Source of the DNA: Chitinophagaceae bacterium | GTDB lineage: Bacteria > Bacteroidota > Bacteroidia > Chitinophagales > Chitinophagaceae | Length of the DNA: 64,000 nucleotides | Reading direction: 5' to 3' | Assembly (NCBI GenBank): GCA_043788995.1 | Contig: JAYWII010000121.1 | Coordinates: 15,361 to 79,360, forward strand | The notes under the pieces: model-generated | The model's database searches: none | Seen by the model: only the letters and a program-made list of their open reading frames with translations | Told to the model about the DNA's origin: nothing | Translations under genes and position numbers: made by a program | Shown here: piece by piece, positions 1 to 64,000 of the stretch | Layout: the number at the start of each line of letters is the position of its first letter | How positions within the stretch are numbered: the stretch's first letter is position 1

Positions 1-548
1 TGACTTCCTGTATTTAATTTAACACCTATCCCTACCATTAAATTTCCTTTGGCAGCTTTAGCAGGATCAAACAACCAGTAGTTGGCGCTGATCCGGATAT
101 CGCCAAGGCCTTTGGCATATACGCTGTAGCGGAAAGTATCTTTTACAGGTGCTGATTGCCTTAATACTTGTGAACGTTCATTGCTTACATAAGGAATGGT
201 GGCGTTCAGTTGTAACCTGTTGGTTAATCCGTAAGAAAAATTAAAATCCAGTGCATGAGAATAAATGTTTACCGCATTACCCCTGTCCTTTCCGTCTAAG
301 CCTATGCCTCCATTTGTATGCTGCCTGTGCTCTTGTTCTTCTGTTCCAACAAAATGGCGCCAGGAATGAAAGTACCTGTAGGTGGCACCTACCTGCAAAC
401 TTCCTTTAGAAAGATTGTATGAATTGCCATACATGCCATTTGAAAATGTGGGAGCTCCGCCCATCTGGCGAACTGCTACGCAACCTTGTGCATTTGCGTA
501 ATTTGCTATAATAGATAATATAAATATTGAGAAAAGTGCTTTTTTCAT
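1..548 (-). CDS. Secreted/outer-membrane protein, probable beta-barrel 'transporter' family (3'-truncated by window edge)
   Basis: Not in the ORF track. My manual translation from ATG at 548 is MKKALFSIFILSIIANYANA|QGCVAVRQMGG...YRYFHSWRHFVG...LDFNFSYGLTNRLQLNATIPYV...GLGDIRISANYWLF, open to base 1. It has a signal peptide and amphipathic beta-strand patterns. Confidence 0.75.
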   Translation of the reverse strand, partial: MKKALFSIFILSIIANYANAQGCVAVRQMGGAPTFSNGMYGNSYNLSKGSLQVGATYRYFHSWRHFVGTEEQEHRQHTNGGIGLDGKDRGNAVNIYSHALDFNFSYGLTNRLQLNATIPYVSNERSQVLRQSAPVKDTFRYSVYAKGLGDIRISANYWLFDPAKAAKGNLMVGIGVKLNTGS

Positions 549-640
549 TTTTGTAAGTTTAGTTAGATTGGTTAATTAAAAATCCGTCTTTACAAAAAGT
601 TTAAGCCACTTTCAAAGTCATCAACGCATATTTAGCGCTG

Positions 641-1969
641 TTAATTCCGTTCTAATTTTAGTTTACCAACAATTAATGAACCTACTTTTTTACCATGCTC
701 ATTGCTTACTAAGCAGCTGGGATGAAAATGGATGCCTCCGTAAAAACGGGCCCAGTTATTTTCTTCTGCTGCCTGGCGAAATGAAGTGAATGAACGATTG
801 GCGATGCCAAACTCCAGTTCACTGGTATCGGTGTAAGCAAAATTATCACCATACATTTTTGTTAATGCTTCTGCTGCTGCTGCACTTACGGTACTGTGTC
901 CGCAGGTATATTCTGGAAATGGCGGCGTTTGCAAATAAGGTCTCCATTCCGGATCAATGTATTTGTTGATCACTGTTTCAGGACGAGCTGTATTGCTGCG
1001 GAATTTTTCATCCCAGCATTGAATAAATGCGTCAAACATCGCAATACCGGTAATTGTGTATGCAGCTACTGTTTTCCTGAAATTGGCTTTTGCCTTTTGT
1101 GATGCAATGCCTACTATGTTCATCCAGTGTCCCGGAGGTGAAAATTTTTTTGTTACAAACATCACATGGCCAGCCACATTCAGTTTTCCACCCAGGTCAT
1201 CCCAAAATTCAGCTATGTGTTTTTGTTCATCGGTCAAACTATCTACTGCATTTTTTACGGCCATCACCTGCTTATAATAATCACTGTTTTTATTAGTGAT
1301 ATCAAATTTAAAAGGTCTTGGCATCATAAATTGATTGGCACTATCCATTACTAATGTTCTTATCTCGTTCCAATGTGGTTCCAGCGCACTGGTATAAGCT
1401 GGCGGTGTAGGAACCCAACGGCCCGGACTATCATTCACGGTGTACCTGGGAGCGCTTCTTGTTTGAGCATAATTATCCTTTTTGCTCCATGCCAAGATCA
1501 CCTTTGAAATGGTATCAGCATAAGCAACCGAATGCTCAAACATTGCACTTGGCATATCAGAATCTTTTGCTGCTTTTTTCAAGCTGTCCACATAATCCTG
1601 CATGCTTCCCTCCGGAAACGTAACGGCTTCTCCCACTTTGCAAAATGAAAGCAGTGCTGCAAACTCATAATCTATTTTTTGAGTAGTATCAGGCTTAGGC
1701 ATTGCTGTTAACCCTTTGATCTGGCCTGCTAAAGAATTGTACTCATTGGGATAGCCACCGGCTATGCATTCATAAGCAGCAATATTAGCATACGCATAAT
1801 TCCTGGAAGCCACGATGGGAGCAAAGCCTACATGCTTTACCACTTCATTCAATTCTTTCACTGTTTTAGAATAAGCGAAAGCATCTTCAAAATAGGTTTG
1901 TTTAACCGGCTCGTTTTTACAACCGGAGAGTAGTAGCAATACCGCTATGAATGCAGATAAGATTTTCAT
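641..1969 (-). CDS. Vanadium-dependent haloperoxidase-like / PAP2 superfamily lipoprotein
   Basis: Lipobox LLSGC; K-x6-RP (KFRSNTARP), PPFPEYTCGHS and ARFYGGIHF motifs. Confidence 0.85.
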   Translation of the reverse strand: MKILSAFIAVLLLLSGCKNEPVKQTYFEDAFAYSKTVKELNEVVKHVGFAPIVASRNYAYANIAAYECIAGGYPNEYNSLAGQIKGLTAMPKPDTTQKIDYEFAALLSFCKVGEAVTFPEGSMQDYVDSLKKAAKDSDMPSAMFEHSVAYADTISKVILAWSKKDNYAQTRSAPRYTVNDSPGRWVPTPPAYTSALEPHWNEIRTLVMDSANQFMMPRPFKFDITNKNSDYYKQVMAVKNAVDSLTDEQKHIAEFWDDLGGKLNVAGHVMFVTKKFSPPGHWMNIVGIASQKAKANFRKTVAAYTITGIAMFDAFIQCWDEKFRSNTARPETVINKYIDPEWRPYLQTPPFPEYTCGHSTVSAAAAEALTKMYGDNFAYTDTSELEFGIANRSFTSFRQAAEENNWARFYGGIHFHPSCLVSNEHGKKVGSLIVGKLKLERN

Positions 1970-2127
1970 AAAAAATAAGTAAATAATCAGCGATGGAACA
2001 ATGGTTCACAAAGCTTTTGGTTAGCATTAACTTTAAAAGTATTTCCAAATATGATGACAATATTGTACAACACAATACTGTAGTAATGTTCTTGCTGATT
2101 GGAATTAAACTTTAAAAGTAGTTAAAC

Positions 2128-2685
2128 TTAAGCTGCATCCGGTGGCTGCTCTACAGTAGTGAAGAAAAGAGTTTTTTCGAATACGGAGTTTACCAAAACA
2201 TAATTATTTGTGAGTAGTTTACTATCACTATTAAGGGACAATACTGCCAGCTCTTCATATTCACTTAATACTTTCTGAAAAGATTTGCTTTCGCTGCCAG
2301 ATTTCTTTTTACTGTTATCCTGCTGAAAGTCATGTGCTGCCTGGGCGTAGTCGTTTCTTGACTCTTCAATTTTCATTTTTGCATGGTGTGGTATACACAG
2401 CATTTCAAGAGAGTCATTGTAAATACGGCTCTTTACATATTTGTATTGGATACCGTCAATTTCCACTTCACCGTCAATACGCTGAAAAGTTTCGTTGTTA
2501 GTATAATAAGGAAGATTGGTGGGTTGTTTAATGGAAATCAGATCGGATTCATTGTATCCTTTGTCATCCAGCGCCAGCTCTAATACAACGTCAGAGCGGC
2601 TTGCCATGTAATTATATACCAGCTGATACCCTGCAATGTTGAAGGTGAAAATACCGAGCATTAATATGGCTACGAGTTTTCTCAT
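2128..2685 (-). CDS. Hypothetical protein with N-terminal hydrophobic helix and C-terminal Pro-Pro tail
   Basis: 185-aa ORF with LCIPHH and terminal EQPPDAA; -7-like TACATTGCA at 2706-2698. Confidence 0.7.
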   Translation of the reverse strand: MRKLVAILMLGIFTFNIAGYQLVYNYMASRSDVVLELALDDKGYNESDLISIKQPTNLPYYTNNETFQRIDGEVEIDGIQYKYVKSRIYNDSLEMLCIPHHAKMKIEESRNDYAQAAHDFQQDNSKKKSGSESKSFQKVLSEYEELAVLSLNSDSKLLTNNYVLVNSVFEKTLFFTTVEQPPDAA

Positions 2686-2851
2686 TTGTTAGTGGGTTGC
2701 AATGTAGGAGATTTTTTTGAATTGAGTGGACTGTGCAGTTATTTTTTTGTTGAAAAAAAATCGATGCCGGGAAAGCGGGAAGCCGGGAATTATTATTTTT
2801 TATCTCATTCCCCTTCCTGATTACTTTCCATCAAGAATAGACTTTCCAAAA

Positions 2852-4894
2852 TCACTTTACGATAAAAGTTTTCTTCTCCACCCCAATCCCTTTCAGCGTA
2901 AGGCTTTTCCATTGTTTTGGCATAGTTGATTTTATTTGGGTGATACCGGTGGGTGTAATTTCCAATCCGCCAAAACCATTGAGCACCGACTGTAATATAC
3001 CGCCTGCCCCAGTGGCAAAATATGGGTTAGTGCCCCCCTTGGTTTCTGCCAGCACATTAAACGGTGGCAGGAAGTTAGGTACATACGCATCCTTAAAAAA
3101 GTGCCATGCTTTATCCTGTTCACCAATTCTTGCATAGAGCAAAGTGAAGATGGCCTGGGTCATAGCCGGCGTTCCTTCATCGGGAACTCTTGCAGAATAG
3201 TAATCCAGGTCCTTCTTTATTTGCCTGGGATCCGTAATTTCTTTCAATGGGTAGCTTAATAAATTCACGTCTGCCTGCTTAATACCCTCTCCATTGTAGG
3301 TGGCATGTTCTTTTGTAACACCATCCGCCATTTTCAAAACAGGAATATTGGCAGCTACATTCATCCAGTCGGCATCAGGTACTATGCCTAATAATTTTGC
3401 AGCATCGGTTGCATATTTTAAATTGGCTTTTGCAGCGGCGTTTGTAAAAGCATTATTGTCTACATTCTCCGCCCACTCATCTGCAGCCACTACATTTTTT
3501 ATATCGTATTGCCCTGGGCCATTTCTTTCTACCCGGCTTGCCCAAAAATCTGCAGTAGCCTTTAATATCGGCCAACCTTTTTCTCTCAGCCAGTTCTTAT
3601 CCTGTGTTACGCAATAATAATTCCATGCTGCCAGTGCAACATCTGCTGTAATATGATGTTCGAAGGGGCCACTCAATGCCCACACGGGAGTTTCCTCCGC
3701 ACCGGAGCCTGCACTCTCCCAGGGGTACATCGCACCTTTATATCCTTTTCCAAAAGCATTGCGTTTGGCTGCTTCTAATCTTTCAAAACGATATTCAATA
3801 ATGCCCTTTGCTATTTCCGGACGCAATTGCAAAATGGATGGAAACATCCACAACTCGGTATCCCAAAACACATGACCATTATAACCCAGTCCGCTTAACC
3901 CCATAGGAGAAGGGCTGTTGGAAGCTCCTTCTCTTACAAAGGAGTACAGATGATAGATCATGCTGTGTACATCCTGCTGGCTTTGTGGATCGCCTTCAAT
4001 TACGATGTCGCTCTTCCACATTTCGTCCCAGGCTTTGTTATGCATTTCTACCAGCCTGTCTCTGCCCTGCAGTTTGGCAAAGATGGTAAGGCGCTCTGCT
4101 TCATTCAGCGGATCATCATGATGTGCGGAAGTAATGGATGAACCTACAATGGAATAACGATAACTCTCACCCGCATTTATTTTTTTAGAGAACTTCACCA
4201 GGTGCATATTGTTATCCCACATTTCATGTATCACCCTTGGCTCGTTACCATGTGTTTCACTAAAGATAAAAGCATTGCTTGCACACATCAGCAATTTGCC
4301 TGTTGGACTTTTTGCTGATGAAGTGAGCAGACTAATAGTAGTATGTGGCCTGTCTATTTCATTATAATAATTCTGTACATCTTTTAATGCATCCGGTGCT
4401 TCCATCACGCTGGCACTACCGATAGTAATATTCTTTTTTGCAGTTATGGTAATATCCATAAGCACTGAAAAAGGCAGTTGCCTTAATGCATAATAAGTAT
4501 AGGATACGGTTGCCACATCTTTATAATTAAATGAAGTGGTGAAGTTGGCATGTTGCATATCCAGCGACTGCTGCATGTTGCTCACATCATTGTTGGATAA
4601 TCTTTTCCCATCAATCTCTAAATACATATTCAGCAGGTTAAAGCTTTTTAAAAAATTACTCACCCTGCCACGGCCATACAGGTCGTATGCACCAGCCAGC
4701 ACCACTTCTTTTACTTTAAATGCCTCAGCACTGCTTACGATACCAATTTGCCCATTAGCGACTGTGATTCCGTAATAATTAGAGGGGTCAATTTTAGCGG
4801 CAGTGATCTTCCAGGGATCGGGAGACTGAGCGATTATTATTGATTGAAATGTTATGCAAACGATAGCGGTTAATAAAAGGTATTTCTTTTTCAT
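2852..4894 (-). CDS. Glycoside hydrolase family 65, secreted, probably of the hydrolase (alpha-1,2-glucosidase/kojibiose hydrolase-like) clade
   Basis: Signal peptide; GYNGHVFWDTE, FEHHITADVA, VVAADEWAE, KQAD and FATGAGG motifs. Confidence 0.9.
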   Translation of the reverse strand: MKKKYLLLTAIVCITFQSIIIAQSPDPWKITAAKIDPSNYYGITVANGQIGIVSSAEAFKVKEVVLAGAYDLYGRGRVSNFLKSFNLLNMYLEIDGKRLSNNDVSNMQQSLDMQHANFTTSFNYKDVATVSYTYYALRQLPFSVLMDITITAKKNITIGSASVMEAPDALKDVQNYYNEIDRPHTTISLLTSSAKSPTGKLLMCASNAFIFSETHGNEPRVIHEMWDNNMHLVKFSKKINAGESYRYSIVGSSITSAHHDDPLNEAERLTIFAKLQGRDRLVEMHNKAWDEMWKSDIVIEGDPQSQQDVHSMIYHLYSFVREGASNSPSPMGLSGLGYNGHVFWDTELWMFPSILQLRPEIAKGIIEYRFERLEAAKRNAFGKGYKGAMYPWESAGSGAEETPVWALSGPFEHHITADVALAAWNYYCVTQDKNWLREKGWPILKATADFWASRVERNGPGQYDIKNVVAADEWAENVDNNAFTNAAAKANLKYATDAAKLLGIVPDADWMNVAANIPVLKMADGVTKEHATYNGEGIKQADVNLLSYPLKEITDPRQIKKDLDYYSARVPDEGTPAMTQAIFTLLYARIGEQDKAWHFFKDAYVPNFLPPFNVLAETKGGTNPYFATGAGGILQSVLNGFGGLEITPTGITQIKSTMPKQWKSLTLKGIGVEKKTFIVK

Positions 4895-5007
4895 ATAAGC
4901 GTATGTTTATGGAGGGCTAATTTACAATTATTATTCCCTTAAAACTTATCTTTAGCGAAAATAACTGCTTACCAATTTTTTTTGCCGACGATCATTTTTG
5001 CTTGCTT

Positions 5008-8000
5008 ATGAGAAATTATTTTCTTTTTTCAGTTACACTGCTGTTGCTTATTTCCTGCAATCAAAAGCAGCCCCTTTTTCATGAAGTAAAAAGTGACAAA
5101 AGTGGCATTCATTTCAATAATCAAATTAAAGATGATGATGAACTTAACCCATTGAATTACGAATATATTTATAATGGTGCTGGTGTGGGTATTGGTGATT
5201 TTAATAACGACAGCCTGCCAGATATTTATTTTACTGGTAACCGGGTGGCAAATAAACTATACATCAACAAGGGCAATATGCAATTTGAAGATGTAACAGA
5301 AGCGGCAGGTGTAAATGGAAATGGCAGGTGGTGCAAGGGAATAAGTGTGGTGGACATTAACAATGATGGACTGATGGACCTGTATGTGTGTGCTGCAGTG
5401 TTGGTTAACGACAGAAAAAATTTACTTTACATTAACCAGGGTGCTGATAAAAAAACCGGTATCCCTGTTTTTAAAGAAGCAGCTGAAGCATATGGATTGG
5501 CTGATAGTGCCAGTAACCAAATGGCTGCCTTTTTTGATTATGATAATGATGGTGACCTGGATGTTTATTTACTGATCAATGAACTGGATGCAACTTATCC
5601 AAATGAATTTCGCCCAATACATAAAGATGGAAGCTGGCCCAATACAGATAAACTGCTGCGAAATGACTGGAGTGATAGTTTGAAGCATGCTGTATTTACA
5701 AATGTTTCAAAACAGGCAGGTATTTTAATTGAAGGTTACGGGTTGGGAGTAAATATTGCCGACATCAACAGCGATGGCTGGAAAGATATTTATGTAAGCA
5801 ATGATTATCTCTCCAACAATCTTTTGTACATCAACAATCATGATGGAACGTTTACTGATCATTGTGCAGACTACTTTAAACATACCAGCAAAAATGCAAT
5901 GGGCAATGATATTGCCGACATCAACAATGATGGCCTGGCAGATATCATTGAACTGGATATGGCACCTGCAGATAATTACCGCCAAAAGATGATGATGAAT
6001 GATCTCAGTTATCAAACTTTTCAAAATGCTGCACAGTTTGGATACATGCATCAATACGTTAGAAACTGTTTACAATTGAACCAGGGGCCAAGGGTTTTGG
6101 AAAATGATTCCATTGGTGCGCCGGTATTTAGTGAGATCAGTTATTATGCAGGTATGGCACAAACAGACTGGAGCTGGGCTCCTTTAGCAATAGATGCAGA
6201 TAACAATGGTTACAGGGACCTGATGATCTCGAATGGTTTACCAAAGGATGTTTCTGATTTAGATTTTATTGCTTACAGAAGCAGGGCCACTGCCAATACT
6301 CCAATGAACCAGATGCTGCCACAATTGCCCTCTGTAAAGATCAGTAATTATATTTTTCAAAATAACGGAGACATCAGTTTTATTGATAAAACAAAAGACT
6401 GGGGATGGAACACTCCCACCTTTTCATCCGGTATGGCTTACGCAGATTTTGACAGGGACGGTGATATAGATGTGATAGTGAACAATACCAACATGGAAGC
6501 ATCATTGCTGGAGAATACATTGAATGAAAGCAGGGATAAAGAAAATAATTTTTTACGCATACAACTACAGGGAGATCCACTCAATAAAAATGGACTGGGT
6601 ACAATCATCCGTTTATACTACCAGGGCAAACAACAGTTTTACGAGTGTACACCTTACCGTGGCTATATGTCCAGTGTTGAAAATGTGGCACATTTTGGTG
6701 TTGGCAGCATAACTGTTATTGACTCTATAGTTGCTGTTTGGCCCAATGGGGAAAAACAAGTTCTAAAAAACATCAGCACCAATCAAACAATTAATATCAA
6801 TATAACACAGGCTGGTTCCACTGAAAATTACTCTACCCCGGTTATTGCAACCAATAATTGGTTTACCAATATTACCAACAAAACAGGGATCAGCTTTTTT
6901 TCACATGAGATGGATTTCATTGATTTCGATATTCAAAAAATGCTCCCTCATAAACTAACCCAGTATGGGCCCTCACTTGCTGCCGGTGATGTAAATGGAG
7001 ACGGGCTGGAAGACCTTATTGTTGGAGGTGGTTCTCCTACCTACGCAAGATTATTCTTACAAAAACCTGGTGGTTCTTTTGTCAGCAGTAAACTAATTGA
7101 TTCAACAAAGGAATTTAAATACCAGGATGATGGAGGTATTTGCCTGTTTGATGCAGACAACGACACTGATCTTGATCTGTACATTGCATCAGGCGGTGCT
7201 GAAAATGGACCGGGTTACAAGGCTTATGCAGATCATTTTTATGTTAATGATGGCAAAGGGAATTTTAAATTGAACAGTACTGCAATGGCAGGTAACTATA
7301 CAGCTAAAAGCTGTGTAAAAGCTGCCGACTATGATCATGATGGAGACCTTGACCTATTTATCGGTGGCCGGGTTTTCCCAGGTAATTATCCTCAAGCTGT
7401 CAGCAGCATCATTTTACAAAATGATACCAAAGATGGAAAAATAAAATTCACGAATGTTACTAAACAGGTGGCACCTGCATTGCAAAATATCGGGCTGGTT
7501 TGTGATGCCATTTGGAGTGATGCAGACAACGATGGAAATATTGACCTGGTCATTTCAGGTGAATGGATGCCCATTACTATTTTAAAAAACGTAAATGGAA
7601 AATTTACAAAAACTGAAACTAAATTATTGAATGAAACCGGCTGGTGGAACAGCATTACTGCAGCAGATATAGATAATGATGGCGACATGGATTATGTTGC
7701 CGGTAATTGCGGCATGAATGGATATTTAAAACCATCAGCATCCTTCCCGGTAAAAGTTTTTGGAAAAGACTTTGATAATAATGGAAGTTTTGATGCAGTC
7801 TACAGCACCTGGCTGCCATCTGCAATGAACGGCGAATTAAAAGAATATCCAGTAGCCAGGCGGGATGATTTTATCAAAGAGATGACTGTGATGAAAGAAA
7901 GATTTCCTAATTACGCAGCATATGCCGGGAAAGAAATGAAAGATATTTTTACAGAAGCGGAACTAAAAGGAGCGCTGCAATTATCTGTAAATAATTTTAA

Positions 8001-8562
8001 TACCTGCTGGATAGAAAATAAAGGCAACATGCAGTTTGAGTTGCATGCGTTACCAGCGCAAGCTCAGTGGGCACCTGTTTACGGAATTGTTGTAAATGAT
8101 TTTAACGGAGATGGAAATGTGGACATCGCATTGAATGGAAATGAATTTTCAATGACGCCTGTTCTTGGACGATACGATGCACTCAACGGTTTGATATTAC
8201 AAGGCGATGGCAAAGGAAATTTTTCACCGCTATCTATTTTACAAAGCGGTTTATATGTACCGGGAAATGGCAAATCACTGGCGCAAATAAATGTTAATGG
8301 GAAGCTGGTGTTGGCTGCAGGGCAAAATTCCGGGGCATTAAAATTCTTCCAGGATAAAGCTGCTGATGGAAATATCATATCATTAATGCAGGATGATATT
8401 TTTGCTAATGTGCATTTAAAAAATGGACAAACCCGGAAAGAAGAATTTAGTTATGGTTCTTCCTTCTTATCACAATCCGGCAGGTTTATTCAGTTAAACA
8501 CAGCTGTACAATCCATTGAAATAACAAACAATAAAAATCAAAAGAGAATCATTAAAAACTGA
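5008..8562 (+). CDS. FG-GAP/VCBS-repeat ASPIC-UnbV (CRTAC1-like) lipoprotein 1
   Basis: Many DxDxDG repeats; central RGYMSSVE...HFG ASPIC/UnbV segment; lipobox LLISC; ATG at 5008 preferred over TTG at 5002. Confidence 0.88.
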   Translation: MRNYFLFSVTLLLLISCNQKQPLFHEVKSDKSGIHFNNQIKDDDELNPLNYEYIYNGAGVGIGDFNNDSLPDIYFTGNRVANKLYINKGNMQFEDVTEAAGVNGNGRWCKGISVVDINNDGLMDLYVCAAVLVNDRKNLLYINQGADKKTGIPVFKEAAEAYGLADSASNQMAAFFDYDNDGDLDVYLLINELDATYPNEFRPIHKDGSWPNTDKLLRNDWSDSLKHAVFTNVSKQAGILIEGYGLGVNIADINSDGWKDIYVSNDYLSNNLLYINNHDGTFTDHCADYFKHTSKNAMGNDIADINNDGLADIIELDMAPADNYRQKMMMNDLSYQTFQNAAQFGYMHQYVRNCLQLNQGPRVLENDSIGAPVFSEISYYAGMAQTDWSWAPLAIDADNNGYRDLMISNGLPKDVSDLDFIAYRSRATANTPMNQMLPQLPSVKISNYIFQNNGDISFIDKTKDWGWNTPTFSSGMAYADFDRDGDIDVIVNNTNMEASLLENTLNESRDKENNFLRIQLQGDPLNKNGLGTIIRLYYQGKQQFYECTPYRGYMSSVENVAHFGVGSITVIDSIVAVWPNGEKQVLKNISTNQTININITQAGSTENYSTPVIATNNWFTNITNKTGISFFSHEMDFIDFDIQKMLPHKLTQYGPSLAAGDVNGDGLEDLIVGGGSPTYARLFLQKPGGSFVSSKLIDSTKEFKYQDDGGICLFDADNDTDLDLYIASGGAENGPGYKAYADHFYVNDGKGNFKLNSTAMAGNYTAKSCVKAADYDHDGDLDLFIGGRVFPGNYPQAVSSIILQNDTKDGKIKFTNVTKQVAPALQNIGLVCDAIWSDADNDGNIDLVISGEWMPITILKNVNGKFTKTETKLLNETGWWNSITAADIDNDGDMDYVAGNCGMNGYLKPSASFPVKVFGKDFDNNGSFDAVYSTWLPSAMNGELKEYPVARRDDFIKEMTVMKERFPNYAAYAGKEMKDIFTEAELKGALQLSVNNFNTCWIENKGNMQFELHALPAQAQWAPVYGIVVNDFNGDGNVDIALNGNEFSMTPVLGRYDALNGLILQGDGKGNFSPLSILQSGLYVPGNGKSLAQINVNGKLVLAAGQNSGALKFFQDKAADGNIISLMQDDIFANVHLKNGQTRKEEFSYGSSFLSQSGRFIQLNTAVQSIEITNNKNQKRIIKN

Positions 8563-8565
8563 TCT

Positions 8566-9903
8566 ATGAAAAAAACAATCCCTGCTTTTTTTGCGGTTGT
8601 TTTACTGGCATCTTTTATTTCTTCCTGTAAACAAAAGCAGCCGCTCTCCATCGATATAACAAAACTCCAGCACCAGTGTGTTCAACGCTTAACTGATGTA
8701 ATAGTATATGATATATTTACTCCGCCGGTTGCCGGCAGGATTTATGCTTACAGCAACCTTGCTTATTATGAAGCCTTAAGATTTAATGAAGCTAAGGCTT
8801 CTTCTATTGCTGCAAAACTAAAAGGCTTTGATGCAATTCCGCAGCCAGAAAAAAACAAAATATATGATTATACACTGGCTGCAGTAAAATCTTTTTTCAA
8901 TGTTGCCAGGGCACTTACCTTTTCAAAAGACAGTTTAACAATAACTGAAACCGGTTTATTAAAATCATTTAAAAATGCAACTGAGGAATCTGTTTATAAA
9001 AATTCGCTTGCATTGGGCGACAGCATTGCTGCTGTTATTTTAAAAAGAGCTGCGGTTGATAATTATAAAAAGACAAGGGGCATGCCCCGGTACAGTGTGT
9101 TTAAAGAAACAGGCAAATGGCAGCAAACGCCTCCTGACTATGCCGATGCAGTGGAGCCCAACTGGAGTCTGATTGAGCCATTATTACTTGACTCTGCTGC
9201 TCAATTTAAACCAGCGCCGCCGCCGTCATTTGATCTTGATAAAAACAGCCAATATTATAAAGAACTGATGGAAGTATTTACCATCAGCAAGCAGATCACT
9301 CCATTGCAGGATACCATTGCCCGTTACTGGGATGACAATCCTTTTGTAACAGAGCATACAGGGCATCTAATGTTTGCAAATAAAAAAACAACTCCGGGTG
9401 GTCACTGGATGGGTATCATTTCCATTTTGTGTCAGCAAACAAAAGCGGATGATATAAAAACAGCCAGTGCTTATGCTTATACATCCTGTGCCATTTTTGA
9501 TGGATTTATTTCCTGCTGGGATGAAAAATACCGGAGCAGTATGGTTCGCCCCATTACAGTGATCAGGGAAAATATAGCACCTGAATGGAACTCGTTATTA
9601 CAAACACCTCCGTTCCCTGAATATACCAGCGGGCATAGTGTGATCACTGCTGCTGCATCTGCTGTACTTTCTCAGCTCTTTGGAGATGCGGTAGCTTTTC
9701 ATGATACCACTGAACTGGAATATTTAGGATTAGAACGTTCTTTTATTTCAATCCAGGCAGCTGCCGATGAAGCTGGTATCAGTCGCCTGTATGGAGGTAT
9801 ACATTACCGGTCTGCTATTTCAGAAGGGAAAAAACAAGGCCAGCAGGTGGGGCAGTTTTACAACAATATTTTCAATTTATCCAAACAACCGGCTTTGCCT
9901 TAA
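8566..9903 (+). CDS. Vanadium-dependent haloperoxidase-like / PAP2 superfamily lipoprotein
   Basis: Lipobox FISSC; KYRSSMVRP, PPFPEYTSGHS and SRLYGGIHY motifs; starts 3 bp after the upstream stop. Confidence 0.88.
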   Translation: MKKTIPAFFAVVLLASFISSCKQKQPLSIDITKLQHQCVQRLTDVIVYDIFTPPVAGRIYAYSNLAYYEALRFNEAKASSIAAKLKGFDAIPQPEKNKIYDYTLAAVKSFFNVARALTFSKDSLTITETGLLKSFKNATEESVYKNSLALGDSIAAVILKRAAVDNYKKTRGMPRYSVFKETGKWQQTPPDYADAVEPNWSLIEPLLLDSAAQFKPAPPPSFDLDKNSQYYKELMEVFTISKQITPLQDTIARYWDDNPFVTEHTGHLMFANKKTTPGGHWMGIISILCQQTKADDIKTASAYAYTSCAIFDGFISCWDEKYRSSMVRPITVIRENIAPEWNSLLQTPPFPEYTSGHSVITAAASAVLSQLFGDAVAFHDTTELEYLGLERSFISIQAAADEAGISRLYGGIHYRSAISEGKKQGQQVGQFYNNIFNLSKQPALP

Positions 9904-9998
9904 CATAAAGTGAAAGTGTTTTTTTAAACCCTTTACTTTGCAAACAAATTCTTTAATAAATATTATAAATACTGTAACTCAAATAAAAATAATTTGAT

Positions 9999-10928
9999 AT
10001 GAAAAAATGGTTAGTGATCATCGGTGTGTTAGTTATTGCGTTTATTGGTGCTGTTTCTATTTTTATCCCTTCTACAGAAAATTTTACTTATGCCAGTTCA
10101 GTTAAATGCCCCCAGGAAGCTGCTACAAGATTTTTGATAAACAAAAATAAATGGCCACAATGGTGGCCGGGACAAAAAAAGGATGAGCATTTATACACTT
10201 ACAAAAACTACGAATACCGGGTAAATAAAATTATGCTGAATGCTGTTGATATCACCGTGTCTGATAGTAAAGATTCTGTGAGAGGACTACTGAGGATAAT
10301 TGGAGATACCGGTGCATCAACTAAAATTCATTGGAATTCAGCATTTGAATTTTCATCGAATCCTTTTACAAAACTCTCCAACTACTTTCTATCAAAAGAT
10401 ATTAAATCCAACATAGCCAGCCTGGTAGAAGACAGCAAACTTTTTTTTGAAAAACAGGAAAACTTATATGGTATGAAAATACAGGTGGAGAAGGTAAAAG
10501 ATTCTTCCCTTGTTTCCTATAGCCGGATATTAAATCATTATCCTGCTACTGAAGAAATTTATGATATGATTGGAATGGTAAAAGCATACATTCAAAAAAA
10601 AGGTGGAAAGGAAAATAACAGTCCAATGATGCATGTACAAACAATAAGCCCCACAGAGGTTGGAATAATGGTAGCAATACCAACGCAGGGAGATCTGCCT
10701 TCTGAAGGCGAATTCAGGGCAAAAAAAATGGTTTTAGGAAATATCCTGACAGGTGAGGTTAGCGGTGGAGTATATACAGTAACGCAGGCAGAACTGGAAA
10801 TGAAAAATTTTGTAACTGATTTTAAAAGAATGTCTCCTGCTATCCCATATCAATCTTTAATTACCAACAGGCTACAGGAAACCGATACCACTAAATGGAT
10901 TACCAGGTTGTATTATCCTATATTTTGA
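9999..10928 (+). CDS. Membrane-anchored protein, possible SRPBCC-like N-domain plus GyrI-like small-molecule-binding C-domain
   Basis: N-terminal hydrophobic anchor; WPQWWP and C-terminal TRLYYP pattern recalled from GyrI-like proteins; own -7-like TACTTTGCA at 9934-9942. Confidence 0.55.
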   Translation: MKKWLVIIGVLVIAFIGAVSIFIPSTENFTYASSVKCPQEAATRFLINKNKWPQWWPGQKKDEHLYTYKNYEYRVNKIMLNAVDITVSDSKDSVRGLLRIIGDTGASTKIHWNSAFEFSSNPFTKLSNYFLSKDIKSNIASLVEDSKLFFEKQENLYGMKIQVEKVKDSSLVSYSRILNHYPATEEIYDMIGMVKAYIQKKGGKENNSPMMHVQTISPTEVGIMVAIPTQGDLPSEGEFRAKKMVLGNILTGEVSGGVYTVTQAELEMKNFVTDFKRMSPAIPYQSLITNRLQETDTTKWITRLYYPIF

Positions 10929-10936
10929 TAAAGTAA

Positions 10937-13900
10937 TTATTTGAATTTTATCACCTGCAGGCTATCGTTATTCTTTGCCAACACAAAAGCATTTTGCTTA
11001 TTAATTTGTATTGGCTTGATATGCCTTACCTGCCCCTTTACAACCAGCCCGTTTAATTGCTGGTATTCAAACTGGCCTTTCCCTTTATTTACCAAAACAG
11101 TTCCAAAGTCTGCATCACTCCTGCCAATTTCCACATTGTTATCATAATAATCTCCCATCATCACAATGTCGGGTAAATTATCATTATTAATATTCACCAC
11201 TGCTGCATCCCGGTAAGAACTTAGTTGTGCTTCAAATGGCAATGCCTTTACTTCAAACTGGAAATTCCCGTTATTTATTAATACTGCATTTGAAAAATTA
11301 GTGGCAGTAAAATGATACGCATCTGCAAATTTGTTTTCATCAAAGATTTTATTCAGCGGTGCCTTTGCAAAATCTTCTGCGTATAAATATTGCTTCTTTA
11401 ATCCCGGCAATTGCTTTTGCAGTTCCTGCTTGGTGGCAAATGGAATTTCTTCTCCTCTCAAATAATAAGTAAGTATTTGTTCGTACTTGTAGTTCTCATC
11501 AAAATCATTGTAGTACATAGAGACTGGTTCTTTTGCAGACGCTTTTAATTTACTGTTTAGTCCGAGGTTGCCGGCAATGAAATCAATATCGCCGTCATTA
11601 TCCACATCACAAGGCAGTATAAAATTCCACCAGCCTTTTTCGTTCGTAATAGCTCTTTTCGTAAAACTGTTTTTATTATTGATAAATGCATCTATTCCAC
11701 CCCATTCATAACAAAGTAATAAATCGCTGTCGCCATCTTTGTCAATATCCAGCCATTTTGCATCCGTTACCATGCCGGGTTTTACCAGGTCTTTTGAATA
11801 TTGCTGCGTTACATCAGTAAACTTTCCAGTACCATCATTTTGCAATAAAAAGGATTTGGGCAGATTGCCATAATTCCACGGTTCCGCCCTTCCACCAAAG
11901 AAGAGGTCAACAGAACCATCTCCATTAAAATCATAAGGAGCCACCGCACTTTGGGTATAATAGATGCCGGAAAAAGCATCTGCCTTTTTTGTTAAGTTCC
12001 CTTTGCCATCATTCAGGTAAAGTAATGGCTGCAGGTGATTATCTTTTCCATAATATTCATTACCGCCACTGGCAATGATGAGGTCAACGTTTTTATCATT
12101 ATTTACATCCACCCATTCAGCGGCTACGTTTTCCCACATATTATCTTTCAGCATTTCCGGCTCTGCCAGTTGAACAAATTTCCCGCCGGGTGTTTGCAGG
12201 AAGACGGCATTGTGAAAAGTTTTGGATGCTCCAACAAAAACATCTTCCAGCCCATCATGATTAATATCCGCTACAGCCAGTGCCGGGCCTTCTGTTGTGA
12301 GCATGTGTGGTATCAATGGTTCCCTGTCAAATTCATTAAAAGGATTTTCAACATGTTTATATTTTAAGCCGGCAACAGCTGTAATATCTTCTGCTACAGC
12401 AATAGAAGATTGTTTATACGAGGTGATCTTATTGTAATCAAATTGTGGTAAGCCTGCCGTAAAGGAAAAAGATAATTTTTGATTTGCTTTTACCTGGATT
12501 GGCTGAAATGAATTATCAGGCCATATTAAAAATGCAGAATCAATAACTGTTTTATCCAGGCCAATATGAATGGGCGCCAGCATGCTGGATTGAAAACCAT
12601 GCACCGGGTTATTTTCATAAGTTCGTATACCTCCGTTAGCAAATAAAATCACTTTGGTACCTACAGCACCGGTATTGCTTTCTGCACCTTTGAGTTTAAC
12701 AGTTGCAAAAGATTTGTTTTGATTATCATTGGCTGTATTCTCATACAACATTACCGGATCATTAATATTATTCACAATGATATCCAGGTCACCATCATTA
12801 TCCAGGTCGGCATATACAGCGCCATTTGAAAAACTTGGTTTATTATTTTCAATGCTGTCTGTTGCATCTTTGAATAATAAATTGCCGCTGTTAGAAAAAA
12901 ACTGGTTGGGTAGTTTGATCTCGGGAAATTTGTTTACCAAGCCCATATCCTTTTCTTCCAGCGTATTGTTTTTTAATTTTTCCTGCAGCTCATCATTGGA
13001 AACAAAATTGACATAGTCAACATCATTCATCCGCTTGGGAATACCATTTGAAATAAACAAATCTTTGCTGCCGTCATTATCAAAATCCATCCACAGTGCC
13101 GCCCAGCTCCAGTCGGTAGCATGCACTCCTGCATATTGCCCCACTTCGCTAAACATACCATTGCGCCGGTTTAGCTGCAGGTTATTACGGGCATACTGGT
13201 AATTATATCCAAAAGAAATTTTTTGATCGAAAATTGAATAATCATCTTCTGCCAGGGAGCGGCGTATCATGTAAGGATCATAAGGCAACATATCCATTGA
13301 AATGATCTCCGGGTAAGCATCATTGTTTATATCTGCCACATCCACACCCATACTAAACTGGCTGGTATGCATCAGCCGTTTAGTATTCTCTTCTGTAAAA
13401 GTGCCGTTATGCTGGTTGATATAGAGATAATCGTTTTCATGAAAATCATTTCCAACATAGAAATCAGGCCAGCCATCGAGGTTAATATCTGCAACGGCTA
13501 CCCCAAGACCATAACCAATTTTACTTCCGTTGATTCCGCACAGCCTTGTTACATCAGTAAAATGAACAGCTACTTTACCAGCAGCATCTTTTCCTGCATC
13601 ATTACGGTAAAATTTTTGCCCCGCTAAAGAATCAAACGTATTGATAAATTTTTCTCTTGGTGCATAATTGCCATCATGATTCACCGAATGGTTAAGTAAG
13701 AACATATCCAGGTCTCCATCATGATCATAATCAAAGAAAGCTGCCTGTGTACTGAAGCCAGAGAAGTCTAATCCATACTTTGTTGCTTCGTCTTTATAAG
13801 AAGGAATCCCATTTTTATCAACCCCCTGGCAAATCAATAACTCATTTCGTCCATTGAGGGATTTATAATGCCCCACTTTGCAAATGTAAATATCGAGCAG

Positions 13901-14371
13901 GCCGTCATTATTAATATCCACCACAGATACACCAGTGCTCCACCCGCCGTCTTGTGGTATGTGAGCGGCTGCAGTTACATCCGTAAATTTTAATGCACCT
14001 TTATTGATGTATAATTTATTATCGCCCTGGTTAGCTGAAAAGAACAGGTCGATCAACCCATCATTATTAAAATCACCCGAGCCTACACCGGCACCATTGT
14101 AATAATACATGTAAGAAAACAGGTTGAACTGTGGTGTTGGTGTCAATTTATTGCTGAAATCAAGCCCGGTTTGTTCTTTATTCAGCACTTTAAACCAGGG
14201 GGATTGTAATGATTTTTTATCTGAACAGGAAAACAGGATCATTGATACAGAGCATACAAAAAGTAATAAGCAGGTATTACTTTTTCTTCCTGTACACCTG
14301 TGCCTTTTACAATCCTGTTGCATGATGTAATTTAGATTGCAGCCTGGTGCTGCTCCACGAACCTCCCTCAT
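10937..14371 (-). CDS. FG-GAP/VCBS-repeat ASPIC-UnbV lipoprotein 2
   Basis: DxDxDG repeats, HGFQSS motif, lipobox ILFSC; start ambiguous (14371 abuts the upstream stop, 14323 is an alternative). Confidence 0.85.
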   Translation of the reverse strand: MREVRGAAPGCNLNYIMQQDCKRHRCTGRKSNTCLLLFVCSVSMILFSCSDKKSLQSPWFKVLNKEQTGLDFSNKLTPTPQFNLFSYMYYYNGAGVGSGDFNNDGLIDLFFSANQGDNKLYINKGALKFTDVTAAAHIPQDGGWSTGVSVVDINNDGLLDIYICKVGHYKSLNGRNELLICQGVDKNGIPSYKDEATKYGLDFSGFSTQAAFFDYDHDGDLDMFLLNHSVNHDGNYAPREKFINTFDSLAGQKFYRNDAGKDAAGKVAVHFTDVTRLCGINGSKIGYGLGVAVADINLDGWPDFYVGNDFHENDYLYINQHNGTFTEENTKRLMHTSQFSMGVDVADINNDAYPEIISMDMLPYDPYMIRRSLAEDDYSIFDQKISFGYNYQYARNNLQLNRRNGMFSEVGQYAGVHATDWSWAALWMDFDNDGSKDLFISNGIPKRMNDVDYVNFVSNDELQEKLKNNTLEEKDMGLVNKFPEIKLPNQFFSNSGNLLFKDATDSIENNKPSFSNGAVYADLDNDGDLDIIVNNINDPVMLYENTANDNQNKSFATVKLKGAESNTGAVGTKVILFANGGIRTYENNPVHGFQSSMLAPIHIGLDKTVIDSAFLIWPDNSFQPIQVKANQKLSFSFTAGLPQFDYNKITSYKQSSIAVAEDITAVAGLKYKHVENPFNEFDREPLIPHMLTTEGPALAVADINHDGLEDVFVGASKTFHNAVFLQTPGGKFVQLAEPEMLKDNMWENVAAEWVDVNNDKNVDLIIASGGNEYYGKDNHLQPLLYLNDGKGNLTKKADAFSGIYYTQSAVAPYDFNGDGSVDLFFGGRAEPWNYGNLPKSFLLQNDGTGKFTDVTQQYSKDLVKPGMVTDAKWLDIDKDGDSDLLLCYEWGGIDAFINNKNSFTKRAITNEKGWWNFILPCDVDNDGDIDFIAGNLGLNSKLKASAKEPVSMYYNDFDENYKYEQILTYYLRGEEIPFATKQELQKQLPGLKKQYLYAEDFAKAPLNKIFDENKFADAYHFTATNFSNAVLINNGNFQFEVKALPFEAQLSSYRDAAVVNINNDNLPDIVMMGDYYDNNVEIGRSDADFGTVLVNKGKGQFEYQQLNGLVVKGQVRHIKPIQINKQNAFVLAKNNDSLQVIKFK

Positions 14372-14372
14372 C

Positions 14373-17300
14373 TTATTTTGTTTCTTTTTTTATTGACTTT
14401 AATTTATACAGCACCGGATAATCATTGTTCTCCAAAAAGAGTAGATGATTTTCTTTCTTAAAAATAAATGAAATGATATCTCTTACCTGGCCATTTAAAC
14501 TAATACCTGTGCTGGTGGCAGGCAGATCATAAAAATTACCTTTTTGATCATTGATCAATACATGACCATAACTGGCATCCACCCTGCAGAATTGCGGCAG
14601 CAGATCAAAAAAGTTTCCGGCAGCAATAATATCCTGGTAGCCGTCATTATTTACATCCAGTATTTTTATTGCATTTACAGAAGACAACTGAACATCCTGC
14701 GGCAGTTCTTTCAGGCTGAAGTGGCCTTTGCCGTCATTATATGCTATCACTGATGCTGCATAATTTACCTGTTTCACTTTTGCTGTTTCAATATCTTTTT
14801 CAAAAAGTTGTTCTACTGTTTTGGTAGCGTATTCGTGATGCTTCAGGTTAAGTTTTTTCAAAGAAGGTATTTGATCCGTGATTTCTCTTTTGGTAAATAC
14901 CGGAACATCTTTTCCATTCAATGTTTTAGTGAATACTTTATCTGCAACGCCGTTTTCATCAAAATCTTTTATCCAAATTTTTACCGGGTTCTGTTGGTCT
15001 GGCTGCAGGTAAAAATTCTTACCGATATTGCCTATCACCAAATCATTATCTCCATCATTGTCTATATCTGCCACGGTTAAAGACTGCCACCAGCCAAAAT
15101 AGTTTTCCAGCCCGGTCTTTTTTTCTTCAAATTTTTTTCCATTGAAAGAATAAACATGCGGATACATCCACTCGCCTGTAATGATCAAATCTGCTGTACC
15201 ATCTTTATCAATATCCGAAACTACAGCAGCAGTCACCATTCCCAACCTCGTAATTCCCGGAGCAACAGCATTGGTAATATCTTTAAAAGTACCCTGCCCA
15301 TCGTTTTGTAAGATGGCACTGTGTGGATCTTCACCATAATTTTGTGGTATGCTCCTGCTGCCAATAAATAAATCTAAGTCACCATCTTTATCAAAATCAA
15401 ACGACACTGCTGCACCACAATTGGTATTCATTATTGGCAGCGCTCCTCTTTTCAAAATGAAATTCCCTTTACCATCATTGGTAAATAACTGGTTTTGAAA
15501 ACTGCCCGATGTTTCGGATGCAAAATTTCCACCGCCACCTGTAAAAAGGTCCAGGTCTCCATCTTTATCACAATCAAAAAAGAAAGCAGCTGTTACATCA
15601 TTAAAAGCAAAGGTTATAAAATCAGGCACTTCCTTTTTTACAAACCCTGCTGCAGTTTGCAGGTATAATTGTCCTGGTTGCTGACGGGCTCCTCCAATAT
15701 AAATATCCTCCAGTCCATCACCATTCACATCGGCAGTAGCAGCTTTAGGCCCCTGCCTGGAAAGCATAAATGGAATATTGCGTTCCGTATAAAAATCAAC
15801 CTGGTCATCTTCAGTATGTTTATCAAAAATGTTTGCGCTCTTTTCAAACAATGTAGCAGCAGCTGCTGCTGGTGTAAGCATTGGCGTTACAACAGCAGTT
15901 GAATAATCAATTGTATAAAGTTTATTTACAGCAGGCTTCTTTATTGAAGTAGTGGTTCTGTCAGGCCAGGTTATGGTAATTGAATCAGCTTCATTTTTAC
16001 CCAGCCCTATTGTCTGCTTGTAGTCAACAGATGATTGAAAGCCACGACTCGGTATCAATTCACGGCTGATAATTTGATTGCCCTGGTATATCCTGATGGT
16101 GCTTCCTATTCCAAAAGTATTGGGTGATTTATATTTTAATGATACTGCGATGTATTGGTTCTTATTTTGTTCCTGGCTGTTATTCCGGTAAACCATTGCC
16201 TTTTCATTTACATTGTTTACTACCAGGTCCAGGTCACCATCATTATCCAGGTCAGCATAAGCTGCCCCGTTTGAAAAAGATGGTTGTGTAAATCCCCATT
16301 CCTTACCTGCATCCTGAAATTGAAGCCCGCCTTTATTGCTAAACATCATATTAGGTATTGGATTGGAAGGCATTTTACTGGTGACGGTATTTACTTCTTC
16401 TTTTTTGCCACTCACAACCATACTCTGTACCACTTCATTGGCAAAAAAATCAATAAAGTCCTGGTCTGTTACGTCCCGGTAAATTCCATTACATACATAG
16501 ATGTCAGAAAATCCATCATTATCTGCGTCAAACATCAGAGCACCCCAGCTCCAGTCGCTGGCAGCCACTTTACTATAAAATGCAGTCTCCAGGAATTTTC
16601 CCTGCTGATTGTTTACCAACAGCGCATTTTGTGTAAACTGGTTATAAAAACCCTGGTTCTGTTTTAGTTTAAACACATCGTATCCATCAAAAGAAGTATT
16701 GGCTTTTAACCGGTAATCATCAGAGGGCAGCATATCAGTAGTAAAAATATCCGGGAAGCCATCGTTATTAATATCCTGCATATCTGCACCCATTGAAGAA
16801 AGGCTGGTATGCTGGATACGCTGTTCCAGTTCATCTGCAAAGGTTCCGTTTTTTTGATTGATGTATAAATAGTCTCTTTCAAAAAAATCATTGGATACAT
16901 ATACATCCGGGTATCCATCACTGTTTACATCACCAACGGTTACGCCCAGCCCAAGACCGATGAGCCCGCCATGTAACCCTGCTTCTTTTGTTATTTCAGT
17001 AAAATGCCCATGGTCATTTTTATACAAATGATCGCCGCCGCCTTTCAGGAATTCTGCCACATTCCATTTCTCAGCGGGCAAGTCACGCATGTTAGCATAG
17101 TTCAACGTGTTGACAGGTATGGGGCTGTTATTTACAATAAAACAATCCAGGTCGCCATCCAGGTCATAATCGAAAAAAGATGCCTGTGTACTATAGCCGC
17201 CATCATCCAAACCATACTCCGTTGCCTTTTCTGTAAAGGTGAGGTTGTGGTTGTTGATGTACAATTGATTTTTTCTTAACTCAGGTTCCAGCATATTACC

Positions 17301-17693
17301 AGCGTTACATACATAAATATCCAGCCAGCCATCTGCATTGATATCCACCAATACCACCCCGGTGCTCCATTGTTTTTTTTCTGTAAATCCAGCCTTAGTA
17401 GAAATGTCTTCAAATTGAAAATTCCCCTTGTTCAGATAGAGCTTATTGCTGCCCTGGTTGGCAGTAAAAAAAATCTCCGGTAAGCCATCATTATTCAGAT
17501 CGCCGGTGGCTACGCCAGCACCATTATAAAAGTTCCGGTATTTAAAAACATTCAGTTCATTCGTTTCTTTCAGTGTATTCACAAATTGAATACTGCTGTT
17601 ATTAACCAGGCTAAACAATGTTTCCTTAACAGGTTGATTACAGGAGAAGAAGAAGAATAAAAGAAAATATTTGGCAGGCTTTAAAAGCTTCAT
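14373..17693 (-). CDS. FG-GAP/VCBS-repeat ASPIC-UnbV lipoprotein 3
   Basis: DxDxDG repeats, RGFQSS motif, lipobox FFFSC. Confidence 0.88.
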   Translation of the reverse strand: MKLLKPAKYFLLFFFFSCNQPVKETLFSLVNNSSIQFVNTLKETNELNVFKYRNFYNGAGVATGDLNNDGLPEIFFTANQGSNKLYLNKGNFQFEDISTKAGFTEKKQWSTGVVLVDINADGWLDIYVCNAGNMLEPELRKNQLYINNHNLTFTEKATEYGLDDGGYSTQASFFDYDLDGDLDCFIVNNSPIPVNTLNYANMRDLPAEKWNVAEFLKGGGDHLYKNDHGHFTEITKEAGLHGGLIGLGLGVTVGDVNSDGYPDVYVSNDFFERDYLYINQKNGTFADELEQRIQHTSLSSMGADMQDINNDGFPDIFTTDMLPSDDYRLKANTSFDGYDVFKLKQNQGFYNQFTQNALLVNNQQGKFLETAFYSKVAASDWSWGALMFDADNDGFSDIYVCNGIYRDVTDQDFIDFFANEVVQSMVVSGKKEEVNTVTSKMPSNPIPNMMFSNKGGLQFQDAGKEWGFTQPSFSNGAAYADLDNDGDLDLVVNNVNEKAMVYRNNSQEQNKNQYIAVSLKYKSPNTFGIGSTIRIYQGNQIISRELIPSRGFQSSVDYKQTIGLGKNEADSITITWPDRTTTSIKKPAVNKLYTIDYSTAVVTPMLTPAAAAATLFEKSANIFDKHTEDDQVDFYTERNIPFMLSRQGPKAATADVNGDGLEDIYIGGARQQPGQLYLQTAAGFVKKEVPDFITFAFNDVTAAFFFDCDKDGDLDLFTGGGGNFASETSGSFQNQLFTNDGKGNFILKRGALPIMNTNCGAAVSFDFDKDGDLDLFIGSRSIPQNYGEDPHSAILQNDGQGTFKDITNAVAPGITRLGMVTAAVVSDIDKDGTADLIITGEWMYPHVYSFNGKKFEEKKTGLENYFGWWQSLTVADIDNDGDNDLVIGNIGKNFYLQPDQQNPVKIWIKDFDENGVADKVFTKTLNGKDVPVFTKREITDQIPSLKKLNLKHHEYATKTVEQLFEKDIETAKVKQVNYAASVIAYNDGKGHFSLKELPQDVQLSSVNAIKILDVNNDGYQDIIAAGNFFDLLPQFCRVDASYGHVLINDQKGNFYDLPATSTGISLNGQVRDIISFIFKKENHLLFLENNDYPVLYKLKSIKKETK

Positions 17694-17711
17694 AATTAAT
17701 TAAAAATAGAA

Positions 17712-17737
17712 AAAGGCCATTATAAATAATGGCCTTT
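17712..17737 (-). terminator. Intrinsic terminator/attenuator after susD
   Basis: AAAGGCCATTA/TAATGGCCTTT stem followed by a T-run on the - strand. Confidence 0.7.
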
Positions 17738-17774
17738 AACAAAATTACAGTGATTTAATAACTATCGAATTAAA

Positions 17775-19460
17775 TTAATAACCTGCGTTCTGTTGCAAAT
17801 TAGGATTAGAAGATAATGCAATTAAAGGAATTGGGAAAACACATCTTGTTCCATTAGACTTACTTGGTCTTTCACCAACTGGATCATTGAATTTCTCAAA
17901 ACGGATCAAGTCATTTCTTCTCCATGCTTCTAAATACAACTCTCTTCCTCTTTCAGCCAATAATGTAGTTAAACTTACTTCACCCAAGTTTGCTACATTA
18001 CGCTTAGCACGTATTCCGTTTACAATAGCCAGAGGTGTTTCAGCATCTGTACCGCCTCTTAAAATTGCTTCTGCTTTCATTAAACGAATATCAGAAAAAC
18101 GGAAGAACACAAATTCATTTTTAGTTCCCCAGCCGCCGCCATTACTTTCTTTTGGATCAAGCGGATATTTATTCGTCCTGATACCTTTTGATTCAGTTGA
18201 AAAGAACAAACTTACCTCTGGCGTAAAGATCAATGGATTACCTGCTCTGTCTTTTAAATCATTAACCGGTAAACCTATATATTTCTTACTCTTGTAAGAT
18301 GGCCCTTTTTGCTGACCAACTAAAAAACCTGCAGGACGACCAACAAGACGTATATATGAGGTTGTTTTATAGGTAGGGTTCCTTGGATCTTTATCTATAT
18401 AAATACTTGAGTCTGTAGTAGGAACAGGGTTATCTGCCGTCCCGTTCCAAACTAACGTTCCTCGTACTGTATCTCTTTTACGTACATCCGCATCATCAAA
18501 ACTATTATAAAAATCTGCCAATGTAGTAAACCCATTCCAGCCATCAGGTGTCATGCTGTAGTGATTACCCATACAGGTAGCCCATACCATATTGTTACCG
18601 CCATCTCCGTTAAAACGTGTAAAAATATTTTCTGTAGATTTAGTACCATTCTCCCAGGTAAAATTATCCCAGTAATAATCTGCCACTTTCAAGTCAGCAT
18701 TTGCAGCGATCGCATTGCTTAACTCAATTACCTTATTCATATCTGCTGCAGCAAAAGTGAAAGGACCAGCCGGACTTGCAGGATCTTGCTTGTAAACAGA
18801 TTTATTTAAATAGCATTTAGCCAACAGAAACTGAGCAGCTTCTTTTGTTGCCACACTCCTTAAAGCATGTGTATAAGCAGGTAATTTTGGAATTACTGAT
18901 TCCAGTTCGCTAATGATAAAATCAATTGCCTCTGCACGGCTATACACATCTGGTATTACCTCAATTGCTGCTGTAGCTGGCCGATGCTGTAACTGGCCAA
19001 ACATATCACAAACCAAATAGGAGAAATAAGCTCTTAAAAAAGTTGCTTCCGCCTTTGTTTTTTCATCTGCGGAACTTGCTTCTGCCAGCAAAGTAGTTTG
19101 AAATAAGGCTCCATTCAAGCCATTCCAGGTATCATTGATCTGGTTGTGAGCGCCATCCCAGGTATGAAGATGCAATTTACGCCAGGTTCCAAAATCATCC
19201 CAGTCAGTACCACGGGTTGGTCCCATGATCTCGTCTGTTGTGTGTTCCTGCATGGCATAAGTATTACCCTGGCCATATAATTGATTTAACTGTGTATAAA
19301 CAGTTTTCAGATCAGAGGGCTGAGGTGCTCCACCAGACTCAATTATGGCTTCTCCATTAGGAGCCTTTAGTTTTGTATCCAGTTTGGTACAGGATGAAAC
19401 CGTCAGTACCACAGCCAAAGCTGAAACTGAAAGAATGTTATTCATAATAATTTTTTTCAT
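17775..19460 (-). CDS. susD: SusD/RagB family outer-membrane lipoprotein
   Basis: Lipobox TVSSC; LMKAEA and ERGRELYLEAWRRNDLIRF motifs; directly downstream of susC. Confidence 0.92.
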   Translation of the reverse strand: MKKIIMNNILSVSALAVVLTVSSCTKLDTKLKAPNGEAIIESGGAPQPSDLKTVYTQLNQLYGQGNTYAMQEHTTDEIMGPTRGTDWDDFGTWRKLHLHTWDGAHNQINDTWNGLNGALFQTTLLAEASSADEKTKAEATFLRAYFSYLVCDMFGQLQHRPATAAIEVIPDVYSRAEAIDFIISELESVIPKLPAYTHALRSVATKEAAQFLLAKCYLNKSVYKQDPASPAGPFTFAAADMNKVIELSNAIAANADLKVADYYWDNFTWENGTKSTENIFTRFNGDGGNNMVWATCMGNHYSMTPDGWNGFTTLADFYNSFDDADVRKRDTVRGTLVWNGTADNPVPTTDSSIYIDKDPRNPTYKTTSYIRLVGRPAGFLVGQQKGPSYKSKKYIGLPVNDLKDRAGNPLIFTPEVSLFFSTESKGIRTNKYPLDPKESNGGGWGTKNEFVFFRFSDIRLMKAEAILRGGTDAETPLAIVNGIRAKRNVANLGEVSLTTLLAERGRELYLEAWRRNDLIRFEKFNDPVGERPSKSNGTRCVFPIPLIALSSNPNLQQNAGY

Positions 19461-19485
19461 ACAAATGTTTTTTTAAATGAATTAA

Positions 19486-22400
19486 TTAAAATCCAAGATT
19501 AATACCAAGTGTGAATACTCTTGCCTTTGGATAACCGGTATAATCAAATCCACGTGAAGGGTAACCATTAATATTCTTATCAACATTCACTTCCGGATCT
19601 AATCCTGAATAGTTGGTGAAAAGAGCTAAGTTTTGTCCAGAGATAAATGCAGAGAAGGTTTTTACAAAACCACTCTTCACCGGGAATGCATAACTAACAT
19701 TTGCATTAGATATTCTCAGGAAATCTCCTTTTTCCAAAAAACGACTGGAAACACTGCCTGGATTGATTCCGTTTTCCGGGCTGTTGGCCGTTCTGTAATC
19801 AATATTATGAGCTGTAAGAATTGACCCTTTTAACAACAAGGCATTGGCTGTATTGTTGTACACATAAAAGCCAGTGGAACCATTAATAAATATACTGGCA
19901 CTTAACCTGCCAATAGTGAAATTATTAGTTAAACCTGCAAGGAAAGTAGGCAATGCACTTCCTAAAAGCTGGTCATTACTACCGTCTGCATATCTTGCAT
20001 ATCCATTTCCATTAAAGCCAAGGAATACGGGCATTTTCCATGTAAACAATGAGTAACCATCTGTAATTGTCTGAGCATAAGCACCACTCAACCCTTGTCC
20101 ACTAACTCCACCTGTATTTACAATTTGATTCAAGTCCCTAACCTCATTATGTTGGAACGTCATATTGTAGTTAATATCCCAGCTAAAGTTTTTCGTTTTG
20201 ATCAATTTATAATTCAAACTAAATTCCCATCCTGTGTTTAACACAAATCCTGGCAAATTGCTAAAATAATTTGGGCCGGCTCCAAATCCACCTGGAGTTG
20301 GGCCAAAGAAAAGCAGGTTTTTTCTTTCTGTATGATAATAATCAACAGTACCGGAAAGCCTGTTATTTAACAAAGTAAAGTCGAGACCAACCCCTGTAGT
20401 GGTTGCCTCTTCCCATTTTAAATTTTTATTTCCCTGATGAACAAACGATGTTCTCGATTGCTCTCCTGGATTAGCATAAGTTTGATTCAGATCAATAGCG
20501 TCATAAGAACCAATCCCGTCCTGGCTACCCAATTTACCCCAGTTGCCTCTGATACTGAAATCACTAAATACTTTTCCTATTGTGCTGGCAGCAAACCCCT
20601 CTTTAGCCAATCTCCATTTAGCTGCAAAAGCCGGGAAGGTGCCATACTTATTATCCTTACCAAATTTAGAAGAACCATCCACCCTAACGGTGGCTGTTAA
20701 CAGATATTTATCTGCAATGGTATAGTTTACACGACCAAAATAAGACTGTAATTCAGATTGATCATTACCAGGTACAAAATCAAAATAGTTTTTAAACTGC
20801 CCATAATCTTTTCCAAAAACATCGGTAGGTGCTACTACTGGTGTATTAAGCCCCCAACCAACTGCACCTTTGTAATCGTATTCCGTTTTTTGCCATGAAT
20901 AACCTGCCACAGCGTCTAACACGCTGTTTCCAAAGGAAGTAGCGTAAGCGAGTGTATGTTCAACAAGTATTGATTTCAAATCAACATTTTGTTTTACACC
21001 TCTTCCATTTCCTGTAATACCATTCTTTAAATCTTTGAACCATACAGTATTAGTTCCACTAAAAGCACTGCCTAAACGGGGATCTGCAAAAGACAATCTT
21101 TCGCTGGTAGATTTATCATAACCCAATGTAGCTTTATATGTAAGTCCCTTAACAATCTCAAAAGATCCACTGATGCTTGTTAATAAACGGTTGACATTGT
21201 CCTTATCATCAAAATATGCTATCATTTGGGCGGGGTTCCTGTTATTTCCATCTTCAAAATAAGAACCATCAGGATTGAAAACCGGGTTAGTTGGGTTGAA
21301 AGAAATGGCAGCTCCTACCAAGCTACCCTGGTAACCTGCATTATTAGTTAACGGAGGATAAGAGTTTTTTACATTTGAGTAAGTAAAGTTTCCATCAATT
21401 TTTAACCTGTCGTTAATGAATTTTTGAGTAAAATTCAAACGTCCAGTCAATCTCTTCAAACTGCTGTTTTTAACAATACCCTGCTGGTCATCATAGGAAC
21501 CACTAACTCGTACTGCAGTACTCTTGCGGCTGATTCCCCAACCCAGATTATAATTTTGACCAACACCTGTTCTGAATATCTGGTCCTGCCAGTCTGTATT
21601 CGCACCCCTGTCCACAGTAGCTTGTGCAGCAGCGGCAGCTTCAGGACTGTTGCCCACACCAATACTGGTTTCTTTTACAGAATTCAAAAAATCCTGGGTA
21701 TTTAACAGGTCATAGCGGCTGGCAACTTTTGACATATTGGTGGCAGCACTGAAAGTGAAACTTCCCCTGGCACTTTTACCTGTTTTAGTAGTGATCAGGA
21801 TTACACCATTTGCACCACGTGAACCGTAGATAGCTGCAGAAGATGCATCTTTTAAAATACTGATACTTTCAATATCATTTGGATTTATAAATGTTAGTGG
21901 ATTCTTGGGTGTAGAGCTACCCTCCACACCGCTTGCTGTAGCTGAAGTACCGCCACCACTGATAGGAACACCATCCACTACATATAGTGGCTCCTGGTTA
22001 CCCCTGATAGATGCACTACCTCTAATGGTTATTGTAGCAGCAGCACCTGGCTCACCGCTGGATGGCGTAACACTTACACCTGGCGTACGTCCCTGGATCA
22101 ACTGTTCGGGAGTAGATATCTGGCCCTTGTTAAAGTCCTTTGTAGATAAAGCAGCCACAGAACCTGTAGCATCTTTTATCTTCTTGGTGCCATAACCTAC
22201 CACCACTACTTCATTTAAGTTACCTACGCTGGTTTCCATTTCGGTGTTAACCGAAGATCTTCCGCTTAAGGTAATTTCTTGAGTAGTAAAGCCAGCTCCA
22301 GTAAACCTTAGTACTGCATCGGTAGCAACATTGTTTAGGGTGTATATCCCTTCGTTGTTGGTAGAAGTGGCATTTTTAGTGCCTTTTACTGTAACAGTAA

Positions 22401-22527
22401 CTCCGGGGACAACCTCCCCTTTTTTGTCTGTTACCTTTCCGGTAACTGTCTGGGCCTGCATACAGAAAGCAAATCCCAGAAAAGCCAGCAATAGCATGGC
22501 CCTCTTTCTCATGTTAGCAAGAATCAT
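19486..22527 (-). CDS. susC: SusC/RagA family TonB-dependent transporter
   Basis: EVVVVGYG, LKDASSAAIYGSRGANGVILITTK, C-terminal GINLGF. Confidence 0.95.
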   Translation of the reverse strand: MILANMRKRAMLLLAFLGFAFCMQAQTVTGKVTDKKGEVVPGVTVTVKGTKNATSTNNEGIYTLNNVATDAVLRFTGAGFTTQEITLSGRSSVNTEMETSVGNLNEVVVVGYGTKKIKDATGSVAALSTKDFNKGQISTPEQLIQGRTPGVSVTPSSGEPGAAATITIRGSASIRGNQEPLYVVDGVPISGGGTSATASGVEGSSTPKNPLTFINPNDIESISILKDASSAAIYGSRGANGVILITTKTGKSARGSFTFSAATNMSKVASRYDLLNTQDFLNSVKETSIGVGNSPEAAAAAQATVDRGANTDWQDQIFRTGVGQNYNLGWGISRKSTAVRVSGSYDDQQGIVKNSSLKRLTGRLNFTQKFINDRLKIDGNFTYSNVKNSYPPLTNNAGYQGSLVGAAISFNPTNPVFNPDGSYFEDGNNRNPAQMIAYFDDKDNVNRLLTSISGSFEIVKGLTYKATLGYDKSTSERLSFADPRLGSAFSGTNTVWFKDLKNGITGNGRGVKQNVDLKSILVEHTLAYATSFGNSVLDAVAGYSWQKTEYDYKGAVGWGLNTPVVAPTDVFGKDYGQFKNYFDFVPGNDQSELQSYFGRVNYTIADKYLLTATVRVDGSSKFGKDNKYGTFPAFAAKWRLAKEGFAASTIGKVFSDFSIRGNWGKLGSQDGIGSYDAIDLNQTYANPGEQSRTSFVHQGNKNLKWEEATTTGVGLDFTLLNNRLSGTVDYYHTERKNLLFFGPTPGGFGAGPNYFSNLPGFVLNTGWEFSLNYKLIKTKNFSWDINYNMTFQHNEVRDLNQIVNTGGVSGQGLSGAYAQTITDGYSLFTWKMPVFLGFNGNGYARYADGSNDQLLGSALPTFLAGLTNNFTIGRLSASIFINGSTGFYVYNNTANALLLKGSILTAHNIDYRTANSPENGINPGSVSSRFLEKGDFLRISNANVSYAFPVKSGFVKTFSAFISGQNLALFTNYSGLDPEVNVDKNINGYPSRGFDYTGYPKARVFTLGINLGF

Positions 22528-22620
22528 AGTAGTTTTAGTTTATGTTTGGTAATGAAAGAAAACTCAATTTTTGTCAATCGTTTATTATGGCTGTAGTAGT
22601 TGCAATCGTCTAAATCAGCT

Positions 22621-22637
22621 TAATTTTGCGAAAATTA
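22621..22637. promoter_or_regulatory. Near-palindromic overlapping -7 promoter boxes for divergent susC and lacI
   Basis: TAATTTTGCGAAAATTA reads TAATTTTG on + (perfect TAnnTTTG) and TAATTTTC on -. Confidence 0.55.
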
Positions 22638-22682
22638 GTTAACATTTCTTTATAAAAAAAATTCGTTTACAAGATATTTTTC

Positions 22683-22719
22683 CGCAATCGTTTGCGAAAT
22701 TGTTTGCGAAATTGTTTGC
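22683..22719. promoter_or_regulatory. LacI-family operator cluster
   Basis: CGCAATCGTTTGCG (GCAAnCGnTTGC type) followed by 2.5 tandem copies of GTTTGCGAAATT; half-sites at 22575-22583 and 22602-22611. Confidence 0.7.
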
Positions 22720-22753
22720 TGTGTATATTTTACACTTAAATATTATAAAACCC

Positions 22754-23731
22754 ATGAATAATACCACTTTAAAAAAAATATCAGAAGCCCTCGGGTTAAG
22801 TATTTCAACCGTATCCAGGGCGCTTAAAAACCATCCGGATATTTCTGAAAAAACCAAGCAACGGGTTACAGAATTAGCCAATGCGCTGGATTATGAACCT
22901 AACACCAACGCCATTCAACTCCGGACCAACAAGCGCAACATTTTTGGATTGATTGTTCCAACCATCTCTAATTTTTTCAATGATTCGTTTATTGCCTCGG
23001 TGGAAGAAGAAAGCCGCAAAAATAATTATTCACTGATCATACTGCAATCCGGCGATGACCCAGCCATTGAATTGGAGAACTTAAAGCTATGCAGGCAAAA
23101 CAGGATAAGTGGTTTATTTATCAGTCTCACATCGCAAACCGGCAATATGGATCCTTTCAATAAATTACAGGACCAGGACATACCAATCGTTTTTTTTGAC
23201 AGGGTTCCGGAGGAGAGCAATTGTAATAAAGTATGTGTTGCTGATACCGCCTCCGCAACTATAGCTGCTAATACGATATTGGAAAAGAAAAAGAAAAAAG
23301 TACTGGCTTTATATGGAAACAGTCATTTGTCTATTACTAAAAAACGAAAGGATGCCTTTACAAAAGCAACTGACAAAAAAATAAAGGTGCTTAGCCACCA
23401 TGCCAATAATAGTTTGGAAGCAGAAGAAATAACCACTAAAATGCTAAAGGGAAAACCAGATACTGTTTTTTGCATGAGTGATGAACTATTAACCGGGGCC
23501 ATGAAAGCCATTCAAAAAGCAAACCTGAAAATACCAGATGATATTGCGGTAATAACGATCAGTAATGGATATATTCCAAAATTGTATTACCCGGAAATCA
23601 CTTATGTGGAAACCAGCGGTTTTAAATTAGGGAAACTTGCTTTTTCCAGTATGATGGCATGCATAGCCGGAAGTACATTTATACAGGAGCTTACCATAGA
23701 ATCATTACTAGTGCAGGGTGGCTCTATATAA
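22754..23731 (+). CDS. LacI family transcriptional regulator
   Basis: TLKKISEALGLSISTVSRAL HTH plus periplasmic-binding-like domain; ATG at 22754 preferred to TTG at 22700. Confidence 0.93.
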   Translation: MNNTTLKKISEALGLSISTVSRALKNHPDISEKTKQRVTELANALDYEPNTNAIQLRTNKRNIFGLIVPTISNFFNDSFIASVEEESRKNNYSLIILQSGDDPAIELENLKLCRQNRISGLFISLTSQTGNMDPFNKLQDQDIPIVFFDRVPEESNCNKVCVADTASATIAANTILEKKKKKVLALYGNSHLSITKKRKDAFTKATDKKIKVLSHHANNSLEAEEITTKMLKGKPDTVFCMSDELLTGAMKAIQKANLKIPDDIAVITISNGYIPKLYYPEITYVETSGFKLGKLAFSSMMACIAGSTFIQELTIESLLVQGGSI

Positions 23732-23896
23732 ATTATTTCATTCAGTGGTGTTCCCTCTTAGCCCTTGTTCCTAATCGTATTTTTATGATAAATTATCATA
23801 CCGGCGGATAAAAGCTTTTTTTATATGCCAGAAGCTTTCTGTATGTTAAGTTATTATTACCATTTCCTGATACCCATGATTGCCGGGATATAAAAT

Positions 23897-23904
23897 TACT
23901 TTTG
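23897..23904 (+). promoter_or_regulatory. -7 promoter box for DUF47-pit
   Basis: TACTTTTG, 25 nt before the ATG. Confidence 0.65.
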
Positions 23905-23929
23905 CGGAAATTTTAAAATTACAATTTTT

Positions 23930-24577
23930 ATGGGCTTCAATTCTATCTTAAAGATCTTTTTACCAAAAGACAGGATATTCTTTCAACTGTTCGAAAACGT
24001 TGCACAGGAACTGGTAAAAATGGGTGAGAAACTAAAAGAAGTGGTGAACGAACCTGACTTTGATAAAAGGGCCAGCCTGATACAGGAGATAGAAGATATG
24101 GAACATGTGAATGATGAACTGACTCACAATATTTTTACAGAGCTGGGTAAAAACTTTATCACACCTTTTGACAGGGAAGACATTCACTACCTCGCTTCTG
24201 CACTGGATGATATTGCTGATTATATTTATGCCTCCGCAAAAAAAATAAATTTTTACAGGGTTAACCCAAATGATATAGGAATTGTAAAAATGGCTGATCT
24301 GATTGCCGTTGGCTGTGTGCAGGTACACAAGGCCGTTACGGAGCTGCGTAACATGAAAAACATGCGTAACATCACAGATGCACTGGTAGCAATCAACAGT
24401 GTAGAAAACCAGGCGGATGATATTTTTGATATGAGTATTGAGCGGTTGTTTGCAACTGAACCTGATGCCAAAGAAGTGATAAAGAAAAGAGAGATCTACC
24501 AGGTAATGGAAATCGTTACAGATAAATGTGAAGACGCAGCCAATGTAATTGAATCTATCATTGTTAAATACGCCTAA
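23930..24577 (+). CDS. DUF47 (PhoU-like) phosphate transport regulator
   Basis: ITPFDREDI and DKCEDAAN motifs; upstream of pit. Confidence 0.92.
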   Translation: MGFNSILKIFLPKDRIFFQLFENVAQELVKMGEKLKEVVNEPDFDKRASLIQEIEDMEHVNDELTHNIFTELGKNFITPFDREDIHYLASALDDIADYIYASAKKINFYRVNPNDIGIVKMADLIAVGCVQVHKAVTELRNMKNMRNITDALVAINSVENQADDIFDMSIERLFATEPDAKEVIKKREIYQVMEIVTDKCEDAANVIESIIVKYA

Positions 24578-24649
24578 CCCCCATCCCCTAAAGGGGTGTT
24601 ATATACATTATTTTAAAACCTTACTGATTCCCCTTTAGGGGATAGGGGT
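24577..24649. repeat. REP-like inverted doublet
   Basis: ACCCCCATCCCCTAAAGGGG at 24577-24596 and an inverted 19/20 copy at 24630-24649, 33-nt spacer. Confidence 0.85.
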
Positions 24650-24660
24650 AAATTTCTTTT

Positions 24661-26076
24661 ATGACACTGCTTGTAGTTATTATCGTTTTAGCCCTGATTT
24701 TTGATTACATCAACGGCTTTCATGATGCAGCCAACTCAATAGCCACCATTGTTTCTACCAAAGTGCTCACGCCTTTCCAGGCTGTTATCTGGGCAGCTTT
24801 TTTCAACTTTGTTGCTTACTTTATTTTTAAAGATCATGCAGTTGCCAACACTATTGGTAAAACGGTTTTGGCTGAATACATTACCTTGCCTGTAATATTA
24901 AGTGGCTTAATTGCAGCTATATTTTGGAACCTGCTAACCTGGTGGTATGGTATTCCTTCTTCTTCCTCACACACGCTGATCGGTGGCTTTGCAGGTGCTG
25001 CTATTTGCCATGCCTTTATTACTAAAGGAGTAACACCGCTGGGAAGCATCATAGAAATTAAAAAAATTACAGAGATCATTCTCTTTATATTTCTTGCTCC
25101 TATTATAGGCATGTGTATCTCAATATTTATTACAGTTGTTACTATTATGCATAACACCTGGGCCAAGATTGGAGTAATACTGCTGGCTGGTGTATTTACC
25201 TGGTTCTTATTTGAAAATTTTGAACAGAATAAGTTAAAGGAAAATGTAAGCAAATACTATAAAATTGACAAACTTAAAAAAGATGCTGGCGCTGATGAAG
25301 CAAAAACTATTGCTTATGAGGCAGCCGTTGCTAAAACAAAATTGATAAAACCCTTGCTGGTTCAATATAAATCAATAGGTGCTGATGGCGTGGCAGAAAA
25401 AATTAAAAGCGAAGTTGATGCATCGGTTGATACCAAGGCCCTGTCAAAAGCAATGGCCAAGGCTGATAATTCAATTATTGTTTACTCCATTTTTGGAATG
25501 ATGCTAATTTTCATTGGTGCATATATTTATACTGAGCAGGTGCGGTCTCCCAATGCTTACCGGATGGCTAAGATGTTTAAAAAACTACAGCTGCTTTCTT
25601 CGGCAGCATTCAGCATTGGCCATGGTGGAAATGATGCTCAAAAAGTAATGGGTATTATTGGTGCCGCATTTGTTACGTTCAATGCCGCACAATATCCTGA
25701 TGTAGGAACCGCATTAAAAGAATTAACCTGGGTGCCGCTGGCCTGTTATACCGCCATTGGTTTAGGTACGATGAGTGGTGGCTGGAAAATTGTAAAAACA
25801 ATGGGAACCAAGATCACCAAGGTTACACCGTTGGAAGGCGTTGCAGCAGAAACATCTGGCGCCTTTACTTTATTTATGACAGAGCAGATGGGTATCCCTG
25901 TAAGTACCACTCATACTATCACCGGTGCAATAATAGGTGTGGGAGCCACTAAAAGGTTGAGTGCAGTACGCTGGGGGGTTACCGTAAATTTATTGTGGGC
26001 ATGGATACTTACCATTCCGGTTAGTGCCATATTAGCTGGTCTTGTTTATGTACTTGTTTCATTATTTATAAAATAA
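24661..26076 (+). CDS. pit: Inorganic phosphate transporter, PiT family, with a large internal insertion
   Basis: NGFHDAANSIAT and GHGGNDAQK signature motifs, PVSTTH. Confidence 0.93.
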   Translation: MTLLVVIIVLALIFDYINGFHDAANSIATIVSTKVLTPFQAVIWAAFFNFVAYFIFKDHAVANTIGKTVLAEYITLPVILSGLIAAIFWNLLTWWYGIPSSSSHTLIGGFAGAAICHAFITKGVTPLGSIIEIKKITEIILFIFLAPIIGMCISIFITVVTIMHNTWAKIGVILLAGVFTWFLFENFEQNKLKENVSKYYKIDKLKKDAGADEAKTIAYEAAVAKTKLIKPLLVQYKSIGADGVAEKIKSEVDASVDTKALSKAMAKADNSIIVYSIFGMMLIFIGAYIYTEQVRSPNAYRMAKMFKKLQLLSSAAFSIGHGGNDAQKVMGIIGAAFVTFNAAQYPDVGTALKELTWVPLACYTAIGLGTMSGGWKIVKTMGTKITKVTPLEGVAAETSGAFTLFMTEQMGIPVSTTHTITGAIIGVGATKRLSAVRWGVTVNLLWAWILTIPVSAILAGLVYVLVSLFIK

Positions 26077-26097
26077 TTATTATAGAACAACTCTTTT

Positions 26098-26130
26098 AAA
26101 GTCACCCTCAATTAAGGGTGACTTTTTTTA
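26098..26130 (+). terminator. Intrinsic terminator after pit
   Basis: AAAGTCACCCT/AGGGTGACTTT stem plus T-run. Confidence 0.85.
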
Positions 26131-26192
26131 TTCCTGCGATAAACAAACTGTAAATTTGTTCTCTATCATTCATTTCAATTAATTTAAAACTG

Positions 26193-27236
26193 ATGAAAAA
26201 AATTTTGGTTACAGGTGGTTGTGGTTATATAGGTGTACATACCATAGTTGATCTGATACAAAACGGCTATGATGTAATTTCTGTGGATAATAATTCAAGA
26301 AGCCGCAGCAATATTTTAGATAACGCAGCAACCATCACTGGAAAAAAAATTAAGAACTACGCAGTTGATCTGTGTGATCTGGAAAAGACCCGTAATATTT
26401 TTAAAGAACATACCGATATTCTCGGCATCATTCACTTTGCAGCTTACAAAGCGGTGGGAGAATCTGTTGAGAAGCCATTGATGTATTACGATAATAACCT
26501 GTCTTCTCTTACTAATATCTTAAAATGTACAGCCGAATTTAATGTACCCTATTTTGTCTTCTCGTCTTCCTGTACTGTTTATGGAAACCCTGATGCTATA
26601 CCAGTAACAGAAGCCACTCCGCAAAAGCCGGCAGAATCACCTTATGGAGCTACCAAACAAATGGGTGAAACAATTGTAACAGACGTTACAAAAAGTACCG
26701 GTATAAAAGCAATATTACTTCGTTACTTTAACCCGGTGGGGGCACATCCATCTATATTATTGGGTGAAATACCTTTAGGCCGTCCGGCAAATTTAGTACC
26801 CGCCATCACCCAAACAGCTATTGGTAAATTGCCAACCATGGAAGTATACGGCAATGATTACCCTACAAGAGATGGCAGTTGTGTAAGGGACTTCATTCAT
26901 GTAAGCGACATTGCACATGCACATACGCTGGCACTGGATTACCTGATCAATAAGAAAAGCAATAAAAAAACCGAGATCTTTAACCTGGGTACTGGTGATG
27001 GTTATACTGTACTGGAAGTGATCAAAGCATTTGAAAAAGTGAGTGGTGTAAAACTCAATTATACCATTGGGCCTCGCCGCCCGGGAGATGTGGTGGCCAT
27101 TTATGCCAATAACAACAAGGCCAAAACAGAACTTGAATGGGTAACCAAATATGGCATTGAGGAGATGATGGATACCGCCTGGAAATGGGAATTAAAGATC
27201 AAAAATGATCCTGCATTGTTTACCCCCATCCCCTAA
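26193..27236 (+). CDS. galE: UDP-glucose 4-epimerase
   Basis: GGCGYIG, YGATK, LRYFNPVGAH, DGSCVRDFIHV; -7 box TAAATTTG at 26151-26158. Confidence 0.95.
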   Translation: MKKILVTGGCGYIGVHTIVDLIQNGYDVISVDNNSRSRSNILDNAATITGKKIKNYAVDLCDLEKTRNIFKEHTDILGIIHFAAYKAVGESVEKPLMYYDNNLSSLTNILKCTAEFNVPYFVFSSSCTVYGNPDAIPVTEATPQKPAESPYGATKQMGETIVTDVTKSTGIKAILLRYFNPVGAHPSILLGEIPLGRPANLVPAITQTAIGKLPTMEVYGNDYPTRDGSCVRDFIHVSDIAHAHTLALDYLINKKSNKKTEIFNLGTGDGYTVLEVIKAFEKVSGVKLNYTIGPRRPGDVVAIYANNNKAKTELEWVTKYGIEEMMDTAWKWELKIKNDPALFTPIP

Positions 27237-27241
27237 AGGGG
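27222..27241 (+). repeat. REP-like element overlapping the galE 3' end
   Basis: Exact 20/20 copy of ACCCCCATCCCCTAAAGGGG; its TAA is the galE stop. Confidence 0.85.
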
Positions 27242-27242
27242 A

Positions 27243-27950
27243 GTTAGTGGTTATTATGTAAACCCTCCGTAAGTAGCATCATTCAGACATGACAAGATTA
27301 TTATTCTTAGTGCTTTTATTGGGACACATTTCCTTTGGACAGACAATAATAAGAGGTGTTACTACAATCTCTACAGACGGCATTTATGGAGACAGCGTAA
27401 ACAATTCTCCAAACCATGTTTTTAATGACAGAATAAAACTTGTTCAAATTGACAAATCTTCTGCAACGGTTGACATCAGACTTTATCGACTTCATTCATT
27501 GAGTAACACCAAAACACTCCGCAGACTTTTTTTGGTTGACACAACCTGGCGTGCAGTTGAATATGACGAATGGAACAAGCCAGTAAAAATTAAAAAGTAT
27601 AAGCTCAAAGCAAAACCCAATTTCGGCAGTTTGTTTTCTCAACTTCTATCTTATAACATTCTGACACTTCCAAATCAGTCAGACTTAAAAAGCAAAATGC
27701 GAAAAGTCGTTGGTGTAGATGAAGATGGATATGAAATAATTAAAGAGTTTCATGTTACCGATGGAGAGAGTTACACAATAGAAATTAGAATCGGAAGCAA
27801 TTTTAGAGTTTACCAGTTTAGCAATCCAGACAGCTACTCAAAAGTTTATGAAAACGTTTCTGAATTAAAGGACTATTTAAATATAGTTCAGTCTTTTGCC
27901 AAATTCTTAGCCCGAAAATAACAACCGCTAACACTGTTTGGCGTTATTTG
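27243..27950 (+). mobile_element. Integron gene-cassette-like unit with truncated attC-like site
   Basis: GTTAGTGGTT at 27243-27252 and AACCGCTAAC at 27923-27932 are 9/10 inverted cores that bracket one ORF; the stop codon abuts the downstream core; no right attC arm found. Confidence 0.55.
27289..27921 (+). CDS. Hypothetical secreted protein (cassette ORF)
   Basis: 210-aa ORF with signal peptide; codon style (GAC/ACA/CGA-rich) differs by eye from neighbours. Confidence 0.75.
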   Translation: MTRLLFLVLLLGHISFGQTIIRGVTTISTDGIYGDSVNNSPNHVFNDRIKLVQIDKSSATVDIRLYRLHSLSNTKTLRRLFLVDTTWRAVEYDEWNKPVKIKKYKLKAKPNFGSLFSQLLSYNILTLPNQSDLKSKMRKVVGVDEDGYEIIKEFHVTDGESYTIEIRIGSNFRVYQFSNPDSYSKVYENVSELKDYLNIVQSFAKFLARK

Positions 27951-28134
27951 AAGAGTATAAACCCATATCATGAGCTAAAGGGGATGCTAAGTTTTGAAAT
28001 GGGATTTTTTGAATAATCTTGTGTTACTTGCTTTGGATAAACAGTAAAAATTAAAATCCCCACCCCCCAATATTTCATCCTTTTTTATTTACCGGTTGTG
28101 CTTATCTTGTGCCCCTAAAAAATTATACTTTCTC

Positions 28135-29094
28135 ATGCTAAAAGATATTCAGGTTACTGGTAATAAAGATACACGTAGTGGTTTTGGAGATGGCATCCTT
28201 GAAGCTGCAAGAACGAATGATAAGATCGTTGCATTGACCGCAGATTTACTGGGTTCATTAAAACTAAATGCTTTTGTAAAAGAATTCCCTGAACGCTTTA
28301 TTCAATGTGGGATAGCTGAAGCAAATATGATTGGCGTGGCTGCAGGATTGACCATCGGAGGCAAGATACCTTACACTACTACTTTCGCAAATTTCAGCAC
28401 TGGCCGTGTGTATGACCAGATTCGCCAGTCTGTAGCATACAGCGGAAAGAATGTAAAAATTTGTGCCAGCCATGCAGGTCTTACCTTAGGGGAAGATGGC
28501 GCTACTCACCAGATATTAGAAGATATTGGTTTGATGAAAATGCTACCGGGAATGACAGTGATTGTTCCGGCAGATTACAATCAAACCAAAGCAGCTACTA
28601 AAGCAATTGCGGATTATATTGGACCCGTGTATCTGCGTTTTGGCCGTCCGGTTTGGCCAATATTTACCAAAGAGGAAGATTTTGTAATTGGTAAAGCACA
28701 AAAAATTGCTGATGGAAAAGACGTAAGCATTTTTGCCTGTGGCCACCTGGTTTGGAAGGCTATTGAGGCTGGAAGGATATTGGAAGAAAAAGGCATCAGT
28801 GTGGAAGTGATCAACATCCACACCATCAAGCCACTGGATACAGAAGCAGTTATTGCCTCTATTACCAAAACCAAATGTGCAGTTACCTGCGAAGAACATA
28901 ATATTATTGGCGGATTGGGAGACAGTATTGCACAGGTTGCTGCCAAGCATCTGCCAATACCAATTGAATATATAGGCACCAACGACACCTTTGGAGAAAG
29001 CGGTAAACCTTCTGAATTGCTTACTAAATATGGCTTAGATGCACCAAACATTGTGGAAGCTGTTGAGAAAGTATTGGCCAGAAAAAACGCATGA
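28135..29094 (+). CDS. Transketolase, C-terminal (pyrimidine-binding) subunit
   Basis: GIAEANMIG, GEDGATHQ, LRFGRP, EEHNIIGGLG; ATG at 28135. Confidence 0.9.
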   Translation: MLKDIQVTGNKDTRSGFGDGILEAARTNDKIVALTADLLGSLKLNAFVKEFPERFIQCGIAEANMIGVAAGLTIGGKIPYTTTFANFSTGRVYDQIRQSVAYSGKNVKICASHAGLTLGEDGATHQILEDIGLMKMLPGMTVIVPADYNQTKAATKAIADYIGPVYLRFGRPVWPIFTKEEDFVIGKAQKIADGKDVSIFACGHLVWKAIEAGRILEEKGISVEVINIHTIKPLDTEAVIASITKTKCAVTCEEHNIIGGLGDSIAQVAAKHLPIPIEYIGTNDTFGESGKPSELLTKYGLDAPNIVEAVEKVLARKNA

Positions 29095-29171
29095 TTATTG
29101 GGACTTGGCTAACTAATTAAAAGTCAATTTCATTTCAGTTTTTCATTACTGCGGATTAAACCTTTTACCAT

Positions 29172-29197
29172 AAAACCTATCTTACGATAGGTTTTTA
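29172..29197 (+). terminator. Intrinsic terminator after transketolase subunit
   Basis: AAAACCTATC/GATAGGTTTT stem. Confidence 0.7.
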
Positions 29198-29221
29198 TAT
29201 TTTTATGCAGCTTAACCACTT

Positions 29222-29776
29222 ATGCCAAATCAACATTTAGATGATAAAGAACTGTTGCTACAGTTTAAAGAACCTTCTCTAAGAGAAAGAAGTTTTACTG
29301 CTATCATTAAAAAATACCAGGAAAAACTCTACTGGCATATCCGCCGGATGGTGGTGAATCATGAAGATGCCAATGATGTTTTGCAAAATATGTTCATCAA
29401 AGTATGGAATGGCCTGGAAAATTTCAGGGAAGATAGTCAGCTTTACACCTGGCTGTACCGGATAGCAACTAACGAGAGTCTTACTTTTTTGGAGCAACAA
29501 AAGAAAAGGGCATCCATATCATTAAGTGACGATGATGGTGTATTGGCCAATAAGCTAAAAGCAGAAAAGGATTTTGATGGGAGAAAGATAGAGTGGAAAC
29601 TACAGCTGGCTATGCAGCAGCTGCCAGAAAAACAACGGGTAGTTTTTAACCTCCGCTATTATGATGAAATGCCTTACGAAGAAATGAGCCGGGTGCTGGA
29701 AACCAGTGAAGGTGCCTTAAAAGCAAGTTATCATCATGCAGTAAAAAAAATTGAGAATTATTTACTAAATAGTTAA
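29222..29776 (+). CDS. ECF RNA polymerase sigma factor
   Basis: Region 2 DVLQNMFIKVW...TWLYRIATN; region 4 LPEKQRVVFNLRYYDEMPYEEMS. Confidence 0.92.
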   Translation: MPNQHLDDKELLLQFKEPSLRERSFTAIIKKYQEKLYWHIRRMVVNHEDANDVLQNMFIKVWNGLENFREDSQLYTWLYRIATNESLTFLEQQKKRASISLSDDDGVLANKLKAEKDFDGRKIEWKLQLAMQQLPEKQRVVFNLRYYDEMPYEEMSRVLETSEGALKASYHHAVKKIENYLLNS

Positions 29777-29817
29777 ACTGTTTCGCCAATTTGAAGTCAG
29801 TATAACCAGCAGAAAGA

Positions 29818-30687
29818 ATGGAAAATAAAAGTGACATATTGAATGAATTACAAAGCATCAGCCCGTTAATTGCAGCAATTAGTAAGGCAAATGTTTTTAG
29901 GGTGCCGGATGGATACTTTGACAGTATCAGCAGCACCGTTCTGCTGAGCCTCCATGAAGATTTTTCTAGTGATAATATTCCACAAATATCAAAAGACACA
30001 GATATACCAGCAGGATATTTTGATAATCTATCAAACTCTATACTGGACAAAATTAAAAAACAGGAAGCTGGTGAATTGCCTGCAATTTTTTCCACTATCA
30101 AAAAGGAGCAGCTGTTCCAGGTACCTGGCAATTATTTTGAAACATTGGCTGATTCAGTTCTAAGTAAAATTAAGAATACACAGGAAGAAGAAACCTTGCC
30201 TGCTGTTCTGAATGATTTAAAAACTGTACAGCCTTTTGATGTTCCGGAAAATTACTTTGCCGATTTACCTGCAACTATTCTGGAGAAGGTTAAGCAACAA
30301 CCAAGTGCAAAAATCATCTCCATGCCTAAGCGGTTTTCAATACTCAGGTATGCTGCTGCGGCTGTTATTACCGGTGCCCTTGCATTAGGTGTTTATAAAT
30401 ACAGCAATCAGCCATCGGTTAATAGTATAGATCCGGTTGCATCTGTAGTACTTGATCCAAGTATTGAGAAAGGAAAAGCGATGGATGATAAAAAATTTAA
30501 TGAAACATTAAATAGTTTATCATCAGATGAAATATTAAATTATCTGCAGCGCAACAATGGCGAAGCTGATATTGCTGTGTTAAGTTCCAGTGTGGAAGAA
30601 ACCAGTTTGCCAAATGAAGAAGATTATTTACTGGATGACAAAACACTGGATAATTTTTTAAAAGATTTAGAAACAACAACTAATTAA
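29818..30687 (+). CDS. Putative anti-sigma factor with four VPxxYF repeats and one TM helix
   Basis: Follows the sigma gene; repeats FRVPDGYF, DIPAGYF, FQVPGNYF, FDVPENYF; hydrophobic YAAAAVITGALALGVY. Confidence 0.65.
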   Translation: MENKSDILNELQSISPLIAAISKANVFRVPDGYFDSISSTVLLSLHEDFSSDNIPQISKDTDIPAGYFDNLSNSILDKIKKQEAGELPAIFSTIKKEQLFQVPGNYFETLADSVLSKIKNTQEEETLPAVLNDLKTVQPFDVPENYFADLPATILEKVKQQPSAKIISMPKRFSILRYAAAAVITGALALGVYKYSNQPSVNSIDPVASVVLDPSIEKGKAMDDKKFNETLNSLSSDEILNYLQRNNGEADIAVLSSSVEETSLPNEEDYLLDDKTLDNFLKDLETTTN

Positions 30688-30692
30688 GCAAA

Positions 30693-31115
30693 ATGAAAAA
30701 GCTATACATCATATTGACCTTTTTAACTGTAAGCTTATTTGCTCAAGCACAGGATGAACAGCCGCCAGTTGCTGACCAAAAGCAGCAGGAAAAAATTGAA
30801 GCATTAAAAGTTGCCTTTATAACAAAAGAATTAGACCTGACTCCTGATGAAGCACAAAAATTCTGGCCCGTTTATAATCAATACTCTAAAGAATTAAAAA
30901 GCACTTTTAAAGACAACCAGGATGTAATAGACAGGGATGAAAAGGTGGTGAATTTAAGAAAACGCTACCGGGACCAGTTTACAAAAGTACTTGGTGCAGA
31001 CAGGATGAACAGGATGTTTAATGCGGAAAGAGATTTTAGGCAACTGCTGATAAAATCAATCAAGAGGCAAAGACAAAAAGCAAATATGGACCGGCCATTA
31101 CTAAGAAGAGGTTAG
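30693..31115 (+). CDS. Spy/CpxP-like (LTXXQ) periplasmic protein
   Basis: Signal peptide; ELDLTPDEAQKFWPVYN motif. Confidence 0.7.
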   Translation: MKKLYIILTFLTVSLFAQAQDEQPPVADQKQQEKIEALKVAFITKELDLTPDEAQKFWPVYNQYSKELKSTFKDNQDVIDRDEKVVNLRKRYRDQFTKVLGADRMNRMFNAERDFRQLLIKSIKRQRQKANMDRPLLRRG

Positions 31116-31149
31116 TAAAAGATAACTGCCCATTAATATCCATAAAATA

Positions 31150-31180
31150 GGGTTCAGGTCGCTTTAAGCGCCCCGACCCC
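31150..31180. terminator. Imperfect hairpin between convergent genes
   Basis: GC-rich imperfect stem around CGCT-TTA-AGCG with AT-rich flanks. Confidence 0.45.
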
Positions 31181-31188
31181 ATTTATAA

Positions 31189-31989
31189 TTAGTTAAAACT
31201 AGTCATCGCATTATAGTCCAGTGTGGACGATTCATCTTCTTCCCTGTTCTCATTATACTCCACAATAAAATTGTTCTTCCCTTCACCAGTAATGATCAGT
31301 AAATATTTCTGCTGAGATAACTCCAGCAAACTCAGGAAAAGAAACAGTGCATGTATCCTGTCCTGGCAAATGTCAAATATCTTTTCGAAAGAACTTGTTT
31401 TCTCCGTGCGGCAATGATCCAGCATATAATCACGGCTTTCTTCCATTGTGTAATTATACTGAATTACAGTATGTACGGGTTTATTATTTCTTTCATGCAA
31501 TTTTTGAACGACCTTTTCAAAAGCCTTCATCAATTTAAACAGCGTAACGGCTTGTATTTCTGTTCCCTCACCGGCTTCTTCACCAATCTGCGCCAGTTCT
31601 TTTTGAAGGTTTCCTCTTTTGAACATCAGGAAACGTTCCTCTTCCATCTGGGCCATTTTAGCCGAAGCTTCTTTAAATTTTTTATACTCCAGGATCTTAT
31701 TCACGAGTTCCTGCCTTGGATCAATTTCATTACCGTGATCATCCAGTTCTTTACGGGGTATCAGCATTTTTGCTTTTATCCGCATCAACGTGCTGATGAA
31801 TAAAATAAACTCACTGCTCAGTTCTATGTTTAGTTTTTCACCTTGATGAATAAAATCTAAAAAATCATTGGTGATCCTTGTGATTGGAATATTGTAAATA
31901 TCCAGCTCATCCCTTTCTATAAAGAACAACAACAGGTCAAACGGGCCTTCAAACTGGTCAAGCTTTATTTGATAAGAAGCAGTATTCAA
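31189..31989 (-). CDS. scpA: Segregation and condensation protein A
   Basis: FEGPFDLLLFFIERDELDIYNIPI motif; TTG start. Confidence 0.92.
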   Translation of the reverse strand: MNTASYQIKLDQFEGPFDLLLFFIERDELDIYNIPITRITNDFLDFIHQGEKLNIELSSEFILFISTLMRIKAKMLIPRKELDDHGNEIDPRQELVNKILEYKKFKEASAKMAQMEEERFLMFKRGNLQKELAQIGEEAGEGTEIQAVTLFKLMKAFEKVVQKLHERNNKPVHTVIQYNYTMEESRDYMLDHCRTEKTSSFEKIFDICQDRIHALFLFLSLLELSQQKYLLIITGEGKNNFIVEYNENREEDESSTLDYNAMTSFN

Positions 31990-32009
31990 TGCTATAAAAA
32001 TTTAATGAT

Positions 32010-32044
32010 AAAAAAACTCCTCCACCATGTTACCGGCAGAGGAG
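32010..32044 (-). terminator. Intrinsic terminator after DUF3078 gene; abuts a perfect -7 box (TACATTTG, 32052-32045)
   Basis: CTCCTCTGCC/GGTGGAGGAG stem plus T7 on the - strand. Confidence 0.75.
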
Positions 32045-32071
32045 CAAATGTATTAATAAGTAAACAGACTA

Positions 32072-33067
32072 TCAGAATTTAGCAGCAAAGCCTAATCCGA
32101 ATGTGGATAATACCTGCAAACCCAAAGCGCTGGTTGGGCTTTCCGGATTTCTCACATCATCATCGTACAACATATCCAGGGAGTAACTCAGGTTAAACCA
32201 TTTGTATAGCTTAACCTTAAACTGGTTGGTCCAAAATACATCCACGTTGGATATATTCTTCAGATAGTTGGCGTACAGATCTAACTTACTGTAATAAGAT
32301 ACATTTTTTAAAAGATCCTTTTTAACAGTTGCAGTTACAAAAGCACCAAATTCCCCTTTATGCTCTTTAGCCGGATCTACTCCATATAAAGTAGCCAAAG
32401 GAGTTTCTTGTTGTCCATTAAAAATACCACCCTGCCCGGCATAGCTGTATGGGCCATTTGATACAATCGTCCATCTTGCTGATAAGGGAGATCCAAATAA
32501 AGAGAACCAGCTATTGGGTTTCCAATCAACACCCGGAGATACGATAATGTATGCAGGCGCAAAAAAACCAGAGTTCCTTCTTTTTTCTGTTGTTCCCTTA
32601 TATTCGTACTCGTGTCCACTGGTGAGCTGGGATCGTAACTGGCCCAGTAAAGAAAGATTAACCTTGCTCCATTTTTTTGGTTTGTATCCATATTTGCTCA
32701 CAAAGTCAAGGCGGTCATTCATTTTACGAACACCTAATGTAGTGGTATTAACGAGGCCGTAATTAATATCCAACATATTTTCCCAGGTTTTTCTTCCCCA
32801 TGCCCTGTTAGCAAATGCATTTAATGACCCGGCAACAGAAAGTGAAAAATCATCACCACCTGCAGCGATCCAGTTGCTATTTCCTATCTGGGTAACATTC
32901 AAACTTACAAGACCACCTTTGATCCAGCCGTTTTTATTAGGTTTTTGAGTGGTATCTTTTTTAATTTCTTTAGTAACTGAAGATTGAATTTCCCTGACCG
33001 TAGCATCCTGGGCACTCAGTTGGCAGTATATTAAAACAGCAACTACCAGGCTTAGCGTTCTTTTCAT
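32072..33067 (-). CDS. DUF3078 family outer-membrane beta-barrel protein
   Basis: Signal peptide; SNWIAAGG, KMNDRLDFVSKYGY; C-terminal aromatic GFAAKF. Confidence 0.8.
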   Translation of the reverse strand: MKRTLSLVVAVLIYCQLSAQDATVREIQSSVTKEIKKDTTQKPNKNGWIKGGLVSLNVTQIGNSNWIAAGGDDFSLSVAGSLNAFANRAWGRKTWENMLDINYGLVNTTTLGVRKMNDRLDFVSKYGYKPKKWSKVNLSLLGQLRSQLTSGHEYEYKGTTEKRRNSGFFAPAYIIVSPGVDWKPNSWFSLFGSPLSARWTIVSNGPYSYAGQGGIFNGQQETPLATLYGVDPAKEHKGEFGAFVTATVKKDLLKNVSYYSKLDLYANYLKNISNVDVFWTNQFKVKLYKWFNLSYSLDMLYDDDVRNPESPTSALGLQVLSTFGLGFAAKF

Positions 33068-33086
33068 TAGTTTGGTATTAGTTTAT

Positions 33087-33118
33087 AAAAAAGCGGCTTC
33101 CGAATGATGGAAGCCGCT
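33087..33118 (-). terminator. Intrinsic terminator between the two DUF3078 genes
   Basis: AGCGGCTTCC/GGAAGCCGCT perfect 10-bp stem plus T-run on the - strand. Confidence 0.8.
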
Positions 33119-33169
33119 GCGAAAATACTGCATATTTTAATCAAGACATTTGACTGCAATCAAATGTTC

Positions 33170-34069
33170 TTATAGTTTTAAAGTAAGACCTATACCCAAT
33201 ATTTCTTTTAGCTGAGTTTTTGCAATCACATCATCATCATATATCATATCTACACTGATGGTGCTCCCCAGCCATTTATTAAATTTCAAAACCAGTAAAT
33301 TGGTAAAAAAAACATCTACGTTTTGTGGATTTCTTTTGTAATTACTAAATAAATCAAGCCTGCCGGTATAGGTAGCCCAGGCAGTAATTGGCTTGGTATA
33401 TTTTGCAGTAAGATAAGCACCGATTTCATTATAACTTTTACTTAAAGCAGGCACACCAAATGCGTTAATTGCATAAAAATCTGGATCATTCTTCAAAATC
33501 CAGCGTGTGGAGATGGGAGAAATGAAAACAGAAAAGTTATCATTTGGCCTGTAATCCATACCCAGTGAAAGTATTATTTTTCCAGGTGTAAGAAAGTTGG
33601 AAATTTTTGTGTTCTTATTATAATCATACCCTGCCAGCGCCTGGCTGTTAAAGTTAAAGAGGCCGGCTACATACCATTTTTTTGCAACCTGGTGCCCATA
33701 TTTGCTGGTAATATCTATCCTGTCATCTATTTTTCTAAACCTGTTAAAACTGGTTGCATTTTGAAATCCCAGGGCAAGATCAAAATAATTATCCCAGGTA
33801 TTTTTCCCATTACGGTAATTAAGGCCATAATTTAAAATACCATTAATGCCTAACGTATTTTGCTCTCCACCGGCAGCCCAGTTACTAAGGCTTCCCTGGT
33901 TCAGGTTAAAAATAAAAGTGCCGCTGTGTTTCCAGCCATTCAGTAAAGTATCAGAAGCCTTTACATCTTTATTTGCAGCTTTCTGTAAATCTTTTACAGT
34001 GGCATCCTGTGACCACGAATTTAAAATTGCAGAAACTGCGACTAGCGTCACGAAAATTTTCTTTTTCAT
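33170..34069 (-). CDS. DUF3078 family outer-membrane beta-barrel protein (paralog)
   Basis: SNWAAGGE, RKIDDRIDITSKYGH; ATG at 34069 gives a proper signal peptide. Confidence 0.8.
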   Translation of the reverse strand: MKKKIFVTLVAVSAILNSWSQDATVKDLQKAANKDVKASDTLLNGWKHSGTFIFNLNQGSLSNWAAGGEQNTLGINGILNYGLNYRNGKNTWDNYFDLALGFQNATSFNRFRKIDDRIDITSKYGHQVAKKWYVAGLFNFNSQALAGYDYNKNTKISNFLTPGKIILSLGMDYRPNDNFSVFISPISTRWILKNDPDFYAINAFGVPALSKSYNEIGAYLTAKYTKPITAWATYTGRLDLFSNYKRNPQNVDVFFTNLLVLKFNKWLGSTISVDMIYDDDVIAKTQLKEILGIGLTLKL

Positions 34070-34085
34070 TTTCTTATTTTTAAGT

Positions 34086-34122
34086 AAAAAAAAGCATCGC
34101 AGCCAGTAGAGTTGCAATGCTT
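34086..34122 (-). terminator. Intrinsic terminator after mscL
   Basis: AAGCATTGCA/TGCGATGCTT stem plus T-run on the - strand. Confidence 0.7.
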
Positions 34123-34139
34123 AAAGTATATTTTAAGAT

Positions 34140-34514
34140 TTATTTTTTTAACGAGTCTCTTATCTCCATCAAGAGCTTATCAGTTGATGATGGTTCTGCA
34201 GGAGCCGGTGCCGCTTCTTCTTTTTTCTTTGCGCTGTTTGCTACTTTAATCAGGGCAAAAAGAACAAAAGCAACCAGGATAAATTTAATTACTGCAGCTA
34301 TGAATTTACCAATCTTCACAGTACCTAACATTAGTTTATCTACATCCTGAATATTTGCAGCCTTTAGCAAGGGGGTAAGCAAAAGTGGGGTAACCACATC
34401 ATCTACCAGCGATGTTACTATTGCGCCAAAAGCTGCTCCGATGATCACAGCCACCGCCAGTTCAACCACATTTCCTTTTAATGCAAAATCTTTGAATTCT
34501 TTAATTAGTCCCAT
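34140..34514 (-). CDS. mscL: Large-conductance mechanosensitive channel
   Basis: KEFKDFALKGNVVELAVAVIIGAAFG; LLMEIRD. Confidence 0.96.
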   Translation of the reverse strand: MGLIKEFKDFALKGNVVELAVAVIIGAAFGAIVTSLVDDVVTPLLLTPLLKAANIQDVDKLMLGTVKIGKFIAAVIKFILVAFVLFALIKVANSAKKKEEAAPAPAEPSSTDKLLMEIRDSLKK

Positions 34515-34699
34515 AAATTATTTTTTTAAAATGATTAAACGGTATTTTTTAAAACATGGTAAATGTAATAATTATGTATTGGGTAACTCACACTTTTATA
34601 TTACTAATTTTTGCACATTATTAATTTTCATTTTGAAATTTATCTTAACAAAATGTTCCTTGTTATAATTATTAGCCGCATTAATATCACCTTTACTCC

Positions 34700-35635
34700 G
34701 TGAATATAAAATTAACTGACTGGCTTATTTTTATTGCCCTTGCTTTGATATGGGGCAGCAGTTTCATCTTAATGAAAATTGGCCTGGATAATCAGCTTAG
34801 CGCTTATCATATTGCTGCAATAAGAATTGTTTCTGCAGGAATTGTATTGCTACCTATTGCCATTAAGGCAATTAAAAAAATTCCCTGGCAAAAACGCTGG
34901 CTGGTATTTTTATCAGGTACTTTAGGGAGTTTAATACCCGCCTTTCTATTTTGTATTGCGGAAGAAGCAATCGACAGTGCATTGGCAGGAACGCTTAATA
35001 CACTTACACCGATTTTTGTGATCCTTACCGGTGCGTTGTTCTTCAACACTAAAACAGCCCCTAATAAAATTATTGGTATTACCATCGCTTTTTCAGGTTG
35101 TGTGCTGCTCTTATTCAGCAAGGGAAACATGCAAAATAAACAGCTTTCTTATGCAGCCCTTGTTGTAGTAGCTACTATGCTGTATGGTTTCAATGTGAAT
35201 ATGGTTTCAAGAAATCTCCTGCATATTTCATCCGTACATATTACTGCGGTGGCGCTTTCATTTAATGCAATCCCTGCGCTGGTTGTATTAATTTTCACCG
35301 GTTTTTTTAAATTGCCACTCACAAATCCTGAAATTTTAAAAGGTACAGCGGCAGCCATTTGCCTCGGAGTAATGGGCACTGCAGTGGCGACTGTATTATT
35401 TTATATGCTGGTAAAAAGAGCCAGCAGCATTTTTGCCAGTATGGTTACTTACGCTATTCCGTTTGTTGCCATCGGGTGGGGATTTTATTATAAGGAAGAT
35501 ATTACTTTGAGGCAAATAGCCTGCCTGCTCATCATATTAATTGGCGTATACCTCGCCAATAAAAAACAGGTAATGAATAGTACAAATAAAAAAGAGGATC
35601 ACCTTGTTGGGCAATCCTCTTTCGGAAAAGATTAA
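34700..35635 (+). CDS. EamA/DMT family transporter
   Basis: About 10 TM helices; IWGSSFILMK; GTG start. Confidence 0.88.
   Translation: MNIKLTDWLIFIALALIWGSSFILMKIGLDNQLSAYHIAAIRIVSAGIVLLPIAIKAIKKIPWQKRWLVFLSGTLGSLIPAFLFCIAEEAIDSALAGTLNTLTPIFVILTGALFFNTKTAPNKIIGITIAFSGCVLLLFSKGNMQNKQLSYAALVVVATMLYGFNVNMVSRNLLHISSVHITAVALSFNAIPALVVLIFTGFFKLPLTNPEILKGTAAAICLGVMGTAVATVLFYMLVKRASSIFASMVTYAIPFVAIGWGFYYKEDITLRQIACLLIILIGVYLANKKQVMNSTNKKEDHLVGQSSFGKD
35588..35622 (-). terminator. atp operon terminator lying inside the EamA 3' end
   Basis: AAAGAGGATTGCC/GGTGATCCTCTTT stem plus T-run, 18 nt after the atpA stop. Confidence 0.75.
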
Positions 35636-35640
35636 ACGAA

Positions 35641-37218
35641 TTATTTGTATTGCGGAGTCAGGCCTTTTGCTAAGGCAGTCATCTTTGCCAATCCCTCTTC
35701 AGGTAACCCACCTTTTTTAAACTCAGCCAAAATCTCAGAATATTTGTTTTCCATTTCTAATAAGAAATGTTCTTCAAAAGCCTTTACATTTTTAACCGCC
35801 ACCTCTCTTAATAAACCTTGTGTACCAAGATAAATAATTGCCACCTGCTTTTCAACAGTATATGGTGAGTATTGTGGTTGTTTCAATATCTCCACGTTTC
35901 TTGCACCTTTATCAATTACGTTTTTGGTAGCAGCATCCAAATCACCACCAAATTTAGAGAAGGCTTCCAACTCACGGTAAAGCGCCTGATCCAGTTTTAA
36001 TGTACCAGCCACTTTTTTCATTGATTTGATCTGAGCGTTACCACCCACACGACTAACCGAAATACCCACGTTGATTGCAGGACGTATACCAGCGTTAAAC
36101 AGGTTACCTTCCAAAAATATCTGTCCGTCAGTAATAGAAATTACGTTAGTAGGAATGTATGCTGATACATCACCAGCCTGTGTTTCAATAACAGGCAACG
36201 CTGTTAAAGAACCACCACCTTTTACCAGGTGTTTAATAGATGCAGGTAAATCATTCATCTGCTGGGCTATCTCATCTTTAGAAATAACTTTAGCAGCTCT
36301 TTCAAGTAAACGGCTATGCAGGTAGAATACATCACCCGGGTAAGCCTCACGGCCTGGCGGACGACGCAGCAATAAGGAAACCTCACGGTAAGCCACAGCC
36401 TGTTTAGAAAGATCATCATAAATGATCAACGCCGGCCTTCCGGTATCACGGAAAAATTCACCAATAGCAGCACCGGCAAACGGAGCATAGAACTGTAACG
36501 GAGCTGGGTCACTTGCAGATGCTGCAACAATGGTAGTATAAACCATTGCTCCATTTTCTTCCAGCGTTTTCATAATACCGGCGATGGTAGATGCTTTTTG
36601 CCCGATGGCTACATATATACAGTAAACAGGTTTACCTGCTGCATAAAATTCTTTTTGATTGATAATTGTATCTACACAAATAGCCGTTTTACCAGTCTGG
36701 CGGTCACCAATTACCAATTCCCTTTGGCCACGGCCAATCGGAATCATTGCATCAATTGCCTTGATGCCTGTTTGTAATGGCTCCTTTACCGGCTCACGGA
36801 AAATTACACCTGGTGCTTTACGCTCCAGCGGCATTTCATACAGTTCACCTGCAATTGGACCTTTACCATCTATCGGTTCCCCCAATGTATTAATAACACG
36901 ACCGCACATTCCTTCTCCTACTTTGATAGAAGCGATTTTATCTGTACGCTTTACTTTAGCTCCTTCTTTAATTCCACTGCTGTCACCCATCAATACCACA
37001 CCCACATTATCTTCCTCCAGGTTTAACGCAATTGCTTTAACGCCATTTTCAAATTCCACCAGCTCACCACTACGCACATTATTCAATCCATACACACGGG
37101 CAATACCATCACCCACCTGCAATACGGTACCCACTTCTTCTAAACTGGCACCTGCATTAAAATTGCTTAATTGCTGGCGGAGTATCGCTGAAATTTCATC
37201 CGGTTTAATTTCTACCAT
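35641..37218 (-). CDS. atpA: F1Fo ATP synthase subunit alpha
   Basis: [29 protein letters not shown]. Confidence 0.98.
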
Positions 37219-37242
37219 AACTGTTTTTTTTAAAAAATTGTT

Positions 37243-37806
37243 TTATCTGAGTTTATGAACATATTGATTGTCCATAAATTGTTTTTGAATATCTTTTAAG
37301 TCTCTTTGTATGCTTGCATCGATTAAAGTACCCTGCATCTCCAAAATAAAACCGCCAATTAATTCTTCTCTAATAACCGTTTCCAGTTCTATATTCTGAA
37401 AAGGAGTAGATGCTTTTACCTTATTTACTATGGCTGTTTTAAGATCGTCACTAAGTACCGCTGCTGTAGTTAATTTTAACCGGTAGATATTTCTTATTTT
37501 ATTGAATTGCTCAATAAATGCATCTGCTATTTCCGGTAAATTGGTTTCCCTTCCTTTGCGTACCAGTAAATTTATAAATGCAACGGTTGTTTTATTTACC
37601 CTCTCAGTTGTTATTGATTGAATAATCTTTTCCTTAGCGCTTGGTTTTATGATCGGGCTACGCAGTACTGCTGTAAAATCAGGATTAGATTTACAAATTT
37701 TCTGCAAGAATTTCATGTCAGCATGAATAATATCCACCTGGTTCAACTCTGTTGCCAGATCGATCAAACTTTTTGCGTACCTGCCTGCTAAACGTGGATT
37801 GTGCAT
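37243..37806 (-). CDS. atpH: ATP synthase subunit delta
   Basis: RLAGRYAKSL, ELIGGFIL; ATG at 37806 preferred because the 37812 ATG lies in a REP. Confidence 0.93.
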   Translation of the reverse strand: MHNPRLAGRYAKSLIDLATELNQVDIIHADMKFLQKICKSNPDFTAVLRSPIIKPSAKEKIIQSITTERVNKTTVAFINLLVRKGRETNLPEIADAFIEQFNKIRNIYRLKLTTAAVLSDDLKTAIVNKVKASTPFQNIELETVIREELIGGFILEMQGTLIDASIQRDLKDIQKQFMDNQYVHKLR

Positions 37807-37900
37807 ACCCATGTCCCCTAAAGGGGGATTTTTTTTAAAAACTCCAAAGAGTTTAGATGATTAAAAAATGTTGCCTTTCTCCCCTTTAGGGGATGGTGGC
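37807..37900. repeat. REP-like inverted doublet filling the atpF-atpH spacer
   Basis: 17/20 copy at 37807-37826 and 18/20 inverted copy at 37881-37900, 54-nt spacer. Confidence 0.85.
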
Positions 37901-38395
37901 TTAATTAAATTTTGCTTCTTCTGCCAATTGTTTAATATATCCTTCCTGGTCTTGTTTATTGTTCAACTCACGGCGCAATACTTTTTCACTTACTTCAATT
38001 ACCAGGTTACCCACCTGGTTCTTTATTTCAGTTAGTGCAGCCATCTTCTGCTGGTTAATAGAAGCCTGGGCATCGGCTAAAATTTTAGCAGCCTGCGCTT
38101 TTGCTTCTTCTTTTGCCTCATTAATCATTTTGTCCTTTGTTTCTTTAGCCTCTTTTAATAAGATAGCTCTTTCTTCACGTGCTGTTGCCAGTAATGCCTC
38201 ATTGTCATTTTTTAACTGTGCCATTTCCAGCTTAATTTTTTCAGCACTGGCGATTGAATTGGCAATATTCGTTTCCCTGTCATTGAGGCCCTTTATAATA
38301 GCAGGCCATGCAAATTTTTTCAACAGAAAGAACACAATTAAAAAAGCTAATAATGTCCAGACCAATAATCCTAAATCAGGTGTTAATAATTGCAT
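37901..38395 (-). CDS. atpF: ATP synthase subunit b
   Basis: N-terminal TM, KFAWPAI, coiled coil; operon position. Confidence 0.95.
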   Translation of the reverse strand: MQLLTPDLGLLVWTLLAFLIVFFLLKKFAWPAIIKGLNDRETNIANSIASAEKIKLEMAQLKNDNEALLATAREERAILLKEAKETKDKMINEAKEEAKAQAAKILADAQASINQQKMAALTEIKNQVGNLVIEVSEKVLRRELNNKQDQEGYIKQLAEEAKFN

Positions 38396-38478
38396 GATTG
38401 AAAACCTCCATCTCCCAAAGAGACCGTTTATTTAAAATAATAGTTATTCACTTTTGTCCTTGTTGCCAAGGTTTAAAA

Positions 38479-38513
38479 TACTGCATCCTCCGCCCTGTGC
38501 TTTGGATGCAGTA
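38479..38513 (-). other. Intercistronic stem-loop downstream of atpE
   Basis: TACTGCATCC/GGATGCAGTA perfect 10-bp stem. Confidence 0.7.
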
Positions 38514-38531
38514 ATAATTTTTGCTTTGGTA

Positions 38532-38786
<255 letters not shown>

Positions 38787-38809
38787 TTATATTGATTAAA
38801 AAATAAACG

Positions 38810-38834
38810 CCCCTAAATCCCCAAAAGCGGATTT
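38810..38834. repeat. Degenerate REP-like element between atpB and atpE
   Basis: CCCCTAAATCCCCAAAAGCGGATTT. Confidence 0.5.
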
Positions 38835-38840
38835 GAAATA

Positions 38841-39953
38841 CTAATGGTGTGCCGCTGCACCTTCTTCATGATGCTCCCCTTCAAAAGCCTGACCGATAAA
38901 CACTGCCGTAAGCATAGTAAAAATAAAGGCCTGTAAAAAAGCCACCAATACTTCAATCAAATAGATAAATACGGTGAATGCTATTGAAACCGGCGATACA
39001 CCCCACCCTGCACCCACTGCAATTTTTTCTGCAAAAATGAATATCATTGATATTAAGCAGATGATAATGATATGCCCTGCAACCATGTTTGCAAAAAGAC
39101 GTATGATCAAAGCAAATGGCTTAATGAATACGCTTAAAAATTCTACTGGAACCAGGATGAATTTTACACCCAGCGGTACGCCAGGAGGATTAAAAATATG
39201 TCCCCAATAGTGACTGTTAGAACTGGCCATGATCACAATAAAAGATATTACACCCAATACTAATGTAAATGCAATATTTCCTGTAACATTTGCTGTGCCA
39301 GGTATTAATCCAAAAATATTATTGATAAGAATAAAGAAAAATACCGTTAACAGGTAAGGCAGGTATTTATTTGTTTTGTGACCCAGATTAGGCTTTGCCA
39401 CTTCATCCCTTACAAATCCTACTAATACTTCCACTAAGTTCTGCTTGCCCTTTGGTGCTGAAGTAACTCCCTGCCCTTTTGAATATGTTTTTGCAACACT
39501 GATCATCAACCAAACTAAAAGGGTTAAAGCCAGTATCATTTGCACCACGTTACGTGTCAGGGAAAAATCATACACTTTTACACCCTCTTCTACTGATTCA
39601 ATCTTACCTTCTGCATTCAATTTATAGCCATCCACTTCCTGGTGACCATGCTCAAATTTAGAAGACATAAAAACAGAGAGGCCCTTTTGAGGGGAATAAA
39701 GTATTACAGGAAGTGGTATTGAAATGGGGTGCTTTTCACCGTCGCTGCCTTTGTATTCAGCAAAATGAAAATCATGGGCATCCATAATATGACCAAAAAT
39801 CACCTCTTTGGCATTAAACTGTTCCTTTTCTCCGGCTTCATGCCCTGCTGGGGCACCATGCTCTTCATGCTGAGCCTTTACAGTATACGATGAAATTAAA
39901 AATATTGTGCTAAGAACCGCTGCCAGTAATGATTTGGTGCCTTTTGAAAACAT
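38841..39953 (-). CDS. atpB: ATP synthase subunit a, with Bacteroidota-type N-terminal extension
   Basis: KPFALIIRLFANMVAGH, LVAFLQAFIF; -7 box TATCTTTG at 39981-39974. Confidence 0.96.
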   Translation of the reverse strand: MFSKGTKSLLAAVLSTIFLISSYTVKAQHEEHGAPAGHEAGEKEQFNAKEVIFGHIMDAHDFHFAEYKGSDGEKHPISIPLPVILYSPQKGLSVFMSSKFEHGHQEVDGYKLNAEGKIESVEEGVKVYDFSLTRNVVQMILALTLLVWLMISVAKTYSKGQGVTSAPKGKQNLVEVLVGFVRDEVAKPNLGHKTNKYLPYLLTVFFFILINNIFGLIPGTANVTGNIAFTLVLGVISFIVIMASSNSHYWGHIFNPPGVPLGVKFILVPVEFLSVFIKPFALIIRLFANMVAGHIIIICLISMIFIFAEKIAVGAGWGVSPVSIAFTVFIYLIEVLVAFLQAFIFTMLTAVFIGQAFEGEHHEEGAAAHH

Positions 39954-40043
39954 AACTTATCCGAAATTTGGCGCAAAGATAGGCGTTTAGGGGTAAAATT
40001 GATAATGAACAAAAGAGATTTTTATAGAGATTTTCCGGCATGT

Positions 40044-40529
40044 TTAATCAAGGCCCATTTCCTTACGTAGCAGCTTTATTTTTTCCAGTTCCATTACATC
40101 AAGCTGGTCTTTGGAACGGTTGATCGCTTTTTTATTGGCTATTAGGTGATTGATGTGGAGAAAAGGGACTTTTACATTTTCTATTTCAGCAATGGTGGCC
40201 ATTTGAAGACATTCATCAAACGAATAACCTTCCAGCCCTTTCATATTTATCAGGATATCCAATACAATCCCATTCCTTATATAGAAATTTGTCCACCCCG
40301 GAACAAACTGCATATCCTCCCAATCCAAATCCTCATAACCAAAAACCTTCATCGCTTTACCCAGGTTCACCCGGTTTGCAGCTTCATCTTTTATCCATAT
40401 ATCCACATCCTGTGTAGCCCTTAAATATCCATGCATGTTAACTGCAAATCCACCAAACATTATATACAATACATCACTTACCGCAAGTGAATTCCAAAAT
40501 GATATTAAATCTTCATCAAAAATATCCAT
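40044..40529 (-). CDS. Nucleotidyltransferase-fold protein (DUF6036-like)
   Basis: GGFAVNMHG...RATQDVDIW, K...R.KD..D. Confidence 0.75.
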   Translation of the reverse strand: MDIFDEDLISFWNSLAVSDVLYIMFGGFAVNMHGYLRATQDVDIWIKDEAANRVNLGKAMKVFGYEDLDWEDMQFVPGWTNFYIRNGIVLDILINMKGLEGYSFDECLQMATIAEIENVKVPFLHINHLIANKKAINRSKDQLDVMELEKIKLLRKEMGLD

Positions 40530-40532
40530 TGA

Positions 40533-40739
40533 TTATTCAATCATTTTTTTGTGGGTGACCTTTGCGTTTTTCATCATGATGCCAATACGCATGAGTTTGG
40601 TAAACATTTTAAATTTTTCTGTATCTGAAGAAAGTATGGATTCTTTACGCCTCCTGGTTTCAAGATTTTCATAAGCAGCCGCTTCATCATTCAGTACGTT
40701 GGGCACTGCTTCATTTAGTGAATATCCCTTTTTGCTCAT
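40533..40739 (-). CDS. Small hypothetical protein, partner of the nucleotidyltransferase
   Basis: 68 aa from ATG at 40739, just after -7-like TAAATTGCA; 3-bp gap to the next gene. Confidence 0.6.
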   Translation of the reverse strand: MSKKGYSLNEAVPNVLNDEAAAYENLETRRRKESILSSDTEKFKMFTKLMRIGIMMKNAKVTHKKMIE

Positions 40740-40779
40740 ACTGCAATTTACTAAAATACTGGGGATATTAAAGGCTAAT

Positions 40780-42567
40780 TTATACCAATACCTTCTGCTT
40801 TTCAAACTGCATTTTTTGTAACTGGTAATAAAATCCTTTATGAGAAATCAGTTCGTCGTGTGTTCCTATCTCTTTTATTTCACCTTTGTCCAGCACCAAA
40901 ATTTTACTGGCCTTGCGAATGGTGGAAAGCCTGTGGGCTATCACAATGGAAGTTCTGCCGGCGATTAGTTTTTCTATTGCCTGTTGGATCAGTTGCTCAC
41001 TTTCGGTATCTACAGAAGAAGTTGCCTCATCTAAAATAAGGATGGCAGGATCATACAAAACGGCCCTTACAAATGACAATAATTGCCGTTGCCCTAATGA
41101 TAAAGTAGCACCTCTCTCCATTACATTATAATGATACCCTCCCGGCAACCGCATTATGAAATCATGGATACCAATCATTTTTGCTGCTTCTATTACCTGC
41201 TCTTCTTTAATATCAGGATTACGCAGTGTGACGTTATCATAGACTGATCCGCTGAATAAAAAAACATCCTGCAACACCACCGCAATTTTACTCCGCAGGT
41301 AAAAAAGCTCGAAAGATTCTATATCGGTATCATCAATTTTGATAGTGCCCTTCTGAATATGATACAATCGGTTGAGCAAACTGATAATAGAAGTTTTCCC
41401 ACTGCCTGTATGACCTACAATTGCCAAAGTTTCCCCGGCAGCAATGTCAAAAGAAATATTTTTCAACACATACTTCTCATCGTTGTAGGCAAACCAAACA
41501 TTATTAAAAGAAACACTGCCCTTCATTTTTGCAGGCCCCAGTTTACCATCGTTGTGAGCACTGTCATCAATATCCAGCACTTTAAAAACCCGTTCGCTGG
41601 CTATCATTCCCATTTGCAGCACATTAAATTTATCTGCGATCATTCTCAATGGGCGGAACAGCAAGTTCAAACAGATAATAAATGAAGTGATGGTACCGGC
41701 AGCATGAGGATCTCCACCACCACCAGCTTTCCATACCAGCAAGCCAGTAGAAAAAGCAAGGATCAACTCAACCAACGGGAAGAAAACAGAATAAGCAAAA
41801 ATTGCTTTGATATTAGCATTTCGATGTTCCTTGTTGATAGCATTGAATTTATTAAACTCCCTGTCTTCAGCAGCAAAAGTTTGTACTATTGCCATGCCGG
41901 TAATGTGTTCCTGTACAAAAGCATTCAGCTGTGCCACCGCATTACGTACTCTTATAAAAGAACGATTCACACTTTCTTTAAAATAATAAGTGGCAATAAT
42001 CAACAAAGGAAAAGGGGCAAGACATATCAGTGTAAGCCGCCAGTCTATATTGAACATGTAGATCAACACAGCAAGGATAGACAAAAGGTCTGCAATAATT
42101 GGTATTAACCCATCGCTGAAAATATCATTAATAGATTCTATATCGTTAATGGTTCTGGTGGTAAGGGTACCAATGGGTGTTTTATCATATTGAGAAAGAT
42201 TAAGACCGATCACTTTTTTGTAGGTGGCTATCCGCATATCTTTTACCACACTCTGCCCAAGAGATGCAGTAAAAAATGTAAAGACAAAACGAAATGCCGA
42301 TTCCAGTATCAACAAGGCCATTTGTATTATGGTGATGCCAATAATAACTGAAGCCGCCCCATGCAAAAACCAAAAACTGGAATCGCTTTGTAATCCCCGG
42401 TTGATTGTCATTTGTATCAACCATGGCCTTACAGGAGAGATAACAGCAAGAAAGAAAGCAAGAAAAAGAGAATAGTAAAACTTGCTTTTATAGGGTGCAG
42501 CAAAATGAAGTACCCTGCGGAATAATGAAAAATTGAATATTTTTTTTGGTTGTGCCGTTCCGCTCAT
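40780..42567 (-). CDS. ABC exporter, fused permease/ATPase (MsbA-like family)
   Basis: Walker A GHTGSGKT, LSLGQRQ, ILDEATSSVD. Confidence 0.93.
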   Translation of the reverse strand: MSGTAQPKKIFNFSLFRRVLHFAAPYKSKFYYSLFLAFFLAVISPVRPWLIQMTINRGLQSDSSFWFLHGAASVIIGITIIQMALLILESAFRFVFTFFTASLGQSVVKDMRIATYKKVIGLNLSQYDKTPIGTLTTRTINDIESINDIFSDGLIPIIADLLSILAVLIYMFNIDWRLTLICLAPFPLLIIATYYFKESVNRSFIRVRNAVAQLNAFVQEHITGMAIVQTFAAEDREFNKFNAINKEHRNANIKAIFAYSVFFPLVELILAFSTGLLVWKAGGGGDPHAAGTITSFIICLNLLFRPLRMIADKFNVLQMGMIASERVFKVLDIDDSAHNDGKLGPAKMKGSVSFNNVWFAYNDEKYVLKNISFDIAAGETLAIVGHTGSGKTSIISLLNRLYHIQKGTIKIDDTDIESFELFYLRSKIAVVLQDVFLFSGSVYDNVTLRNPDIKEEQVIEAAKMIGIHDFIMRLPGGYHYNVMERGATLSLGQRQLLSFVRAVLYDPAILILDEATSSVDTESEQLIQQAIEKLIAGRTSIVIAHRLSTIRKASKILVLDKGEIKEIGTHDELISHKGFYYQLQKMQFEKQKVLV

Positions 42568-42651
42568 AAGGCAAAGTTAGCTGGTTGGTTTGAATGGATT
42601 AAAATGGCTGGCATACTGTTTTGAAGAATTATATTTTTTATAACTCTACAT

Positions 42652-44880
42652 TTAATACATCTCGCCGCTCTTTGCTGTTTCCATTTTTTTATTATAAGCC
42701 TTGATAAAAATAGCTCCCAGGTTTTTGTATGGTGGTACGTAATCGTCCCAGCTTTCTCTCATTGCTTTATTGGGGTCAGCATAAAATAATTTGGTGAGAG
42801 ATGCCCACATATCTTTCCATACAACCGGTTTGCCAGACAACAAGTTTTGATTCAGGTAACTGATGATGGGTCTGTTAATATCACCCTTCCCAATCTCTTT
42901 GGTGGATACAATATGTGCATCAGGGCTAACCTCTAATATTTCACTTAGGTTTTTATAGCCGCCGCAAGAACCAAGTAAGATGATTTTGGCATTGGGCTCC
43001 ATACGTGAAATGGTACGTGGCAACCAGTAACTATGGCCCCGGTGAATAACTATAGAAGGATTCATATCATTTTTACGGAGATACCTGCCCAGGTGCACCT
43101 GTGCGGTATCATCCAGGTTTTTATCGCTATCTAATGGCAGGTTAGCATAGACCAGGATTGGTTGCCCTTTTATAGATTTTATTTCCACCCATTCTTTTTG
43201 TCTTGTTATTTTCCAGTCTGCTCCACTAAAAGAATTTACAAACTGGGGGAAAAAGTTTTTACCATCTTCATCCCCGTAAAAAAACACCTGCTCCACTATC
43301 CTGCCTTTATCATCGCCCAGGTATTTATTATCTAATGAATAAATGGAAGGAATGCCTAACTGTTCTGTAAGGTCTATAGTATTATCATCTGCAGAAGCAA
43401 AAATCAATTTTAAAAGACCATAGATGGTTTTACCCTTTGCGTTGTTTTGCTGGATGCTTTTTAGCTCGTTATCCTTTACATTTTGAAACATGTTATTTAA
43501 CAGTTGCCTGTTGGTAATGCTGCTGTAACTGTCTGCAACATCCACTGCATCTTCAAGGTCACTTGTTTTATCAAGGTTGGATACAAATGCTTTCATTAAA
43601 ACAGTAGCATTTTCAGCAGGCATCATTTTCAGCAGCGTATCCAACTGGTTATAGTTAGCCGCCATCTTAATAAATTTCTTAAAGAAATCCATCTTCACAT
43701 TCAGCAATAAATTATCGGAACGTGGCTGCGGTCCCATCAACTGTACCAGCCTGCTGAAACTGTGTTTATAACTGGAGGTGTAAATATCATTCTCCCCCAT
43801 TACCATCATAAAATATAATTCTTCCGCAGTTAGTGGTTGAATCGCTTTCATCCTGACGGCAAGATTATTCTGTTCATGCAATTCATTGATCGGAGTAATA
43901 AAATACCGCAGAGCTTTCTTTTGCAGCATATCTCTTAAGCCATTAGTTCCAAACATAGCAACCGGTGTATCTCTTTTGATCAGTCTTTCATAATAGCCGA
44001 TCTCTGTTTTTACCAACAGCTTATAGTAGCTGATGGTATCCATATTTTTTTCTCCGTCTCCCACAACCTTTTTAATACTGTCTATAGATTGTTTACCATT
44101 TAAAATATCATCTAAAAAAGGATAGTATAATAATGCCCCTGCAGTATGGCTTAGTCTTGCCACTGCCTTCACCATTGGATCCGTGTTGCGTCTTATCAAT
44201 TTACCTTCGGGAGAACTGGAAGACGATGCATAATCGTATAATTGTTTAGGATCATTTTTACAGGCCACTACCACCAGGCTGTCTGCAAAAGGCTCACTGG
44301 CAAAAGGTCTGATAGTAGCCAGTATCTTATCAGGATTATGAGAGGTGTATTTTAGGTATAAAATTCTTTTACTTTCCTGGTAACCGGAGTTTTTATTAAA
44401 AATTTCTACAATAATCATACCTACAGCATAAGGCGCTTCCCTAATGAACGGCACCATACTCAGGGTGTCAATATTGGCTTTAAAAATTTTTTCGAAATTA
44501 GCAATGAGCGCTGGTGCTAATACCGGGTTAAATTTTTTTCGCTTCCAATCCAGCCTGAAATTTTTAACCAGCTCTTCTATAAAATTTAGCTGTCTTATTT
44601 TTTCATTATTGGTAGTTACTTTATCGCTGGTCTCTACGTAATCCCTTAGTTCATTGATCCTGCGGATAAGGGCATCTGTTACCAGCAGGTTCACTTCATC
44701 ATTGGCAGATGCTTTTATAAAACTGTCCAGTTTACCATCTTCCTTATCGCACTTTGTTTGTTCTTCTCTTATGCGGTCGTGAAAACGCTGTCGCTGAAAG
44801 GGCACTACAGCAGAGTCTGCCATTGCAAAAGAATCGACACAACTAAATATCAAAAGAAACCAGAGTAACGCTTTTTTCAT
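42652..44880 (-). CDS. Large secreted hypothetical protein, possible C-terminal clan CD-like Cys peptidase domain
   Basis: Signal peptide; VIHRGHS...ILLGSCGG near the C-terminus. Confidence 0.6.
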   Translation of the reverse strand: MKKALLWFLLIFSCVDSFAMADSAVVPFQRQRFHDRIREEQTKCDKEDGKLDSFIKASANDEVNLLVTDALIRRINELRDYVETSDKVTTNNEKIRQLNFIEELVKNFRLDWKRKKFNPVLAPALIANFEKIFKANIDTLSMVPFIREAPYAVGMIIVEIFNKNSGYQESKRILYLKYTSHNPDKILATIRPFASEPFADSLVVVACKNDPKQLYDYASSSSSPEGKLIRRNTDPMVKAVARLSHTAGALLYYPFLDDILNGKQSIDSIKKVVGDGEKNMDTISYYKLLVKTEIGYYERLIKRDTPVAMFGTNGLRDMLQKKALRYFITPINELHEQNNLAVRMKAIQPLTAEELYFMMVMGENDIYTSSYKHSFSRLVQLMGPQPRSDNLLLNVKMDFFKKFIKMAANYNQLDTLLKMMPAENATVLMKAFVSNLDKTSDLEDAVDVADSYSSITNRQLLNNMFQNVKDNELKSIQQNNAKGKTIYGLLKLIFASADDNTIDLTEQLGIPSIYSLDNKYLGDDKGRIVEQVFFYGDEDGKNFFPQFVNSFSGADWKITRQKEWVEIKSIKGQPILVYANLPLDSDKNLDDTAQVHLGRYLRKNDMNPSIVIHRGHSYWLPRTISRMEPNAKIILLGSCGGYKNLSEILEVSPDAHIVSTKEIGKGDINRPIISYLNQNLLSGKPVVWKDMWASLTKLFYADPNKAMRESWDDYVPPYKNLGAIFIKAYNKKMETAKSGEMY

Positions 44881-45036
44881 ACTGTAAAATCAATTGCAAA
44901 GATGACGAAAATAACCTTTGCTTTTGCTAACATGCCCGGGCGGTAAAATCAACCGGGCAATTGTTTTAAAAATTTGGTTAACAATTTAATAATATATAAG
45001 CAGGCCAAACCTGCAACTTTAATTAATATGATAGAG

Positions 45037-45044
45037 TACTTTTG
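45037..45044 (+). promoter_or_regulatory. -7 promoter box for the response regulator
   Basis: TACTTTTG, 15 nt before the ATG. Confidence 0.65.
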
Positions 45045-45059
45045 CATCGCAAATAACGT

Positions 45060-45740
45060 ATGAGTACTGTTAAAAAAGTTTTAATTGCAGATGATGAGCC
45101 AGATATCCTGGAGATAATTCAGTTTAACCTGCAGACTGAAGGCTACGAAGTGATCACTGCAAAGAATGGTGATGAAGCCCTTGAACTGGCTAAAAAACAC
45201 CAGCCCAATTTGATTATCTTAGATGTGATGATGCCTTATAAAAATGGCATCGAGGTTTGTAACATCCTTCGCTCTCAGCCGGCCTTTAAAGATACATTGA
45301 TCATTTTTCTTTCAGCATTGAGCGATGAAAGCACGGAGGTTCGTGGACTGGAAACAGGAGCAGATGATTATTTAACCAAACCCATCAGCCCGAAAATTTT
45401 AGTAAGTAAGGTGAACGCATTGTTCAGGCGGTTGAACAACAAACAGGGCGGCGATGTAATCAATATTGGCGACCTTGCCATTGACAGGGAAAAATATATT
45501 ATCCGCTACAAAGGCGGTGACATCATTCTTGCAAGAAAAGAATTTGAACTACTGGCACTGCTGGCATCCAAACCCAATAAAGTTTTTCTACGCAACGAAA
45601 TATTAAACCAGGTTTGGGGAACAGAAGTAATTGTTGGAGACCGCACCATTGATGTACATATCAGGAAAATAAGACAGAAATTAAATTTAGACTGCATTAC
45701 CACCGTAAAAGGAGTGGGCTATAAATTTGAAATGCAGTAA
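45060..45740 (+). CDS. OmpR/PhoB family response regulator (PhoB-like)
   Basis: DDEPDI, LDVMMP, GADDYLTKP, RTIDVHIRKIRQK, TVKGVGYKF. Confidence 0.92.
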   Translation: MSTVKKVLIADDEPDILEIIQFNLQTEGYEVITAKNGDEALELAKKHQPNLIILDVMMPYKNGIEVCNILRSQPAFKDTLIIFLSALSDESTEVRGLETGADDYLTKPISPKILVSKVNALFRRLNNKQGGDVINIGDLAIDREKYIIRYKGGDIILARKEFELLALLASKPNKVFLRNEILNQVWGTEVIVGDRTIDVHIRKIRQKLNLDCITTVKGVGYKFEMQ

Positions 45741-45759
45741 CCCCCATCCCAAAAAGGGG
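45740..45759 (+). repeat. Single REP-like copy after the response regulator stop
   Basis: 18/20 match, followed by the same TGTTA flank as the copy at 24577. Confidence 0.75.
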
Positions 45760-45811
45760 TGTTACATTTATAAACAAATATCTTTGCCAATAAATATCGA
45801 AAGAAACAGGC

Positions 45812-46861
45812 ATGTTTTCAGCAAAGAATTTATCTCCACAGCAATTATCTGCTTTTACAGCAGGCATTATTGCAGCACCAGTAAGCCTGGGTATTTATTT
45901 TTTAAAACCTGTTTGGTGGGTGGCCCTTACTGCATTTGTTATCATCTTCCTTGGTGCTTACGGCCTGGTGCTTTTTATGGTGCAGCAATTTATTTACAGG
46001 AAAATAAAATTGATCTATAAACTCATCTCTCAAACAAAAGCAAGTAAACGGGAAGAGTTCTATTATAAAAATATCCTGCCCCAAAAAAGTATGGATGAAG
46101 TAAGAGCAGATGTGGAAGACTGGGCAAGACAAAAGAAAGCTGAGATAGAAATCTTACAACAGAACGAAGCATACCGCAAAGAGTTTTTGCAAAATTTATC
46201 TCATGAATTAAAGACACCCATTTTTGCTATACAGGGTTATGTAGATACATTATTGAATGGTGCGTTGGAAAACCCGAATGTGAACCGTAAGTTTTTAAAC
46301 AGCACTTCAAGAAACATCGACAGGTTAGTAAATTTAGCCGATGACCTGGATGAGATCTCAAGACTGGAAGGCGGTGAGCAAAAGTTACTGATAGAAAACT
46401 TTGTAATACAGGAATTGATAAAAGATGTGTATGAATCACTGGCGATAAAAGCGGATGAAAAACAAATAAAGCTCACCATTAAAAAAGGCTGTGAAGTTCC
46501 ATTAACGGTAAATGCGGATAAAGAAAAAATGAGGCAGGTATTTATTAACCTGGTGGACAATGCTATTAAATATGGCAAGCAACACGGTGTAATTGAAGCC
46601 AGTATTTATAAGATAGACAGTAAAAGAATATTAGTAGAGATTACGGATGATGGGATGGGTATTGCGGAAGAACACCTGGGAAGAATTTTTGAACGTTTTT
46701 ACAGAACAGATGCTGCCCGGAGTAGAAAAATTGGAGGCAGTGGTCTGGGGCTTGCGATTTGTAAACACATTATAGAGGCACACGGACAAACGATGCATGT
46801 ACGCAGCGCCATTGACGTAGGAACCACTTTTGGTTTTACATTAGACAGCAGGAAAGAATAA
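45812..46861 (+). CDS. Sensor histidine kinase (PhoR-like)
   Basis: Two TM helices, H-box LSHELKTP, NAIKY, DDGMGI, GGSGLGL. Confidence 0.92.
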   Translation: MFSAKNLSPQQLSAFTAGIIAAPVSLGIYFLKPVWWVALTAFVIIFLGAYGLVLFMVQQFIYRKIKLIYKLISQTKASKREEFYYKNILPQKSMDEVRADVEDWARQKKAEIEILQQNEAYRKEFLQNLSHELKTPIFAIQGYVDTLLNGALENPNVNRKFLNSTSRNIDRLVNLADDLDEISRLEGGEQKLLIENFVIQELIKDVYESLAIKADEKQIKLTIKKGCEVPLTVNADKEKMRQVFINLVDNAIKYGKQHGVIEASIYKIDSKRILVEITDDGMGIAEEHLGRIFERFYRTDAARSRKIGGSGLGLAICKHIIEAHGQTMHVRSAIDVGTTFGFTLDSRKE

Positions 46862-46903
46862 ATTTTTTTCCGTTGGAACAGAGTAATTTTGCTCTGTCTA
46901 TTT

Positions 46904-47491
46904 TTATTTCAACAGGGTGTACTTTTTTTCATAAATGTGTTTCCCTAAGGGCAAACTTTTTTTTAGCTTCCAAAAATGTCTTGCTTCTGTAATTGTCTTG
47001 CCAGGATTATCTGCAAAAAAGTCACGGATATATTGATTATACTGGTTGCCACTGGGAATATCACTTTTGAAGTTTTTCTGTTTACTTAATTCATGCAATC
47101 TTTCCCATTCCTTAACAGCATCTTCTAAAGTCTTGCCGCAATTATTTTTCATAAACTTCATAAAAGGAATACTAAAATGGAATTTGTCGCCGCAATGTTC
47201 TTTAAAAAATTTTCTTGTGTTTGGTCCGTTGGTATAGGTATCGGTGACAATTGTGTTTAAAGTTAACTTAGATCTGGACCAAACAAATTTTGAGGTTGGC
47301 TTATTTATTGAAATTTTAAAATCACTCACTCCTTTGTCTATTACATTTGCAATCCTTTCCAAAATATCAAACTTTGTTCCAGCGTAACTTAATTTTTTCA
47401 TCTTACAAAAAGCGGTCAATTCTTCTTTCAGCCAATACCACCGTTTTAGTTCTTCTCCTGTTTTAATATTTTTTATACCTGGTCTTTTCAT
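46904..47491 (-). CDS. Hypothetical protein (DUF6434-like/SAP-like)
   Basis: YWLKEEL..FC, QYNQYIRDFF motifs recalled from that family. Confidence 0.65.
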   Translation of the reverse strand: MKRPGIKNIKTGEELKRWYWLKEELTAFCKMKKLSYAGTKFDILERIANVIDKGVSDFKISINKPTSKFVWSRSKLTLNTIVTDTYTNGPNTRKFFKEHCGDKFHFSIPFMKFMKNNCGKTLEDAVKEWERLHELSKQKNFKSDIPSGNQYNQYIRDFFADNPGKTITEARHFWKLKKSLPLGKHIYEKKYTLLK

Positions 47492-47520
47492 ATTGGGTTT
47501 ATTGGTAAAGTAGCACTTGC

Positions 47521-48714
47521 CTATTCAATTATCTTCTCTTCAATTTTACCTGTCTGCTTATTTTTGAGAATCACTTTTTTTGCTCCGTAATGAGTCATCT
47601 CTTCTTTGATTAAATAATGATCAGCATCATATTCTACCAGATGGCTTTCTTTACTCAACCCTGTTTTGCCACGCCAGTCTTCCAGTAATACAGGCTCCCA
47701 CAATTTTGTTTTGGCACTTTTGTAAGCTGCGTCAATTATGGCATTCACAACGTATCCATCATAAAATGTTTCCCTTGGTACTGTGCCATTCTCCATACAC
47801 CTGAACATTTCTGTGAACATGTGATTATATCCCAGTTCATTGATCTCATCTCCTACCGGGAATAACCATCCGCTGTTACTCTCTGCTTTTTCGGCAATAT
47901 AATCTCCACCCTTACCTGTAGTAAACATTTCAAAACCAGTTCTTAAAAAATTATTGATCCAGATAGTTCCTTCTGTGCCCATTACTTCATCTCTAAGATC
48001 TAAACCACCACGAAAGGTCCAGCTCACTTCAAACTGTGCAATCGCACCATTTTCATATTTGATCAAAGCTATAGCATGATCTTCTGCATCGATGGGTTTT
48101 ACCTGTGTATCTGCCCAGCACATCACTTCTATTGGCTTAATATCTTTCCCAATAAAACTCCTGGTGATCTCGATACAATGACAACCCAGATCTAAAATAC
48201 ATCCACCGCCGGCAAGTTCAATATTCCAAAACCAATCACTGTGTGGACCCGGATGTGTTTCCCTGCTCTTGGCCCACAATATTCTACCTAGAGCACCGCT
48301 CTTTACACTCTCGTATGCTTTTAAAAATTTAGGAGCATACACCAGGTCTTCCAGGTAACCATTGAAGATGCCTGCTTCCTCTACTGCCTTCAGCATACGT
48401 AACGCTTCAGCAGCATTTCTGCCAAGCGGCTTGGTGGTGATAACTGCTTTTTTATGTTTACAGCAAAGCATTACCGCTTCCTCATGCAGATGGTTAGGTA
48501 AGGCTATGCATACAACATCTGTATCAGGGTGAGCAATGGATTCTTCCATGTCAGCAGTGAAATGCTGGCAGCTATAATCTGCTGCAAATTTTTTTGCACT
48601 TTCTTCTTTACGGGAATAGACACTTGTGATGATATCCTTACTTCTTTGACCCAGTATGGAATCTGCATAAAAGCGGCCGATAAAACCAGACCCAAGCATT
48701 GCAATACGTTTCAT
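47521..48714 (-). CDS. Gfo/Idh/MocA family oxidoreductase
   Basis: GSGFIG, ALPNHLH, TKP, GGGCILDLGCH. Confidence 0.9.
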   Translation of the reverse strand: MKRIAMLGSGFIGRFYADSILGQRSKDIITSVYSRKEESAKKFAADYSCQHFTADMEESIAHPDTDVVCIALPNHLHEEAVMLCCKHKKAVITTKPLGRNAAEALRMLKAVEEAGIFNGYLEDLVYAPKFLKAYESVKSGALGRILWAKSRETHPGPHSDWFWNIELAGGGCILDLGCHCIEITRSFIGKDIKPIEVMCWADTQVKPIDAEDHAIALIKYENGAIAQFEVSWTFRGGLDLRDEVMGTEGTIWINNFLRTGFEMFTTGKGGDYIAEKAESNSGWLFPVGDEINELGYNHMFTEMFRCMENGTVPRETFYDGYVVNAIIDAAYKSAKTKLWEPVLLEDWRGKTGLSKESHLVEYDADHYLIKEEMTHYGAKKVILKNKQTGKIEEKIIE

Positions 48715-48785
48715 TTATATAAGTTTGATGTGGGTCTTAAAGTTAAGTAAAACGTTTATTCAATACCGCAGTTTTGTTGAATGTT

Positions 48786-48853
48786 TTAATACAATTATTC
48801 ATGTTTTGTTAACAGCCAGTTCATATTAAAGAAACATAGCTATTTGAACTTTG
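48786..48853 (+). promoter_or_regulatory. Candidate Pho-box-like array plus -7 box
   Basis: TTCATG(48798), TTAACA(48809), TTCATA(48820), GAAACA(48831) at 11-bp period, 9-nt gap, GAACTTTG(48846). Confidence 0.5.
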
Positions 48854-48868
48854 ATTTAAACTCTACCA

Positions 48869-49720
48869 TTGGAAAAAAGAAAAATGGAAGTTGCAGTTAT
48901 TTCCGATGTGCATCTGGGTACTTATGGATGCCGTGCAAATGAACTGTCCCGCTACCTCTCTACAATAGATCCCACCATCCTGGTGCTGAACGGAGACATC
49001 ATCGACATCTGGCAATTCAGTAAAAAGTACTGGCCTCCGGGACACATGCAGGTGATCAAACAAATTACAAGTATGCTTAGCCGTGGGGTGAAAGTGTATT
49101 ACATCACCGGCAATCATGATGAAATGCTCCGCAGGTTTGAGAATTTTTCAGTGGGTGATTTTCATATTGTAAATAAATTAGTCATTCATCATGGCAACAA
49201 TGCCAGAAGCTGGATATTTCATGGAGATGTGTTTGATGTAACCATGCAATACAGTAAATGGTTGGCTAAGCTGGGAGCGGTGGGATACGACATGCTGATT
49301 TACATTAATGCCTTTATCAATTATATCAGTAAAAAATTAGGTAAGGGTAAAATATCTCTGTCAAAAAAAATTAAAAATTCTGTAAAGACTGCAGTTAAAT
49401 ATATTAACAGCTTTGAGCAAACTGCTGCAGAGATCGCTATTGAAAAAGGATACGATTATGTTCTATGCGGTCATATTCACCAACCGGCAGACAGGATCAT
49501 CACCACCAATAACGGAAAAGTAAATTATCTAAATTCTGGTGACTGGATTGAAAACCTGACCGCATTAGAATACAGCGACAACAAATGGACGGTGTATCAT
49601 TATCAGCAGGATGAATTAGTAAAGGAACTACACAATTCCTATTACATAGATGAAGCTGCATATTTACGTACAACAGAATTGTTCAAAATGATGATGGAAG
49701 ATTTTTCAAAAGCTTCTTAA
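48869..49720 (+). CDS. Metallophosphoesterase, LpxH/PlcP-like
   Basis: SDVHLG, GDIID, YWP..H, GNHD, HGDVFD, GHIH, NSGDWIE; TTG start. Confidence 0.85.
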   Translation: MEKRKMEVAVISDVHLGTYGCRANELSRYLSTIDPTILVLNGDIIDIWQFSKKYWPPGHMQVIKQITSMLSRGVKVYYITGNHDEMLRRFENFSVGDFHIVNKLVIHHGNNARSWIFHGDVFDVTMQYSKWLAKLGAVGYDMLIYINAFINYISKKLGKGKISLSKKIKNSVKTAVKYINSFEQTAAEIAIEKGYDYVLCGHIHQPADRIITTNNGKVNYLNSGDWIENLTALEYSDNKWTVYHYQQDELVKELHNSYYIDEAAYLRTTELFKMMMEDFSKAS

Positions 49721-49728
49721 AATTTAAA

Positions 49729-50787
49729 ATGATGAAAGTACTATACGCCATACAGGGAACAGGTAATGGACATGTGAGCAGGGCCAACGAAATTATTCCA
49801 ATGCTGCAGCAAAAGTGTGAACTGGATATTTTACTCAGCGGTACGCAGGCAGATGTAGGTGTTAATTATCCTGTTAAATACAGGCTCAAAGGGTTGAGTT
49901 TTGTTTTTGGTAAAAAAGGTGGCATCGATTTTTATAAAACATTTGAACAACTGCAATCAAAGAAATTTTTAAGTGAAATAAAAGCATTGCCAGTAGAAGA
50001 CTATGATTTAGTGATCAACGATTTTGAACCCATCAGTGCCTGGGCATGTAAAATAAAAAATGTTCCCTGTATAGCCATGAGCCACCAGTTTGCAGTATTG
50101 CATAAAAATGCACCCAGGCCGGCAAAGTTTGATCCCCTTGCACTGATGGTATTGCGTTATTATGCTCCCTGCAAAACTGGCGTAGGTTTTCATTTTAAAA
50201 AATATGGTGAAAATATTTTTACCCCGGTAATAAGAAAAGAAATCAGGAATGCAACTGTAACAAATAAGGGGCACTATACAGTTTACCTGCCTGCCTATGA
50301 CGATAAAAAAATAATTTCATTTTGTTCCAATTTTAAAAATACTGACTGGCAAATTTTTTCCAAACATACAAAAAAATCATACCGGGAAAAGAATTGCTGG
50401 ATACGCCCCGTAAGTGCAACTGATTTTACTGAAAGTTTTATTAGCTGCGAAGGTGTTCTTTGCGGTGCAGGTTTTGAAACACCGGCAGAAGCATTGTACA
50501 TGCATAAAAAAGTGCTGGTGATACCAATGAAGGCGCAATACGAACAACATTGCAATGCAGCAGGCGCTGCAGAACTGGGCGTTCCTGTAATTAAAAGTTT
50601 AAAGAAAAAACATATTCACAAAGTGGATACCTGGCTGAGCAGTGAGCAGCAAATTGAAGTGGATTTTGAAGATGACACCAACCAGATAATAGACCAGGTA
50701 TTATCTTTAGCGGCTTCAAAAAAGCTTGATGAAAAAGTGAGAAGAAAATTAATTGTACCAGAAGCGGTATCAGCGCAATGGGTTTAG
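49729..50787 (+). CDS. GT-B glycosyltransferase
   Basis: QGTGNGHVSRA, DFEP, GAGFETPAEA, QYEQHCNA. Confidence 0.85.
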   Translation: MMKVLYAIQGTGNGHVSRANEIIPMLQQKCELDILLSGTQADVGVNYPVKYRLKGLSFVFGKKGGIDFYKTFEQLQSKKFLSEIKALPVEDYDLVINDFEPISAWACKIKNVPCIAMSHQFAVLHKNAPRPAKFDPLALMVLRYYAPCKTGVGFHFKKYGENIFTPVIRKEIRNATVTNKGHYTVYLPAYDDKKIISFCSNFKNTDWQIFSKHTKKSYREKNCWIRPVSATDFTESFISCEGVLCGAGFETPAEALYMHKKVLVIPMKAQYEQHCNAAGAAELGVPVIKSLKKKHIHKVDTWLSSEQQIEVDFEDDTNQIIDQVLSLAASKKLDEKVRRKLIVPEAVSAQWV

Positions 50788-50829
50788 AAAATTAATACAG
50801 TCATTATTTAAGATCCGGGGAAAACTAAT

Positions 50830-51957
50830 TTATAAACTATCAATAATTTCTTCTGCATATCCGAACGACAATGTCATACCTGCACCACCCAATCCATTGA
50901 TAATATAAACACCCGGTTCAGGTGAAATAAAAAGCTCTGTGTCTCCATTCGTTAGTTTTGGATAAATACCATTCCAGTTTTCTTTGATTTTCCAGTTTTT
51001 AAACTTTGCTATTTTTTTTAAGTAAGAAAGAATTAAATCATTGATCTCCACTTTATCAAAAGGGTCATGTGTTAATCCATATTCATGTGAATCACCGATG
51101 GTCAGTTCACCCACTTCATTTTGTGCCACCATTACGTGTATGCCCCAGTTGATATACTCACTCATCTCTGTATTATATCTTTCTTTTAATTTTTCCAAAG
51201 AAGGTGCAGCAGCAAAGCTTTTGTAATGGATCAATGATAAACCTCCGCAAAGTGCAGGGCCTATCCGCCACTTATCCGGCTGTGTTTGCAGCCGCATCAT
51301 TTGCAGTTTACATTTAGTGATGGGCAATTTTAAATATACTTCAGGGTACAAGGTTTCAAAATCTGCACCGCTGCAAATAAGTATCACATCTGCTTCATGT
51401 TCTTCATCATTGCCAATGTACACTGTGTTATCTGCTATATAAGTAATGCATTTACCCCAGTAAAATTCCACACCATTTTTTTCATTCAAATAAGTTGGTA
51501 TCAATTCTATTGCATGTCTTGCATCCACCAGTAATTCATCTTTACTGTACAGCCCTCCCAGCAAACCATTGGATTCCACGGCTGATGAAAAATCTGTTAC
51601 CTGGTCTTTATTAAACAAAGCAATGGTTCTTTCCTTATTATAACAATCGTACAATTCATGCAACACCTGCATCTCATCCTGTTGATGTGCCACATGAATA
51701 CTGCCTGCTTCACTGTGCCAGATATTGGCTTCTGTGCAGATCTGTTTCCAGATTCTTCTGCTTTGCAACGCTCTTTCATATAGTTTTCCTGATGGCTGCC
51801 CAATGGGCCATATCATTCCAAAATTTCTGATGGACGCACCAACGGCTTTTTGGCTGCGTTCAAAAACCTTTACCTTAAATCCTTTATTAGTAAGTGCCCT
51901 TGCTGTTGCCAGGCCTACAATACCTGCGCCGATAACGATGGCTGTACGTTGTTCCAT
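50830..51957 (-). CDS. FAD-dependent amine oxidoreductase, TIGR03364/PbfC-like (phosphonate-associated)
   Basis: GAGIVG, GASIRNFGM, IGDSH, GLGGAGMTLSFG; cluster context. Confidence 0.85.
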   Translation of the reverse strand: MEQRTAIVIGAGIVGLATARALTNKGFKVKVFERSQKAVGASIRNFGMIWPIGQPSGKLYERALQSRRIWKQICTEANIWHSEAGSIHVAHQQDEMQVLHELYDCYNKERTIALFNKDQVTDFSSAVESNGLLGGLYSKDELLVDARHAIELIPTYLNEKNGVEFYWGKCITYIADNTVYIGNDEEHEADVILICSGADFETLYPEVYLKLPITKCKLQMMRLQTQPDKWRIGPALCGGLSLIHYKSFAAAPSLEKLKERYNTEMSEYINWGIHVMVAQNEVGELTIGDSHEYGLTHDPFDKVEINDLILSYLKKIAKFKNWKIKENWNGIYPKLTNGDTELFISPEPGVYIINGLGGAGMTLSFGYAEEIIDSL

Positions 51958-53246
51958 ATAGCAAAACCTTTTTTATGCTTATTTAAAAAATACATAACAG
52001 AAAAAACCGTGGCGATTACACCGAAAATTGAAACCCCTATAATCGCATTTGAAAAAAAACTGACCCATTGCAGCCGGATATGAAATACTTCTTTACCCAA
52101 CAAAACAAGCATGCTTCCCAGGTAACCAAAAGAATCAGCACAATACATCAGGAAGCCTACATTGCCATTGATGCGGAATGCAGCGATCATTCTTTCAAAC
52201 AGCATACAGTTAAAAGGTATGTAAGCAGTATACAATCCGATACCCACTAAAATCATCCAGGTAGCAGGATGAATGGCCTGGTTTAAAAAAAGCCAGGTGG
52301 ATACGCCGCTCAATATAAAACCCAGTATGATCAAACCATGAGCAATAATAAATGCGTTAAAACTTTTTTTCACAAACACTAAACTGGCGATCAGGATCAA
52401 AACAATAATAGTAACGGGAATTTCTGTTTCGGTAAATATCGCAGCCTGGTTAGAGAAGCCCAATTCATTCCAGATATCCGCAGCAAAATTATCTCTCATA
52501 TCCCTGAAGATGGTGAGAAACACATAGATGATGATGAGCAATAAGATACCCGGAAAAAAACCAGCGATTAGTTTTTTTCTTTCTTCTTTACTCATCGGAT
52601 TTCTTGGATGCCTTAGCCGGATATCTGCTTCAGTGGGAGCAGGTATTTTTTCTAATAAAAAAACAAAGATCAATAATGGTAAAATAAACAATAAGCCGGT
52701 GGCAAATGGAAGCCAAAATTCAGTAACACTCCAATGAAGCATTAAATACTTGGCAACGGATTTTACAAAACCAGAAGAAAAAATAAAACTTACTGCCAAA
52801 GCGGCTCCAATAAAATCAGTGGCCCGCCTTCCTTCGATATAAGAAAATATGATACCCCAGATAATACCTAACGGAAAGCCATTAAAGAAAAGAAAAACAA
52901 TATTGACAGGTGGAGGAACAACTGCAAAAAAAAGTAGTGAGATCCATGAGATACCAACCAAAACGAACATCATCTTCCACCTGCCAATTTTTTTTAACTC
53001 TGAAATAAATTTTATTCCATAAAACTTACTGCAGACATACCCGGCAAGCTGTGTGATTACCAAACATACTTTATAACTGATGCCCCAATAACTCAGGCCA
53101 TCAAAAGTAGCAACGGTAAATGGCTTACGGAAAGCATATACCGTTCCGTACGTTAAGAACACAGCTATGGCCGCAAACACTGCCACAACTGTGGGATGAT
53201 TAAAAAATGTTTTACTTATAGATGCGTTAGTTTGCAACAGCAACAT
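51915..53246 (-). CDS. DUF5690 family MFS-like membrane transporter
   Basis: About 12 TM; YAFRKPF, SYIEGRR, DSFGYLGS; overlaps both neighbours. Confidence 0.8.
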   Translation of the reverse strand: MLLLQTNASISKTFFNHPTVVAVFAAIAVFLTYGTVYAFRKPFTVATFDGLSYWGISYKVCLVITQLAGYVCSKFYGIKFISELKKIGRWKMMFVLVGISWISLLFFAVVPPPVNIVFLFFNGFPLGIIWGIIFSYIEGRRATDFIGAALAVSFIFSSGFVKSVAKYLMLHWSVTEFWLPFATGLLFILPLLIFVFLLEKIPAPTEADIRLRHPRNPMSKEERKKLIAGFFPGILLLIIIYVFLTIFRDMRDNFAADIWNELGFSNQAAIFTETEIPVTIIVLILIASLVFVKKSFNAFIIAHGLIILGFILSGVSTWLFLNQAIHPATWMILVGIGLYTAYIPFNCMLFERMIAAFRINGNVGFLMYCADSFGYLGSMLVLLGKEVFHIRLQWVSFFSNAIIGVSIFGVIATVFSVMYFLNKHKKGFAIWNNVQPSLSAQVL

Positions 53247-53934
53247 TTTTTATTAGTGATGGCAATTCTTTCAGGTCATCAATAATTTCATCAGGTTGAT
53301 AAGATTCCAATTCGGCTCTTGTAAAAGAACCAGTGGTAACAGAAACCACCAGGCCACAACCAGCAGTTCTGCCTTCGGCAATATCCACTTCTGTATCCCC
53401 AACTTTAACCACGGTCCCTGCATCTGTAATACCAGTGGCTTTCATAATAGCCTGTATCATATCTGCCGATGGCCGGCCATTTTCCACTTCATCACTGCTG
53501 ATAATAAAATCAATTAAACTGTTATCATGCCATCCAACCCTTTCCATGATAGTGTCGGTAATCAGTTTTGAAAAGCCCGTATTCAACGCTACTTTAATAT
53601 CATTATCCTGCAGCCATTTAAAAATCGATTCTGCACTTTCTATCGGCAGTATCTCTTTGGAATGTTCATAAAAATCAATCATGGTTTCAATGAATGTGTC
53701 ATGAATTTCATTGATCAAATTTTCACTTTCGATAATGCTGCCGGGGTAATTGGATTGGAGCAAATCATTAATAGCAATCATTTTTTTATAGCCCATTACT
53801 TTATTCGCCTGGTCCTTATCAATGGGGTAGCCATGCTTTTGCATCGCATACATAAATGCTTCGGCCACATTTGAATTATCCTGGATAGTGGTGCCGGCCA
53901 TATCAAACACTACTAATTGAAAAGTTGGTTGCAT
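53227..53934 (-). CDS. Phosphonatase-like HAD hydrolase (PhnX-like, TIGR03351-type)
   Basis: FDMAGTT, MGYKK, ALNTGF, GRP, KVGDT..DI.EG. Confidence 0.85.
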   Translation of the reverse strand: MQPTFQLVVFDMAGTTIQDNSNVAEAFMYAMQKHGYPIDKDQANKVMGYKKMIAINDLLQSNYPGSIIESENLINEIHDTFIETMIDFYEHSKEILPIESAESIFKWLQDNDIKVALNTGFSKLITDTIMERVGWHDNSLIDFIISSDEVENGRPSADMIQAIMKATGITDAGTVVKVGDTEVDIAEGRTAGCGLVVSVTTGSFTRAELESYQPDEIIDDLKELPSLIKNVAVAN

Positions 53935-53943
53935 ATCGTTTAA

Positions 53944-54534
53944 TTATATCTGGTTAAATGCGTATTGTCTTTGCAGGTAGTTTATCATTAAGTCTTTGAA
54001 ATAATCCATTGGCTGCAGGGGCAGGTTTTCTTCCTTAGCTAACTCATCCCACCGGCGCATTGCTATAAACTCTTCAAACAATTCATCCTGTTCAAATAAC
54101 AGGGCTTCGTCATAATTCATTCTGCCGCCCTGGAACTCCAGTGTTTTTTTACTGGCGTCTGAAAGACCTTCGTAATATTCAGGATATTTAAAAGTGAGAT
54201 AACGTTTTGCTGATACATGATTTTCCACCAGCCTTGCAATTCTTTCACTAAATCCTCTCTTACGTAAAAAGTTGGCGCCGATCTTTTCATGATTCATCAC
54301 ACCAAAGCCATTCATATCTGCTGTGATGTAAGATGCTGCACAGATATGCCCGATATCATGCAGGAAAGCAGCAAGCACTATTTCATCATCATACCCACCC
54401 TCCTTTGCTAACTGAGCTGCCTGCACCATGTGCTCCAGTTGGGAAACTTTTTCACCGGCATATTCATTGCTACCATGTTTTTGATAGAGCTCAAATATTT
54501 CTTCCACTACCGGGATGATTTTTTTAGCAGTCAT
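53944..54534 (-). CDS. HD-domain phosphonate oxygenase, PhnZ-like
   Basis: YAGEKVSQLEH, LHDIGH, HEKIGA, HVSAKRYL, RRWDELAK. Confidence 0.85.
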   Translation of the reverse strand: MTAKKIIPVVEEIFELYQKHGSNEYAGEKVSQLEHMVQAAQLAKEGGYDDEIVLAAFLHDIGHICAASYITADMNGFGVMNHEKIGANFLRKRGFSERIARLVENHVSAKRYLTFKYPEYYEGLSDASKKTLEFQGGRMNYDEALLFEQDELFEEFIAMRRWDELAKEENLPLQPMDYFKDLMINYLQRQYAFNQI

Positions 54535-54614
54535 AAACCTGATTGATAGTTATTACAATTTATTTGACCGTATTTAATTGCTATACAACCTGACGGTCAG
54601 CAGTAAAATTTAAT

Positions 54615-56171
54615 TTATTTAATGATCCACATTTTTGCATTGATATCATCGGTGCCACCAAACTGTGATTGAATAGCACTGCTTACATTAGCCAGGTTGA
54701 TTGACTTTTCAGAAACTGGATATTGAAATCTTAATGCTACTCTTTCACTATTGCCAGTTCCAGCGCCTGTATGAAAAGCAGGTGTACCCGTTCTGCGCCA
54801 GTTATAATATGCTTCCCAGCCACTGTTCTGGTAAAAGGCAAGGTATTTTTGAGTTAATATTTGTTCTAATGCTGTCGTTTTTGCTTCGGATAATTTTACT
54901 GAAGGCTGGTTATAGTAAGTGGCCCAATCATAATTAATTGTATAAGTATTATAATCGTTTAATGTGCCGCCTGGTTTTTGAAATGTTACGGTATTACTAC
55001 CATCAGCAATATCATAAAAACCAATACTGGCCTGTATACCTTTTTTATACCAGTCTTCTTCATTGCCAGTAATCCATCCACGAGTGATAGCTTCTGCTAT
55101 ATTAAAGCAGAGTTCAGGGTAACCTACCTGTATGGTATTCTCTGCCGTATAAGTACTGTAATATCTTTTACGGTTAATAAAAGAATATTTACCTAACCCT
55201 GCATCAGCACTCATGTTGGCCAGGTCTTCACCGCTGCCTGCACCTTTAAACGCATCAAAACTATTAGGCGCCTTGCCTGCTGCTACCAACGCCGCTGCAG
55301 GCTCTGCTACATAAAAAGTACGTGGATCTCTAAGCGAAACCAATCTGTCCAGGTAAGTAGAAGTCATGTTGTAACGGGCAGCATCAAAACCAAAATTATC
55401 CGGATTGGTGGAGTATTTATTGTATTGGTTGTTGTAGGTATATTGCAAATTTTCACTCATACTTTCAAACACAGGATACTTAGATGAGTTGGTAAACGTT
55501 TCTGCAAATTTTTGTTTTACGTTTAAATCAGCATCAGCTTCCTGCTTACTCAATTGTATCAATACCCTCAGCTTAAAACTATTGACTGCTTTGCGCCATT
55601 TATTTAAATCATTATTATAATAAAAATCGCTGGACAATATATAATTACCCTTTGTAACAATCGCAGCCATTTCATCATTTGATTCTTCCAACCATGCCAG
55701 TATTTGTTTAAATACATCCTTTTGAGTATCGTATTTTGGAGCGGTATTCTCCAATGATTTTAATGCTTCAGATACCGGGATATCACCTGTTTGCATGGTA
55801 AGATTATAGTACATATATGCTCTTACATATTTACCAATGGCGGTATATGGATTAGGTGCAGGAATACTTTTAGCCGCTTCCTCTTCCATCTTAATTACAT
55901 TCTTCAATGTATTGTAGGTATTAAATGAAACACCGGTCCAGGTATATTGCTGGTCACCGTAGTAGGCATAATTGCAGGCATAAAACTGGTTCCAGCGCTG
56001 GGTAGGTGTAAATGGTTCTTCAAATATATCTGTCAGTACCCCATTTAAAATAAGATTTGCAGGAACGCTGGTTGGTCTGTTAGGGTCGCTCTCCAGCGAA
56101 TTAAAATCTTTTTTACAGGAAGCAACAAACAAAGTGCTGCTCATTAATATGATTGAAAATATCTTTTTCAT
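54615..56171 (-). CDS. susD: SusD/RagB family outer-membrane lipoprotein
   Basis: Lipobox FVASC, DPN, GDIPVSEAL, EAYYNWRRTG; downstream of susC. Confidence 0.9.
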   Translation of the reverse strand: MKKIFSIILMSSTLFVASCKKDFNSLESDPNRPTSVPANLILNGVLTDIFEEPFTPTQRWNQFYACNYAYYGDQQYTWTGVSFNTYNTLKNVIKMEEEAAKSIPAPNPYTAIGKYVRAYMYYNLTMQTGDIPVSEALKSLENTAPKYDTQKDVFKQILAWLEESNDEMAAIVTKGNYILSSDFYYNNDLNKWRKAVNSFKLRVLIQLSKQEADADLNVKQKFAETFTNSSKYPVFESMSENLQYTYNNQYNKYSTNPDNFGFDAARYNMTSTYLDRLVSLRDPRTFYVAEPAAALVAAGKAPNSFDAFKGAGSGEDLANMSADAGLGKYSFINRKRYYSTYTAENTIQVGYPELCFNIAEAITRGWITGNEEDWYKKGIQASIGFYDIADGSNTVTFQKPGGTLNDYNTYTINYDWATYYNQPSVKLSEAKTTALEQILTQKYLAFYQNSGWEAYYNWRRTGTPAFHTGAGTGNSERVALRFQYPVSEKSINLANVSSAIQSQFGGTDDINAKMWIIK

Positions 56172-56192
56172 TGGTTGATTTTTTATTACTTA

Positions 56193-59100
56193 TTAAAAAA
56201 CAATATTTAGATTAATACCATAACTCCTGGTAGTAGGCGTTTGCAGGTTGGTGCCAGATTGGCTACCGGCATATTGGTCAATATCCACATCATTGAAACG
56301 TTTGTCTTTCATTATGTAAAGGATATTACGTGCCACAAAAGAAACATTGGCCTGCTGAATAAAACTCTTTCCAACGGGGATGTTATATCCTAACACGATC
56401 TCTCTCAATTTCAGGTACGACTTGCTCATCATGTTTGGCTCAGGGATACTATTTACACGGCTTGTATAATCCTGGGCATATGTTGTGGTGGTATTGGTTG
56501 CAAATTGCAATTCACTGTAATTGGTAATTAAACCTGTTACCGGATCAAAAGTTATTGCAGTACCATTGGATACCTGTACACCTTCGCCAACGTACGCCTT
56601 GATACCCTTTGTGTCTTCATAACGGGCAATACCCAATGCACCTTCCGCTGTTTCAATATGGCGTCCTCCCTGGAATGTTTTCTTCCTAACATAATCTTCC
56701 ATTACACCACCTACACGTCCGTCGAACTGGAAGCTGAACGATATATTTTTATAACTAAACTTGTTGTTTACACCCCAAACCCAATCAGGATTAGAATTAC
56801 CTGCATACTGTGCTACCGGCGATATGATTGGCCTTCCTCCTGCATCATTGATAATTTGTCCATTAGGTGTACGTGCAAATTTTCTGATGTACACTTCATC
56901 TGTACGGCTTCCTTTTGTATAAAATGTATAAAGATTGGTAACGCCTTCAGGTAATTCCTTAAAGGTTTCCTTAAAGGTTGACCAGTTCACCAGCACATCC
57001 CAGTTAAATCCATCCGCAGATCTGATGGCTGCACCTGCCAATGTAATTTCCAACCCCTTCTTTTGTGTTTTGGTTGCATTAATGGTATAATTAGAATAGC
57101 CGGAAGCTGCAGAAATTTGTTTGTTAAATATCTGCGGACCATCTATATAATTGAAATAGGCCACATCAATCCCGATCCTGTTTCTTAAGAATTTCATATC
57201 CAGTCCCAATTCTACGTTGGTTCTGTTATCCGGCTTAATATTATCATCTAACACTTTATCTGTAAAGCGGGCTTCTGTTGTATTGTTATAACCTACTCCT
57301 GTGCTGTACACATTGTTATATGAATAAGATGGGCCACCATAAGAGGAAGTATATTCAGCACCATAGCCCAGCGGGTATGAACTGTTAGGTGTGGCACCAA
57401 TGGTATTGGCTACAAAGGAACCACCACCTCTAACCTGTGCATAAGATGCTCTTAACTTAAAGAAAGAAATAGCAGCAGGGATTTTTATGTAATCACTGAT
57501 AACGGTACTAACGTTTACGGATGGGTAAAAGAAAGTATTGTTCTTACTGGACAAGGCAGATAATTTATCTACTCTTCCAGTGGTGTTGATATTGGCGTAT
57601 TTACCTAAACCGAAATCAACTGAATAATAACCACTCTGCACTCTCATGTCCGAAGCAAAATTGTATGCCAGCACCGGGTTGCGGCTGTTGCTGAAAGTAT
57701 ATACATTCGGTACGTTCAAATAATTGGTGGTAACAAAACTGGAGGCATAAGAAAAAGTACGGAGGTTAGCACCGATGAATCCACTCATGTTTAAAAAGCC
57801 AGCTACCTGTGGGGATTTCAGCCGTACCATTACTTCTGTATTGTTTTCAAACAACGAACGTTTATCTTCCCTGTAATCACCCCTTCCCTCTTCACGACCG
57901 TATGGATGTGCTGAGAAAGGCATTTTTTCTGTCCTGGTTAAATCATAAGTAGTAACAGAAGTTCTCGCCATCAACTCTACATATTTATTAGCCTTATAAT
58001 TCAATGTTGCATATCCATAAATATCATTTTTATGATGCCCACGCAGCCATTCATAGCTCATAAAATAAGGATTGTGATAGCGCTGGTACTCAGCATAGAT
58101 GCTTTGCACACCTTCTTTACCAGGTTGCCAGTAATTACGCATATCATCTACGTTCCAGTCTGCACCACCCCAGATCGTCATGTTATAAATAACACTGTTG
58201 GGGCCATAATTTACATCTGGTATATTATCGGTGTATTGCTTGTTGAAATTGATGTTTGCATCCAGCGTCAATTTTTTACTAAACTTCAAGGTGGCAGCCA
58301 GGTTAAAATTGCTGGTGCTTAAATCTGTGTTGGGAATAATTCCCTGCTGATAGGTTTGCCCTACAGAAAAACGCAGATCATATTTTTCACCACTTGCAGA
58401 AACAGCAATATTATTGGTAGATAATACACCGGCCCTGATAAAACGCTGCAGGTTGTCTTTACCTCTTGCAGTCCATGGAGTTGGGGTACGGATGCCCGTT
58501 ACCGGATCAACCGGGCTGTCATATTGCTCAATTAACTGGCCATCAAAACGTGGTCCCCAGATATCATAATCGTTGTCATTTACGCCGCCGCCTTTGCCAT
58601 CAACAAATTTGTATTTGCCGTGATCACCCGGACCATACAGATCCTGTGTTTTAGGCAAAGCAATAAAACCTTTGTTCATCATGGTACTGCTGTTAAATTC
58701 CACAGAGTAGCCACGCTTGTCTTTGGTACCTTTTTTGGTAGTGATAATGATGGCACCATTCTGCCCACGGTAACCGTACAATGCAGAAGCAACAGGGCCT
58801 TTCAATACCGTGTAACTTTCAATATCATCCGGGCTGATGTTCCAGGTATCTGAATTGATGGGAACACCATCTACTACATACAAAGAAATATTACCACCCC
58901 GCAGTAATATCTGCGGAGCACCCAACAATTCTGCAGAAGCACCAACCGTAAGGCCTGCTACTTTACCTACCAGGGAGTTAATGGGGTTTGGTTCACGGGC
59001 CTTTATCAAATCACTTCCCTTCACTTCCTGCTGGGAGTACCCAATAATTTTTTTATCTTTTTTAATACCGAGTGCTGTTACCACCACTTCGCCCAATTGC

Positions 59101-59414
59101 TTATTTTCTGCAACCAGGCGAATGGTTAAAAATTCTTTGGAAGCTGTGATTTGTTGGTTTTGAAATCCAATAAAACTGATGTTCAGTTTTTCTCCCTGGG
59201 CAGCAGTTATTTCAAAAGTTCCATCCGCACCAGAGATGGCGCTTTTGCTGGAAGTCTTACTGATAATACTTGCGCTTTCTACAGGAGCGCCATTTTCTGC
59301 ATCTACTATTTTTCCTTTAACAGTGATGGTTTGTGCATTTAAAAACTGGGAGGAAAGAAATATTGTTATTACTAATAACAACAGTCTTTTGAATGGGGAA
59401 ATTACTTGCTTCAT
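56193..59414 (-). CDS. susC: SusC/RagA family TonB-dependent transporter
   Basis: EVVVTALGI, LKGPVASALYGYRGQNGAIIITTK, C-terminal LNIVF. Confidence 0.95.
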   Translation of the reverse strand: MKQVISPFKRLLLLVITIFLSSQFLNAQTITVKGKIVDAENGAPVESASIISKTSSKSAISGADGTFEITAAQGEKLNISFIGFQNQQITASKEFLTIRLVAENKQLGEVVVTALGIKKDKKIIGYSQQEVKGSDLIKAREPNPINSLVGKVAGLTVGASAELLGAPQILLRGGNISLYVVDGVPINSDTWNISPDDIESYTVLKGPVASALYGYRGQNGAIIITTKKGTKDKRGYSVEFNSSTMMNKGFIALPKTQDLYGPGDHGKYKFVDGKGGGVNDNDYDIWGPRFDGQLIEQYDSPVDPVTGIRTPTPWTARGKDNLQRFIRAGVLSTNNIAVSASGEKYDLRFSVGQTYQQGIIPNTDLSTSNFNLAATLKFSKKLTLDANINFNKQYTDNIPDVNYGPNSVIYNMTIWGGADWNVDDMRNYWQPGKEGVQSIYAEYQRYHNPYFMSYEWLRGHHKNDIYGYATLNYKANKYVELMARTSVTTYDLTRTEKMPFSAHPYGREEGRGDYREDKRSLFENNTEVMVRLKSPQVAGFLNMSGFIGANLRTFSYASSFVTTNYLNVPNVYTFSNSRNPVLAYNFASDMRVQSGYYSVDFGLGKYANINTTGRVDKLSALSSKNNTFFYPSVNVSTVISDYIKIPAAISFFKLRASYAQVRGGGSFVANTIGATPNSSYPLGYGAEYTSSYGGPSYSYNNVYSTGVGYNNTTEARFTDKVLDDNIKPDNRTNVELGLDMKFLRNRIGIDVAYFNYIDGPQIFNKQISAASGYSNYTINATKTQKKGLEITLAGAAIRSADGFNWDVLVNWSTFKETFKELPEGVTNLYTFYTKGSRTDEVYIRKFARTPNGQIINDAGGRPIISPVAQYAGNSNPDWVWGVNNKFSYKNISFSFQFDGRVGGVMEDYVRKKTFQGGRHIETAEGALGIARYEDTKGIKAYVGEGVQVSNGTAITFDPVTGLITNYSELQFATNTTTTYAQDYTSRVNSIPEPNMMSKSYLKLREIVLGYNIPVGKSFIQQANVSFVARNILYIMKDKRFNDVDIDQYAGSQSGTNLQTPTTRSYGINLNIVF

Positions 59415-59440
59415 AAAACAACGTTTAGTTTTGTATGAAG

Positions 59441-59507
59441 CAAAACTACCAGCGCTGTGTTAAGTAATAATTGTGGGAATATTAACTAAAAGTAAAGTAA
59501 TGGTAAA
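59441..59507 (-). promoter_or_regulatory. Candidate Pho-box-like array plus perfect -7 box for the phosphonate operon
   Basis: TTTACC, TTTACT, TTAATA, (ACAATT), TTAACA at exact 11-bp period, 9-nt gap, TAGTTTTG at 59448-59441. Confidence 0.6.
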
Positions 59508-59529
59508 CTTATTGTAGTATTGAGCCAAC

Positions 59530-59552
59530 TTTGTTTACAAATATTAAACAAA
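59530..59552. promoter_or_regulatory. Candidate XRE operator (8-7-8 inverted repeat)
   Basis: TTTGTTTA-CAAATAT-TAAACAAA. Confidence 0.45.
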
Positions 59553-59583
59553 AGATTAAGAAATTATTAAAGCCATTTTGAAA

Positions 59584-60162
59584 TCATGCTTTCTCTTTGA
59601 ATATATAGATTACCAGTATTAAGGCATCCTCTTCTCCTGTATTATAAGGGTTATGCAATTCTGTTCCATCAAAAAAAAGTGAGTCGCCTTCTTCCATCTC
59701 ATAAGTCTCTTCTCCGATCTTATATTTTATTTTTCCCTTTAACAGGTATTTAAATTCGAAGGCATCTGTACTTACAAAATCTCTTTCCGAATCTCTTTCT
59801 AATCGAAGTAATACAAAGTCTGCATGGTATTCATGTATGGTGGTGGAAAGCAGGCGCTGGTAATAAAATCCTTTGGCATTTTCTTTTTCAAAAGGCTGGT
59901 ATTGTTCTTTCTTTTTAAAGATCACTTTACTGTCCTTGGGCTGAAGATTGATATCCTTAAAAAACTCATTAAAATCTACCTGCAGGGCTTTAATTAAATT
60001 CAGCAAAACTGTTAAAGAAGGAATGGTACGGCTGTTTTCTACCTGGCTCAGCATGCCTTTTGTTACACCGGCTTCTTCTGCCAGTTGCTGCAGGGTGATG
60101 TCTTTTTCTTTACGGATATCTTTCAGTCGTTTGCTTATCTGTATAATAATATCTTCCTGCAT
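59584..60162 (-). CDS. XRE-family HTH plus cupin transcriptional regulator
   Basis: TLQQLAEEAGVTKGMLSQVEN..TIPSL; cupin EFKYLLKG...GDSLFFDG..H. Confidence 0.92.
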   Translation of the reverse strand: MQEDIIIQISKRLKDIRKEKDITLQQLAEEAGVTKGMLSQVENSRTIPSLTVLLNLIKALQVDFNEFFKDINLQPKDSKVIFKKKEQYQPFEKENAKGFYYQRLLSTTIHEYHADFVLLRLERDSERDFVSTDAFEFKYLLKGKIKYKIGEETYEMEEGDSLFFDGTELHNPYNTGEEDALILVIYIFKEKA

Positions 60163-60209
60163 ATTCTATTGGATTTTATTTTTATGATGATGCCAATCTT
60201 TTATTTAAA

Positions 60210-60614
60210 TCATTCCTTTATTTGAAGTAATAGTTTTTTTGCTTCCCGGGATAATTGAGAAGCATTGCTTATCCCTTTGAATGAAAAAGTAAACTGGCTG
60301 CAGTCATCACTATTCATCCTGAAATAAATATCCTGTATCACCATATCGGTTTTAAAAAAATGAATTGATCCATCATAGCCGCAGTTAATTTTTTCTTTGG
60401 TAATATCATCTGCAATAAAACTGCTCAACTGGTTCAGTGTATTTTTATCTTTTATCATCTTAACCAGTACCACCGTATCCATACTGCCATCGCCTTTAAA
60501 ATAATTAATAGCAACACTGTCGGCAAGAACCAACCGTTCTTTCAGTTCTTTATTATTGTGCTTACAGGAAAAAAATAAAGCCGTTGCAAAAATGATTATC
60601 AGTGTTGTTCTCAT
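60210..60614 (-). CDS. Small hypothetical lipoprotein
   Basis: ATG at 60614 gives the signal MRTTLIIIFATALFFSC. Confidence 0.7.
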   Translation of the reverse strand: MRTTLIIIFATALFFSCKHNNKELKERLVLADSVAINYFKGDGSMDTVVLVKMIKDKNTLNQLSSFIADDITKEKINCGYDGSIHFFKTDMVIQDIYFRMNSDDCSQFTFSFKGISNASQLSREAKKLLLQIKE

Positions 60615-60640
60615 ATGATAAAGATAAAAGTAAAGGGCAT

Positions 60641-60752
60641 AAAAAAACCACCCAATATGATTAAAAGGTGGTACAAGCATGAGATTTACTAATTGCTTAA
60701 GGAACTTGTTTGTATTGCTATAACTTAACCGATTGCCTTGTTTTACTTGATG
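60641..60752 (-). ncRNA. Candidate ~110-nt small RNA or regulatory leader
   Basis: Lies between a -7-like box (GAAATTGCA from 60762) with an upstream 11-bp-period array and an ACCACC/GGTGGT+T6 terminator at 60672-60641. Confidence 0.4.
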
Positions 60753-60755
60753 CTG

Positions 60756-60810
60756 CAATTTCAAATTGTTTTGTTACTGAAACATTAATTACAGATTAAG
60801 GTTATGTTAT
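60756..60810 (-). promoter_or_regulatory. Candidate Pho-box-like array plus -7-like box
   Basis: ATAACA, TTAATC, TTAATG, GTAACA at exact 11-bp period, 9-nt gap, GAAATTG. Confidence 0.55.
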
Positions 60811-60863
60811 CAAGAGCTGGTGATCACAGATAATGTTACTGAAAAAAGTATTTCGGCATCAAT

Positions 60864-60891
60864 AAAAAAAGCAGCCCTGAAGGCTGCTTTT
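60864..60891 (-). terminator. Intrinsic terminator of the TBDR-lipoprotein operon
   Basis: AAAAGCAGCC/GGCTGCTTTT stem plus T-run. Confidence 0.85.
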
Positions 60892-60917
60892 AAAATATAA
60901 AAATTTGTAAGTATTAC

Positions 60918-62324
60918 TTAAAATTTTGTCCATATTTTCCACCAGGTATCGCCTACTGCACATGCACCTTTGTAAGTAACCGGAGTAAATCCTGTTGCAA
61001 GTTTTGGATGTGTGAAAGCACCACCTGTTACTGCTACCGAAGCTGCAGTTGGATTAAAGTCAGGGGCTGTATAATTAAATGGAGCTGTTAGACCCACTTC
61101 AGTGTTATTGGTAAGGATACTGTTACCATAATCTGCAGTATTGAACCATTCTGTAATAGTAGCAGTGGTATTTGCCGTAAGCGGAGCGTTTGTATTAGAA
61201 CCTAAGCTGTACAACACCGGCGTAGCACTGCCTGCGATAATATTGTTTTGTACAAACAGGGAACCAGGGATATTATTATCAGTTGGAACACCTTTGGTAG
61301 CATCAATATATAAACCATTTGGATAACCCATGATGATGGAATTAAAAAGAGACAGGCTTGAATTTCTCCTGATCTGTGCACCCCATACAAATAAATTATT
61401 TCCTCTATTAGCCAATGTTTCTCTCGGTCCCATTACGGTCATGTTAGAAAAGATTGCTGCAGTTTGCGGCAATAAAGCACTACCGTTTGCATCATTATCA
61501 CTTTCAAATGCTTCACTTTTAGAAATATCAGCAACAGATGAATCTCTTAAAGAAATACCAAACTGTACTTTACCAACAAAACCATTATCTGTATCAAAAT
61601 CATCATCCAAAGTTCGGAAAGAGATAAGGTGGGTACAATTTACAGTACCGCCAAACCATTCAAAAGAATCATCATTGGCGTAAGATACCTGCACATAATC
61701 GACAATTGTTTTGTTACCCACACCACCAAATGTTAAACCATTAATTTCTTTATCTGGTAAAAAAGCAAAGCCTGCATATTCAATACGAACATACCTTAAG
61801 ATACCACTGTTATCAGCAGGATTTTGTGCCTGTGTTGCAGGTGTACCATATAAACCCAATCCATCACTGTTGTTGATACCGCCTTCAATTTCCCCTATAC
61901 CCTGTACTCCATTAAAAGATGAATTAGCAGGAGCATTACCTAATACTACCAAACCAGCCCAATCACCACGCTGAGGGGTAGCCGCTTCTGATGTAAATAC
62001 AATTGGTTTTTCGGCAGTAGCATCAGCAATAATTTTACAGCTTCTTGTAATAATCAGTCCGCCATTTTTACCAGCTTCACCTACTATTTTAGTGCCTGGT
62101 TCTATCGTAAGAATGGCACCATTAGTTACATAAACCAATCCACGTAATTTATAAACATAATCTGCCTTCAGGGTCCTGTTAGCTGTTATACGTCCTTCCA
62201 GGATCGTGTTTTCTGTTTCACCTGTTGGTGGAGTTGTTGTACTGCCATTATCATCCACCACAATTTTGCGGCAACTGGTAAACAGGGCAGCGAATAATAC
62301 ACCGTAAATAAATAACTTTTTCAT
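60918..62324 (-). CDS. Surface lipoprotein with probable right-handed beta-helix
   Basis: Lipobox LFTSC; SGILRYVRIEYAG, NGLTFGGVG, DDSFEWFGG, DDDFDTDNG. Confidence 0.75.
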   Translation of the reverse strand: MKKLFIYGVLFAALFTSCRKIVVDDNGSTTTPPTGETENTILEGRITANRTLKADYVYKLRGLVYVTNGAILTIEPGTKIVGEAGKNGGLIITRSCKIIADATAEKPIVFTSEAATPQRGDWAGLVVLGNAPANSSFNGVQGIGEIEGGINNSDGLGLYGTPATQAQNPADNSGILRYVRIEYAGFAFLPDKEINGLTFGGVGNKTIVDYVQVSYANDDSFEWFGGTVNCTHLISFRTLDDDFDTDNGFVGKVQFGISLRDSSVADISKSEAFESDNDANGSALLPQTAAIFSNMTVMGPRETLANRGNNLFVWGAQIRRNSSLSLFNSIIMGYPNGLYIDATKGVPTDNNIPGSLFVQNNIIAGSATPVLYSLGSNTNAPLTANTTATITEWFNTADYGNSILTNNTEVGLTAPFNYTAPDFNPTAASVAVTGGAFTHPKLATGFTPVTYKGACAVGDTWWKIWTKF

Positions 62325-62366
62325 GCTTGTATTTTTTGTTGTTTGTTGTTTTTAATTGAATTATTA

Positions 62367-64000
62367 TTAAAAATTATAACCGAATGTTAAGCTAACGTTG
62401 GTACCATACTTTCTTTTAATTGCGAACGCATCTGCACCTTCATTATATTTTTTATTACCGTCTAGGTCGTTATAAAAAATAGCCTGTTTATTAAAAATAT
62501 CTGCCACATTTAATCTCAATTCTCCCTTTGATTTTAATATTTTTTTACCTACCTGGAAATCCAGTACCGGTCTTGGGTTTTCCCAGATGGGGGGCTGGTC
62601 TGATCCACCCACATAAGCAATCCTTCTTCCGATCTGGTTAAAAAGTAATGTGGTGCTTAAGCCATATTTTTCTACATCATACTGTAAAGAAGCATTTACC
62701 AGGTAAGGGCTCTGCCCCTGCATGGGTCTTTCCTCACCTCCACCACCAACTCCAGTTACCCGATTGTATATGTAAGAAAAATTACCCTGTAAAGTGAAAT
62801 TTTTTAATGCTTCATTGAAATCCAGTTTCTTTCTAAATTCCAGTTCTGCCCCAAAGCTGTTAGCTTCTTTTGCATTGAGAAAATTGTAGCTGCTACTGGC
62901 TGCACCAGCTTGGTTGTTAAAATATAATTCGATAGGGTTTTCAAAATATTTATAAAAAATACCCAAAGTAAAAAGCTCTCCTGCCCGTGGGTATAGCTCA
63001 TACCTAAGATCAAAGTTGGAAACTTTTGTTCTTAACAATCCTGTGTTCCCTGCTACGGTAGCGCCTAAGTCAAAATCATAAAACTGGAAAGTGCTTAATT
63101 CCCTAAACTCTGGCCGGATCACCGTTTGCGAACCAGATACCCTTACATTGGTGGTACTGTTTACTTTATAGGTAAGGTTTACACCAGGCAGGTAATCCGT
63201 TTTTTTGCTGTTTACAAAACGGGCATCACTTTTTCTAACACTTCCAATCAATTGATCAAAATCTTCTACTCTCAACCCCCACACCATTCTTAATTTATTT
63301 CCAATCTGGTTATCGAATTGTAAAAATCCTGCGTTCAAAATGGAATTGGCCAGGTAGCGGTAGGTATCTCCCGGTAATTCATTTAAAGCGAATTTATTAT
63401 CTGTTCCGTTGCCAAAATTTTGCGAAGCAAATATTTGATCAGCAGGCAACTCTCTTAAAGTTTTATTGTTAGCAGGCAGCCAGAAAGCAAAAGGCCTTGA
63501 ATCAAACAACCTGTCTTTTACTTGGAAAAAATATCCTCCTTTAATGGTTTGCGACTGATCATTTATTTTAAATGTTTTACTCAGATCGCCACCGGCTGTG
63601 TAGATGTAGTCATTTAAATATCCAAAATAGCGGCTGCCACTTTTTTGTGAAAGACCAGACTGACCAATGGTGGCTAAATAGGGTGACCCCGGCAATGTTA
63701 CATCCTGTGTATACTGCAACCTGCGCTGGTCAGGTATGTATTGATCCAGGATATTGAAGCTGCCAAACCAGTGAAACTTTGCACCAAGCTTTGTAAGATT
63801 ATGATCGCCGGAAAGCTGTGTATTAAAAAAAGTATTGGCCTTAAAAGCTAACTCTGTTGCCCTTATATTATCTCCTGATTCAGAAATGGAGTTGTCAAAT
63901 TCTTTACCAGTTCTTAAAGTGGCGTAATCAGTAGTATTAATGTTGAGCAAATTTTTGAAGGAAATTTTACTGTTGTTTCCTATCTGCAAAGTGATATTGG
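62367..64000 (-). CDS. TonB-dependent receptor (5'-truncated by window edge)
   Basis: Frame open to the edge; RPEFREL, NFDLRYELYP, GAELEFRK, QGQSPY; C-terminal YNF. Confidence 0.9.
   Translation of the reverse strand, partial: NITLQIGNNSKISFKNLLNINTTDYATLRTGKEFDNSISESGDNIRATELAFKANTFFNTQLSGDHNLTKLGAKFHWFGSFNILDQYIPDQRRLQYTQDVTLPGSPYLATIGQSGLSQKSGSRYFGYLNDYIYTAGGDLSKTFKINDQSQTIKGGYFFQVKDRLFDSRPFAFWLPANNKTLRELPADQIFASQNFGNGTDNKFALNELPGDTYRYLANSILNAGFLQFDNQIGNKLRMVWGLRVEDFDQLIGSVRKSDARFVNSKKTDYLPGVNLTYKVNSTTNVRVSGSQTVIRPEFRELSTFQFYDFDLGATVAGNTGLLRTKVSNFDLRYELYPRAGELFTLGIFYKYFENPIELYFNNQAGAASSSYNFLNAKEANSFGAELEFRKKLDFNEALKNFTLQGNFSYIYNRVTGVGGGGEERPMQGQSPYLVNASLQYDVEKYGLSTTLLFNQIGRRIAYVGGSDQPPIWENPRPVLDFQVGKKILKSKGELRLNVADIFNKQAIFYNDLDGNKKYNEGADAFAIKRKYGTNVSLTFGYNF

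What the first reader, a model, noticed from the sequence alone, without database searches (positions are those of the whole stretch)
641..23731. PUL built from haloperoxidase-like and ASPIC/UnbV lipoproteins rather than glycanases
The LacI-susC-susD locus has only one glycosidase (GH65). It has three giant FG-GAP/ASPIC-UnbV lipoproteins and two VHPO-like PAP2 lipoproteins, about 13 kb of coding capacity of unknown function, and one VHPO is coupled 3 bp behind an ASPIC gene. I recall such associations recurring in Bacteroidota but know of no functional account. Hypotheses: VHPO-like enzymes act as surface sugar-phosphate phosphatases or oxidative halogenases, and the beta-propeller proteins act as Ca-dependent glycan-binding scaffolds or cryptic lyases.
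Basis: partly seen in the sequence, partly recalled or inferred. Interest (0 to 1): 0.72.

Follow-up and report, generated by a model that had tools for sequence, protein, structure and literature searches.

The report
Sugar-uptake locus with propeller-iodoperoxidase module
A freshwater/soil Bacteroidota bacterium joins a sugar importer and one alpha-1,2-glucosidase to giant calcium-type propeller lipoproteins and relatives of a proven iodide-oxidising vanadium enzyme. The gene partnership is real and widespread, but its job has never been worked out.

Summary
Window 641-23731 holds LacI, SusC, SusD, three 1,100-1,190-aa FG-GAP/UnbV_ASPIC lipoproteins, two paralogous PAP2-type lipoproteins and one CAZyme, a GH65 kojibiose hydrolase.

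The linkage is not random.
- All six VHPO paralogues of this genome lie within 10 kb of an ASPIC gene.
- 43 of 50 long homologous loci carry the pair, usually as SusC-SusD-ASPIC-VHPO. Gemmatimonadota loci are among them.

The three propellers belong to three ancient orthogroups. A membrane-anchored START+GyrI-like ligand-binding protein is a further conserved member. The whole architecture recurs in four related genomes, always with the LacI gene. GH65, GH37 trehalase or GH13, with sugar and glycerol transporters, recur beside the module in distant orders.

The propellers match only CRTAC1 and no known enzyme.

Most likely this is a LacI-controlled uptake system for small alpha-glucosides. Its propeller-haloperoxidase module would carry out halide/peroxide chemistry on the captured substrate. 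That mechanism is inferred, not shown. The system is listed as "unknown" in PUL inventories and was seen repeatedly in this scan.

The parts
3..548 (-). 5' part (182 codons) of a 392-aa OMP-like gene (u359) that runs off the window. It is syntenic with the locus in related genomes.
   Evidence: It is 37% identical to the gene at the same position in L004-L006, and the neighbouring u321 is also conserved. No Pfam family.
641..1969 (-). VHPO_B: lipoprotein of the Zg-VIPO1-type vanadium haloperoxidase family. Cys replaces Ser in the SGH motif.
   Evidence: 42% identity to VHPO_A. (4CIT E 5.3e-121). (45.8% identity to Zg-VIPO1). (lipobox LSGC). Orthologues at the same position in L004 and L006.
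2128..2685 (-). 185-aa membrane-anchored protein with no family. It is conserved between GH65 and VHPO_B.
   Evidence: no family. (orthologues in L004-L006). (71% paralogue at C47 beside another SusC).
2852..4894 (-). [quoted passage not shown]
   Evidence: NF053734 equivalog, 1197 bits against a cut-off of 800. (FjGH65A 7FE3 E 5.7e-275; WAEN and ETKGG glutamates conserved).. It is the only gene of this type in the genome.
4856..4867 (.). Degenerate LacI-operator-like palindrome GCAAACGATAGC inside the first GH65 codons.
   Evidence: This is weak on its own, because there are 81 one-mismatch sites genome-wide. Perfect copies sit at the ASPIC1 5' end in L004 and L006, and one sits upstream of ASPIC1 in L017.
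5002..8562 (+). ASPIC1: clade-B (VHPO-partner type) CRTAC1-like lipoprotein, probable ATG at 5008. It consists of a propeller, an UnbV domain, a second propeller and a C-terminal beta-sandwich.
   Evidence: FG-GAP_3 x7, UnbV_ASPIC. (AF2 pLDDT 93, pTM 0.92). (CRTAC1 9ETN, TMt 0.74). (tree). (more than 8000 homologues; JGI name 'enediyne biosynthesis protein E4').
8566..9903 (+). VHPO_A: Zg-VIPO1-type vanadium haloperoxidase lipoprotein, 3 bp behind ASPIC1.
   Evidence: 4CIT E 3.8e-126. (46.7% identity). (Lys, Arg-Pro, Ser-Gly-His, Arg and His invariant in six paralogues). (PAP2 28.5 bits).
9999..10928 (+). Membrane-anchored two-domain START/SRPBCC + GyrI-like small-molecule-binding protein.
   Evidence: AF2 pLDDT 93. 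(GyrI-like ligand binders CTR107, EcmrR, CtaZ, BrlR and SbmC, TMt 0.7-0.78). (262 homologues, some named effector-binding/GyrI). (hhalign to the GyrI-like gene of L076-L078). (same position in L004-L007 and L017).
10937..14371 (-). ASPIC2: clade-A2 CRTAC1-like lipoprotein, probable start at 14323. It is the last gene of the susC operon.
   Evidence: (lipobox LFSC). (orthogroup with L004-7, L017, L054 and L078).
14373..17693 (-). ASPIC3: clade-A1 CRTAC1-like lipoprotein, first gene after susD. There is a 1-bp gap to ASPIC2.
   Evidence: FG-GAP_3 x10, UnbV_ASPIC. (orthogroup with L054, L077 and the Cytophagales and Gemmatimonadota members).
17712..17737 (-). 11-bp hairpin followed by a T-run between susD and ASPIC3. 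It is a terminator- or attenuator-like element.
17775..19460 (-). SusD-family lipoprotein.
   Evidence: SusD_RagB, SusD-like_3..
19486..22527 (-). SusC-type TonB-dependent transporter.
   Evidence: CarbopepD_reg_2, Plug, TonB_dep_Rec_b-barrel.
22684..22719 (+). LacI-type operator GCAATCGTTTGC followed by two direct copies of GAAATTGTTTGC, 35-70 nt before the lacI ATG in the susC-lacI divergent region.
   Evidence: It is one of only two perfect matches in the 6.27-Mb genome. It is conserved upstream of the orthologous lacI in L081-L084.
22700..23731 (+). LacI-family repressor, probable ATG at 22754.
   Evidence: LacI HTH plus Peripla_BP.. Orthologues at 54-57% identity are divergent from susC in four related genomes.

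Best explanation
The locus is a LacI-controlled, Sus-type outer-membrane uptake system for small alpha-glucosides of the kojibiose (alpha-1,2) type. It is assembled from two ancient, separately conserved modules plus one arm.

(1) susC-susD-ASPIC(A1)-ASPIC(A2).

(2) ASPIC(B)-VHPO-START/GyrI-like membrane protein.

(3) An arm with the periplasmic GH65 kojibiose hydrolase, a small membrane protein and a second VHPO.

Shown here:
- the gene identities;
- lipoprotein signals on all propellers and VHPOs;
- intact vanadate/phosphate-site residues;
- the very strong, phylum-wide gene coupling of propeller and VHPO;
- three ancient propeller orthogroups;
- recurrent linkage to exo-acting alpha-glucosidases (GH65, GH37, GH13) and to sugar and glycerol transporters;
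- a conserved LacI gene and operator.

Inferred mechanism:
- The CRTAC1-like, Ca2+-type propeller lipoproteins hold the substrate at the outer membrane.
- The Zg-VIPO1-type enzyme uses H2O2 and a halide (iodide is the best guess) to make hypohalous acid next to the substrate. This oxidises or halogenates a non-sugar or reducing part of the substrate.
- The GyrI/START protein binds the hydrophobic product or aglycone.
- The glucoside part passes through SusC and is split to glucose by GH65.
- LacI releases the operators when the sugar effector appears.
For: - Identities.
- Catalytic Lys, Arg-Pro, (Ser/Cys)-Gly-His, Arg and His are invariant in six paralogues.
- Own genome: 6 of 6 VHPO genes lie within 10 kb of one of 18 UnbV_ASPIC genes, and 4 lie directly behind one.
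- 43 of 50 long loci around VHPO homologues contain ASPIC. The usual order is SusC-SusD-ASPIC-VHPO.
- Phylum sample: 35 of 37 VHPO genomes have ASPIC against 51 of 164 others (Fisher p 3e-13). At least 26 of 43 close VHPO hits lie within 12 kb of an ASPIC domain.
- The same pair is found in 62-65% GC Gemmatimonadota contigs.
- The propellers fall into three ancient orthogroups.
- A metagenomic contig has an ASPIC gene overlapping by 4 bp an ORF that fuses VHPO to a GH20 chitobiase.
- GH65, GH37 or GH13 with MFS or SSF and GlpF/GlpK recur beside the module in several orders.
- The genome's only GH65 of this type is in this locus.
- VHPOs 72% identical to Zg-VIPO1 sit in ASPIC-VHPO-GyrI arrays.
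- The GyrI/START fold is confirmed.
- Redox neighbours occur in some loci: tandem GMC oxidoreductases and multihaem cytochromes.
- LacI and its operator are conserved.
- In G. forsetii the homologous TBDR GFO_1029 was detected in glucose- and laminarin-grown cells (PMC4069401).
- Arenibacter C-21 iodine uptake needs glucose, O2 and Ca2+, and its genome has at least 5 VIPO homologues (PMC5064120).
Against: - No experiment links any ASPIC protein to a substrate or to a VHPO.
- The propeller model matches no enzyme or lectin of known ligand.
- No H2O2-producing gene lies in this locus.
- Iodide is scarce in fresh water and soil.
- The PAP2 site residues are shared with acid phosphatases, so sequence alone cannot prove haloperoxidase activity at 46% identity.
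- The post-Cys residues lack the acidic surface-export signal, so the lipoproteins may face the periplasm rather than the outside.
- The second LacI site in this genome is degenerate.
- About half of ASPIC genes have no VHPO nearby, so the propellers also work without it.
- SusCD systems with three giant lipoproteins look oversized for disaccharides.
Confidence: 0.4

Rival explanations
1. Phosphatase reading. The VHPO-like lipoproteins act in vivo as vanadate-free PAP2 acid phosphatases. They would strip phosphate from phosphorylated glycans or glycerol-phosphate polymers, for example teichoic-acid-like material carrying kojibiosyl or glucosyl groups. The propellers would bind or cleave the polymer, and glucose, glycerol and phosphate would be taken up.
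For: - PAP2 superfamily hit.
- Apo-VHPOs are known to have phosphatase activity (established knowledge).
- The locus abuts DUF47-PiT phosphate transporter genes and a Pho island (earlier notes).
- GlpF/GlpK follow the module in Cytophagales loci.
- Alpha-1,2-glucosyl (kojibiosyl) groups occur on lipoteichoic acids (my own knowledge).
- An earlier agent left the phosphatase-or-halogenase question open for a related Opitutaceae operon.
Against: - The proteins are full-length homologues of an enzyme with demonstrated iodoperoxidase activity.
- The Asp of the third phosphatase motif SRxxxxxHxxxD is absent: the sequences read SRLYGGIHYRSA and ARFYGGIHFHPS.
- The regulator is a sugar-type LacI, not a Pho box arrangement.
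- PiT adjacency is not seen in the other loci.
- Redox partners (GMC oxidoreductases, cytochromes) rather than phosphodiesterases accompany the module elsewhere.
Confidence: 0.15
2. The propellers are the missing glycan-cleaving enzymes, a new Ca2+-dependent lyase or hydrolase family with three specialised members. The VHPO would be only an auxiliary, for example removing H2O2 or oxidising iodide as self-protection during feeding.
For: - Three ancient non-redundant orthogroups.
- Beta-propeller polysaccharide lyases exist (PL11, PL22, PL24/25, PL42; my own knowledge).
- All accompanying GHs are exo-acting, so an endo-activity is missing.
- Conserved non-calcium residues are present: DWSW, PxRGxxSS, GWW.
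- ASPIC genes also occur without a VHPO.
Against: - There is no structural match to any lyase or hydrolase.
- The same propeller clade sits beside very different GH sets (GH65, GH37, GH13, GH3, GH2, GH20). That argues against specificity for one glycosidic bond.
- Tight translational coupling with the VHPO (3-bp gap here, 4-bp overlap in L091) suggests a joint action rather than a loose auxiliary role.
Confidence: 0.2
3. Halogen or peroxide handling with no role in glycan feeding. The module would oxidise iodide at the envelope for iodine uptake or accumulation, or for defence against competitors. GH65 would merely supply glucose to a peroxide-generating oxidase.
For: - Arenibacter C-21 physiology: iodine uptake depends on glucose, O2 and Ca2+, and the proposed model is an oxidase plus a haloperoxidase (PMC5064120).
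- Zobellia vIPO3 is induced on brown algae as a stress response (PMC9296495).
- GMC oxidoreductases follow the VHPO in L025 and L036.
- An UnbV-type protein (E4) belongs to the enediyne cassette, whose products include iodinated polyynes. The title of Gui et al. 2024 was seen; the content is from my memory.
Against: - The module is embedded in SusCD operons in most loci.
- It is fused or adjacent to glycosidases.
- It is controlled here by a sugar-type repressor.
- There is no halide transporter or oxidase in this locus.
Confidence: 0.15
4. Chance juxtaposition. GH65, LacI and SusCD form an ordinary small PUL, and the ASPIC and VHPO genes are unrelated neighbours.
For: The intergenic gaps in the GH65 arm are fairly long (158-166 bp). 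The second operator in this genome is weak.
Against: - The whole architecture is conserved in L004, L005, L006 and L017 at 55-78% protein identity.
- GH65 sits next to a VHPO in four further loci from other families.
- The genome-wide and phylum-wide statistics argue against chance.
Confidence: 0.03

Closest known systems
Zg-VIPO1, vanadium-dependent iodoperoxidase of Zobellia galactanivorans (PDB 4CIT/4USZ; Fournier et al. 2014, cited in PMC5064120)
   Same: Full-length homology: E 4e-126 and 5e-121, 46-47% identity. The length is the same and the Lys/Arg/Ser-Gly-His/Arg/His site is conserved. VHPOs 72% identical to Zg-VIPO1 in other Flavobacteriaceae lie in the same ASPIC-VHPO-GyrI array.
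   Different: The two window proteins belong to other subfamilies (A-type and B-type). VHPO_B has Cys for the site Ser. Activity, metal and halide preference are untested. The host is a freshwater/soil bacterium rather than marine and alga-associated. The 2014 paper could not be read here.
FjDexUL of Flavobacterium johnsoniae with kojibiose hydrolase FjGH65A (PMC10316084)
   Same: The GH65 is an equivalog of FjGH65A (7FE3 E 5.7e-275). It has a type-I signal peptide, as does the periplasmic FjGH65A, and it is part of a SusCD locus.
   Different: There is no GH66, GH31 or GH97 dextran-degrading enzyme and no SusR or SusE. Instead the locus has LacI, three propellers, two VHPOs and a GyrI-like protein. 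Branched dextran is therefore unlikely to be the substrate.
Classical Sus-like polysaccharide utilisation loci, and catalogued PULs with these genes: G. forsetii PUL GFO_1027 onward ('unknown'), Dokdonia PUL 62, and 'trehalose' PULs 103/116 (Kappelmann et al., PMC6298971)
   Same: There is a SusC/SusD pair with lipoprotein genes, a regulator and a periplasmic exo-glycosidase. The G. forsetii locus has TBDR-SusD-FG-GAP x2-VHPO-effector-domain protein, and its TBDR is expressed on glucose and laminarin.
   Different: No surface endo-glycanase or recognised SGBP is present. The lipoprotein cargo is a redox-type enzyme plus CRTAC1-like propellers. The inventories list such loci as 'unknown' or name them after the adjacent GH.
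CRTAC1/ASPIC (murine CRTAC1, PDB 9ETN)
   Same: The N-terminal FG-GAP propeller plus UnbV domain superposes with TMt 0.74. It is the only sequence hit in the PDB. The Ca2+-type DxDxDG loops are conserved.
   Different: The bacterial proteins are lipoproteins about twice as long, with a second propeller and a C-terminal beta-sandwich. Sequence identity is 18%. The animal protein is an extracellular matrix/receptor ligand with no enzyme partner.
Enediyne PKS cassette protein E4 (UnbV)
   Same: It shares the FG-GAP + UnbV_ASPIC architecture, and JGI names ASPIC1 homologues 'enediyne biosynthesis protein E4'. E3/E4/E5 are of unknown function (PMC9992847). The cassette is linked to iodinated intermediates (title of Gui et al. 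2024 seen; content from memory). START-type ligand-binding proteins occur in both contexts (DynU16).
   Different: There is no PKSE, thioesterase, E3 or E5 in or near the locus. E4 proteins are about half as long. Any role of E4 in iodination is not established.

Membership tests
Vanadium-dependent haloperoxidase (Zg-VIPO1 type) | Full-length sequence homology to a biochemically characterised member | tested here: met
   VHPO_A matches 4CIT at E 3.8e-126 and 46.7% identity. VHPO_B matches at E 5.3e-121 and 45.8% identity.
Vanadium-dependent haloperoxidase (Zg-VIPO1 type) | Vanadate-site residues: Lys, Arg(-Pro), Ser-Gly-His, Arg and the covalent His | tested here: met
   K321, R328-P329, G356-H357, R407 and H413 are invariant in six paralogues. 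The Ser is present in VHPO_A and is replaced by Cys in VHPO_B. The same residues define PAP2 phosphatases, so this test alone does not discriminate.
Vanadium-dependent haloperoxidase (Zg-VIPO1 type) | Vanadate-dependent oxidation of halide by H2O2, and halide specificity | not testable with these tools
   This needs enzyme assays, such as thymol blue or triiodide for iodide and monochlorodimedone for Br/Cl.
PAP2 acid phosphatase | Three motifs KxxxxxxRP, PSGH and SRxxxxxHxxxD, including the final Asp | tested here: not met
   Motifs 1 and 2 are present. Motif 3 lacks the Asp: SRLYGGIHYRSA and ARFYGGIHFHPS. The Pfam PAP2 score for VHPO_A is 28.5 bits, barely over the 27.2 cut-off, and VHPO_B has no hit.
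Sus-like polysaccharide utilisation locus | Adjacent susC/susD pair with at least one CAZyme and a regulator in a conserved cluster | tested here: met
   SusC, SusD, GH65 and LacI are present. The architecture is conserved in L004-L006 and L017, with LacI divergent from SusC.
Sus-like polysaccharide utilisation locus | Co-regulation of all genes by the substrate | tested here: inconclusive
   The operator is conserved at lacI/susC in five genomes and at the ASPIC1 5' end in L004, L006 and L017. In this genome the second site has one mismatch, and there are 81 such sites genome-wide.
GH65 kojibiose hydrolase (EC 3.2.1.216) | Equivalog-level match, conserved catalytic glutamates and a secretion signal (unlike the cytoplasmic phosphorylases) | tested here: met
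   NF053734 scores 1197 bits against a cut-off of 800. 7FE3 matches at E 5.7e-275 with WAEN (Glu472 of FjGH65A) and ETKGG conserved. The signal peptide is MKKKYLLLTAIVCITFQSIIIAQ.
CRTAC1 / UnbV_ASPIC propeller family | FG-GAP propeller followed by the UnbV_ASPIC domain, with a CRTAC1-like fold | tested here: met
   PF13517 and PF07593 are above cut-off in all three proteins. The AF2 model has pLDDT 93 and superposes on 9ETN with TMt 0.74.
Enediyne PKS cassette (E3/E4/E5/PKSE/TE) | E4/UnbV encoded together with PKSE, the thioesterase, E3 and E5 | tested here: not met
   No PKS, thioesterase or RnfD-like gene lies in window 1-28 kb or in the 15 kb to its left. Only the E4-like architecture and the KO-based name are shared.
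GyrI-like / START small-molecule-binding proteins (309-aa gene) | Helix-grip or GyrI fold with a ligand cavity | tested here: met
   The AF2 model has pLDDT 93. Foldseek finds CTR107, EcmrR-C, CtaZ, BrlR and SbmC at TMt 0.64-0.78. Pfam matches are only sub-threshold. The ligand is unknown.

The most novel reading that the evidence does not exclude
The UnbV/CRTAC1-like propeller, the vanadium iodoperoxidase and the START/GyrI-like membrane protein would together form an undescribed envelope machine for iodine-dependent oxidative chemistry. The propeller would be the obligate partner that positions a substrate for enzyme-generated hypoiodous acid, or channels it. This would be the same kind of task that the unexplained E4/UnbV protein performs in the cryptic iodination step of enediyne biosynthesis. 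Bacteroidota and Gemmatimonadota would use it as a non-hydrolytic, halide-catalysed front end of SusCD nutrient uptake, roughly as lytic oxidases serve other bacteria.
Probability: 0.15. Interest if true: 0.85.

Novelty: new variant of a known kind. Interest (0 to 1): 0.62.

Why it matters
UnbV_ASPIC genes occur in 43% of a 201-genome sample of Bacteroidota, and close relatives of the iodoperoxidase occur in 18%. The two are tightly coupled and usually sit inside SusCD operons. Even so, no paper assigns the module a role, and PUL inventories list it as 'unknown'.

Working out the role would have several consequences.
- It would explain a large block of dark coding capacity in environmental carbon-cycling bacteria.
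- It could reveal a halide/peroxide-based route of substrate processing at the cell envelope, and a microbial contribution to iodine cycling in soil and fresh water.
- It would give a first functional handle on the CRTAC1/UnbV protein family, which includes a human cartilage and nerve protein and an unexplained enediyne-pathway protein.

This locus is a good entry point because it has a defined sugar enzyme (kojibiose hydrolase) and a LacI repressor whose effector can be screened.

Tried and rejected
- Papers not held: Fournier 2014, Amachi 2007 and Gui 2024. Statements about their content rest on citing papers or on my memory, and are marked as such.
- ASPIC-VHPO fusion, claimed by an earlier agent: not found. 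It was absent among 59 genome hits (open frames 436-542 aa), the top 120 ASPIC1 homologues and the top 150 VHPO representatives. The long hits were a tandem VHPO-VHPO protein (Planctomycetota) and a single VHPO-GH20 fusion.
- Propeller as a known enzyme: Foldseek against the PDB gave only CRTAC1 and low-TM multi-propeller scaffolds such as DDB1, SF3B3 and CPSF160.
- Surface or periplasmic orientation: the residues after the lipobox Cys are K/Q/N-rich and rarely acidic in VHPO and ASPIC, and only moderately acidic in SusD, so orientation stays open.
- Second LacI operator in this genome: the site at 4856 has one mismatch and there are 81 such sites genome-wide, so it is not significant alone.
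- The sigma-70 promoter scan is uninformative for Bacteroidota and gave fewer hits than the shuffles.
- No Pfam or NCBIfam family for the 185-aa protein or for the two OMP-like genes u321 and u359.
- Direct BLASTP between the 309-aa protein and the Flavobacteriaceae GyrI-like gene found nothing. Only profile comparison and the fold link them.
- My first guess of 55-60% identity to Zg-VIPO1 was wrong. The measured values are 46-47%.

Full report
**1. What is in the sequence.**

ORF listing and family scans give the following map, in window coordinates.

| Coordinates | Strand | Size | Identity |
|---|---|---|---|
| 641-1969 | - | 442 aa | VHPO_B |
| 2128-2685 | - | 185 aa | no family |
| 2852-4894 | - | 680 aa | GH65 |
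| 5002-8562 | + | 1186 aa | FG-GAP_3 x7 + UnbV_ASPIC (ASPIC1) |
| 8566-9903 | + | 445 aa | PAP2 (VHPO_A) |
| 9999-10928 | + | 309 aa | see section 2 |
| 10937-14371 | - | 1144 aa | ASPIC2 |
| 14373-17693 | - | 1106 aa | ASPIC3 |
| 17775-19460 | - | | SusD |
| 19486-22527 | - | | SusC |
| 22700-23731 | + | | LacI |

- VHPO_B has no Pfam hit, but it is 42% identical to VHPO_A over its whole length.
- All three propellers, both VHPOs and SusD begin with a signal peptide that ends in a lipobox Cys.
- GH65 has a type-I signal peptide.
- The 185-aa and 309-aa proteins each have one N-terminal hydrophobic helix.
- The spacer between ASPIC1 and VHPO_A is 3 bp. The spacer between ASPIC3 and ASPIC2 is 1 bp.

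**2. What the parts are.**

*GH65.*
- It reaches the NCBIfam equivalog 'kojibiose hydrolase' (1197 bits, cut-off 800).
- It aligns end to end with FjGH65A (7FE3, E 5.7e-275), including the Glu of WAEN and the Glu of (S/A)E(C/T)KGG.
- FjGH65A hydrolyses alpha-1,2-glucosidic bonds of kojibiose and kojioligosaccharides, and is predicted to be periplasmic (PMC10316084).
- It is the only gene of this type in the genome.

*The VHPO-like proteins.*
- Both match the vanadium iodoperoxidase of Zobellia galactanivorans (4CIT/4USZ) at E 3.8e-126 and 5.3e-121.
- Measured identity is 46.7% for VHPO_A and 45.8% for VHPO_B.
- In an alignment of the genome's six paralogues, the Lys, Arg-Pro, Gly-His, Arg and His of the vanadate/phosphate site are invariant.
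- The Ser before Gly-His is Cys in VHPO_B.
- The Asp that ends the third PAP2 phosphatase motif is absent.

*ASPIC1.*
- AlphaFold2 with 76 homologues gives pLDDT 93 and pTM 0.92.
- The model shows an N-terminal propeller, an UnbV beta-domain, a second propeller and a C-terminal beta-sandwich.
- Foldseek against the PDB finds only murine CRTAC1 as a real match (TMt 0.74 over the first ~620 residues). After that come generic multi-propeller scaffolds at TM below 0.3.
- No lyase, hydrolase, oxidase or lectin is matched.
- Conservation is dominated by DxDxDG-type calcium loops. A few other invariant patches exist: DWSW, PxRGxxSS, GWW.

*The 309-aa protein.*
- It folds with pLDDT 93 into a membrane helix, a START/SRPBCC domain and a GyrI-like domain.
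- It resembles ligand-binding GyrI proteins such as CTR107, EcmrR, CtaZ, BrlR and SbmC (TMt 0.64-0.78), and more weakly the di-domain START proteins, including DynU16.
- It has 262 homologues, some of them named effector-binding or GyrI-like.

**3. Is the linkage more than chance?**

*Own genome (6.27 Mb).*
- There are six full-length VHPO paralogues and 18 UnbV_ASPIC genes.
- Every VHPO lies within 10 kb of an ASPIC gene, and four lie directly behind one.
- Four of the five clusters also show a SusC by tblastn; none was detected on the short contig C19.
- With 18 ASPIC genes, a random gene has about a 6% chance of such proximity.
- Ten of the 18 ASPIC genes have no VHPO nearby.

*Loci from other genomes.*
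- A scan of one genome per species with the paralogue alignment returned 80 loci.
- Of the 50 loci with at least 15 kb, 43 carry an ASPIC gene and 30 carry a SusC detectable by BLASTP.
- The dominant order is SusC-SusD-ASPIC-VHPO. A 515-aa FG-GAP protein is present in 17 loci, and in about half of its occurrences it directly follows the VHPO.
- Three loci are from Gemmatimonadota MAGs and have 62-65% GC, so they are native to that phylum.

*Even sample of 201 Bacteroidota genomes.*
- VHPO homologues (E <= 1e-30) occur in 37 genomes (30 of 108 genera). UnbV_ASPIC occurs in 86 genomes.
- 35 of the 37 VHPO genomes also have ASPIC, against 51 of 164 genomes without a VHPO (Fisher p 3e-13).
- At least 26 of 43 close VHPO hits lie within 12 kb of a listed ASPIC domain. 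This is a lower bound, because the ASPIC list was truncated.
- None of the 16 distant VHPO-like hits does.

*Family size and fusions.*
- The VHPO family has 775 representatives (50% identity clusters) at E <= 1e-30.
- One metagenomic contig (L091) shows an ASPIC gene overlapping by 4 bp an ORF in which the VHPO is fused to a CBM-GH20 chitobiase.
- That fusion is a single observation, but it ties the enzyme to glycoside catabolism.
- I did not find any ASPIC-VHPO fusion.

**4. Anatomy of this particular locus.**

A maximum-likelihood tree of 76 propellers has two deep clades.
- Clade B holds ASPIC1 and the VHPO-adjacent propellers of the single-propeller loci.
- Clade A holds two sub-clades. 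One contains ASPIC3 (first gene after susD) and the other contains ASPIC2. Each sub-clade has members from Cytophagales, Flavobacteriaceae and Gemmatimonadota.

The window locus therefore combines two ancient modules:
- susC-susD-ASPIC(A1)-ASPIC(A2);
- ASPIC(B)-VHPO-GyrI-like.

The full arrangement is VHPO_B-185aa-GH65 <> ASPIC1-VHPO_A-309aa >< ASPIC2-ASPIC3-SusD-SusC. It is conserved at 55-78% protein identity in L004 and L006; L005 has it without VHPO_B. In L017 a TreC-like GH13 and a GH3 replace GH65.

The synteny continues leftwards to two OMP-like genes without family. One of them starts at window 548.

**5. Regulation.**

- The LacI orthologue (54-57% identity) is divergent from susC in all four related genomes.
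- Just upstream of lacI, every genome has the palindrome GCAA(A/T)(C/G)G(A/T)TTGC followed by a half-repeat. Here it reads GCAATCGTTTGC at 22684, followed by two copies of GAAATTGTTTGC.
- The pattern GCAAWCGWTTGC occurs only twice in the whole 6.27-Mb genome.
- Perfect copies also lie in the first codons of ASPIC1 in L004 and L006, and a one-mismatch copy lies 94 nt upstream of ASPIC1 in L017.
- In this genome the only candidate in the GH65/ASPIC1 region is a one-mismatch site at 4856, inside the GH65 signal-peptide codons. That is not significant alone.
- An 11-bp hairpin with a T-run lies between susD and ASPIC3. It resembles the attenuators that raise susCD over downstream genes.
- RNA-seq evidence could not be obtained.
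- The only experimental expression datum I found is for the homologous G. forsetii locus. [quoted passage not shown] The gene content of that locus comes from Kappelmann Table S3.

**6. What travels with the module elsewhere.**

De novo clustering of all neighbours shows several recurring sets.
- Exo-acting alpha-glucoside enzymes:
  - GH65 in eight loci from Chitinophagaceae, Saprospiraceae, Cytophagales and Cyclobacteriaceae;
  - GH37 trehalase in five loci;
  - TreC-like GH13 in five loci.
- SLC45-like MFS or SSF transporters.
- In four Cytophagales-type loci, glycerol kinase GlpK (TIGR01311, 735 bits), preceded by the facilitator GlpF in three of them.
- Other loci carry GH3, GH2, GH20 or GH29.
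- Redox proteins appear sporadically: two tandem GMC oxidoreductases directly after the VHPO (L025, L036), multihaem cytochromes (Mucilaginibacter loci), and PSCyt/PSD1/DUF1501 sets.
- Regulators differ from locus to locus: LacI here, NrtR/AraR-like elsewhere, and a probable ECF sigma/anti-sigma pair (by size and position only, not scanned) at C75.

The propeller-VHPO unit therefore behaves as a general accessory module that is plugged into different small-glycoside uptake loci. It does not behave as an enzyme for one linkage.

**7. Literature.**

- Kappelmann et al. list such loci as 'unknown', 'alpha-glucan' or 'trehalose', according to the neighbouring GH.
- Ito et al. report at least five Zg-VIPO1 homologues in the iodine-accumulating Arenibacter C-21. 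Its iodine uptake needs glucose, O2 and Ca2+ and was proposed to involve an oxidase plus a haloperoxidase.
- Brunet et al. saw Zobellia vIPO3 induced on Ascophyllum.
- JGI names ASPIC1 homologues 'enediyne biosynthesis protein E4'.
- The enediyne cassette holds three conserved genes of unknown function (PMC9992847). According to a 2024 paper it yields a diiodotetrayne. I could see only that paper's title, and its content is from my memory.
- No paper in the library discusses ASPIC/UnbV proteins in PULs.

**8. Explanation and rivals.**

*Best reading (confidence 0.4).* This is a LacI-controlled SusCD system for small alpha-1,2-type glucosides. The propeller-VHPO-GyrI module performs halide/peroxide chemistry on the bound substrate. 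The sugar part is imported and split by the periplasmic GH65.

The shown and inferred steps are listed under Best explanation.

Rivals:
- phosphatase function of the PAP2 enzymes (0.15). This is favoured by the nearby PiT and GlpFK genes and disfavoured by the missing motif Asp and the homology to a proven iodoperoxidase;
- the propellers as a new glycan-cleaving family, with the VHPO as an auxiliary (0.2);
- halogen or peroxide handling unrelated to feeding (0.15);
- chance adjacency (0.03).

Whether the lipoproteins face outward or into the periplasm is unresolved.

**9. Novelty.**

- The components are known kinds: Sus-type loci, a characterised GH65 and a characterised VIPO homologue.
- The conserved module and its coupling to SusCD have no functional description. 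I class it as a new variant of a known kind.
- Earlier agents of this scan reported the same theme in at least 19 other genomes. My independent tests agree with most of their claims: the conserved pairing, the GyrI-like member, VHPO present in about half of ASPIC loci, the link to alpha-glucoside genes, and the sugar-type repressor site.
- I could not reproduce the ASPIC-VHPO fusion claim.
- New here:
  - the split of the propellers into three ancient orthogroups, and the composite nature of this locus;
  - the conserved LacI and operator in the Chitinophagaceae version;
  - the GlpF/GlpK association;
  - the ASPIC -> VHPO-GH20 fusion contig.

Noticed in passing
left of the window: own genome contig C121:1-15360 (window begins at C121:15361): A second uptake cluster lies directly upstream. 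It holds DUF3179, three paralogous CMD/AhpD-like 'peroxidase-related' proteins, SusC and SusD, an MFS transporter, a TonB-dependent receptor and a distant 516-aa PAP2/VCPO-like lipoprotein. These are followed by two OMP-like genes without family (u321, u359), which are syntenic with the VHPO_B-GH65 arm in L004-L006.
   Followed up: partly
own genome contigs C56, C75, C47, C19: Four further ASPIC-VHPO clusters lie in the same genome; three of them (C56, C75, C47) also have SusC and SusD. C75 appears to have an ECF sigma/anti-sigma pair and a GMC oxidoreductase nearby (by size and N-terminal sequence; not scanned), and C56 has a small FG-GAP protein between ASPIC and VHPO. With six VHPO and 18 UnbV genes, this genome is the richest in the 201-genome sample.
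   Followed up: partly
L059, L065, L070 (Gemmatimonadota MAGs): SusC-SusD-ASPIC-VHPO-ASPIC-SSF arrays lie on 62-65% GC contigs. SusC/SusD-type pairs carrying this module therefore exist outside Bacteroidota.
   Followed up: partly
L091:2-7092 (ENA metagenome contig): An ASPIC gene overlaps by 4 bp a 1294-aa ORF that fuses a VIPO-type VHPO to a CHB_HEX carbohydrate-binding domain and a GH20 chitobiase. It is a singleton cluster, seen on one contig only.
   Followed up: partly
P0245 cluster (Planctomycetota, 865 aa): A tandem VHPO-VHPO fusion protein is found on six metagenomic or genomic contigs.
   Followed up: no
window 22696-22719: Two exact direct copies of GAAATTGTTTGC immediately follow the LacI palindrome. 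Related genomes have one such half-repeat.
   Followed up: partly
window 5056-5073 and 8626-8643 (first residues after the lipobox Cys): ASPIC1 (C-NQKQPL) and VHPO_A (C-KQKQPL) share the same tether sequence after the lipobox Cys. This may be a common sorting signal or a duplicated leader.
   Followed up: no
window 1970-2127 and 2686-2851: The intergenic gaps in the GH65 arm are 158 and 166 bp, against 20-60 bp in L004 and L006. The second gap contains the G-rich repeat GGGAAAGCGGGAAGCCGGGAA. These may be inserted elements or extra promoters.
   Followed up: no
window 23930-26076: A DUF47 (PhoU-like) gene and a PiT phosphate transporter pair lie directly after lacI. This adjacency is not seen in the related loci examined.
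   Followed up: no
own genome C27:12620-13609 and L086 (second LacI of G002): A 51-52% identical LacI paralogue exists in this genome and, in G002, lies 5 kb to the left of the orthologous locus. Its targets were not examined.
   Followed up: no

Follow-up and report, generated by a model that had tools for sequence, protein, structure and literature searches.

The phased TTAACA-like repeats found upstream of several genes in a 64,000-nt stretch of Ferruginibacter DNA (Chitinophagaceae, Bacteroidota; hereafter the window) were confirmed by comparative sequence analysis as genuine, conserved Pho-type arrays that stand at a set distance from the -7 promoter box. With a probability of roughly 80%, these arrays are Pho boxes, the predicted operators for a PhoB-type response regulator in its phosphorylated form, whose gene lies at 45060-45740. 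An earlier note on this DNA had placed such repeats at three promoters and a related pair upstream of the regulator gene, and all four positions proved exact on re-check. The kind of switch is already known, and a specialist would find the Pho-box result expected rather than surprising. What is new is its definition for a little-studied group of soil and freshwater bacteria.

Anatomy of the repeat arrays

The repeating unit is 11 bp long, with the consensus (G/T)TAACATTnCC, and units are joined head-to-tail in arrays of three to seven; the box upstream of the phoB-like gene has two. At promoters called activated, the last hexamer ends 9 nt before the 8-bp -7 box, or 8 nt in the small-RNA family described below. 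The strongest array in the genome (61.3 bits) is found a short way beyond the window, at C121 80566-80631 (equivalent to window 65206-65271), in the promoter of a TonB-dependent receptor gene (62367 to past the window end, minus strand), which is accompanied by a gene for a 468-aa lipoprotein (60918-62324). It consists of six (G/T)TAACATTnnC units followed, across the 9-nt gap, by TCTCTTTG, and it is kept in 19 other genomes, always with 4 nt and a TCTCTTTG-like box after the last unit.

Inside the window, five units on the minus strand (59453-59507: TTTACC 59507, TTTACT 59496, TTAATA 59485, ACAATT 59474, TTAACA 59463) precede the phosphonate susC gene, and the consensus -7 box TAGTTTTG (59441-59448) follows the last hexamer after 9 nt. 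The operon predicted to be regulated from this promoter (50830-59414, minus strand) encodes SusC, SusD, a PhnZ-like HD oxygenase, a PhnX-like hydrolase, a DUF5690 membrane protein and a TIGR03364 FAD oxidoreductase. The register of this array is retained in three related susC promoters. On the plus strand, a four-unit array (48798-48841: TTCATG 48798, TTAACA 48809, TTCATA 48820, GAAACA 48831) and, 9 nt after the last hexamer, the -7-like box GAACTTTG (48846-48853) stand before a lipid-remodelling pair, a plcP-like metallophosphoesterase and a glycosyltransferase (Pfam Metallophos and Glyco_trans_1_3), whose predicted regulated operon spans 48884-50787. Three units, 9 nt and NNNNTTTG recur in 14 of 20 orthologous plcP promoters, including some from other families of the order, with AAATTTTG, GTACTTTG, TTATTTTG, GAATTTTG and similar sequences at the equal offset.

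The remaining array in the window (60767-60810, minus strand: ATAACA 60810, TTAATC 60799, TTAATG 60788, GTAACA 60777) precedes a candidate conserved RNA of ~110 nt (60641-60750, minus strand), which was delimited from a 16-genome alignment and whose 5' end was placed from the position of the box. By coordinates, the degenerate -7-like box GAAATTGC (60755-60762) begins 9 nt after the last hexamer. The orthologous boxes, however, read TAATTTGC or AAACTTGC, which in effect moves the box one base nearer and leaves an 8-nt gap. The exact 9-nt gap previously claimed for three promoters therefore holds at plcP and susC but not in the small-RNA family. In the host genome this box also lacks TTTG, which we count against the Pho-box reading. 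The array itself (ATAACATTnnC GTAACC.. TTAATATT.. ATAACA) is kept in 15 other genomes, or 16 with the host. The RNA has a predicted stem, ACAAG/CUUGU (60709-60673), followed by a terminator hairpin and U-run (60671-60641), and the terminator stem carries compensatory changes (UA/CG and GC/CG) in the alignment. No Rfam 15 family matched the RNA; the best hits reached 14-25 bits where the gathering scores are 43-55.

In the predicted promoters, compared with the -7 model TAnnTTTG, the receptor, plcP and susC families all keep the TTTG without variation. As for the TA, susC and phoB have it, and the promoters of the receptor, plcP and the small RNA usually do not. In the host genome the -33 TTTG is most frequent 22-24 nt ahead of the -7 box, and because the second-to-last unit sits at this place, the array occupies the -33 position. 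The arrays thus have the fixed core-promoter position of a Pho box, covering the -35-equivalent element, with the exception of the phoB box, which lies 33 bp further upstream. The earlier note had gone on to say that the array replaces the -33 element; its occupation of the site stands, and replacement would follow if E. coli pho promoters are a guide. In 12 of 19 cases, position 9 of the second-to-last unit is a G, which creates a TTG ~20 nt ahead of the -7 box; some contact of the -33 type may therefore persist at array promoters.

Genome and phylum scans

A weight matrix trained solely on receptor promoters from other genomes was used to rank the best run of units in each of 3754 upstream regions of the host genome, with shuffled regions as background. 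Five regions reached at least 18 bits, whereas dinucleotide shuffles gave 0.4 and periods of 9, 10, 12 and 13 gave 0-1; the excess of direct repeats, at least two of which are expected of a Pho box, is confined to period 11. The susC array scored 23.8 bits (rank 3), a value attained by zero shuffled regions, and the small-RNA array 18.7 bits (rank 5; shuffle fraction 1e-4). These two were the top runs when the whole window was scanned on both strands. Best-run significance alone is missing in the host genome for plcP (rank 64, shuffle fraction 0.011) and phoB (rank 233, shuffle fraction 0.06), and conservation rescues both. When a TTTG was demanded 18-19 nt downstream, counted from where the last unit starts, at least 6 bits were reached by 10 regions versus 0-3 at control offsets; susC ranked 3rd, and plcP ranked 5th (architecture score 9.4 bits, empirical p = 0.0013). 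The description of the phased repeats as conserved Pho-box-like arrays is thus supported by the spacing-constrained matrix, the genome scan, the shuffled background and the orthologous promoters, all of them checks that the earlier note had proposed. Both within the genus and in other families, the repeats hold their phase relative to the -7 box.

A scan of 401 genomes of the phylum gave 37 occurrences of three perfect units, in 30 of the genomes, versus 4 for a reversed control. The products of the genes downstream of these occurrences include PstS-type binding proteins (two), ABC permeases (two; PstC-like), phosphate porin O/P and a Na/Pi cotransporter, and seven loci best matched one of the two array-linked receptors of the host. 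Siting before phosphate-acquisition genes, another property of Pho boxes, is evident in the host genome as well, where the arrays are linked to the phosphonate locus, plcP, an ExeM/NucH nuclease, a phosphodiesterase-like enzyme and the receptor systems with their receptor and lipoprotein paralogues; a choice-of-anchor I protein is also array-linked.

Several individual hexamers are poor, with two to three mismatches, the plain TTAACA count shows no more than a modest excess at period 11, and the plcP and phoB sites are not significant by themselves, all of which could be taken to mean that the phased hexamers arose by chance in AT-rich intergenic DNA. However, the excess is tied to period 11 and to the offset, it rises above the shuffles, and the register is kept over dozens of genomes although the spacers vary. 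Together with the reversed control of the phylum scan, these period, offset, shuffle and conservation controls refute a chance origin, which we regard as extremely improbable. The arrays might also be promoter elements that act independently of protein, such as helically phased bent DNA or UP-like elements, or remnants of a tandem repeat: they lie directly upstream of promoters, and an 11-bp periodicity in AT-rich DNA can produce curvature. Yet what is conserved is a set of particular bases (TAAC, its C nearly invariant) and not A-tracts, the identical word has come from DAP-seq and EMSA for a Bacteroidota PhoP (PMC9603813), and the targets are coherent in function. An origin of this type therefore seems very unlikely, and we favor a bound protein.

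The candidate regulator and its promoter

The proposed array binder is an OmpR/PhoB-family response regulator (45060-45740, plus strand; Pfam Response_reg and Trans_reg_C) that has the receiver and winged-helix output of a two-component system and an adjacent HisKA/HATPase_c kinase, a short histidine kinase of 349 aa that is its putative PhoR-like partner (45812-46861, plus strand). The regulator is 81-98% identical across 80 Ferruginibacter genomes, and its gene lies within ~20 kb of four promoters with arrays. In one relative, plcP immediately follows the kinase gene. As a PhoR match the kinase outscores every other protein of the genome, yet it stays far under the cut-off (175 vs 500 bits), and no PAS domain match was found in it. 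The genome contains no PhoU domain and no PstB over the cut-off, so the E. coli signalling route is inapplicable as such.

Upstream of the phoB-like gene is the two-unit box TTAACAATTTA ATAATA (full site TTAACAATTTAATAATA, 44978-44994, plus strand). Of 79 orthologous Ferruginibacter promoters, 78 contain its core, TTAACAATTTnATAATA, between varying flanks, and the consensus -7 box of the gene, TACTTTTG (45037-45044, plus strand), keeps the form TAnTTTTG in 77. The TTAACA/ATAATA pair had been described as sharing the register of the other arrays. It does form a near-invariant two-unit box, but away from the activating position: 47-49 nt separate it from the -7 box (mode 48 = 15 + 33), which puts it three helical turns further upstream, and we also count this against the Pho-box reading. 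Judging from its conservation, the box is probably an autoregulation site.

The arrays could be real and still be bound by a different OmpR/PhoB-family regulator, five further full-length members of which are encoded in the genome. Candidates include an atypical regulator at C18 62339-63016, inside a second cluster of array-bearing genes on a contig rich in array matches. In addition, the 45060 regulator scores under the PhoB equivalog cut-offs (229.1 vs 296.2 bits for TIGR02154; 209.4 vs 270 for the Bacteroides-type PhoB), and related regulators such as ArcA are said to have similar motifs (PMC9603813). Nevertheless, it is clearly the top PhoB match of the genome, at 209 versus 177 bits, its own promoter carries the near-invariant box, and in many genomes its gene shares synteny with the receptor and plcP targets, an arrangement matched by the identical neighbours of the phoBR locus in Flavobacterium johnsoniae (PMC8115612). 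Binding by another family member is therefore unlikely, although it is the competing view we take most seriously, and the 45060 regulator is the predicted ligand of the Pho boxes.

Proposed mechanism and significance

Under the Pho-box reading, phosphate limitation would cause the kinase to phosphorylate the regulator, and regulator dimers would then occupy the array cooperatively. Because the units are head-to-tail at 11 bp, bound protomers would line up on one face of the helix. The promoter-proximal protomers, presumably by contacting sigma, would recruit RNA polymerase holoenzyme to a promoter lacking a good -33 element or a full -7 box, the predicted outcome being activation rather than repression. 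Targets in or near the window would be the receptor and lipoprotein operon, the plcP-glycosyltransferase pair, the phosphonate SusCD/catabolic operon and the ~110-nt small RNA, and the operon of the regulator would itself be targeted via its distal two-unit box.

A broader proposal is tentative, and we judge the odds to be somewhat against it. The array, set at a fixed 8-9 nt from a -7 box without TA, might constitute a phylum-wide activation grammar, in which an oligomer of the Pho regulator substitutes for -33 recognition by the unusual primary sigma of Bacteroidota. In Ferruginibacter, without PstSCAB or PhoU, phosphate would then be sensed otherwise by the short PAS-less kinase, and the same grammar would drive the previously undescribed small RNA, adding post-transcriptional control to the Pho response.

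In soil, the rhizosphere and water, Bacteroidota play a major part in recycling organic phosphorus. Their low-phosphate response has so far been known from expression studies, and no operator grammar for it was found in the literature searched. With the unit, period and -7 offset defined, Pho regulons become predictable from sequence in thousands of uncultured genomes, and genes of unknown role, such as those for the receptor-associated lipoproteins, the choice-of-anchor I protein and the small RNA, can be marked as phosphorus-related. Phosphate-switched promoter parts for Bacteroidota genetics are now possible. Moreover, the Ferruginibacter findings point to a lineage in which a Pho switch would work without the Pst-PhoU sensor.

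Comparison with known systems

The core site of Bacillus subtilis PhoP reportedly consists of TT(A/T/C)ACA hexamers with ~5-bp spacers and an 11-bp period; at least four repeats are said to be required, and dimers to oligomerise along the array (Liu and Hulett 1998; Eder et al. 1999). This word is nearly identical to the (G/T)TAACA of the Ferruginibacter arrays. The promoter partner differs, being a sigma-A -10/-35 promoter in the Firmicutes and a Bacteroidota -7 box at a fixed 8-9-nt gap in Ferruginibacter.

In E. coli, according to work cited in PMC9306846 (Makino; Blanco 2002), PhoB dimers bind 11-bp direct repeats head-to-tail, PhoB is autoregulated, and the pho box substitutes for the -35 element, its distance from the -10 being fixed. 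As far as that account goes, the head-to-tail 11-bp repeats and core-promoter siting are shared with the Ferruginibacter arrays, whereas the E. coli word is CTGTCAT, usually in two units, rather than TAACA in three to seven, and signalling there requires PstSCAB and PhoU, in contrast to a genome without PhoU and without PstB over the cut-off. The PHO boxes of Streptomyces likewise have a variable number of 11-nt direct repeat units, from two to eight with at least two needed, and weak units beside core units are filled cooperatively (PMC2275107). They differ in their GTTCACC-type word, their high-GC host and the documentation of both activation and repression (PMC2275107).

Within the phylum, DAP-seq and EMSA of Riemerella anatipestifer PhoP, whose two-component system is upregulated on phosphate starvation, gave the core TTTAACA, autoregulation and a TonB-dependent receptor target (PMC9603813). 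This core fits the array unit, a likeness in motif; that study derived one motif from 583 peaks, without a repeat grammar or relation to the -7 box, and emphasized virulence and aerotolerance targets (PMC9603813). For F. johnsoniae the available work (PMC8115612) consists of expression data, apparently without an operator, whereas in Ferruginibacter it is the operator that is described, from sequence alone. The low-phosphate stimulon of F. johnsoniae includes the phoBR-adjacent receptor Fjoh_0545 and the pectin-lyase-like lipoprotein Fjoh_0546, PlcP and a glycosyltransferase, both induced at low phosphate, SusCD-like 'Pus' systems, nucleases, a MauG-like protein and an S41 peptidase (PMC8115612), a gene set that agrees with the genes linked to arrays in Ferruginibacter.

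An in-phase search for TTAACA-like arrays

The earlier note had read TTAACA-like hexamers at an 11-bp period, ending 9 nt before a -7 box (the 8-bp Bacteroidota promoter box ending in TTTG), as a Pho-box-like architecture. These hexamers, 11-bp steps, 9-nt gaps and boxes are all present at the promoters of a plcP-like gene, a phosphonate-locus susC gene and a candidate small RNA. Many of the single hexamers are poor, and the signal from a plain count of mismatches to TTAACA, taken over four hexamers, was weak in this genome (6.27 Mb, 38.7% G+C), with a modest excess at period 11. The note's own caution that AT-rich DNA produces chance hexamers was therefore justified, and independent evidence was needed. 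The same count showed a second peak at period 8, which is due to an unrelated ATTAGCAC repeat. This 8-bp tandem repeat (ATTAGCAC / ATTAGCTA, 3–5 copies) lies upstream of several start codons on other contigs (C124 ~11640, C12 ~56820 and ~27070, C70 ~12525, C62 ~10530 and C129 ~25320), mostly at a distance of about 30–50 nt, and about 230 nt at C129.

The window spans bases 15361–79360 of contig C121. When TTAACA was counted genome-wide, one site stood far above the rest. This array, the strongest of the genome, lies beyond the window end on the minus strand of the same contig (C121 80566–80631, equivalent to 65206–65271 were the window extended), before a TonB-dependent receptor gene that runs from 62367 past the window end. 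It consists of six (G/T)TAACATTnnC units (TTAACATTGTG GTAACATTGTC TTAACATTTCC GTAATCTTTCA TTCACATTGAC GTAACATTGGA) followed by GCCG, TCTCTTTG, 16 nt and the start codon; the last hexamer is separated from the TTTG-ending 8-bp box TCTCTTTG by 9 nt, as at the promoters of the note. Orthologous receptor promoters in 19 related genomes carry 4–7 units in the same register, always with the last unit followed by 4 nt and a TCTCTTTG-like box. The pooled unit is (G/T)TAACATTnCC, with almost no variation at T2, A3, A4 and C5 and no constraint on the spacer positions.

The mismatch count was superseded by a weight matrix. With a matrix built from the six units of the genome's own receptor array, the excess elsewhere in the genome was small, and this matrix was replaced by one made from the receptor-array units pooled from the 19 other genomes. 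Because this final matrix draws on other genomes only, it is independent of both the genome studied and the earlier note. Among 3754 upstream regions ranked by their best in-phase run, the receptor came first, followed by a choice-of-anchor I gene, phosphonate susC, a paralogue of the 468-aa lipoprotein gene and, in fifth place, the small-RNA site. The plcP promoter ranked 64th and that of the phoB-like gene 233rd. At least 18 bits were reached by 5 upstream regions, versus 0.4 in dinucleotide shuffles and 0–1 at the control periods 9, 10, 12 and 13. With TTTG demanded 18–19 nt past the start of the last unit, susC ranked third and plcP fifth, and 10 regions scored at least 6 bits, compared with 0–3 for any other offset pair. 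Over both strands of the whole window, the two best runs were those at susC and the small RNA.

Conservation of the arrays and of their spacing

At plcP, the pattern of three units, 9 nt and NNNNTTTG recurs in 14 of 20 orthologous promoters (empirical p ≤ 0.005), including promoters from other families of the order (e.g. TTAACCGATTG GTAACATTTAG TTTACA TACAAGGCG GAATTTTG). Only three relatives of susC were present among 40 related genomes, and in each of them an array of several units stands in register with a TAnnTTTG box. The HTH-cupin regulator encoded at 60162–59584 was considered as the protein that binds the susC array and was rejected, because such regulators recognize inverted repeats and arrays of this kind are also found at unlinked promoters. 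In related loci whose PlcP is about 60% identical (L014, L015, L017–L020 and L022), plcP is separated from its Pho-box promoter by a short ORF of ~33 codons (MKNIRYFFLNLSVRIFLPMLSAFYPALKFYKIH-like), which the window lacks. At the extreme end of the receptor coding region, directly before the 468-aa lipoprotein gene, two units (CCAACGTTAGC TTAACATTCGG) are followed by 9 nt and AATTTTTA (62380–62401, minus strand), and this site may be a weak internal promoter.

The small-RNA promoter has slightly different spacing. Its counterparts in 15 other Ferruginibacter genomes carry the four-unit array ATAACATTnnC GTAACCnnnnG TTAATATTnnC ATAACA before a box that reads TAATTTGC, AAACTTGC or GAATTTAG; aligned on TTGCA, this box is one base nearer than that of the receptor promoters. 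In the genome studied the box is GAAATTGC, without TTTG. The exact 9-nt gap claimed by the note therefore holds at the receptor, plcP and susC promoters, but in the small-RNA promoter family it is effectively 8 nt. Downstream of the box, the candidate small RNA of the note corresponds to a conserved RNA of about 110 nt (60641–60750, minus strand; predicted ends), found in 16 Ferruginibacter genomes and often near phoBR. A variable 5' part is followed by an invariant stem, ACAAG/CUUGU, around UUCCUUAAGCAAAUAGCAAAUUCUCAUG and by an intrinsic terminator, a GC-rich hairpin plus U-run, in which two pairs have compensatory changes across the 16 genomes. An Rfam scan of the region returned no meaningful match. 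This pattern of conservation suggests that the product of the third promoter, a Pho-box promoter, is a small RNA of ~110 nt. The small lipoprotein gene that follows (60614–60210) has its own TATCTTTA box (region 60606–60626, minus strand), ~5 nt before the ATG in 14 genomes, a position that suggests a leaderless or near-leaderless mRNA.

Before the phoB-like gene, TTAACA and ATAATA are parts of a 17-nt core, TTAACAATTTnATAATA, which is present in 78 of 79 orthologous phoB promoters while all surroundings vary. This two-unit site is therefore real and strongly constrained. The core lies 47–49 nt before a perfect TAnTTTTG box (mode 48 = 15 + 33). The repeats noted earlier at this promoter thus stand, but they share the register of the other arrays only by a 33-bp shift, which puts them three turns of the helix farther upstream than the activating position. 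Beside this distal site, the phoB promoter looks self-sufficient.

Genes behind the arrays

The genes with the best arrays include the plcP-like metallophosphoesterase and glycosyltransferase pair (48884–50787) and the phosphonate locus, where a SusC/SusD pair precedes PhnZ-like, PhnX-like, DUF5690 and FAD-oxidoreductase genes (59414–50830, minus strand). They also include an ExeM/NucH extracellular nuclease, a choice-of-anchor I protein beside a MauG-like gene, a phosphodiesterase-like enzyme and three further receptor and lipoprotein sets, one of which adjoins an S41 peptidase gene. All are phosphorus-scavenging or of types that are low-phosphate-responsive elsewhere. Contig C18 (66.6 kb; e.g. 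748–1869, 6280–16500 and 43637–58112) holds a second group of array-bearing genes: the 2093-aa choice-of-anchor I protein beside the MauG-like gene, the ExeM/NucH nuclease, the phosphodiesterase-like enzyme, two TonB-dependent receptors, three paralogues of the 468-aa lipoprotein, the S41 peptidase, a glycosyltransferase operon and an atypical OmpR-family regulator.

Lipoproteins of about 460 aa form a family with one member in the window (60918–62324, minus strand; 468 aa) and paralogues on C18 (43637–45064, 45547–46914 and 49980–51368). The family has zero Pfam or NCBIfam matches, and its genes always adjoin Pho-box promoters or TonB-dependent receptors. In Flavobacterium johnsoniae, their probable counterparts are the low-phosphate 'FI/FII' lipoproteins. 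A single-sequence AlphaFold model of the 468-aa protein had a mean pLDDT of 31.6; by likeness to Fjoh_0546 alone, the protein may be pectin-lyase-like.

The candidate regulator, activation and sensing

The OmpR/PhoB-family response regulator encoded at 45060–45740 is the genome's best PhoB match (209 bits; next 177), and the short histidine kinase paired with it (45812–46861) is the best PhoR match. Both score under the curated PhoB/PhoR equivalog cut-offs, so that test does not file them as PhoB and PhoR. A link between this regulator and the arrays is suggested by the invariant box at its own promoter and by the many genomes in which its gene is syntenic with the receptor, plcP and small-RNA targets; in one relative, plcP directly follows the kinase gene. 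By analogy, the F. johnsoniae and Riemerella precedents point the same way.

At ordinary promoters of this genome, the -33 TTTG starts 22–24 nt before the -7 box. At the array promoters, the second-to-last unit covers this -33 stretch, and TA is usually missing from the -7 box. From this anatomy and its likeness to E. coli pho promoters, we infer that these promoters would be activator-dependent, the bound regulator standing in for upstream-element recognition. The second-to-last unit has G at position 9 in 12 of 19 cases, which places TTG ~20 nt before the box and may leave a weak residual -33 contact.

Across the whole genome, neither a PhoU domain nor a PstB above cut-off was found, and a pst operon, sought there as a positive control, was missing too. 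One orphan PstS-like protein (C91 98681–99637) is without an array, and searches for PhoX and PhoD gave one weak match each. The PhoR-like kinase (349 aa) has no PAS match. Together, the lack of PhoU, of PstB above cut-off and of a PAS match in the kinase excludes the E. coli signalling route to this kinase, and phosphate must be sensed otherwise than in the E. coli model.

Comparison with known Pho systems

In a scan of 401 genomes of the phylum for three perfect units, 37 matches were found in 30 genomes, versus 4 for the reversed pattern. Among the first genes downstream of these arrays are those for two PstS-type binding proteins, two ABC permeases, a phosphate-selective porin and a Na/Pi cotransporter, and seven further loci match one or other of this genome's two array-linked receptors best. 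After several of these arrays come, once more, 9 nt and then TAGTTTTG or TAACTTTG. Regulator genes were near 1 of 29 arrays within flanks of only 1.5 kb, which are too short for this purpose. The Bacillus subtilis PhoP site, TT(A/T/C)ACA every 11 bp, agrees with the arrays in both word and period.

The list of array genes mirrors the low-phosphate stimulon of F. johnsoniae, in which phoBR adjoins a strongly induced TonB-dependent transporter (Fjoh_0545) and a pectin-lyase-like lipoprotein (Fjoh_0546), and in which low phosphate also induces PlcP, a glycosyltransferase, a MauG-like protein, an S41 peptidase, nucleases and SusCD-like 'Pus' systems (PMC8115612). In Riemerella anatipestifer, of the same phylum, DAP-seq and EMSA gave TTTAACA as the most conserved motif nucleotides for PhoP, whose binding sites include one before its own operon and one before a TonB-dependent receptor gene (PMC9603813). 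The regulon genes, the F. johnsoniae stimulon, the phylum scan and the Riemerella motif are four concordant lines for the Pho-box-like reading. We conclude that the promoter grammar in Ferruginibacter is real and that its interpretation as Pho boxes is supported by these comparisons. Already known were Pho boxes as such, the 11-bp period and, in this phylum, even the word TTTAACA. What is added here is the grammar of unit, number and offset tied to the -7 box and the conservation of that grammar, together with a small, coherent predicted regulon in a genome without Pst or PhoU and a putative Pho-box-driven small RNA.

Follow-up and report, generated by a model that had tools for sequence, protein, structure and literature searches.

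A putative plcP–glycosyltransferase operon behind a Pho-box-like array in a Chitinophagaceae bacterium

Described PlcP systems and the present locus

The closest described system outside the phylum is the PlcP–Agt pathway of Proteobacteria, represented by S. meliloti SMc00171, Phaeobacter MED193, SAR11 HTCC7211 and P. aeruginosa PA3219/PA3218, in which plcP comes first, the glycosyltransferase (GT) gene second, and a Pho box lies upstream. A plcP–GT arrangement is already in print for Bacteroidota: Sebastian et al. (2016, ISME J, Supplementary Table S2) listed an 'Uncharacterised glycosyltransferase' beside plcP in ~40 Bacteroidetes, among them Polaribacter MED152, Dokdonia MED134, Pedobacter BAL39, Cytophaga hutchinsonii, Fulvivirga, Tenacibaculum and others. 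In Dokdonia MED134, which has plcP and the GT, plcP is P-regulated and phosphatidylethanolamine (PE) falls by about one-third, the non-phosphorus lipids described being aminolipids, with no glycolipid named (PMC4796936). Lidbury et al. (2020) placed PlcP and a GT of F. johnsoniae under 'Lipid remodelling', and both are induced by Pi depletion (log2 fold change of 8.6 for PlcP and 5.4 for the GT; PMC8115612), the two genes (Fjoh_4577 and Fjoh_0541, respectively) being unlinked.

The locus analyzed here, in a 64,000-nt stretch of DNA from a Chitinophagaceae bacterium (the window), is a solid but ordinary example of this arrangement. The forward strand carries a putative plcP gene at 48869..49720 (283 aa) and, after an 8-bp gap (49721-49728), a gene for a GT-B glycosyltransferase at 49729..50787 (352 aa), the two open reading frames that the first-pass annotation had described. 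With the published Bacteroidetes loci and F. johnsoniae it shares the phylum and a proposed role in lipid remodeling under Pi starvation, and with the former also the two-gene order; orthologues from Polaribacter, Tenacibaculum, Pedobacter and Fulvivirga are 58-68% identical to the window PlcP and are followed by the same GT, a correspondence with the published strains' exact genes that is drawn at the level of genus. Unlike the published loci, the window copy comes from a Ferruginibacter-like soil or freshwater bacterium within the Chitinophagaceae, the genus being non-marine going by the names of the homologues, and lies within a phosphorus island, close to phoBR and to a phosphonate-utilization locus. 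In common with the proteobacterial pathway are the PlcP clade (34-40% identity), the gene order and a putative upstream control element, here an array. The GT differs, Agt being a GT4 enzyme (PF13439 and PF00534) and the window GT a PF13528 protein with a GT1/GT28-like fold that showed no similarity to P. aeruginosa Agt1 in BLASTP and falls outside the Agt/GT4 group; with a different GT family, the sugar linkage and the product may differ from those of the PlcP–Agt pathway.

The pairing recurs throughout the phylum. An orthologue of the 283-aa protein is present in 110 of 301 sampled Bacteroidota genomes, and in 74 of these 110 the GT gene lies directly downstream on the same strand; among named loci from a related-locus search confined to Bacteroidota, the plcP–GT order holds in 75 of 80. 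The pair spans Flavobacteriales, Cytophagales, Sphingobacteriales, Chitinophagales and Bacteroidales, and the adjoining GT gene supplies one of the features by which a PlcP may be recognized, linkage to the synthesis of phosphorus-free lipids. For about one-fifth of close PlcP orthologues, the genome holds no GT match. In one genus the GT copies are unlinked and do not lie consistently beside phoBR, where the F. johnsoniae copy sits, and an assignment of this genus to Flavobacterium was rejected for that reason. A GH1 β-glycosidase gene follows the GT in 24 of 75 related loci. A Gfo/Idh/MocA oxidoreductase, DUF6434 and the phosphonate genes were considered as parts of the system and rejected, not being conserved beside plcP.

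We regard it as probable that the pair is a PhoB-activated operon for membrane lipid remodeling in phosphate starvation. PhoB would activate transcription when phosphate is short; PlcP, presumably cytoplasmic and facing the membrane, with its dinuclear metal site and lipid-binding helical cap, would act as a phospholipase C that removes the phospho-headgroup from phosphatidylethanolamine-type lipids, giving phosphorus for reuse and diacylglycerol; and the GT would move a sugar from a nucleotide sugar to diacylglycerol, yielding a phosphorus-free glycolipid. The exchange of phospholipid for glycolipid that had been proposed from the DNA alone is borne out as to PlcP clade, GT-B partner, operon and Pho-type control region, while PhoB binding, induction, the substrates and the glycolipid product are predictions.

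The glycosyltransferase and its acceptor

The GT, which the first reading had called a GT-B enzyme, scores 102.7 bits against PF13528 (Glyco_trans_1_3; gathering score 25) and 148.9 bits against TIGR00661 (the MJ1255/VC2487 family; cut-off 195.9), so that it belongs to the Pfam family and is only a relative of the NCBIfam subfamily. Its AlphaFold (AF2) model (pLDDT 79, pTM 0.79) has the two Rossmann-like domains of the GT-B fold, and Foldseek searches with the model placed GT1 UDP-glycosyltransferases on top, with E values of ~1e-11 to YjiC, OleD and plant UGTs. When the PDB was searched by sequence and by profile, no solved structure matched significantly. The gene is present in a single copy in the genome.

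The lipid GTs of the GT28/GT1 type, such as MurG, plant MGD1 and Bacillus UgtP, resemble the window GT in their GT-B fold, in a G-rich loop at the N terminus (GTGNGH) and in a nucleotide-sugar motif at the C terminus; the window GT differs in matching no solved structure by sequence, and its GT28 membership is that of a candidate, with a sub-threshold match to Glyco_tran_28_C (E 0.026), the Pfam label given to Fjoh_0541 by Lidbury et al. The fold class is of the inverting GT1/GT28 type, and the glycolipid would therefore probably be a β-hexosyl lipid. A literature search for TIGR00661, PF13528 and MJ1255 found no functional study. Since PF13528/TIGR00661 has no member of known substrate, it is the linkage to plcP that points to diacylglycerol as the acceptor and makes a lipid (diacylglycerol) glycosyltransferase the probable function.

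An unlikely but substantive alternative is that PlcP acts as proposed and the GT glycosylates a ceramide, an aminolipid or a carotenoid- or flexirubin-type pigment instead of diacylglycerol. The solved structures closest to the model belong to GT1 enzymes whose acceptors are small lipophilic aglycones, and the GT family occurs in some lineages that lack a PlcP orthologue, as in two genomes and in one further family, where identity is ~33%. In the ceramide version, ceramide freed from sphingophospholipids would be converted into a glycosphingolipid, as in phosphate-starved Caulobacter. The genome encodes a serine palmitoyltransferase (NF047600, 672.8 bits, above the cut-off), whose gene has a Pho-box-like array scoring 16.7. 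The case of Dokdonia also speaks for a different acceptor, its reported aminolipids being noted above with no glycosyl-diacylglycerol beside them. Against these points, the tight, phylum-wide plcP–GT operon parallels the proven logic of PlcP–Agt, in which the product of the phospholipase is the acceptor of the GT; cleavage of sphingophospholipids by PlcP is itself putative.

The upstream array and phosphate control

Ahead of plcP, on the forward strand at 48786..48840, lies a Pho-box-like array of five GTAACA-like 7-bp units with an 11-bp period (TTAATAC, ATTCATG, GTTAACA, GTTCATA and AGAAACA, starting at 48786, 48797, 48808, 48819 and 48830), the best three of which occupy 48808-48840 (GTTAACAgccaGTTCATAttaaAGAAACA). 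With a position weight matrix built from the plcP upstream regions of other Bacteroidota, the array scores 13.8, second on the forward strand of the window to that of phoB (44966-44998, score 14.2); by our own arithmetic, chance would yield ~0.004 such arrays per 150-nt upstream region, given the intergenic DNA of this genome. The 'Pho-like array' of the earlier description is in this sense real.

Within the window, each of the four top-scoring arrays is found in a promoter, either that of a phosphorus-related gene or that of phoB. Across the genome, arrays precede the genes for PafA, PhoH, a secreted nuclease and other nucleases, a 5'-nucleotidase, TonB receptors (TBDTs) and the phosphonate operon, with those ahead of PafA, PhoH, nucleases and TBDTs among the highest-scoring of all. 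On the strength of this company, which includes phoB itself, it is very likely that the GTAACA-type 11-bp array is the Pho box of Bacteroidota; a literature search found no published Bacteroidota Pho-box consensus. The Pho box of E. coli is of the CTGTCAT type, in contrast to the GTAACA type found here. No array was found within 400 bp of the single PstS-like gene, nor ahead of the genome's own GH1 gene.

Downstream of the array, at 48846..48853 on the forward strand, GAACTTTG may be a -7 promoter element as read from the sequence; it has one mismatch to TAnnTTTG, which we take to be the Bacteroidota -7 consensus, and a TTTG-containing element stands at the same relative position in relatives. 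The array would then occupy the site of the presumed -33 element. The presumed regulators of the pair are encoded nearby on the same strand: phoB at 45060-45740, whose best NCBIfam match is PhoB (TIGR02154, 229 bits, under the equivalog cut-off), and a gene for a phoR-like kinase at 45812-46861, which matches PnpS, WalK and proteobacterial PhoR at 247, 224 and 223 bits, all under the equivalog cut-offs. In Ferruginibacter relatives, plcP lies directly downstream of phoBR.

It could be argued that the pair is a lipid-remodeling module outside PhoB control and that the repeats arose by chance in AT-rich sequence or serve a different regulator. The plcP array is of moderate strength, well under the best of the genome, in which 68 distinct arrays score at least 13.5; the PstS-like gene goes without the motif; and the binding of PhoB is a prediction. 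We nevertheless hold this to be very improbable, because across 90 independent plcP loci the enrichment is confined to the 11-bp period and to one orientation, with 31 of the 90 scoring at least 13 against 1.1 expected, and because the strongest arrays of both window and genome keep to the phosphorus-related company described above. Furthermore, Pi depletion induces the orthologues in two flavobacteria (PMC4796936, PMC8115612). PhoB activation of the plcP–GT operon remains the reading we prefer.

PlcP, LpxH and the naming of the family

Translation of plcP would begin at a TTG codon (48869), with an alternative in-frame ATG at 48884; the EKRK N-terminus of the 283-aa protein is kept in orthologues lacking an ATG at the latter position. 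The protein matches the Pfam metallophosphoesterase families PF00149 and PF12850, which places it among the calcineurin-like enzymes, and residues D8, H10, D38, N77, H113, H197 and H199 (catalytic, metal-binding) are conserved in all clades compared. The SDVHLG..GC, GNHD, HGDVFD and NSGDWIE motifs on which a PlcP identity had been suggested are all present; the W....YWP motif given with them needs correction, as five residues and not four separate W from YWP (WQFSKKYWPPGH). The full set of PlcP-clade signature residues was found.

The fold is LpxH-type with a helical cap, and the top 24 Foldseek matches are LpxH structures, some of them bound to lipid X. LpxH shares with the 283-aa protein the fold, the dinuclear metal ligands and the inserted helical cap. 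As the first-pass annotation had anticipated, close homologues carry the name 'UDP-2,3-diacylglucosamine diphosphatase / LpxH' in public databases. The scores of the protein against the LpxH equivalogs are far under the cut-offs, at 49.1 bits for NF003743 (cut-off 134) and 31.6 bits for TIGR01854 (cut-off 190.35), and an LpxH-type paralogue on another contig of the same genome scores better (109.9 bits). Proteobacterial LpxH has GNRD in place of GNHD and a Cys in place of D118, and the NSGDWxExxTALE motif of the 283-aa protein is unlike LpxH.

The phylogeny that had been proposed as a check of the PlcP assignment was run as a maximum-likelihood tree (LG+C20) of 38 sequences comprising the window protein, Bacteroidota orthologues and LpxH-like proteins, proteobacterial LpxH and reference PlcPs, with the PlcP and LpxH references taken from PLSDB entries that are chromosomes mislabelled as plasmids. 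One split (100/100) separates proteobacterial LpxH and the Bacteroidota LpxH-like proteins, the genome's own paralogue included, from the window protein, its Bacteroidota orthologues and the PlcPs of S. meliloti (orthologue of SMc00171) and P. aeruginosa (PA3219). The window protein is 34% identical to S. meliloti PlcP (E 2e-46) and 24% identical to its own LpxH-like paralogue; the two reference PlcPs share 47% identity, published as 46% (PMC8528852). The distribution over the 301 genomes is bimodal, an LpxH-like match being nearly universal and the clade of the 283-aa protein accessory and patchy.

The protein is, on these sequence comparisons, a member of the PlcP clade that is mislabelled LpxH in databases, and the PlcP reading holds up against both E. 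coli-type LpxH and the separate LpxH-type gene of this genome. That it is instead the lipid A enzyme LpxH (UDP-2,3-diacylglucosamine diphosphatase) beside an unrelated GT, as the database names, the weak matches to LpxH models and the closest solved fold might suggest, is scarcely credible, being contradicted by the 100/100 separation from all LpxH and by the model cut-offs, the better and near-universal paralogue, the PlcP-specific residues, the Pho-type control region and the conserved GT partner.

A broader proposal can be put forward tentatively, as a possibility that we rate below the operon reading itself: that the PF13528 GT is an inverting lipid GT making β-hexosyl diacylglycerol or ceramide to serve Bacteroidota as their surrogate lipid without phosphorus, replacing the GT4 enzyme Agt non-orthologously, coupled in one-third of lineages to a GH1 enzyme that would reverse the swap, and with the GTAACA array as Pho box. 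If this is true, a large and uncharacterized GT family would gain in the PF13528 enzyme its first member with an assigned function. For annotation, thousands of Bacteroidota genes named 'LpxH / UDP-2,3-diacylglucosamine diphosphatase' would encode phospholipases of the PlcP type, with a different paralogue as the true enzyme of lipid A synthesis. Bacteroidota play a major part in recycling organic phosphorus, in soil and lakes as well as in the sea, and the phased GTAACA array offers a practical handle for mapping their phosphate regulon.

Assignment of the first protein to PlcP

The two open reading frames lie in the window (C121:15361-79360) of a 6.27-Mb genome whose closest protein matches come from Ferruginibacter (Chitinophagaceae, Bacteroidota). 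Both are on the forward strand where the first-pass annotation had placed them, at 48869-49720 (283 aa) and 49729-50787 (352 aa), 8 bp apart, and a converging minus-strand gene ends 42 bp beyond the second. For the first, which has an in-frame ATG at 48884, the upstream TTG is favoured as the probable start codon because the EKRK encoded from it aligns with the conserved KKRK N-terminus of the orthologues, and because close relatives lack the ATG, carrying ATC, CTC or CTT at that position.

The databases call the first protein LpxH, as had been foreseen, a label that follows from its LpxH-type fold. The AlphaFold model (pLDDT 75) shows the LpxH architecture, in which residues from about 127 to 187 form a helical insertion, and its best 24 PDB matches are LpxH structures (E about 1e-11; next enzyme class about 1e-6). 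Pfam recognizes general metallophosphoesterase domains only. The protein scores 49.1 and 31.6 bits against the curated LpxH models (cut-offs 134 and 190, respectively), and the 252-aa LpxH-like paralogue of the same genome, on contig C43, scores 109.9 bits against the LpxH model.

Named references for phylogenetic analysis were drawn from chromosomes that PLSDB records as plasmids. The Sinorhizobium meliloti reference, presumably SMc00171 going by locus numbering, is the sole homologue within its 3.7-Mb record and adjoins genes for a LuxR-family regulator and an acyl-homoserine-lactone synthase, which we take to be sinR and sinI. Several such "plasmid" records (CP090106.1, NZ_CP115947.1, NZ_CP137508.1 and others) are mislabelled chromosomes or chromosome pieces, for example a 3.72-Mb S. 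meliloti record that contains the chromosomal sinR/sinI-plcP region yet is titled pSymB. The Pseudomonas aeruginosa reference, PA3219, has a GT4 partner downstream, and Ralstonia has LpxH as well as a PlcP-like gene. The S. meliloti and P. aeruginosa references are 47% identical (46% reported; PMC8528852). LpxH was represented by Escherichia coli, Aeromonas, Neisseria, Acinetobacter and Legionella.

The phylogeny, which the first-pass annotation had proposed as a check, supports identification of the protein as PlcP, not LpxH. In a maximum-likelihood tree of 38 sequences (LG+C20), a split with 100/100 support separates all proteobacterial LpxH and the Bacteroidota LpxH-like paralogues, including that of the source genome, from a group that comprises the window protein, the proteobacterial PlcPs and the orthologues in Bacteroidota. 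The window protein shares 34% identity with S. meliloti PlcP (E 2e-46), against just 24% with the paralogue from the same genome. The metal ligands are common to all groups, whereas H78, invariant on the PlcP side, is arginine in proteobacterial LpxH; D118, W126, Y135, C195 and the NSGDWxExxTALE block are likewise invariant among PlcPs, and all are present in the window protein. The PlcP motifs listed in the first pass were all found, the W...YWP spacing being off by one residue. Homologue matches across 301 Bacteroidota genomes are sharply bimodal: 110 genomes harbor a PlcP orthologue (E <= 1e-37, 35-83% identity), and an LpxH-like match at greater distance (E 1e-8 to 1e-19) is found in almost all. 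This pattern suggests an accessory role for genes of the PlcP clade and a housekeeping role for the LpxH-like ones.

The glycosyltransferase and its linkage to plcP

The partner had been described as a GT-B enzyme, and its model (pLDDT 79) bears this out, with GT1 UDP-glycosyltransferases acting on lipophilic acceptors (YjiC, OleD, plant UGTs) as its closest structures. The protein, encoded once in the genome, matches PF13528 (Glyco_trans_1_3) with 102.7 bits and TIGR00661 with 148.9 bits, below the latter's cut-off of 195.9. The sole other Pfam signal is a sub-threshold GT28 C-terminal domain, the label given to the Flavobacterium johnsoniae enzyme by Lidbury et al. (PMC8115612). In contrast to this PF13528 protein, P. 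aeruginosa Agt1 is a GT4 enzyme, and no similarity between the two was detectable. Searches found neither a solved structure matching by sequence nor a functional study of the family.

The plcP-glycosyltransferase pair is a conserved operon. The glycosyltransferase lies within 1 kb of the PlcP orthologue in 75 of the 110 genomes, directly downstream on the same strand in 74 of these, and is present at 75 of 80 named loci from Flavobacteriales, Cytophagales, Sphingobacteriales, Chitinophagales and Bacteroidales, the five lacking it all being Flagellimonas. A more divergent form of the pair occurs in Parabacteroides distasonis. No other neighbor of plcP is conserved. The glycosyltransferase family is not strictly tied to PlcP, since PF13528 homologues occur in genomes that lack a PlcP orthologue and have only the LpxH-like paralogue, namely in one family (f21, genera g57, g60 and g66; about 33% identity) and in genomes G063 and G227 (51-53%).

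In 24 of the 75 related loci (L013, at 7911-9248, and 23 others, e.g. L019, L021, L030, L034 and L041-L044), a GH1 beta-glycosidase gene comes immediately after the pair on the same strand, making a three-gene unit. This linkage and the glycosyltransferase fold, which is of the inverting GT1/GT28 type, are hints that the lipid product may carry a beta-linked hexose as its head group. The GH1 gene of the source genome is located elsewhere and has no array of the kind found before plcP. An OmpR-type response regulator follows the glycosyltransferase in another 10 loci (Cytophagales), and a DUF6427 protein in 5, Solitalea and Pedobacter among them.

A candidate Pho box in Bacteroidota

The Pho-like array reported before plcP is real, comprising five phased 7-bp units at 11-bp spacing (48786-48836, forward strand) and sharing the 7+4 geometry of the E. 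coli Pho box. When a three-unit GTAACA array was sought in 90 Bacteroidota plcP upstream regions, enrichment was confined to period 11 (mean best score 11.8, versus about 10.2 at all other periods and 10.06 +/- 0.97 in shuffled regions); 31 loci scored at least 13 against 1.1 expected, and forward-strand scores exceeded reverse-strand scores. A weight matrix built from these arrays located four sites in the window, in the promoters of phoB (44966-44998, plus), plcP (48808-48840, plus), a SusC/phosphonate operon (59476-59508, minus) and a small RNA (60779-60811, minus). The genome's best array, GTTAACAttgtGGTAACAttgtCTTAACA (score 29.3), lies about 1.2 kb past the window end on the same contig (C121:80597-80629, minus) and precedes a TonB-dependent receptor.

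The highest-scoring arrays in the whole genome stand before genes for two TonB-dependent receptors, PhoH, the alkaline phosphatase PafA (755 bits), a secreted nuclease, a giant 5'-nucleotidase, a GT4 enzyme and a serine palmitoyltransferase. Arrays are heavily concentrated in intergenic DNA (22 of 33, against a 10% background). The array behaves as expected of a Pho box presumably bound by PhoB, and GTAACA-type 11-bp arrays are a candidate Bacteroidota Pho-box consensus; our literature search found no published one. Counting against this reading, the sole PstS-like (PBP_like_2) gene (C91:98681-99529, plus) has no array within 400 bp; it appears to sit behind another gene in an operon.

Contig C18 of the source genome looks like a second phosphorus island, with arrays at about 1.9, 6.1, 12.7, 16.9, 28.5, 45.2, 54.6, 56.7 and 62.3 kb. 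Genes preceded by arrays there encode a 2093-aa choice-of-anchor-I/5'-nucleotidase protein, a TonB-dependent receptor and a 1242-aa nuclease that combines LTD and Exo_endo_phos and carries a T9SS tail. Another encodes a GT4 glycosyltransferase (C18:56973-58112) that has only a C-terminal motif in common with Agt1. On contig C15, an array (14544-14576, score 16.7) lies 29 bp upstream of the serine palmitoyltransferase gene (13303-14514, minus; NF047600, 672.8 bits, above cut-off), and therefore sphingolipid synthesis may also be phosphate-responsive in this organism.

Ferruginibacter relatives have phoBR immediately before plcP; in the source genome two minus-strand genes intervene. Because phoR directly precedes plcP in the close relatives L008 and G195 (= L098), these two genes seem to have been inserted into what was originally a phoBR-plcP-glycosyltransferase row. 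They occupy 46904-48714 (minus), between phoR and plcP, and encode a DUF6434/SAP-domain protein and a Gfo/Idh/MocA oxidoreductase.

Probable lipid remodelling under phosphate limitation

At low phosphate, phosphorylated PhoB would bind the array and switch on the operon; PlcP would cleave the phosphate-bearing head groups off membrane phospholipids, which would save phosphorus and leave diacylglycerol for the glycosyltransferase to convert into a phosphorus-free glycolipid. The PlcP step is likely, given clade membership with proven enzymes; the glycosyltransferase step is proposed from the conserved linkage and the fold. In the main rival reading, the glycosyltransferase would act on ceramide or another lipid instead of diacylglycerol.

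The idea of lipid remodelling by plcP and its partner has been published before. Sebastian et al. (2016; PMC4796936) reported PlcP in Flavobacteria, with phosphorus-regulated plcP expression and a decrease of about a third in phospholipid in Dokdonia MED134, for which aminolipids were described and no glycolipid named; their Supplementary Table S2 lists an "Uncharacterised glycosyltransferase" adjoining plcP in about 40 Bacteroidetes. Under the term "Lipid remodelling", Lidbury et al. (2020; PMC8115612) gave log2 fold changes of 8.59 for PlcP and 5.42 for the glycosyltransferase in F. johnsoniae. The first-pass observation is confirmed and its interpretation supported. The source genome adds a Chitinophagaceae example of a known arrangement, and the remaining interest lies in a glycosyltransferase family without an assigned function and in the candidate Pho-box consensus.
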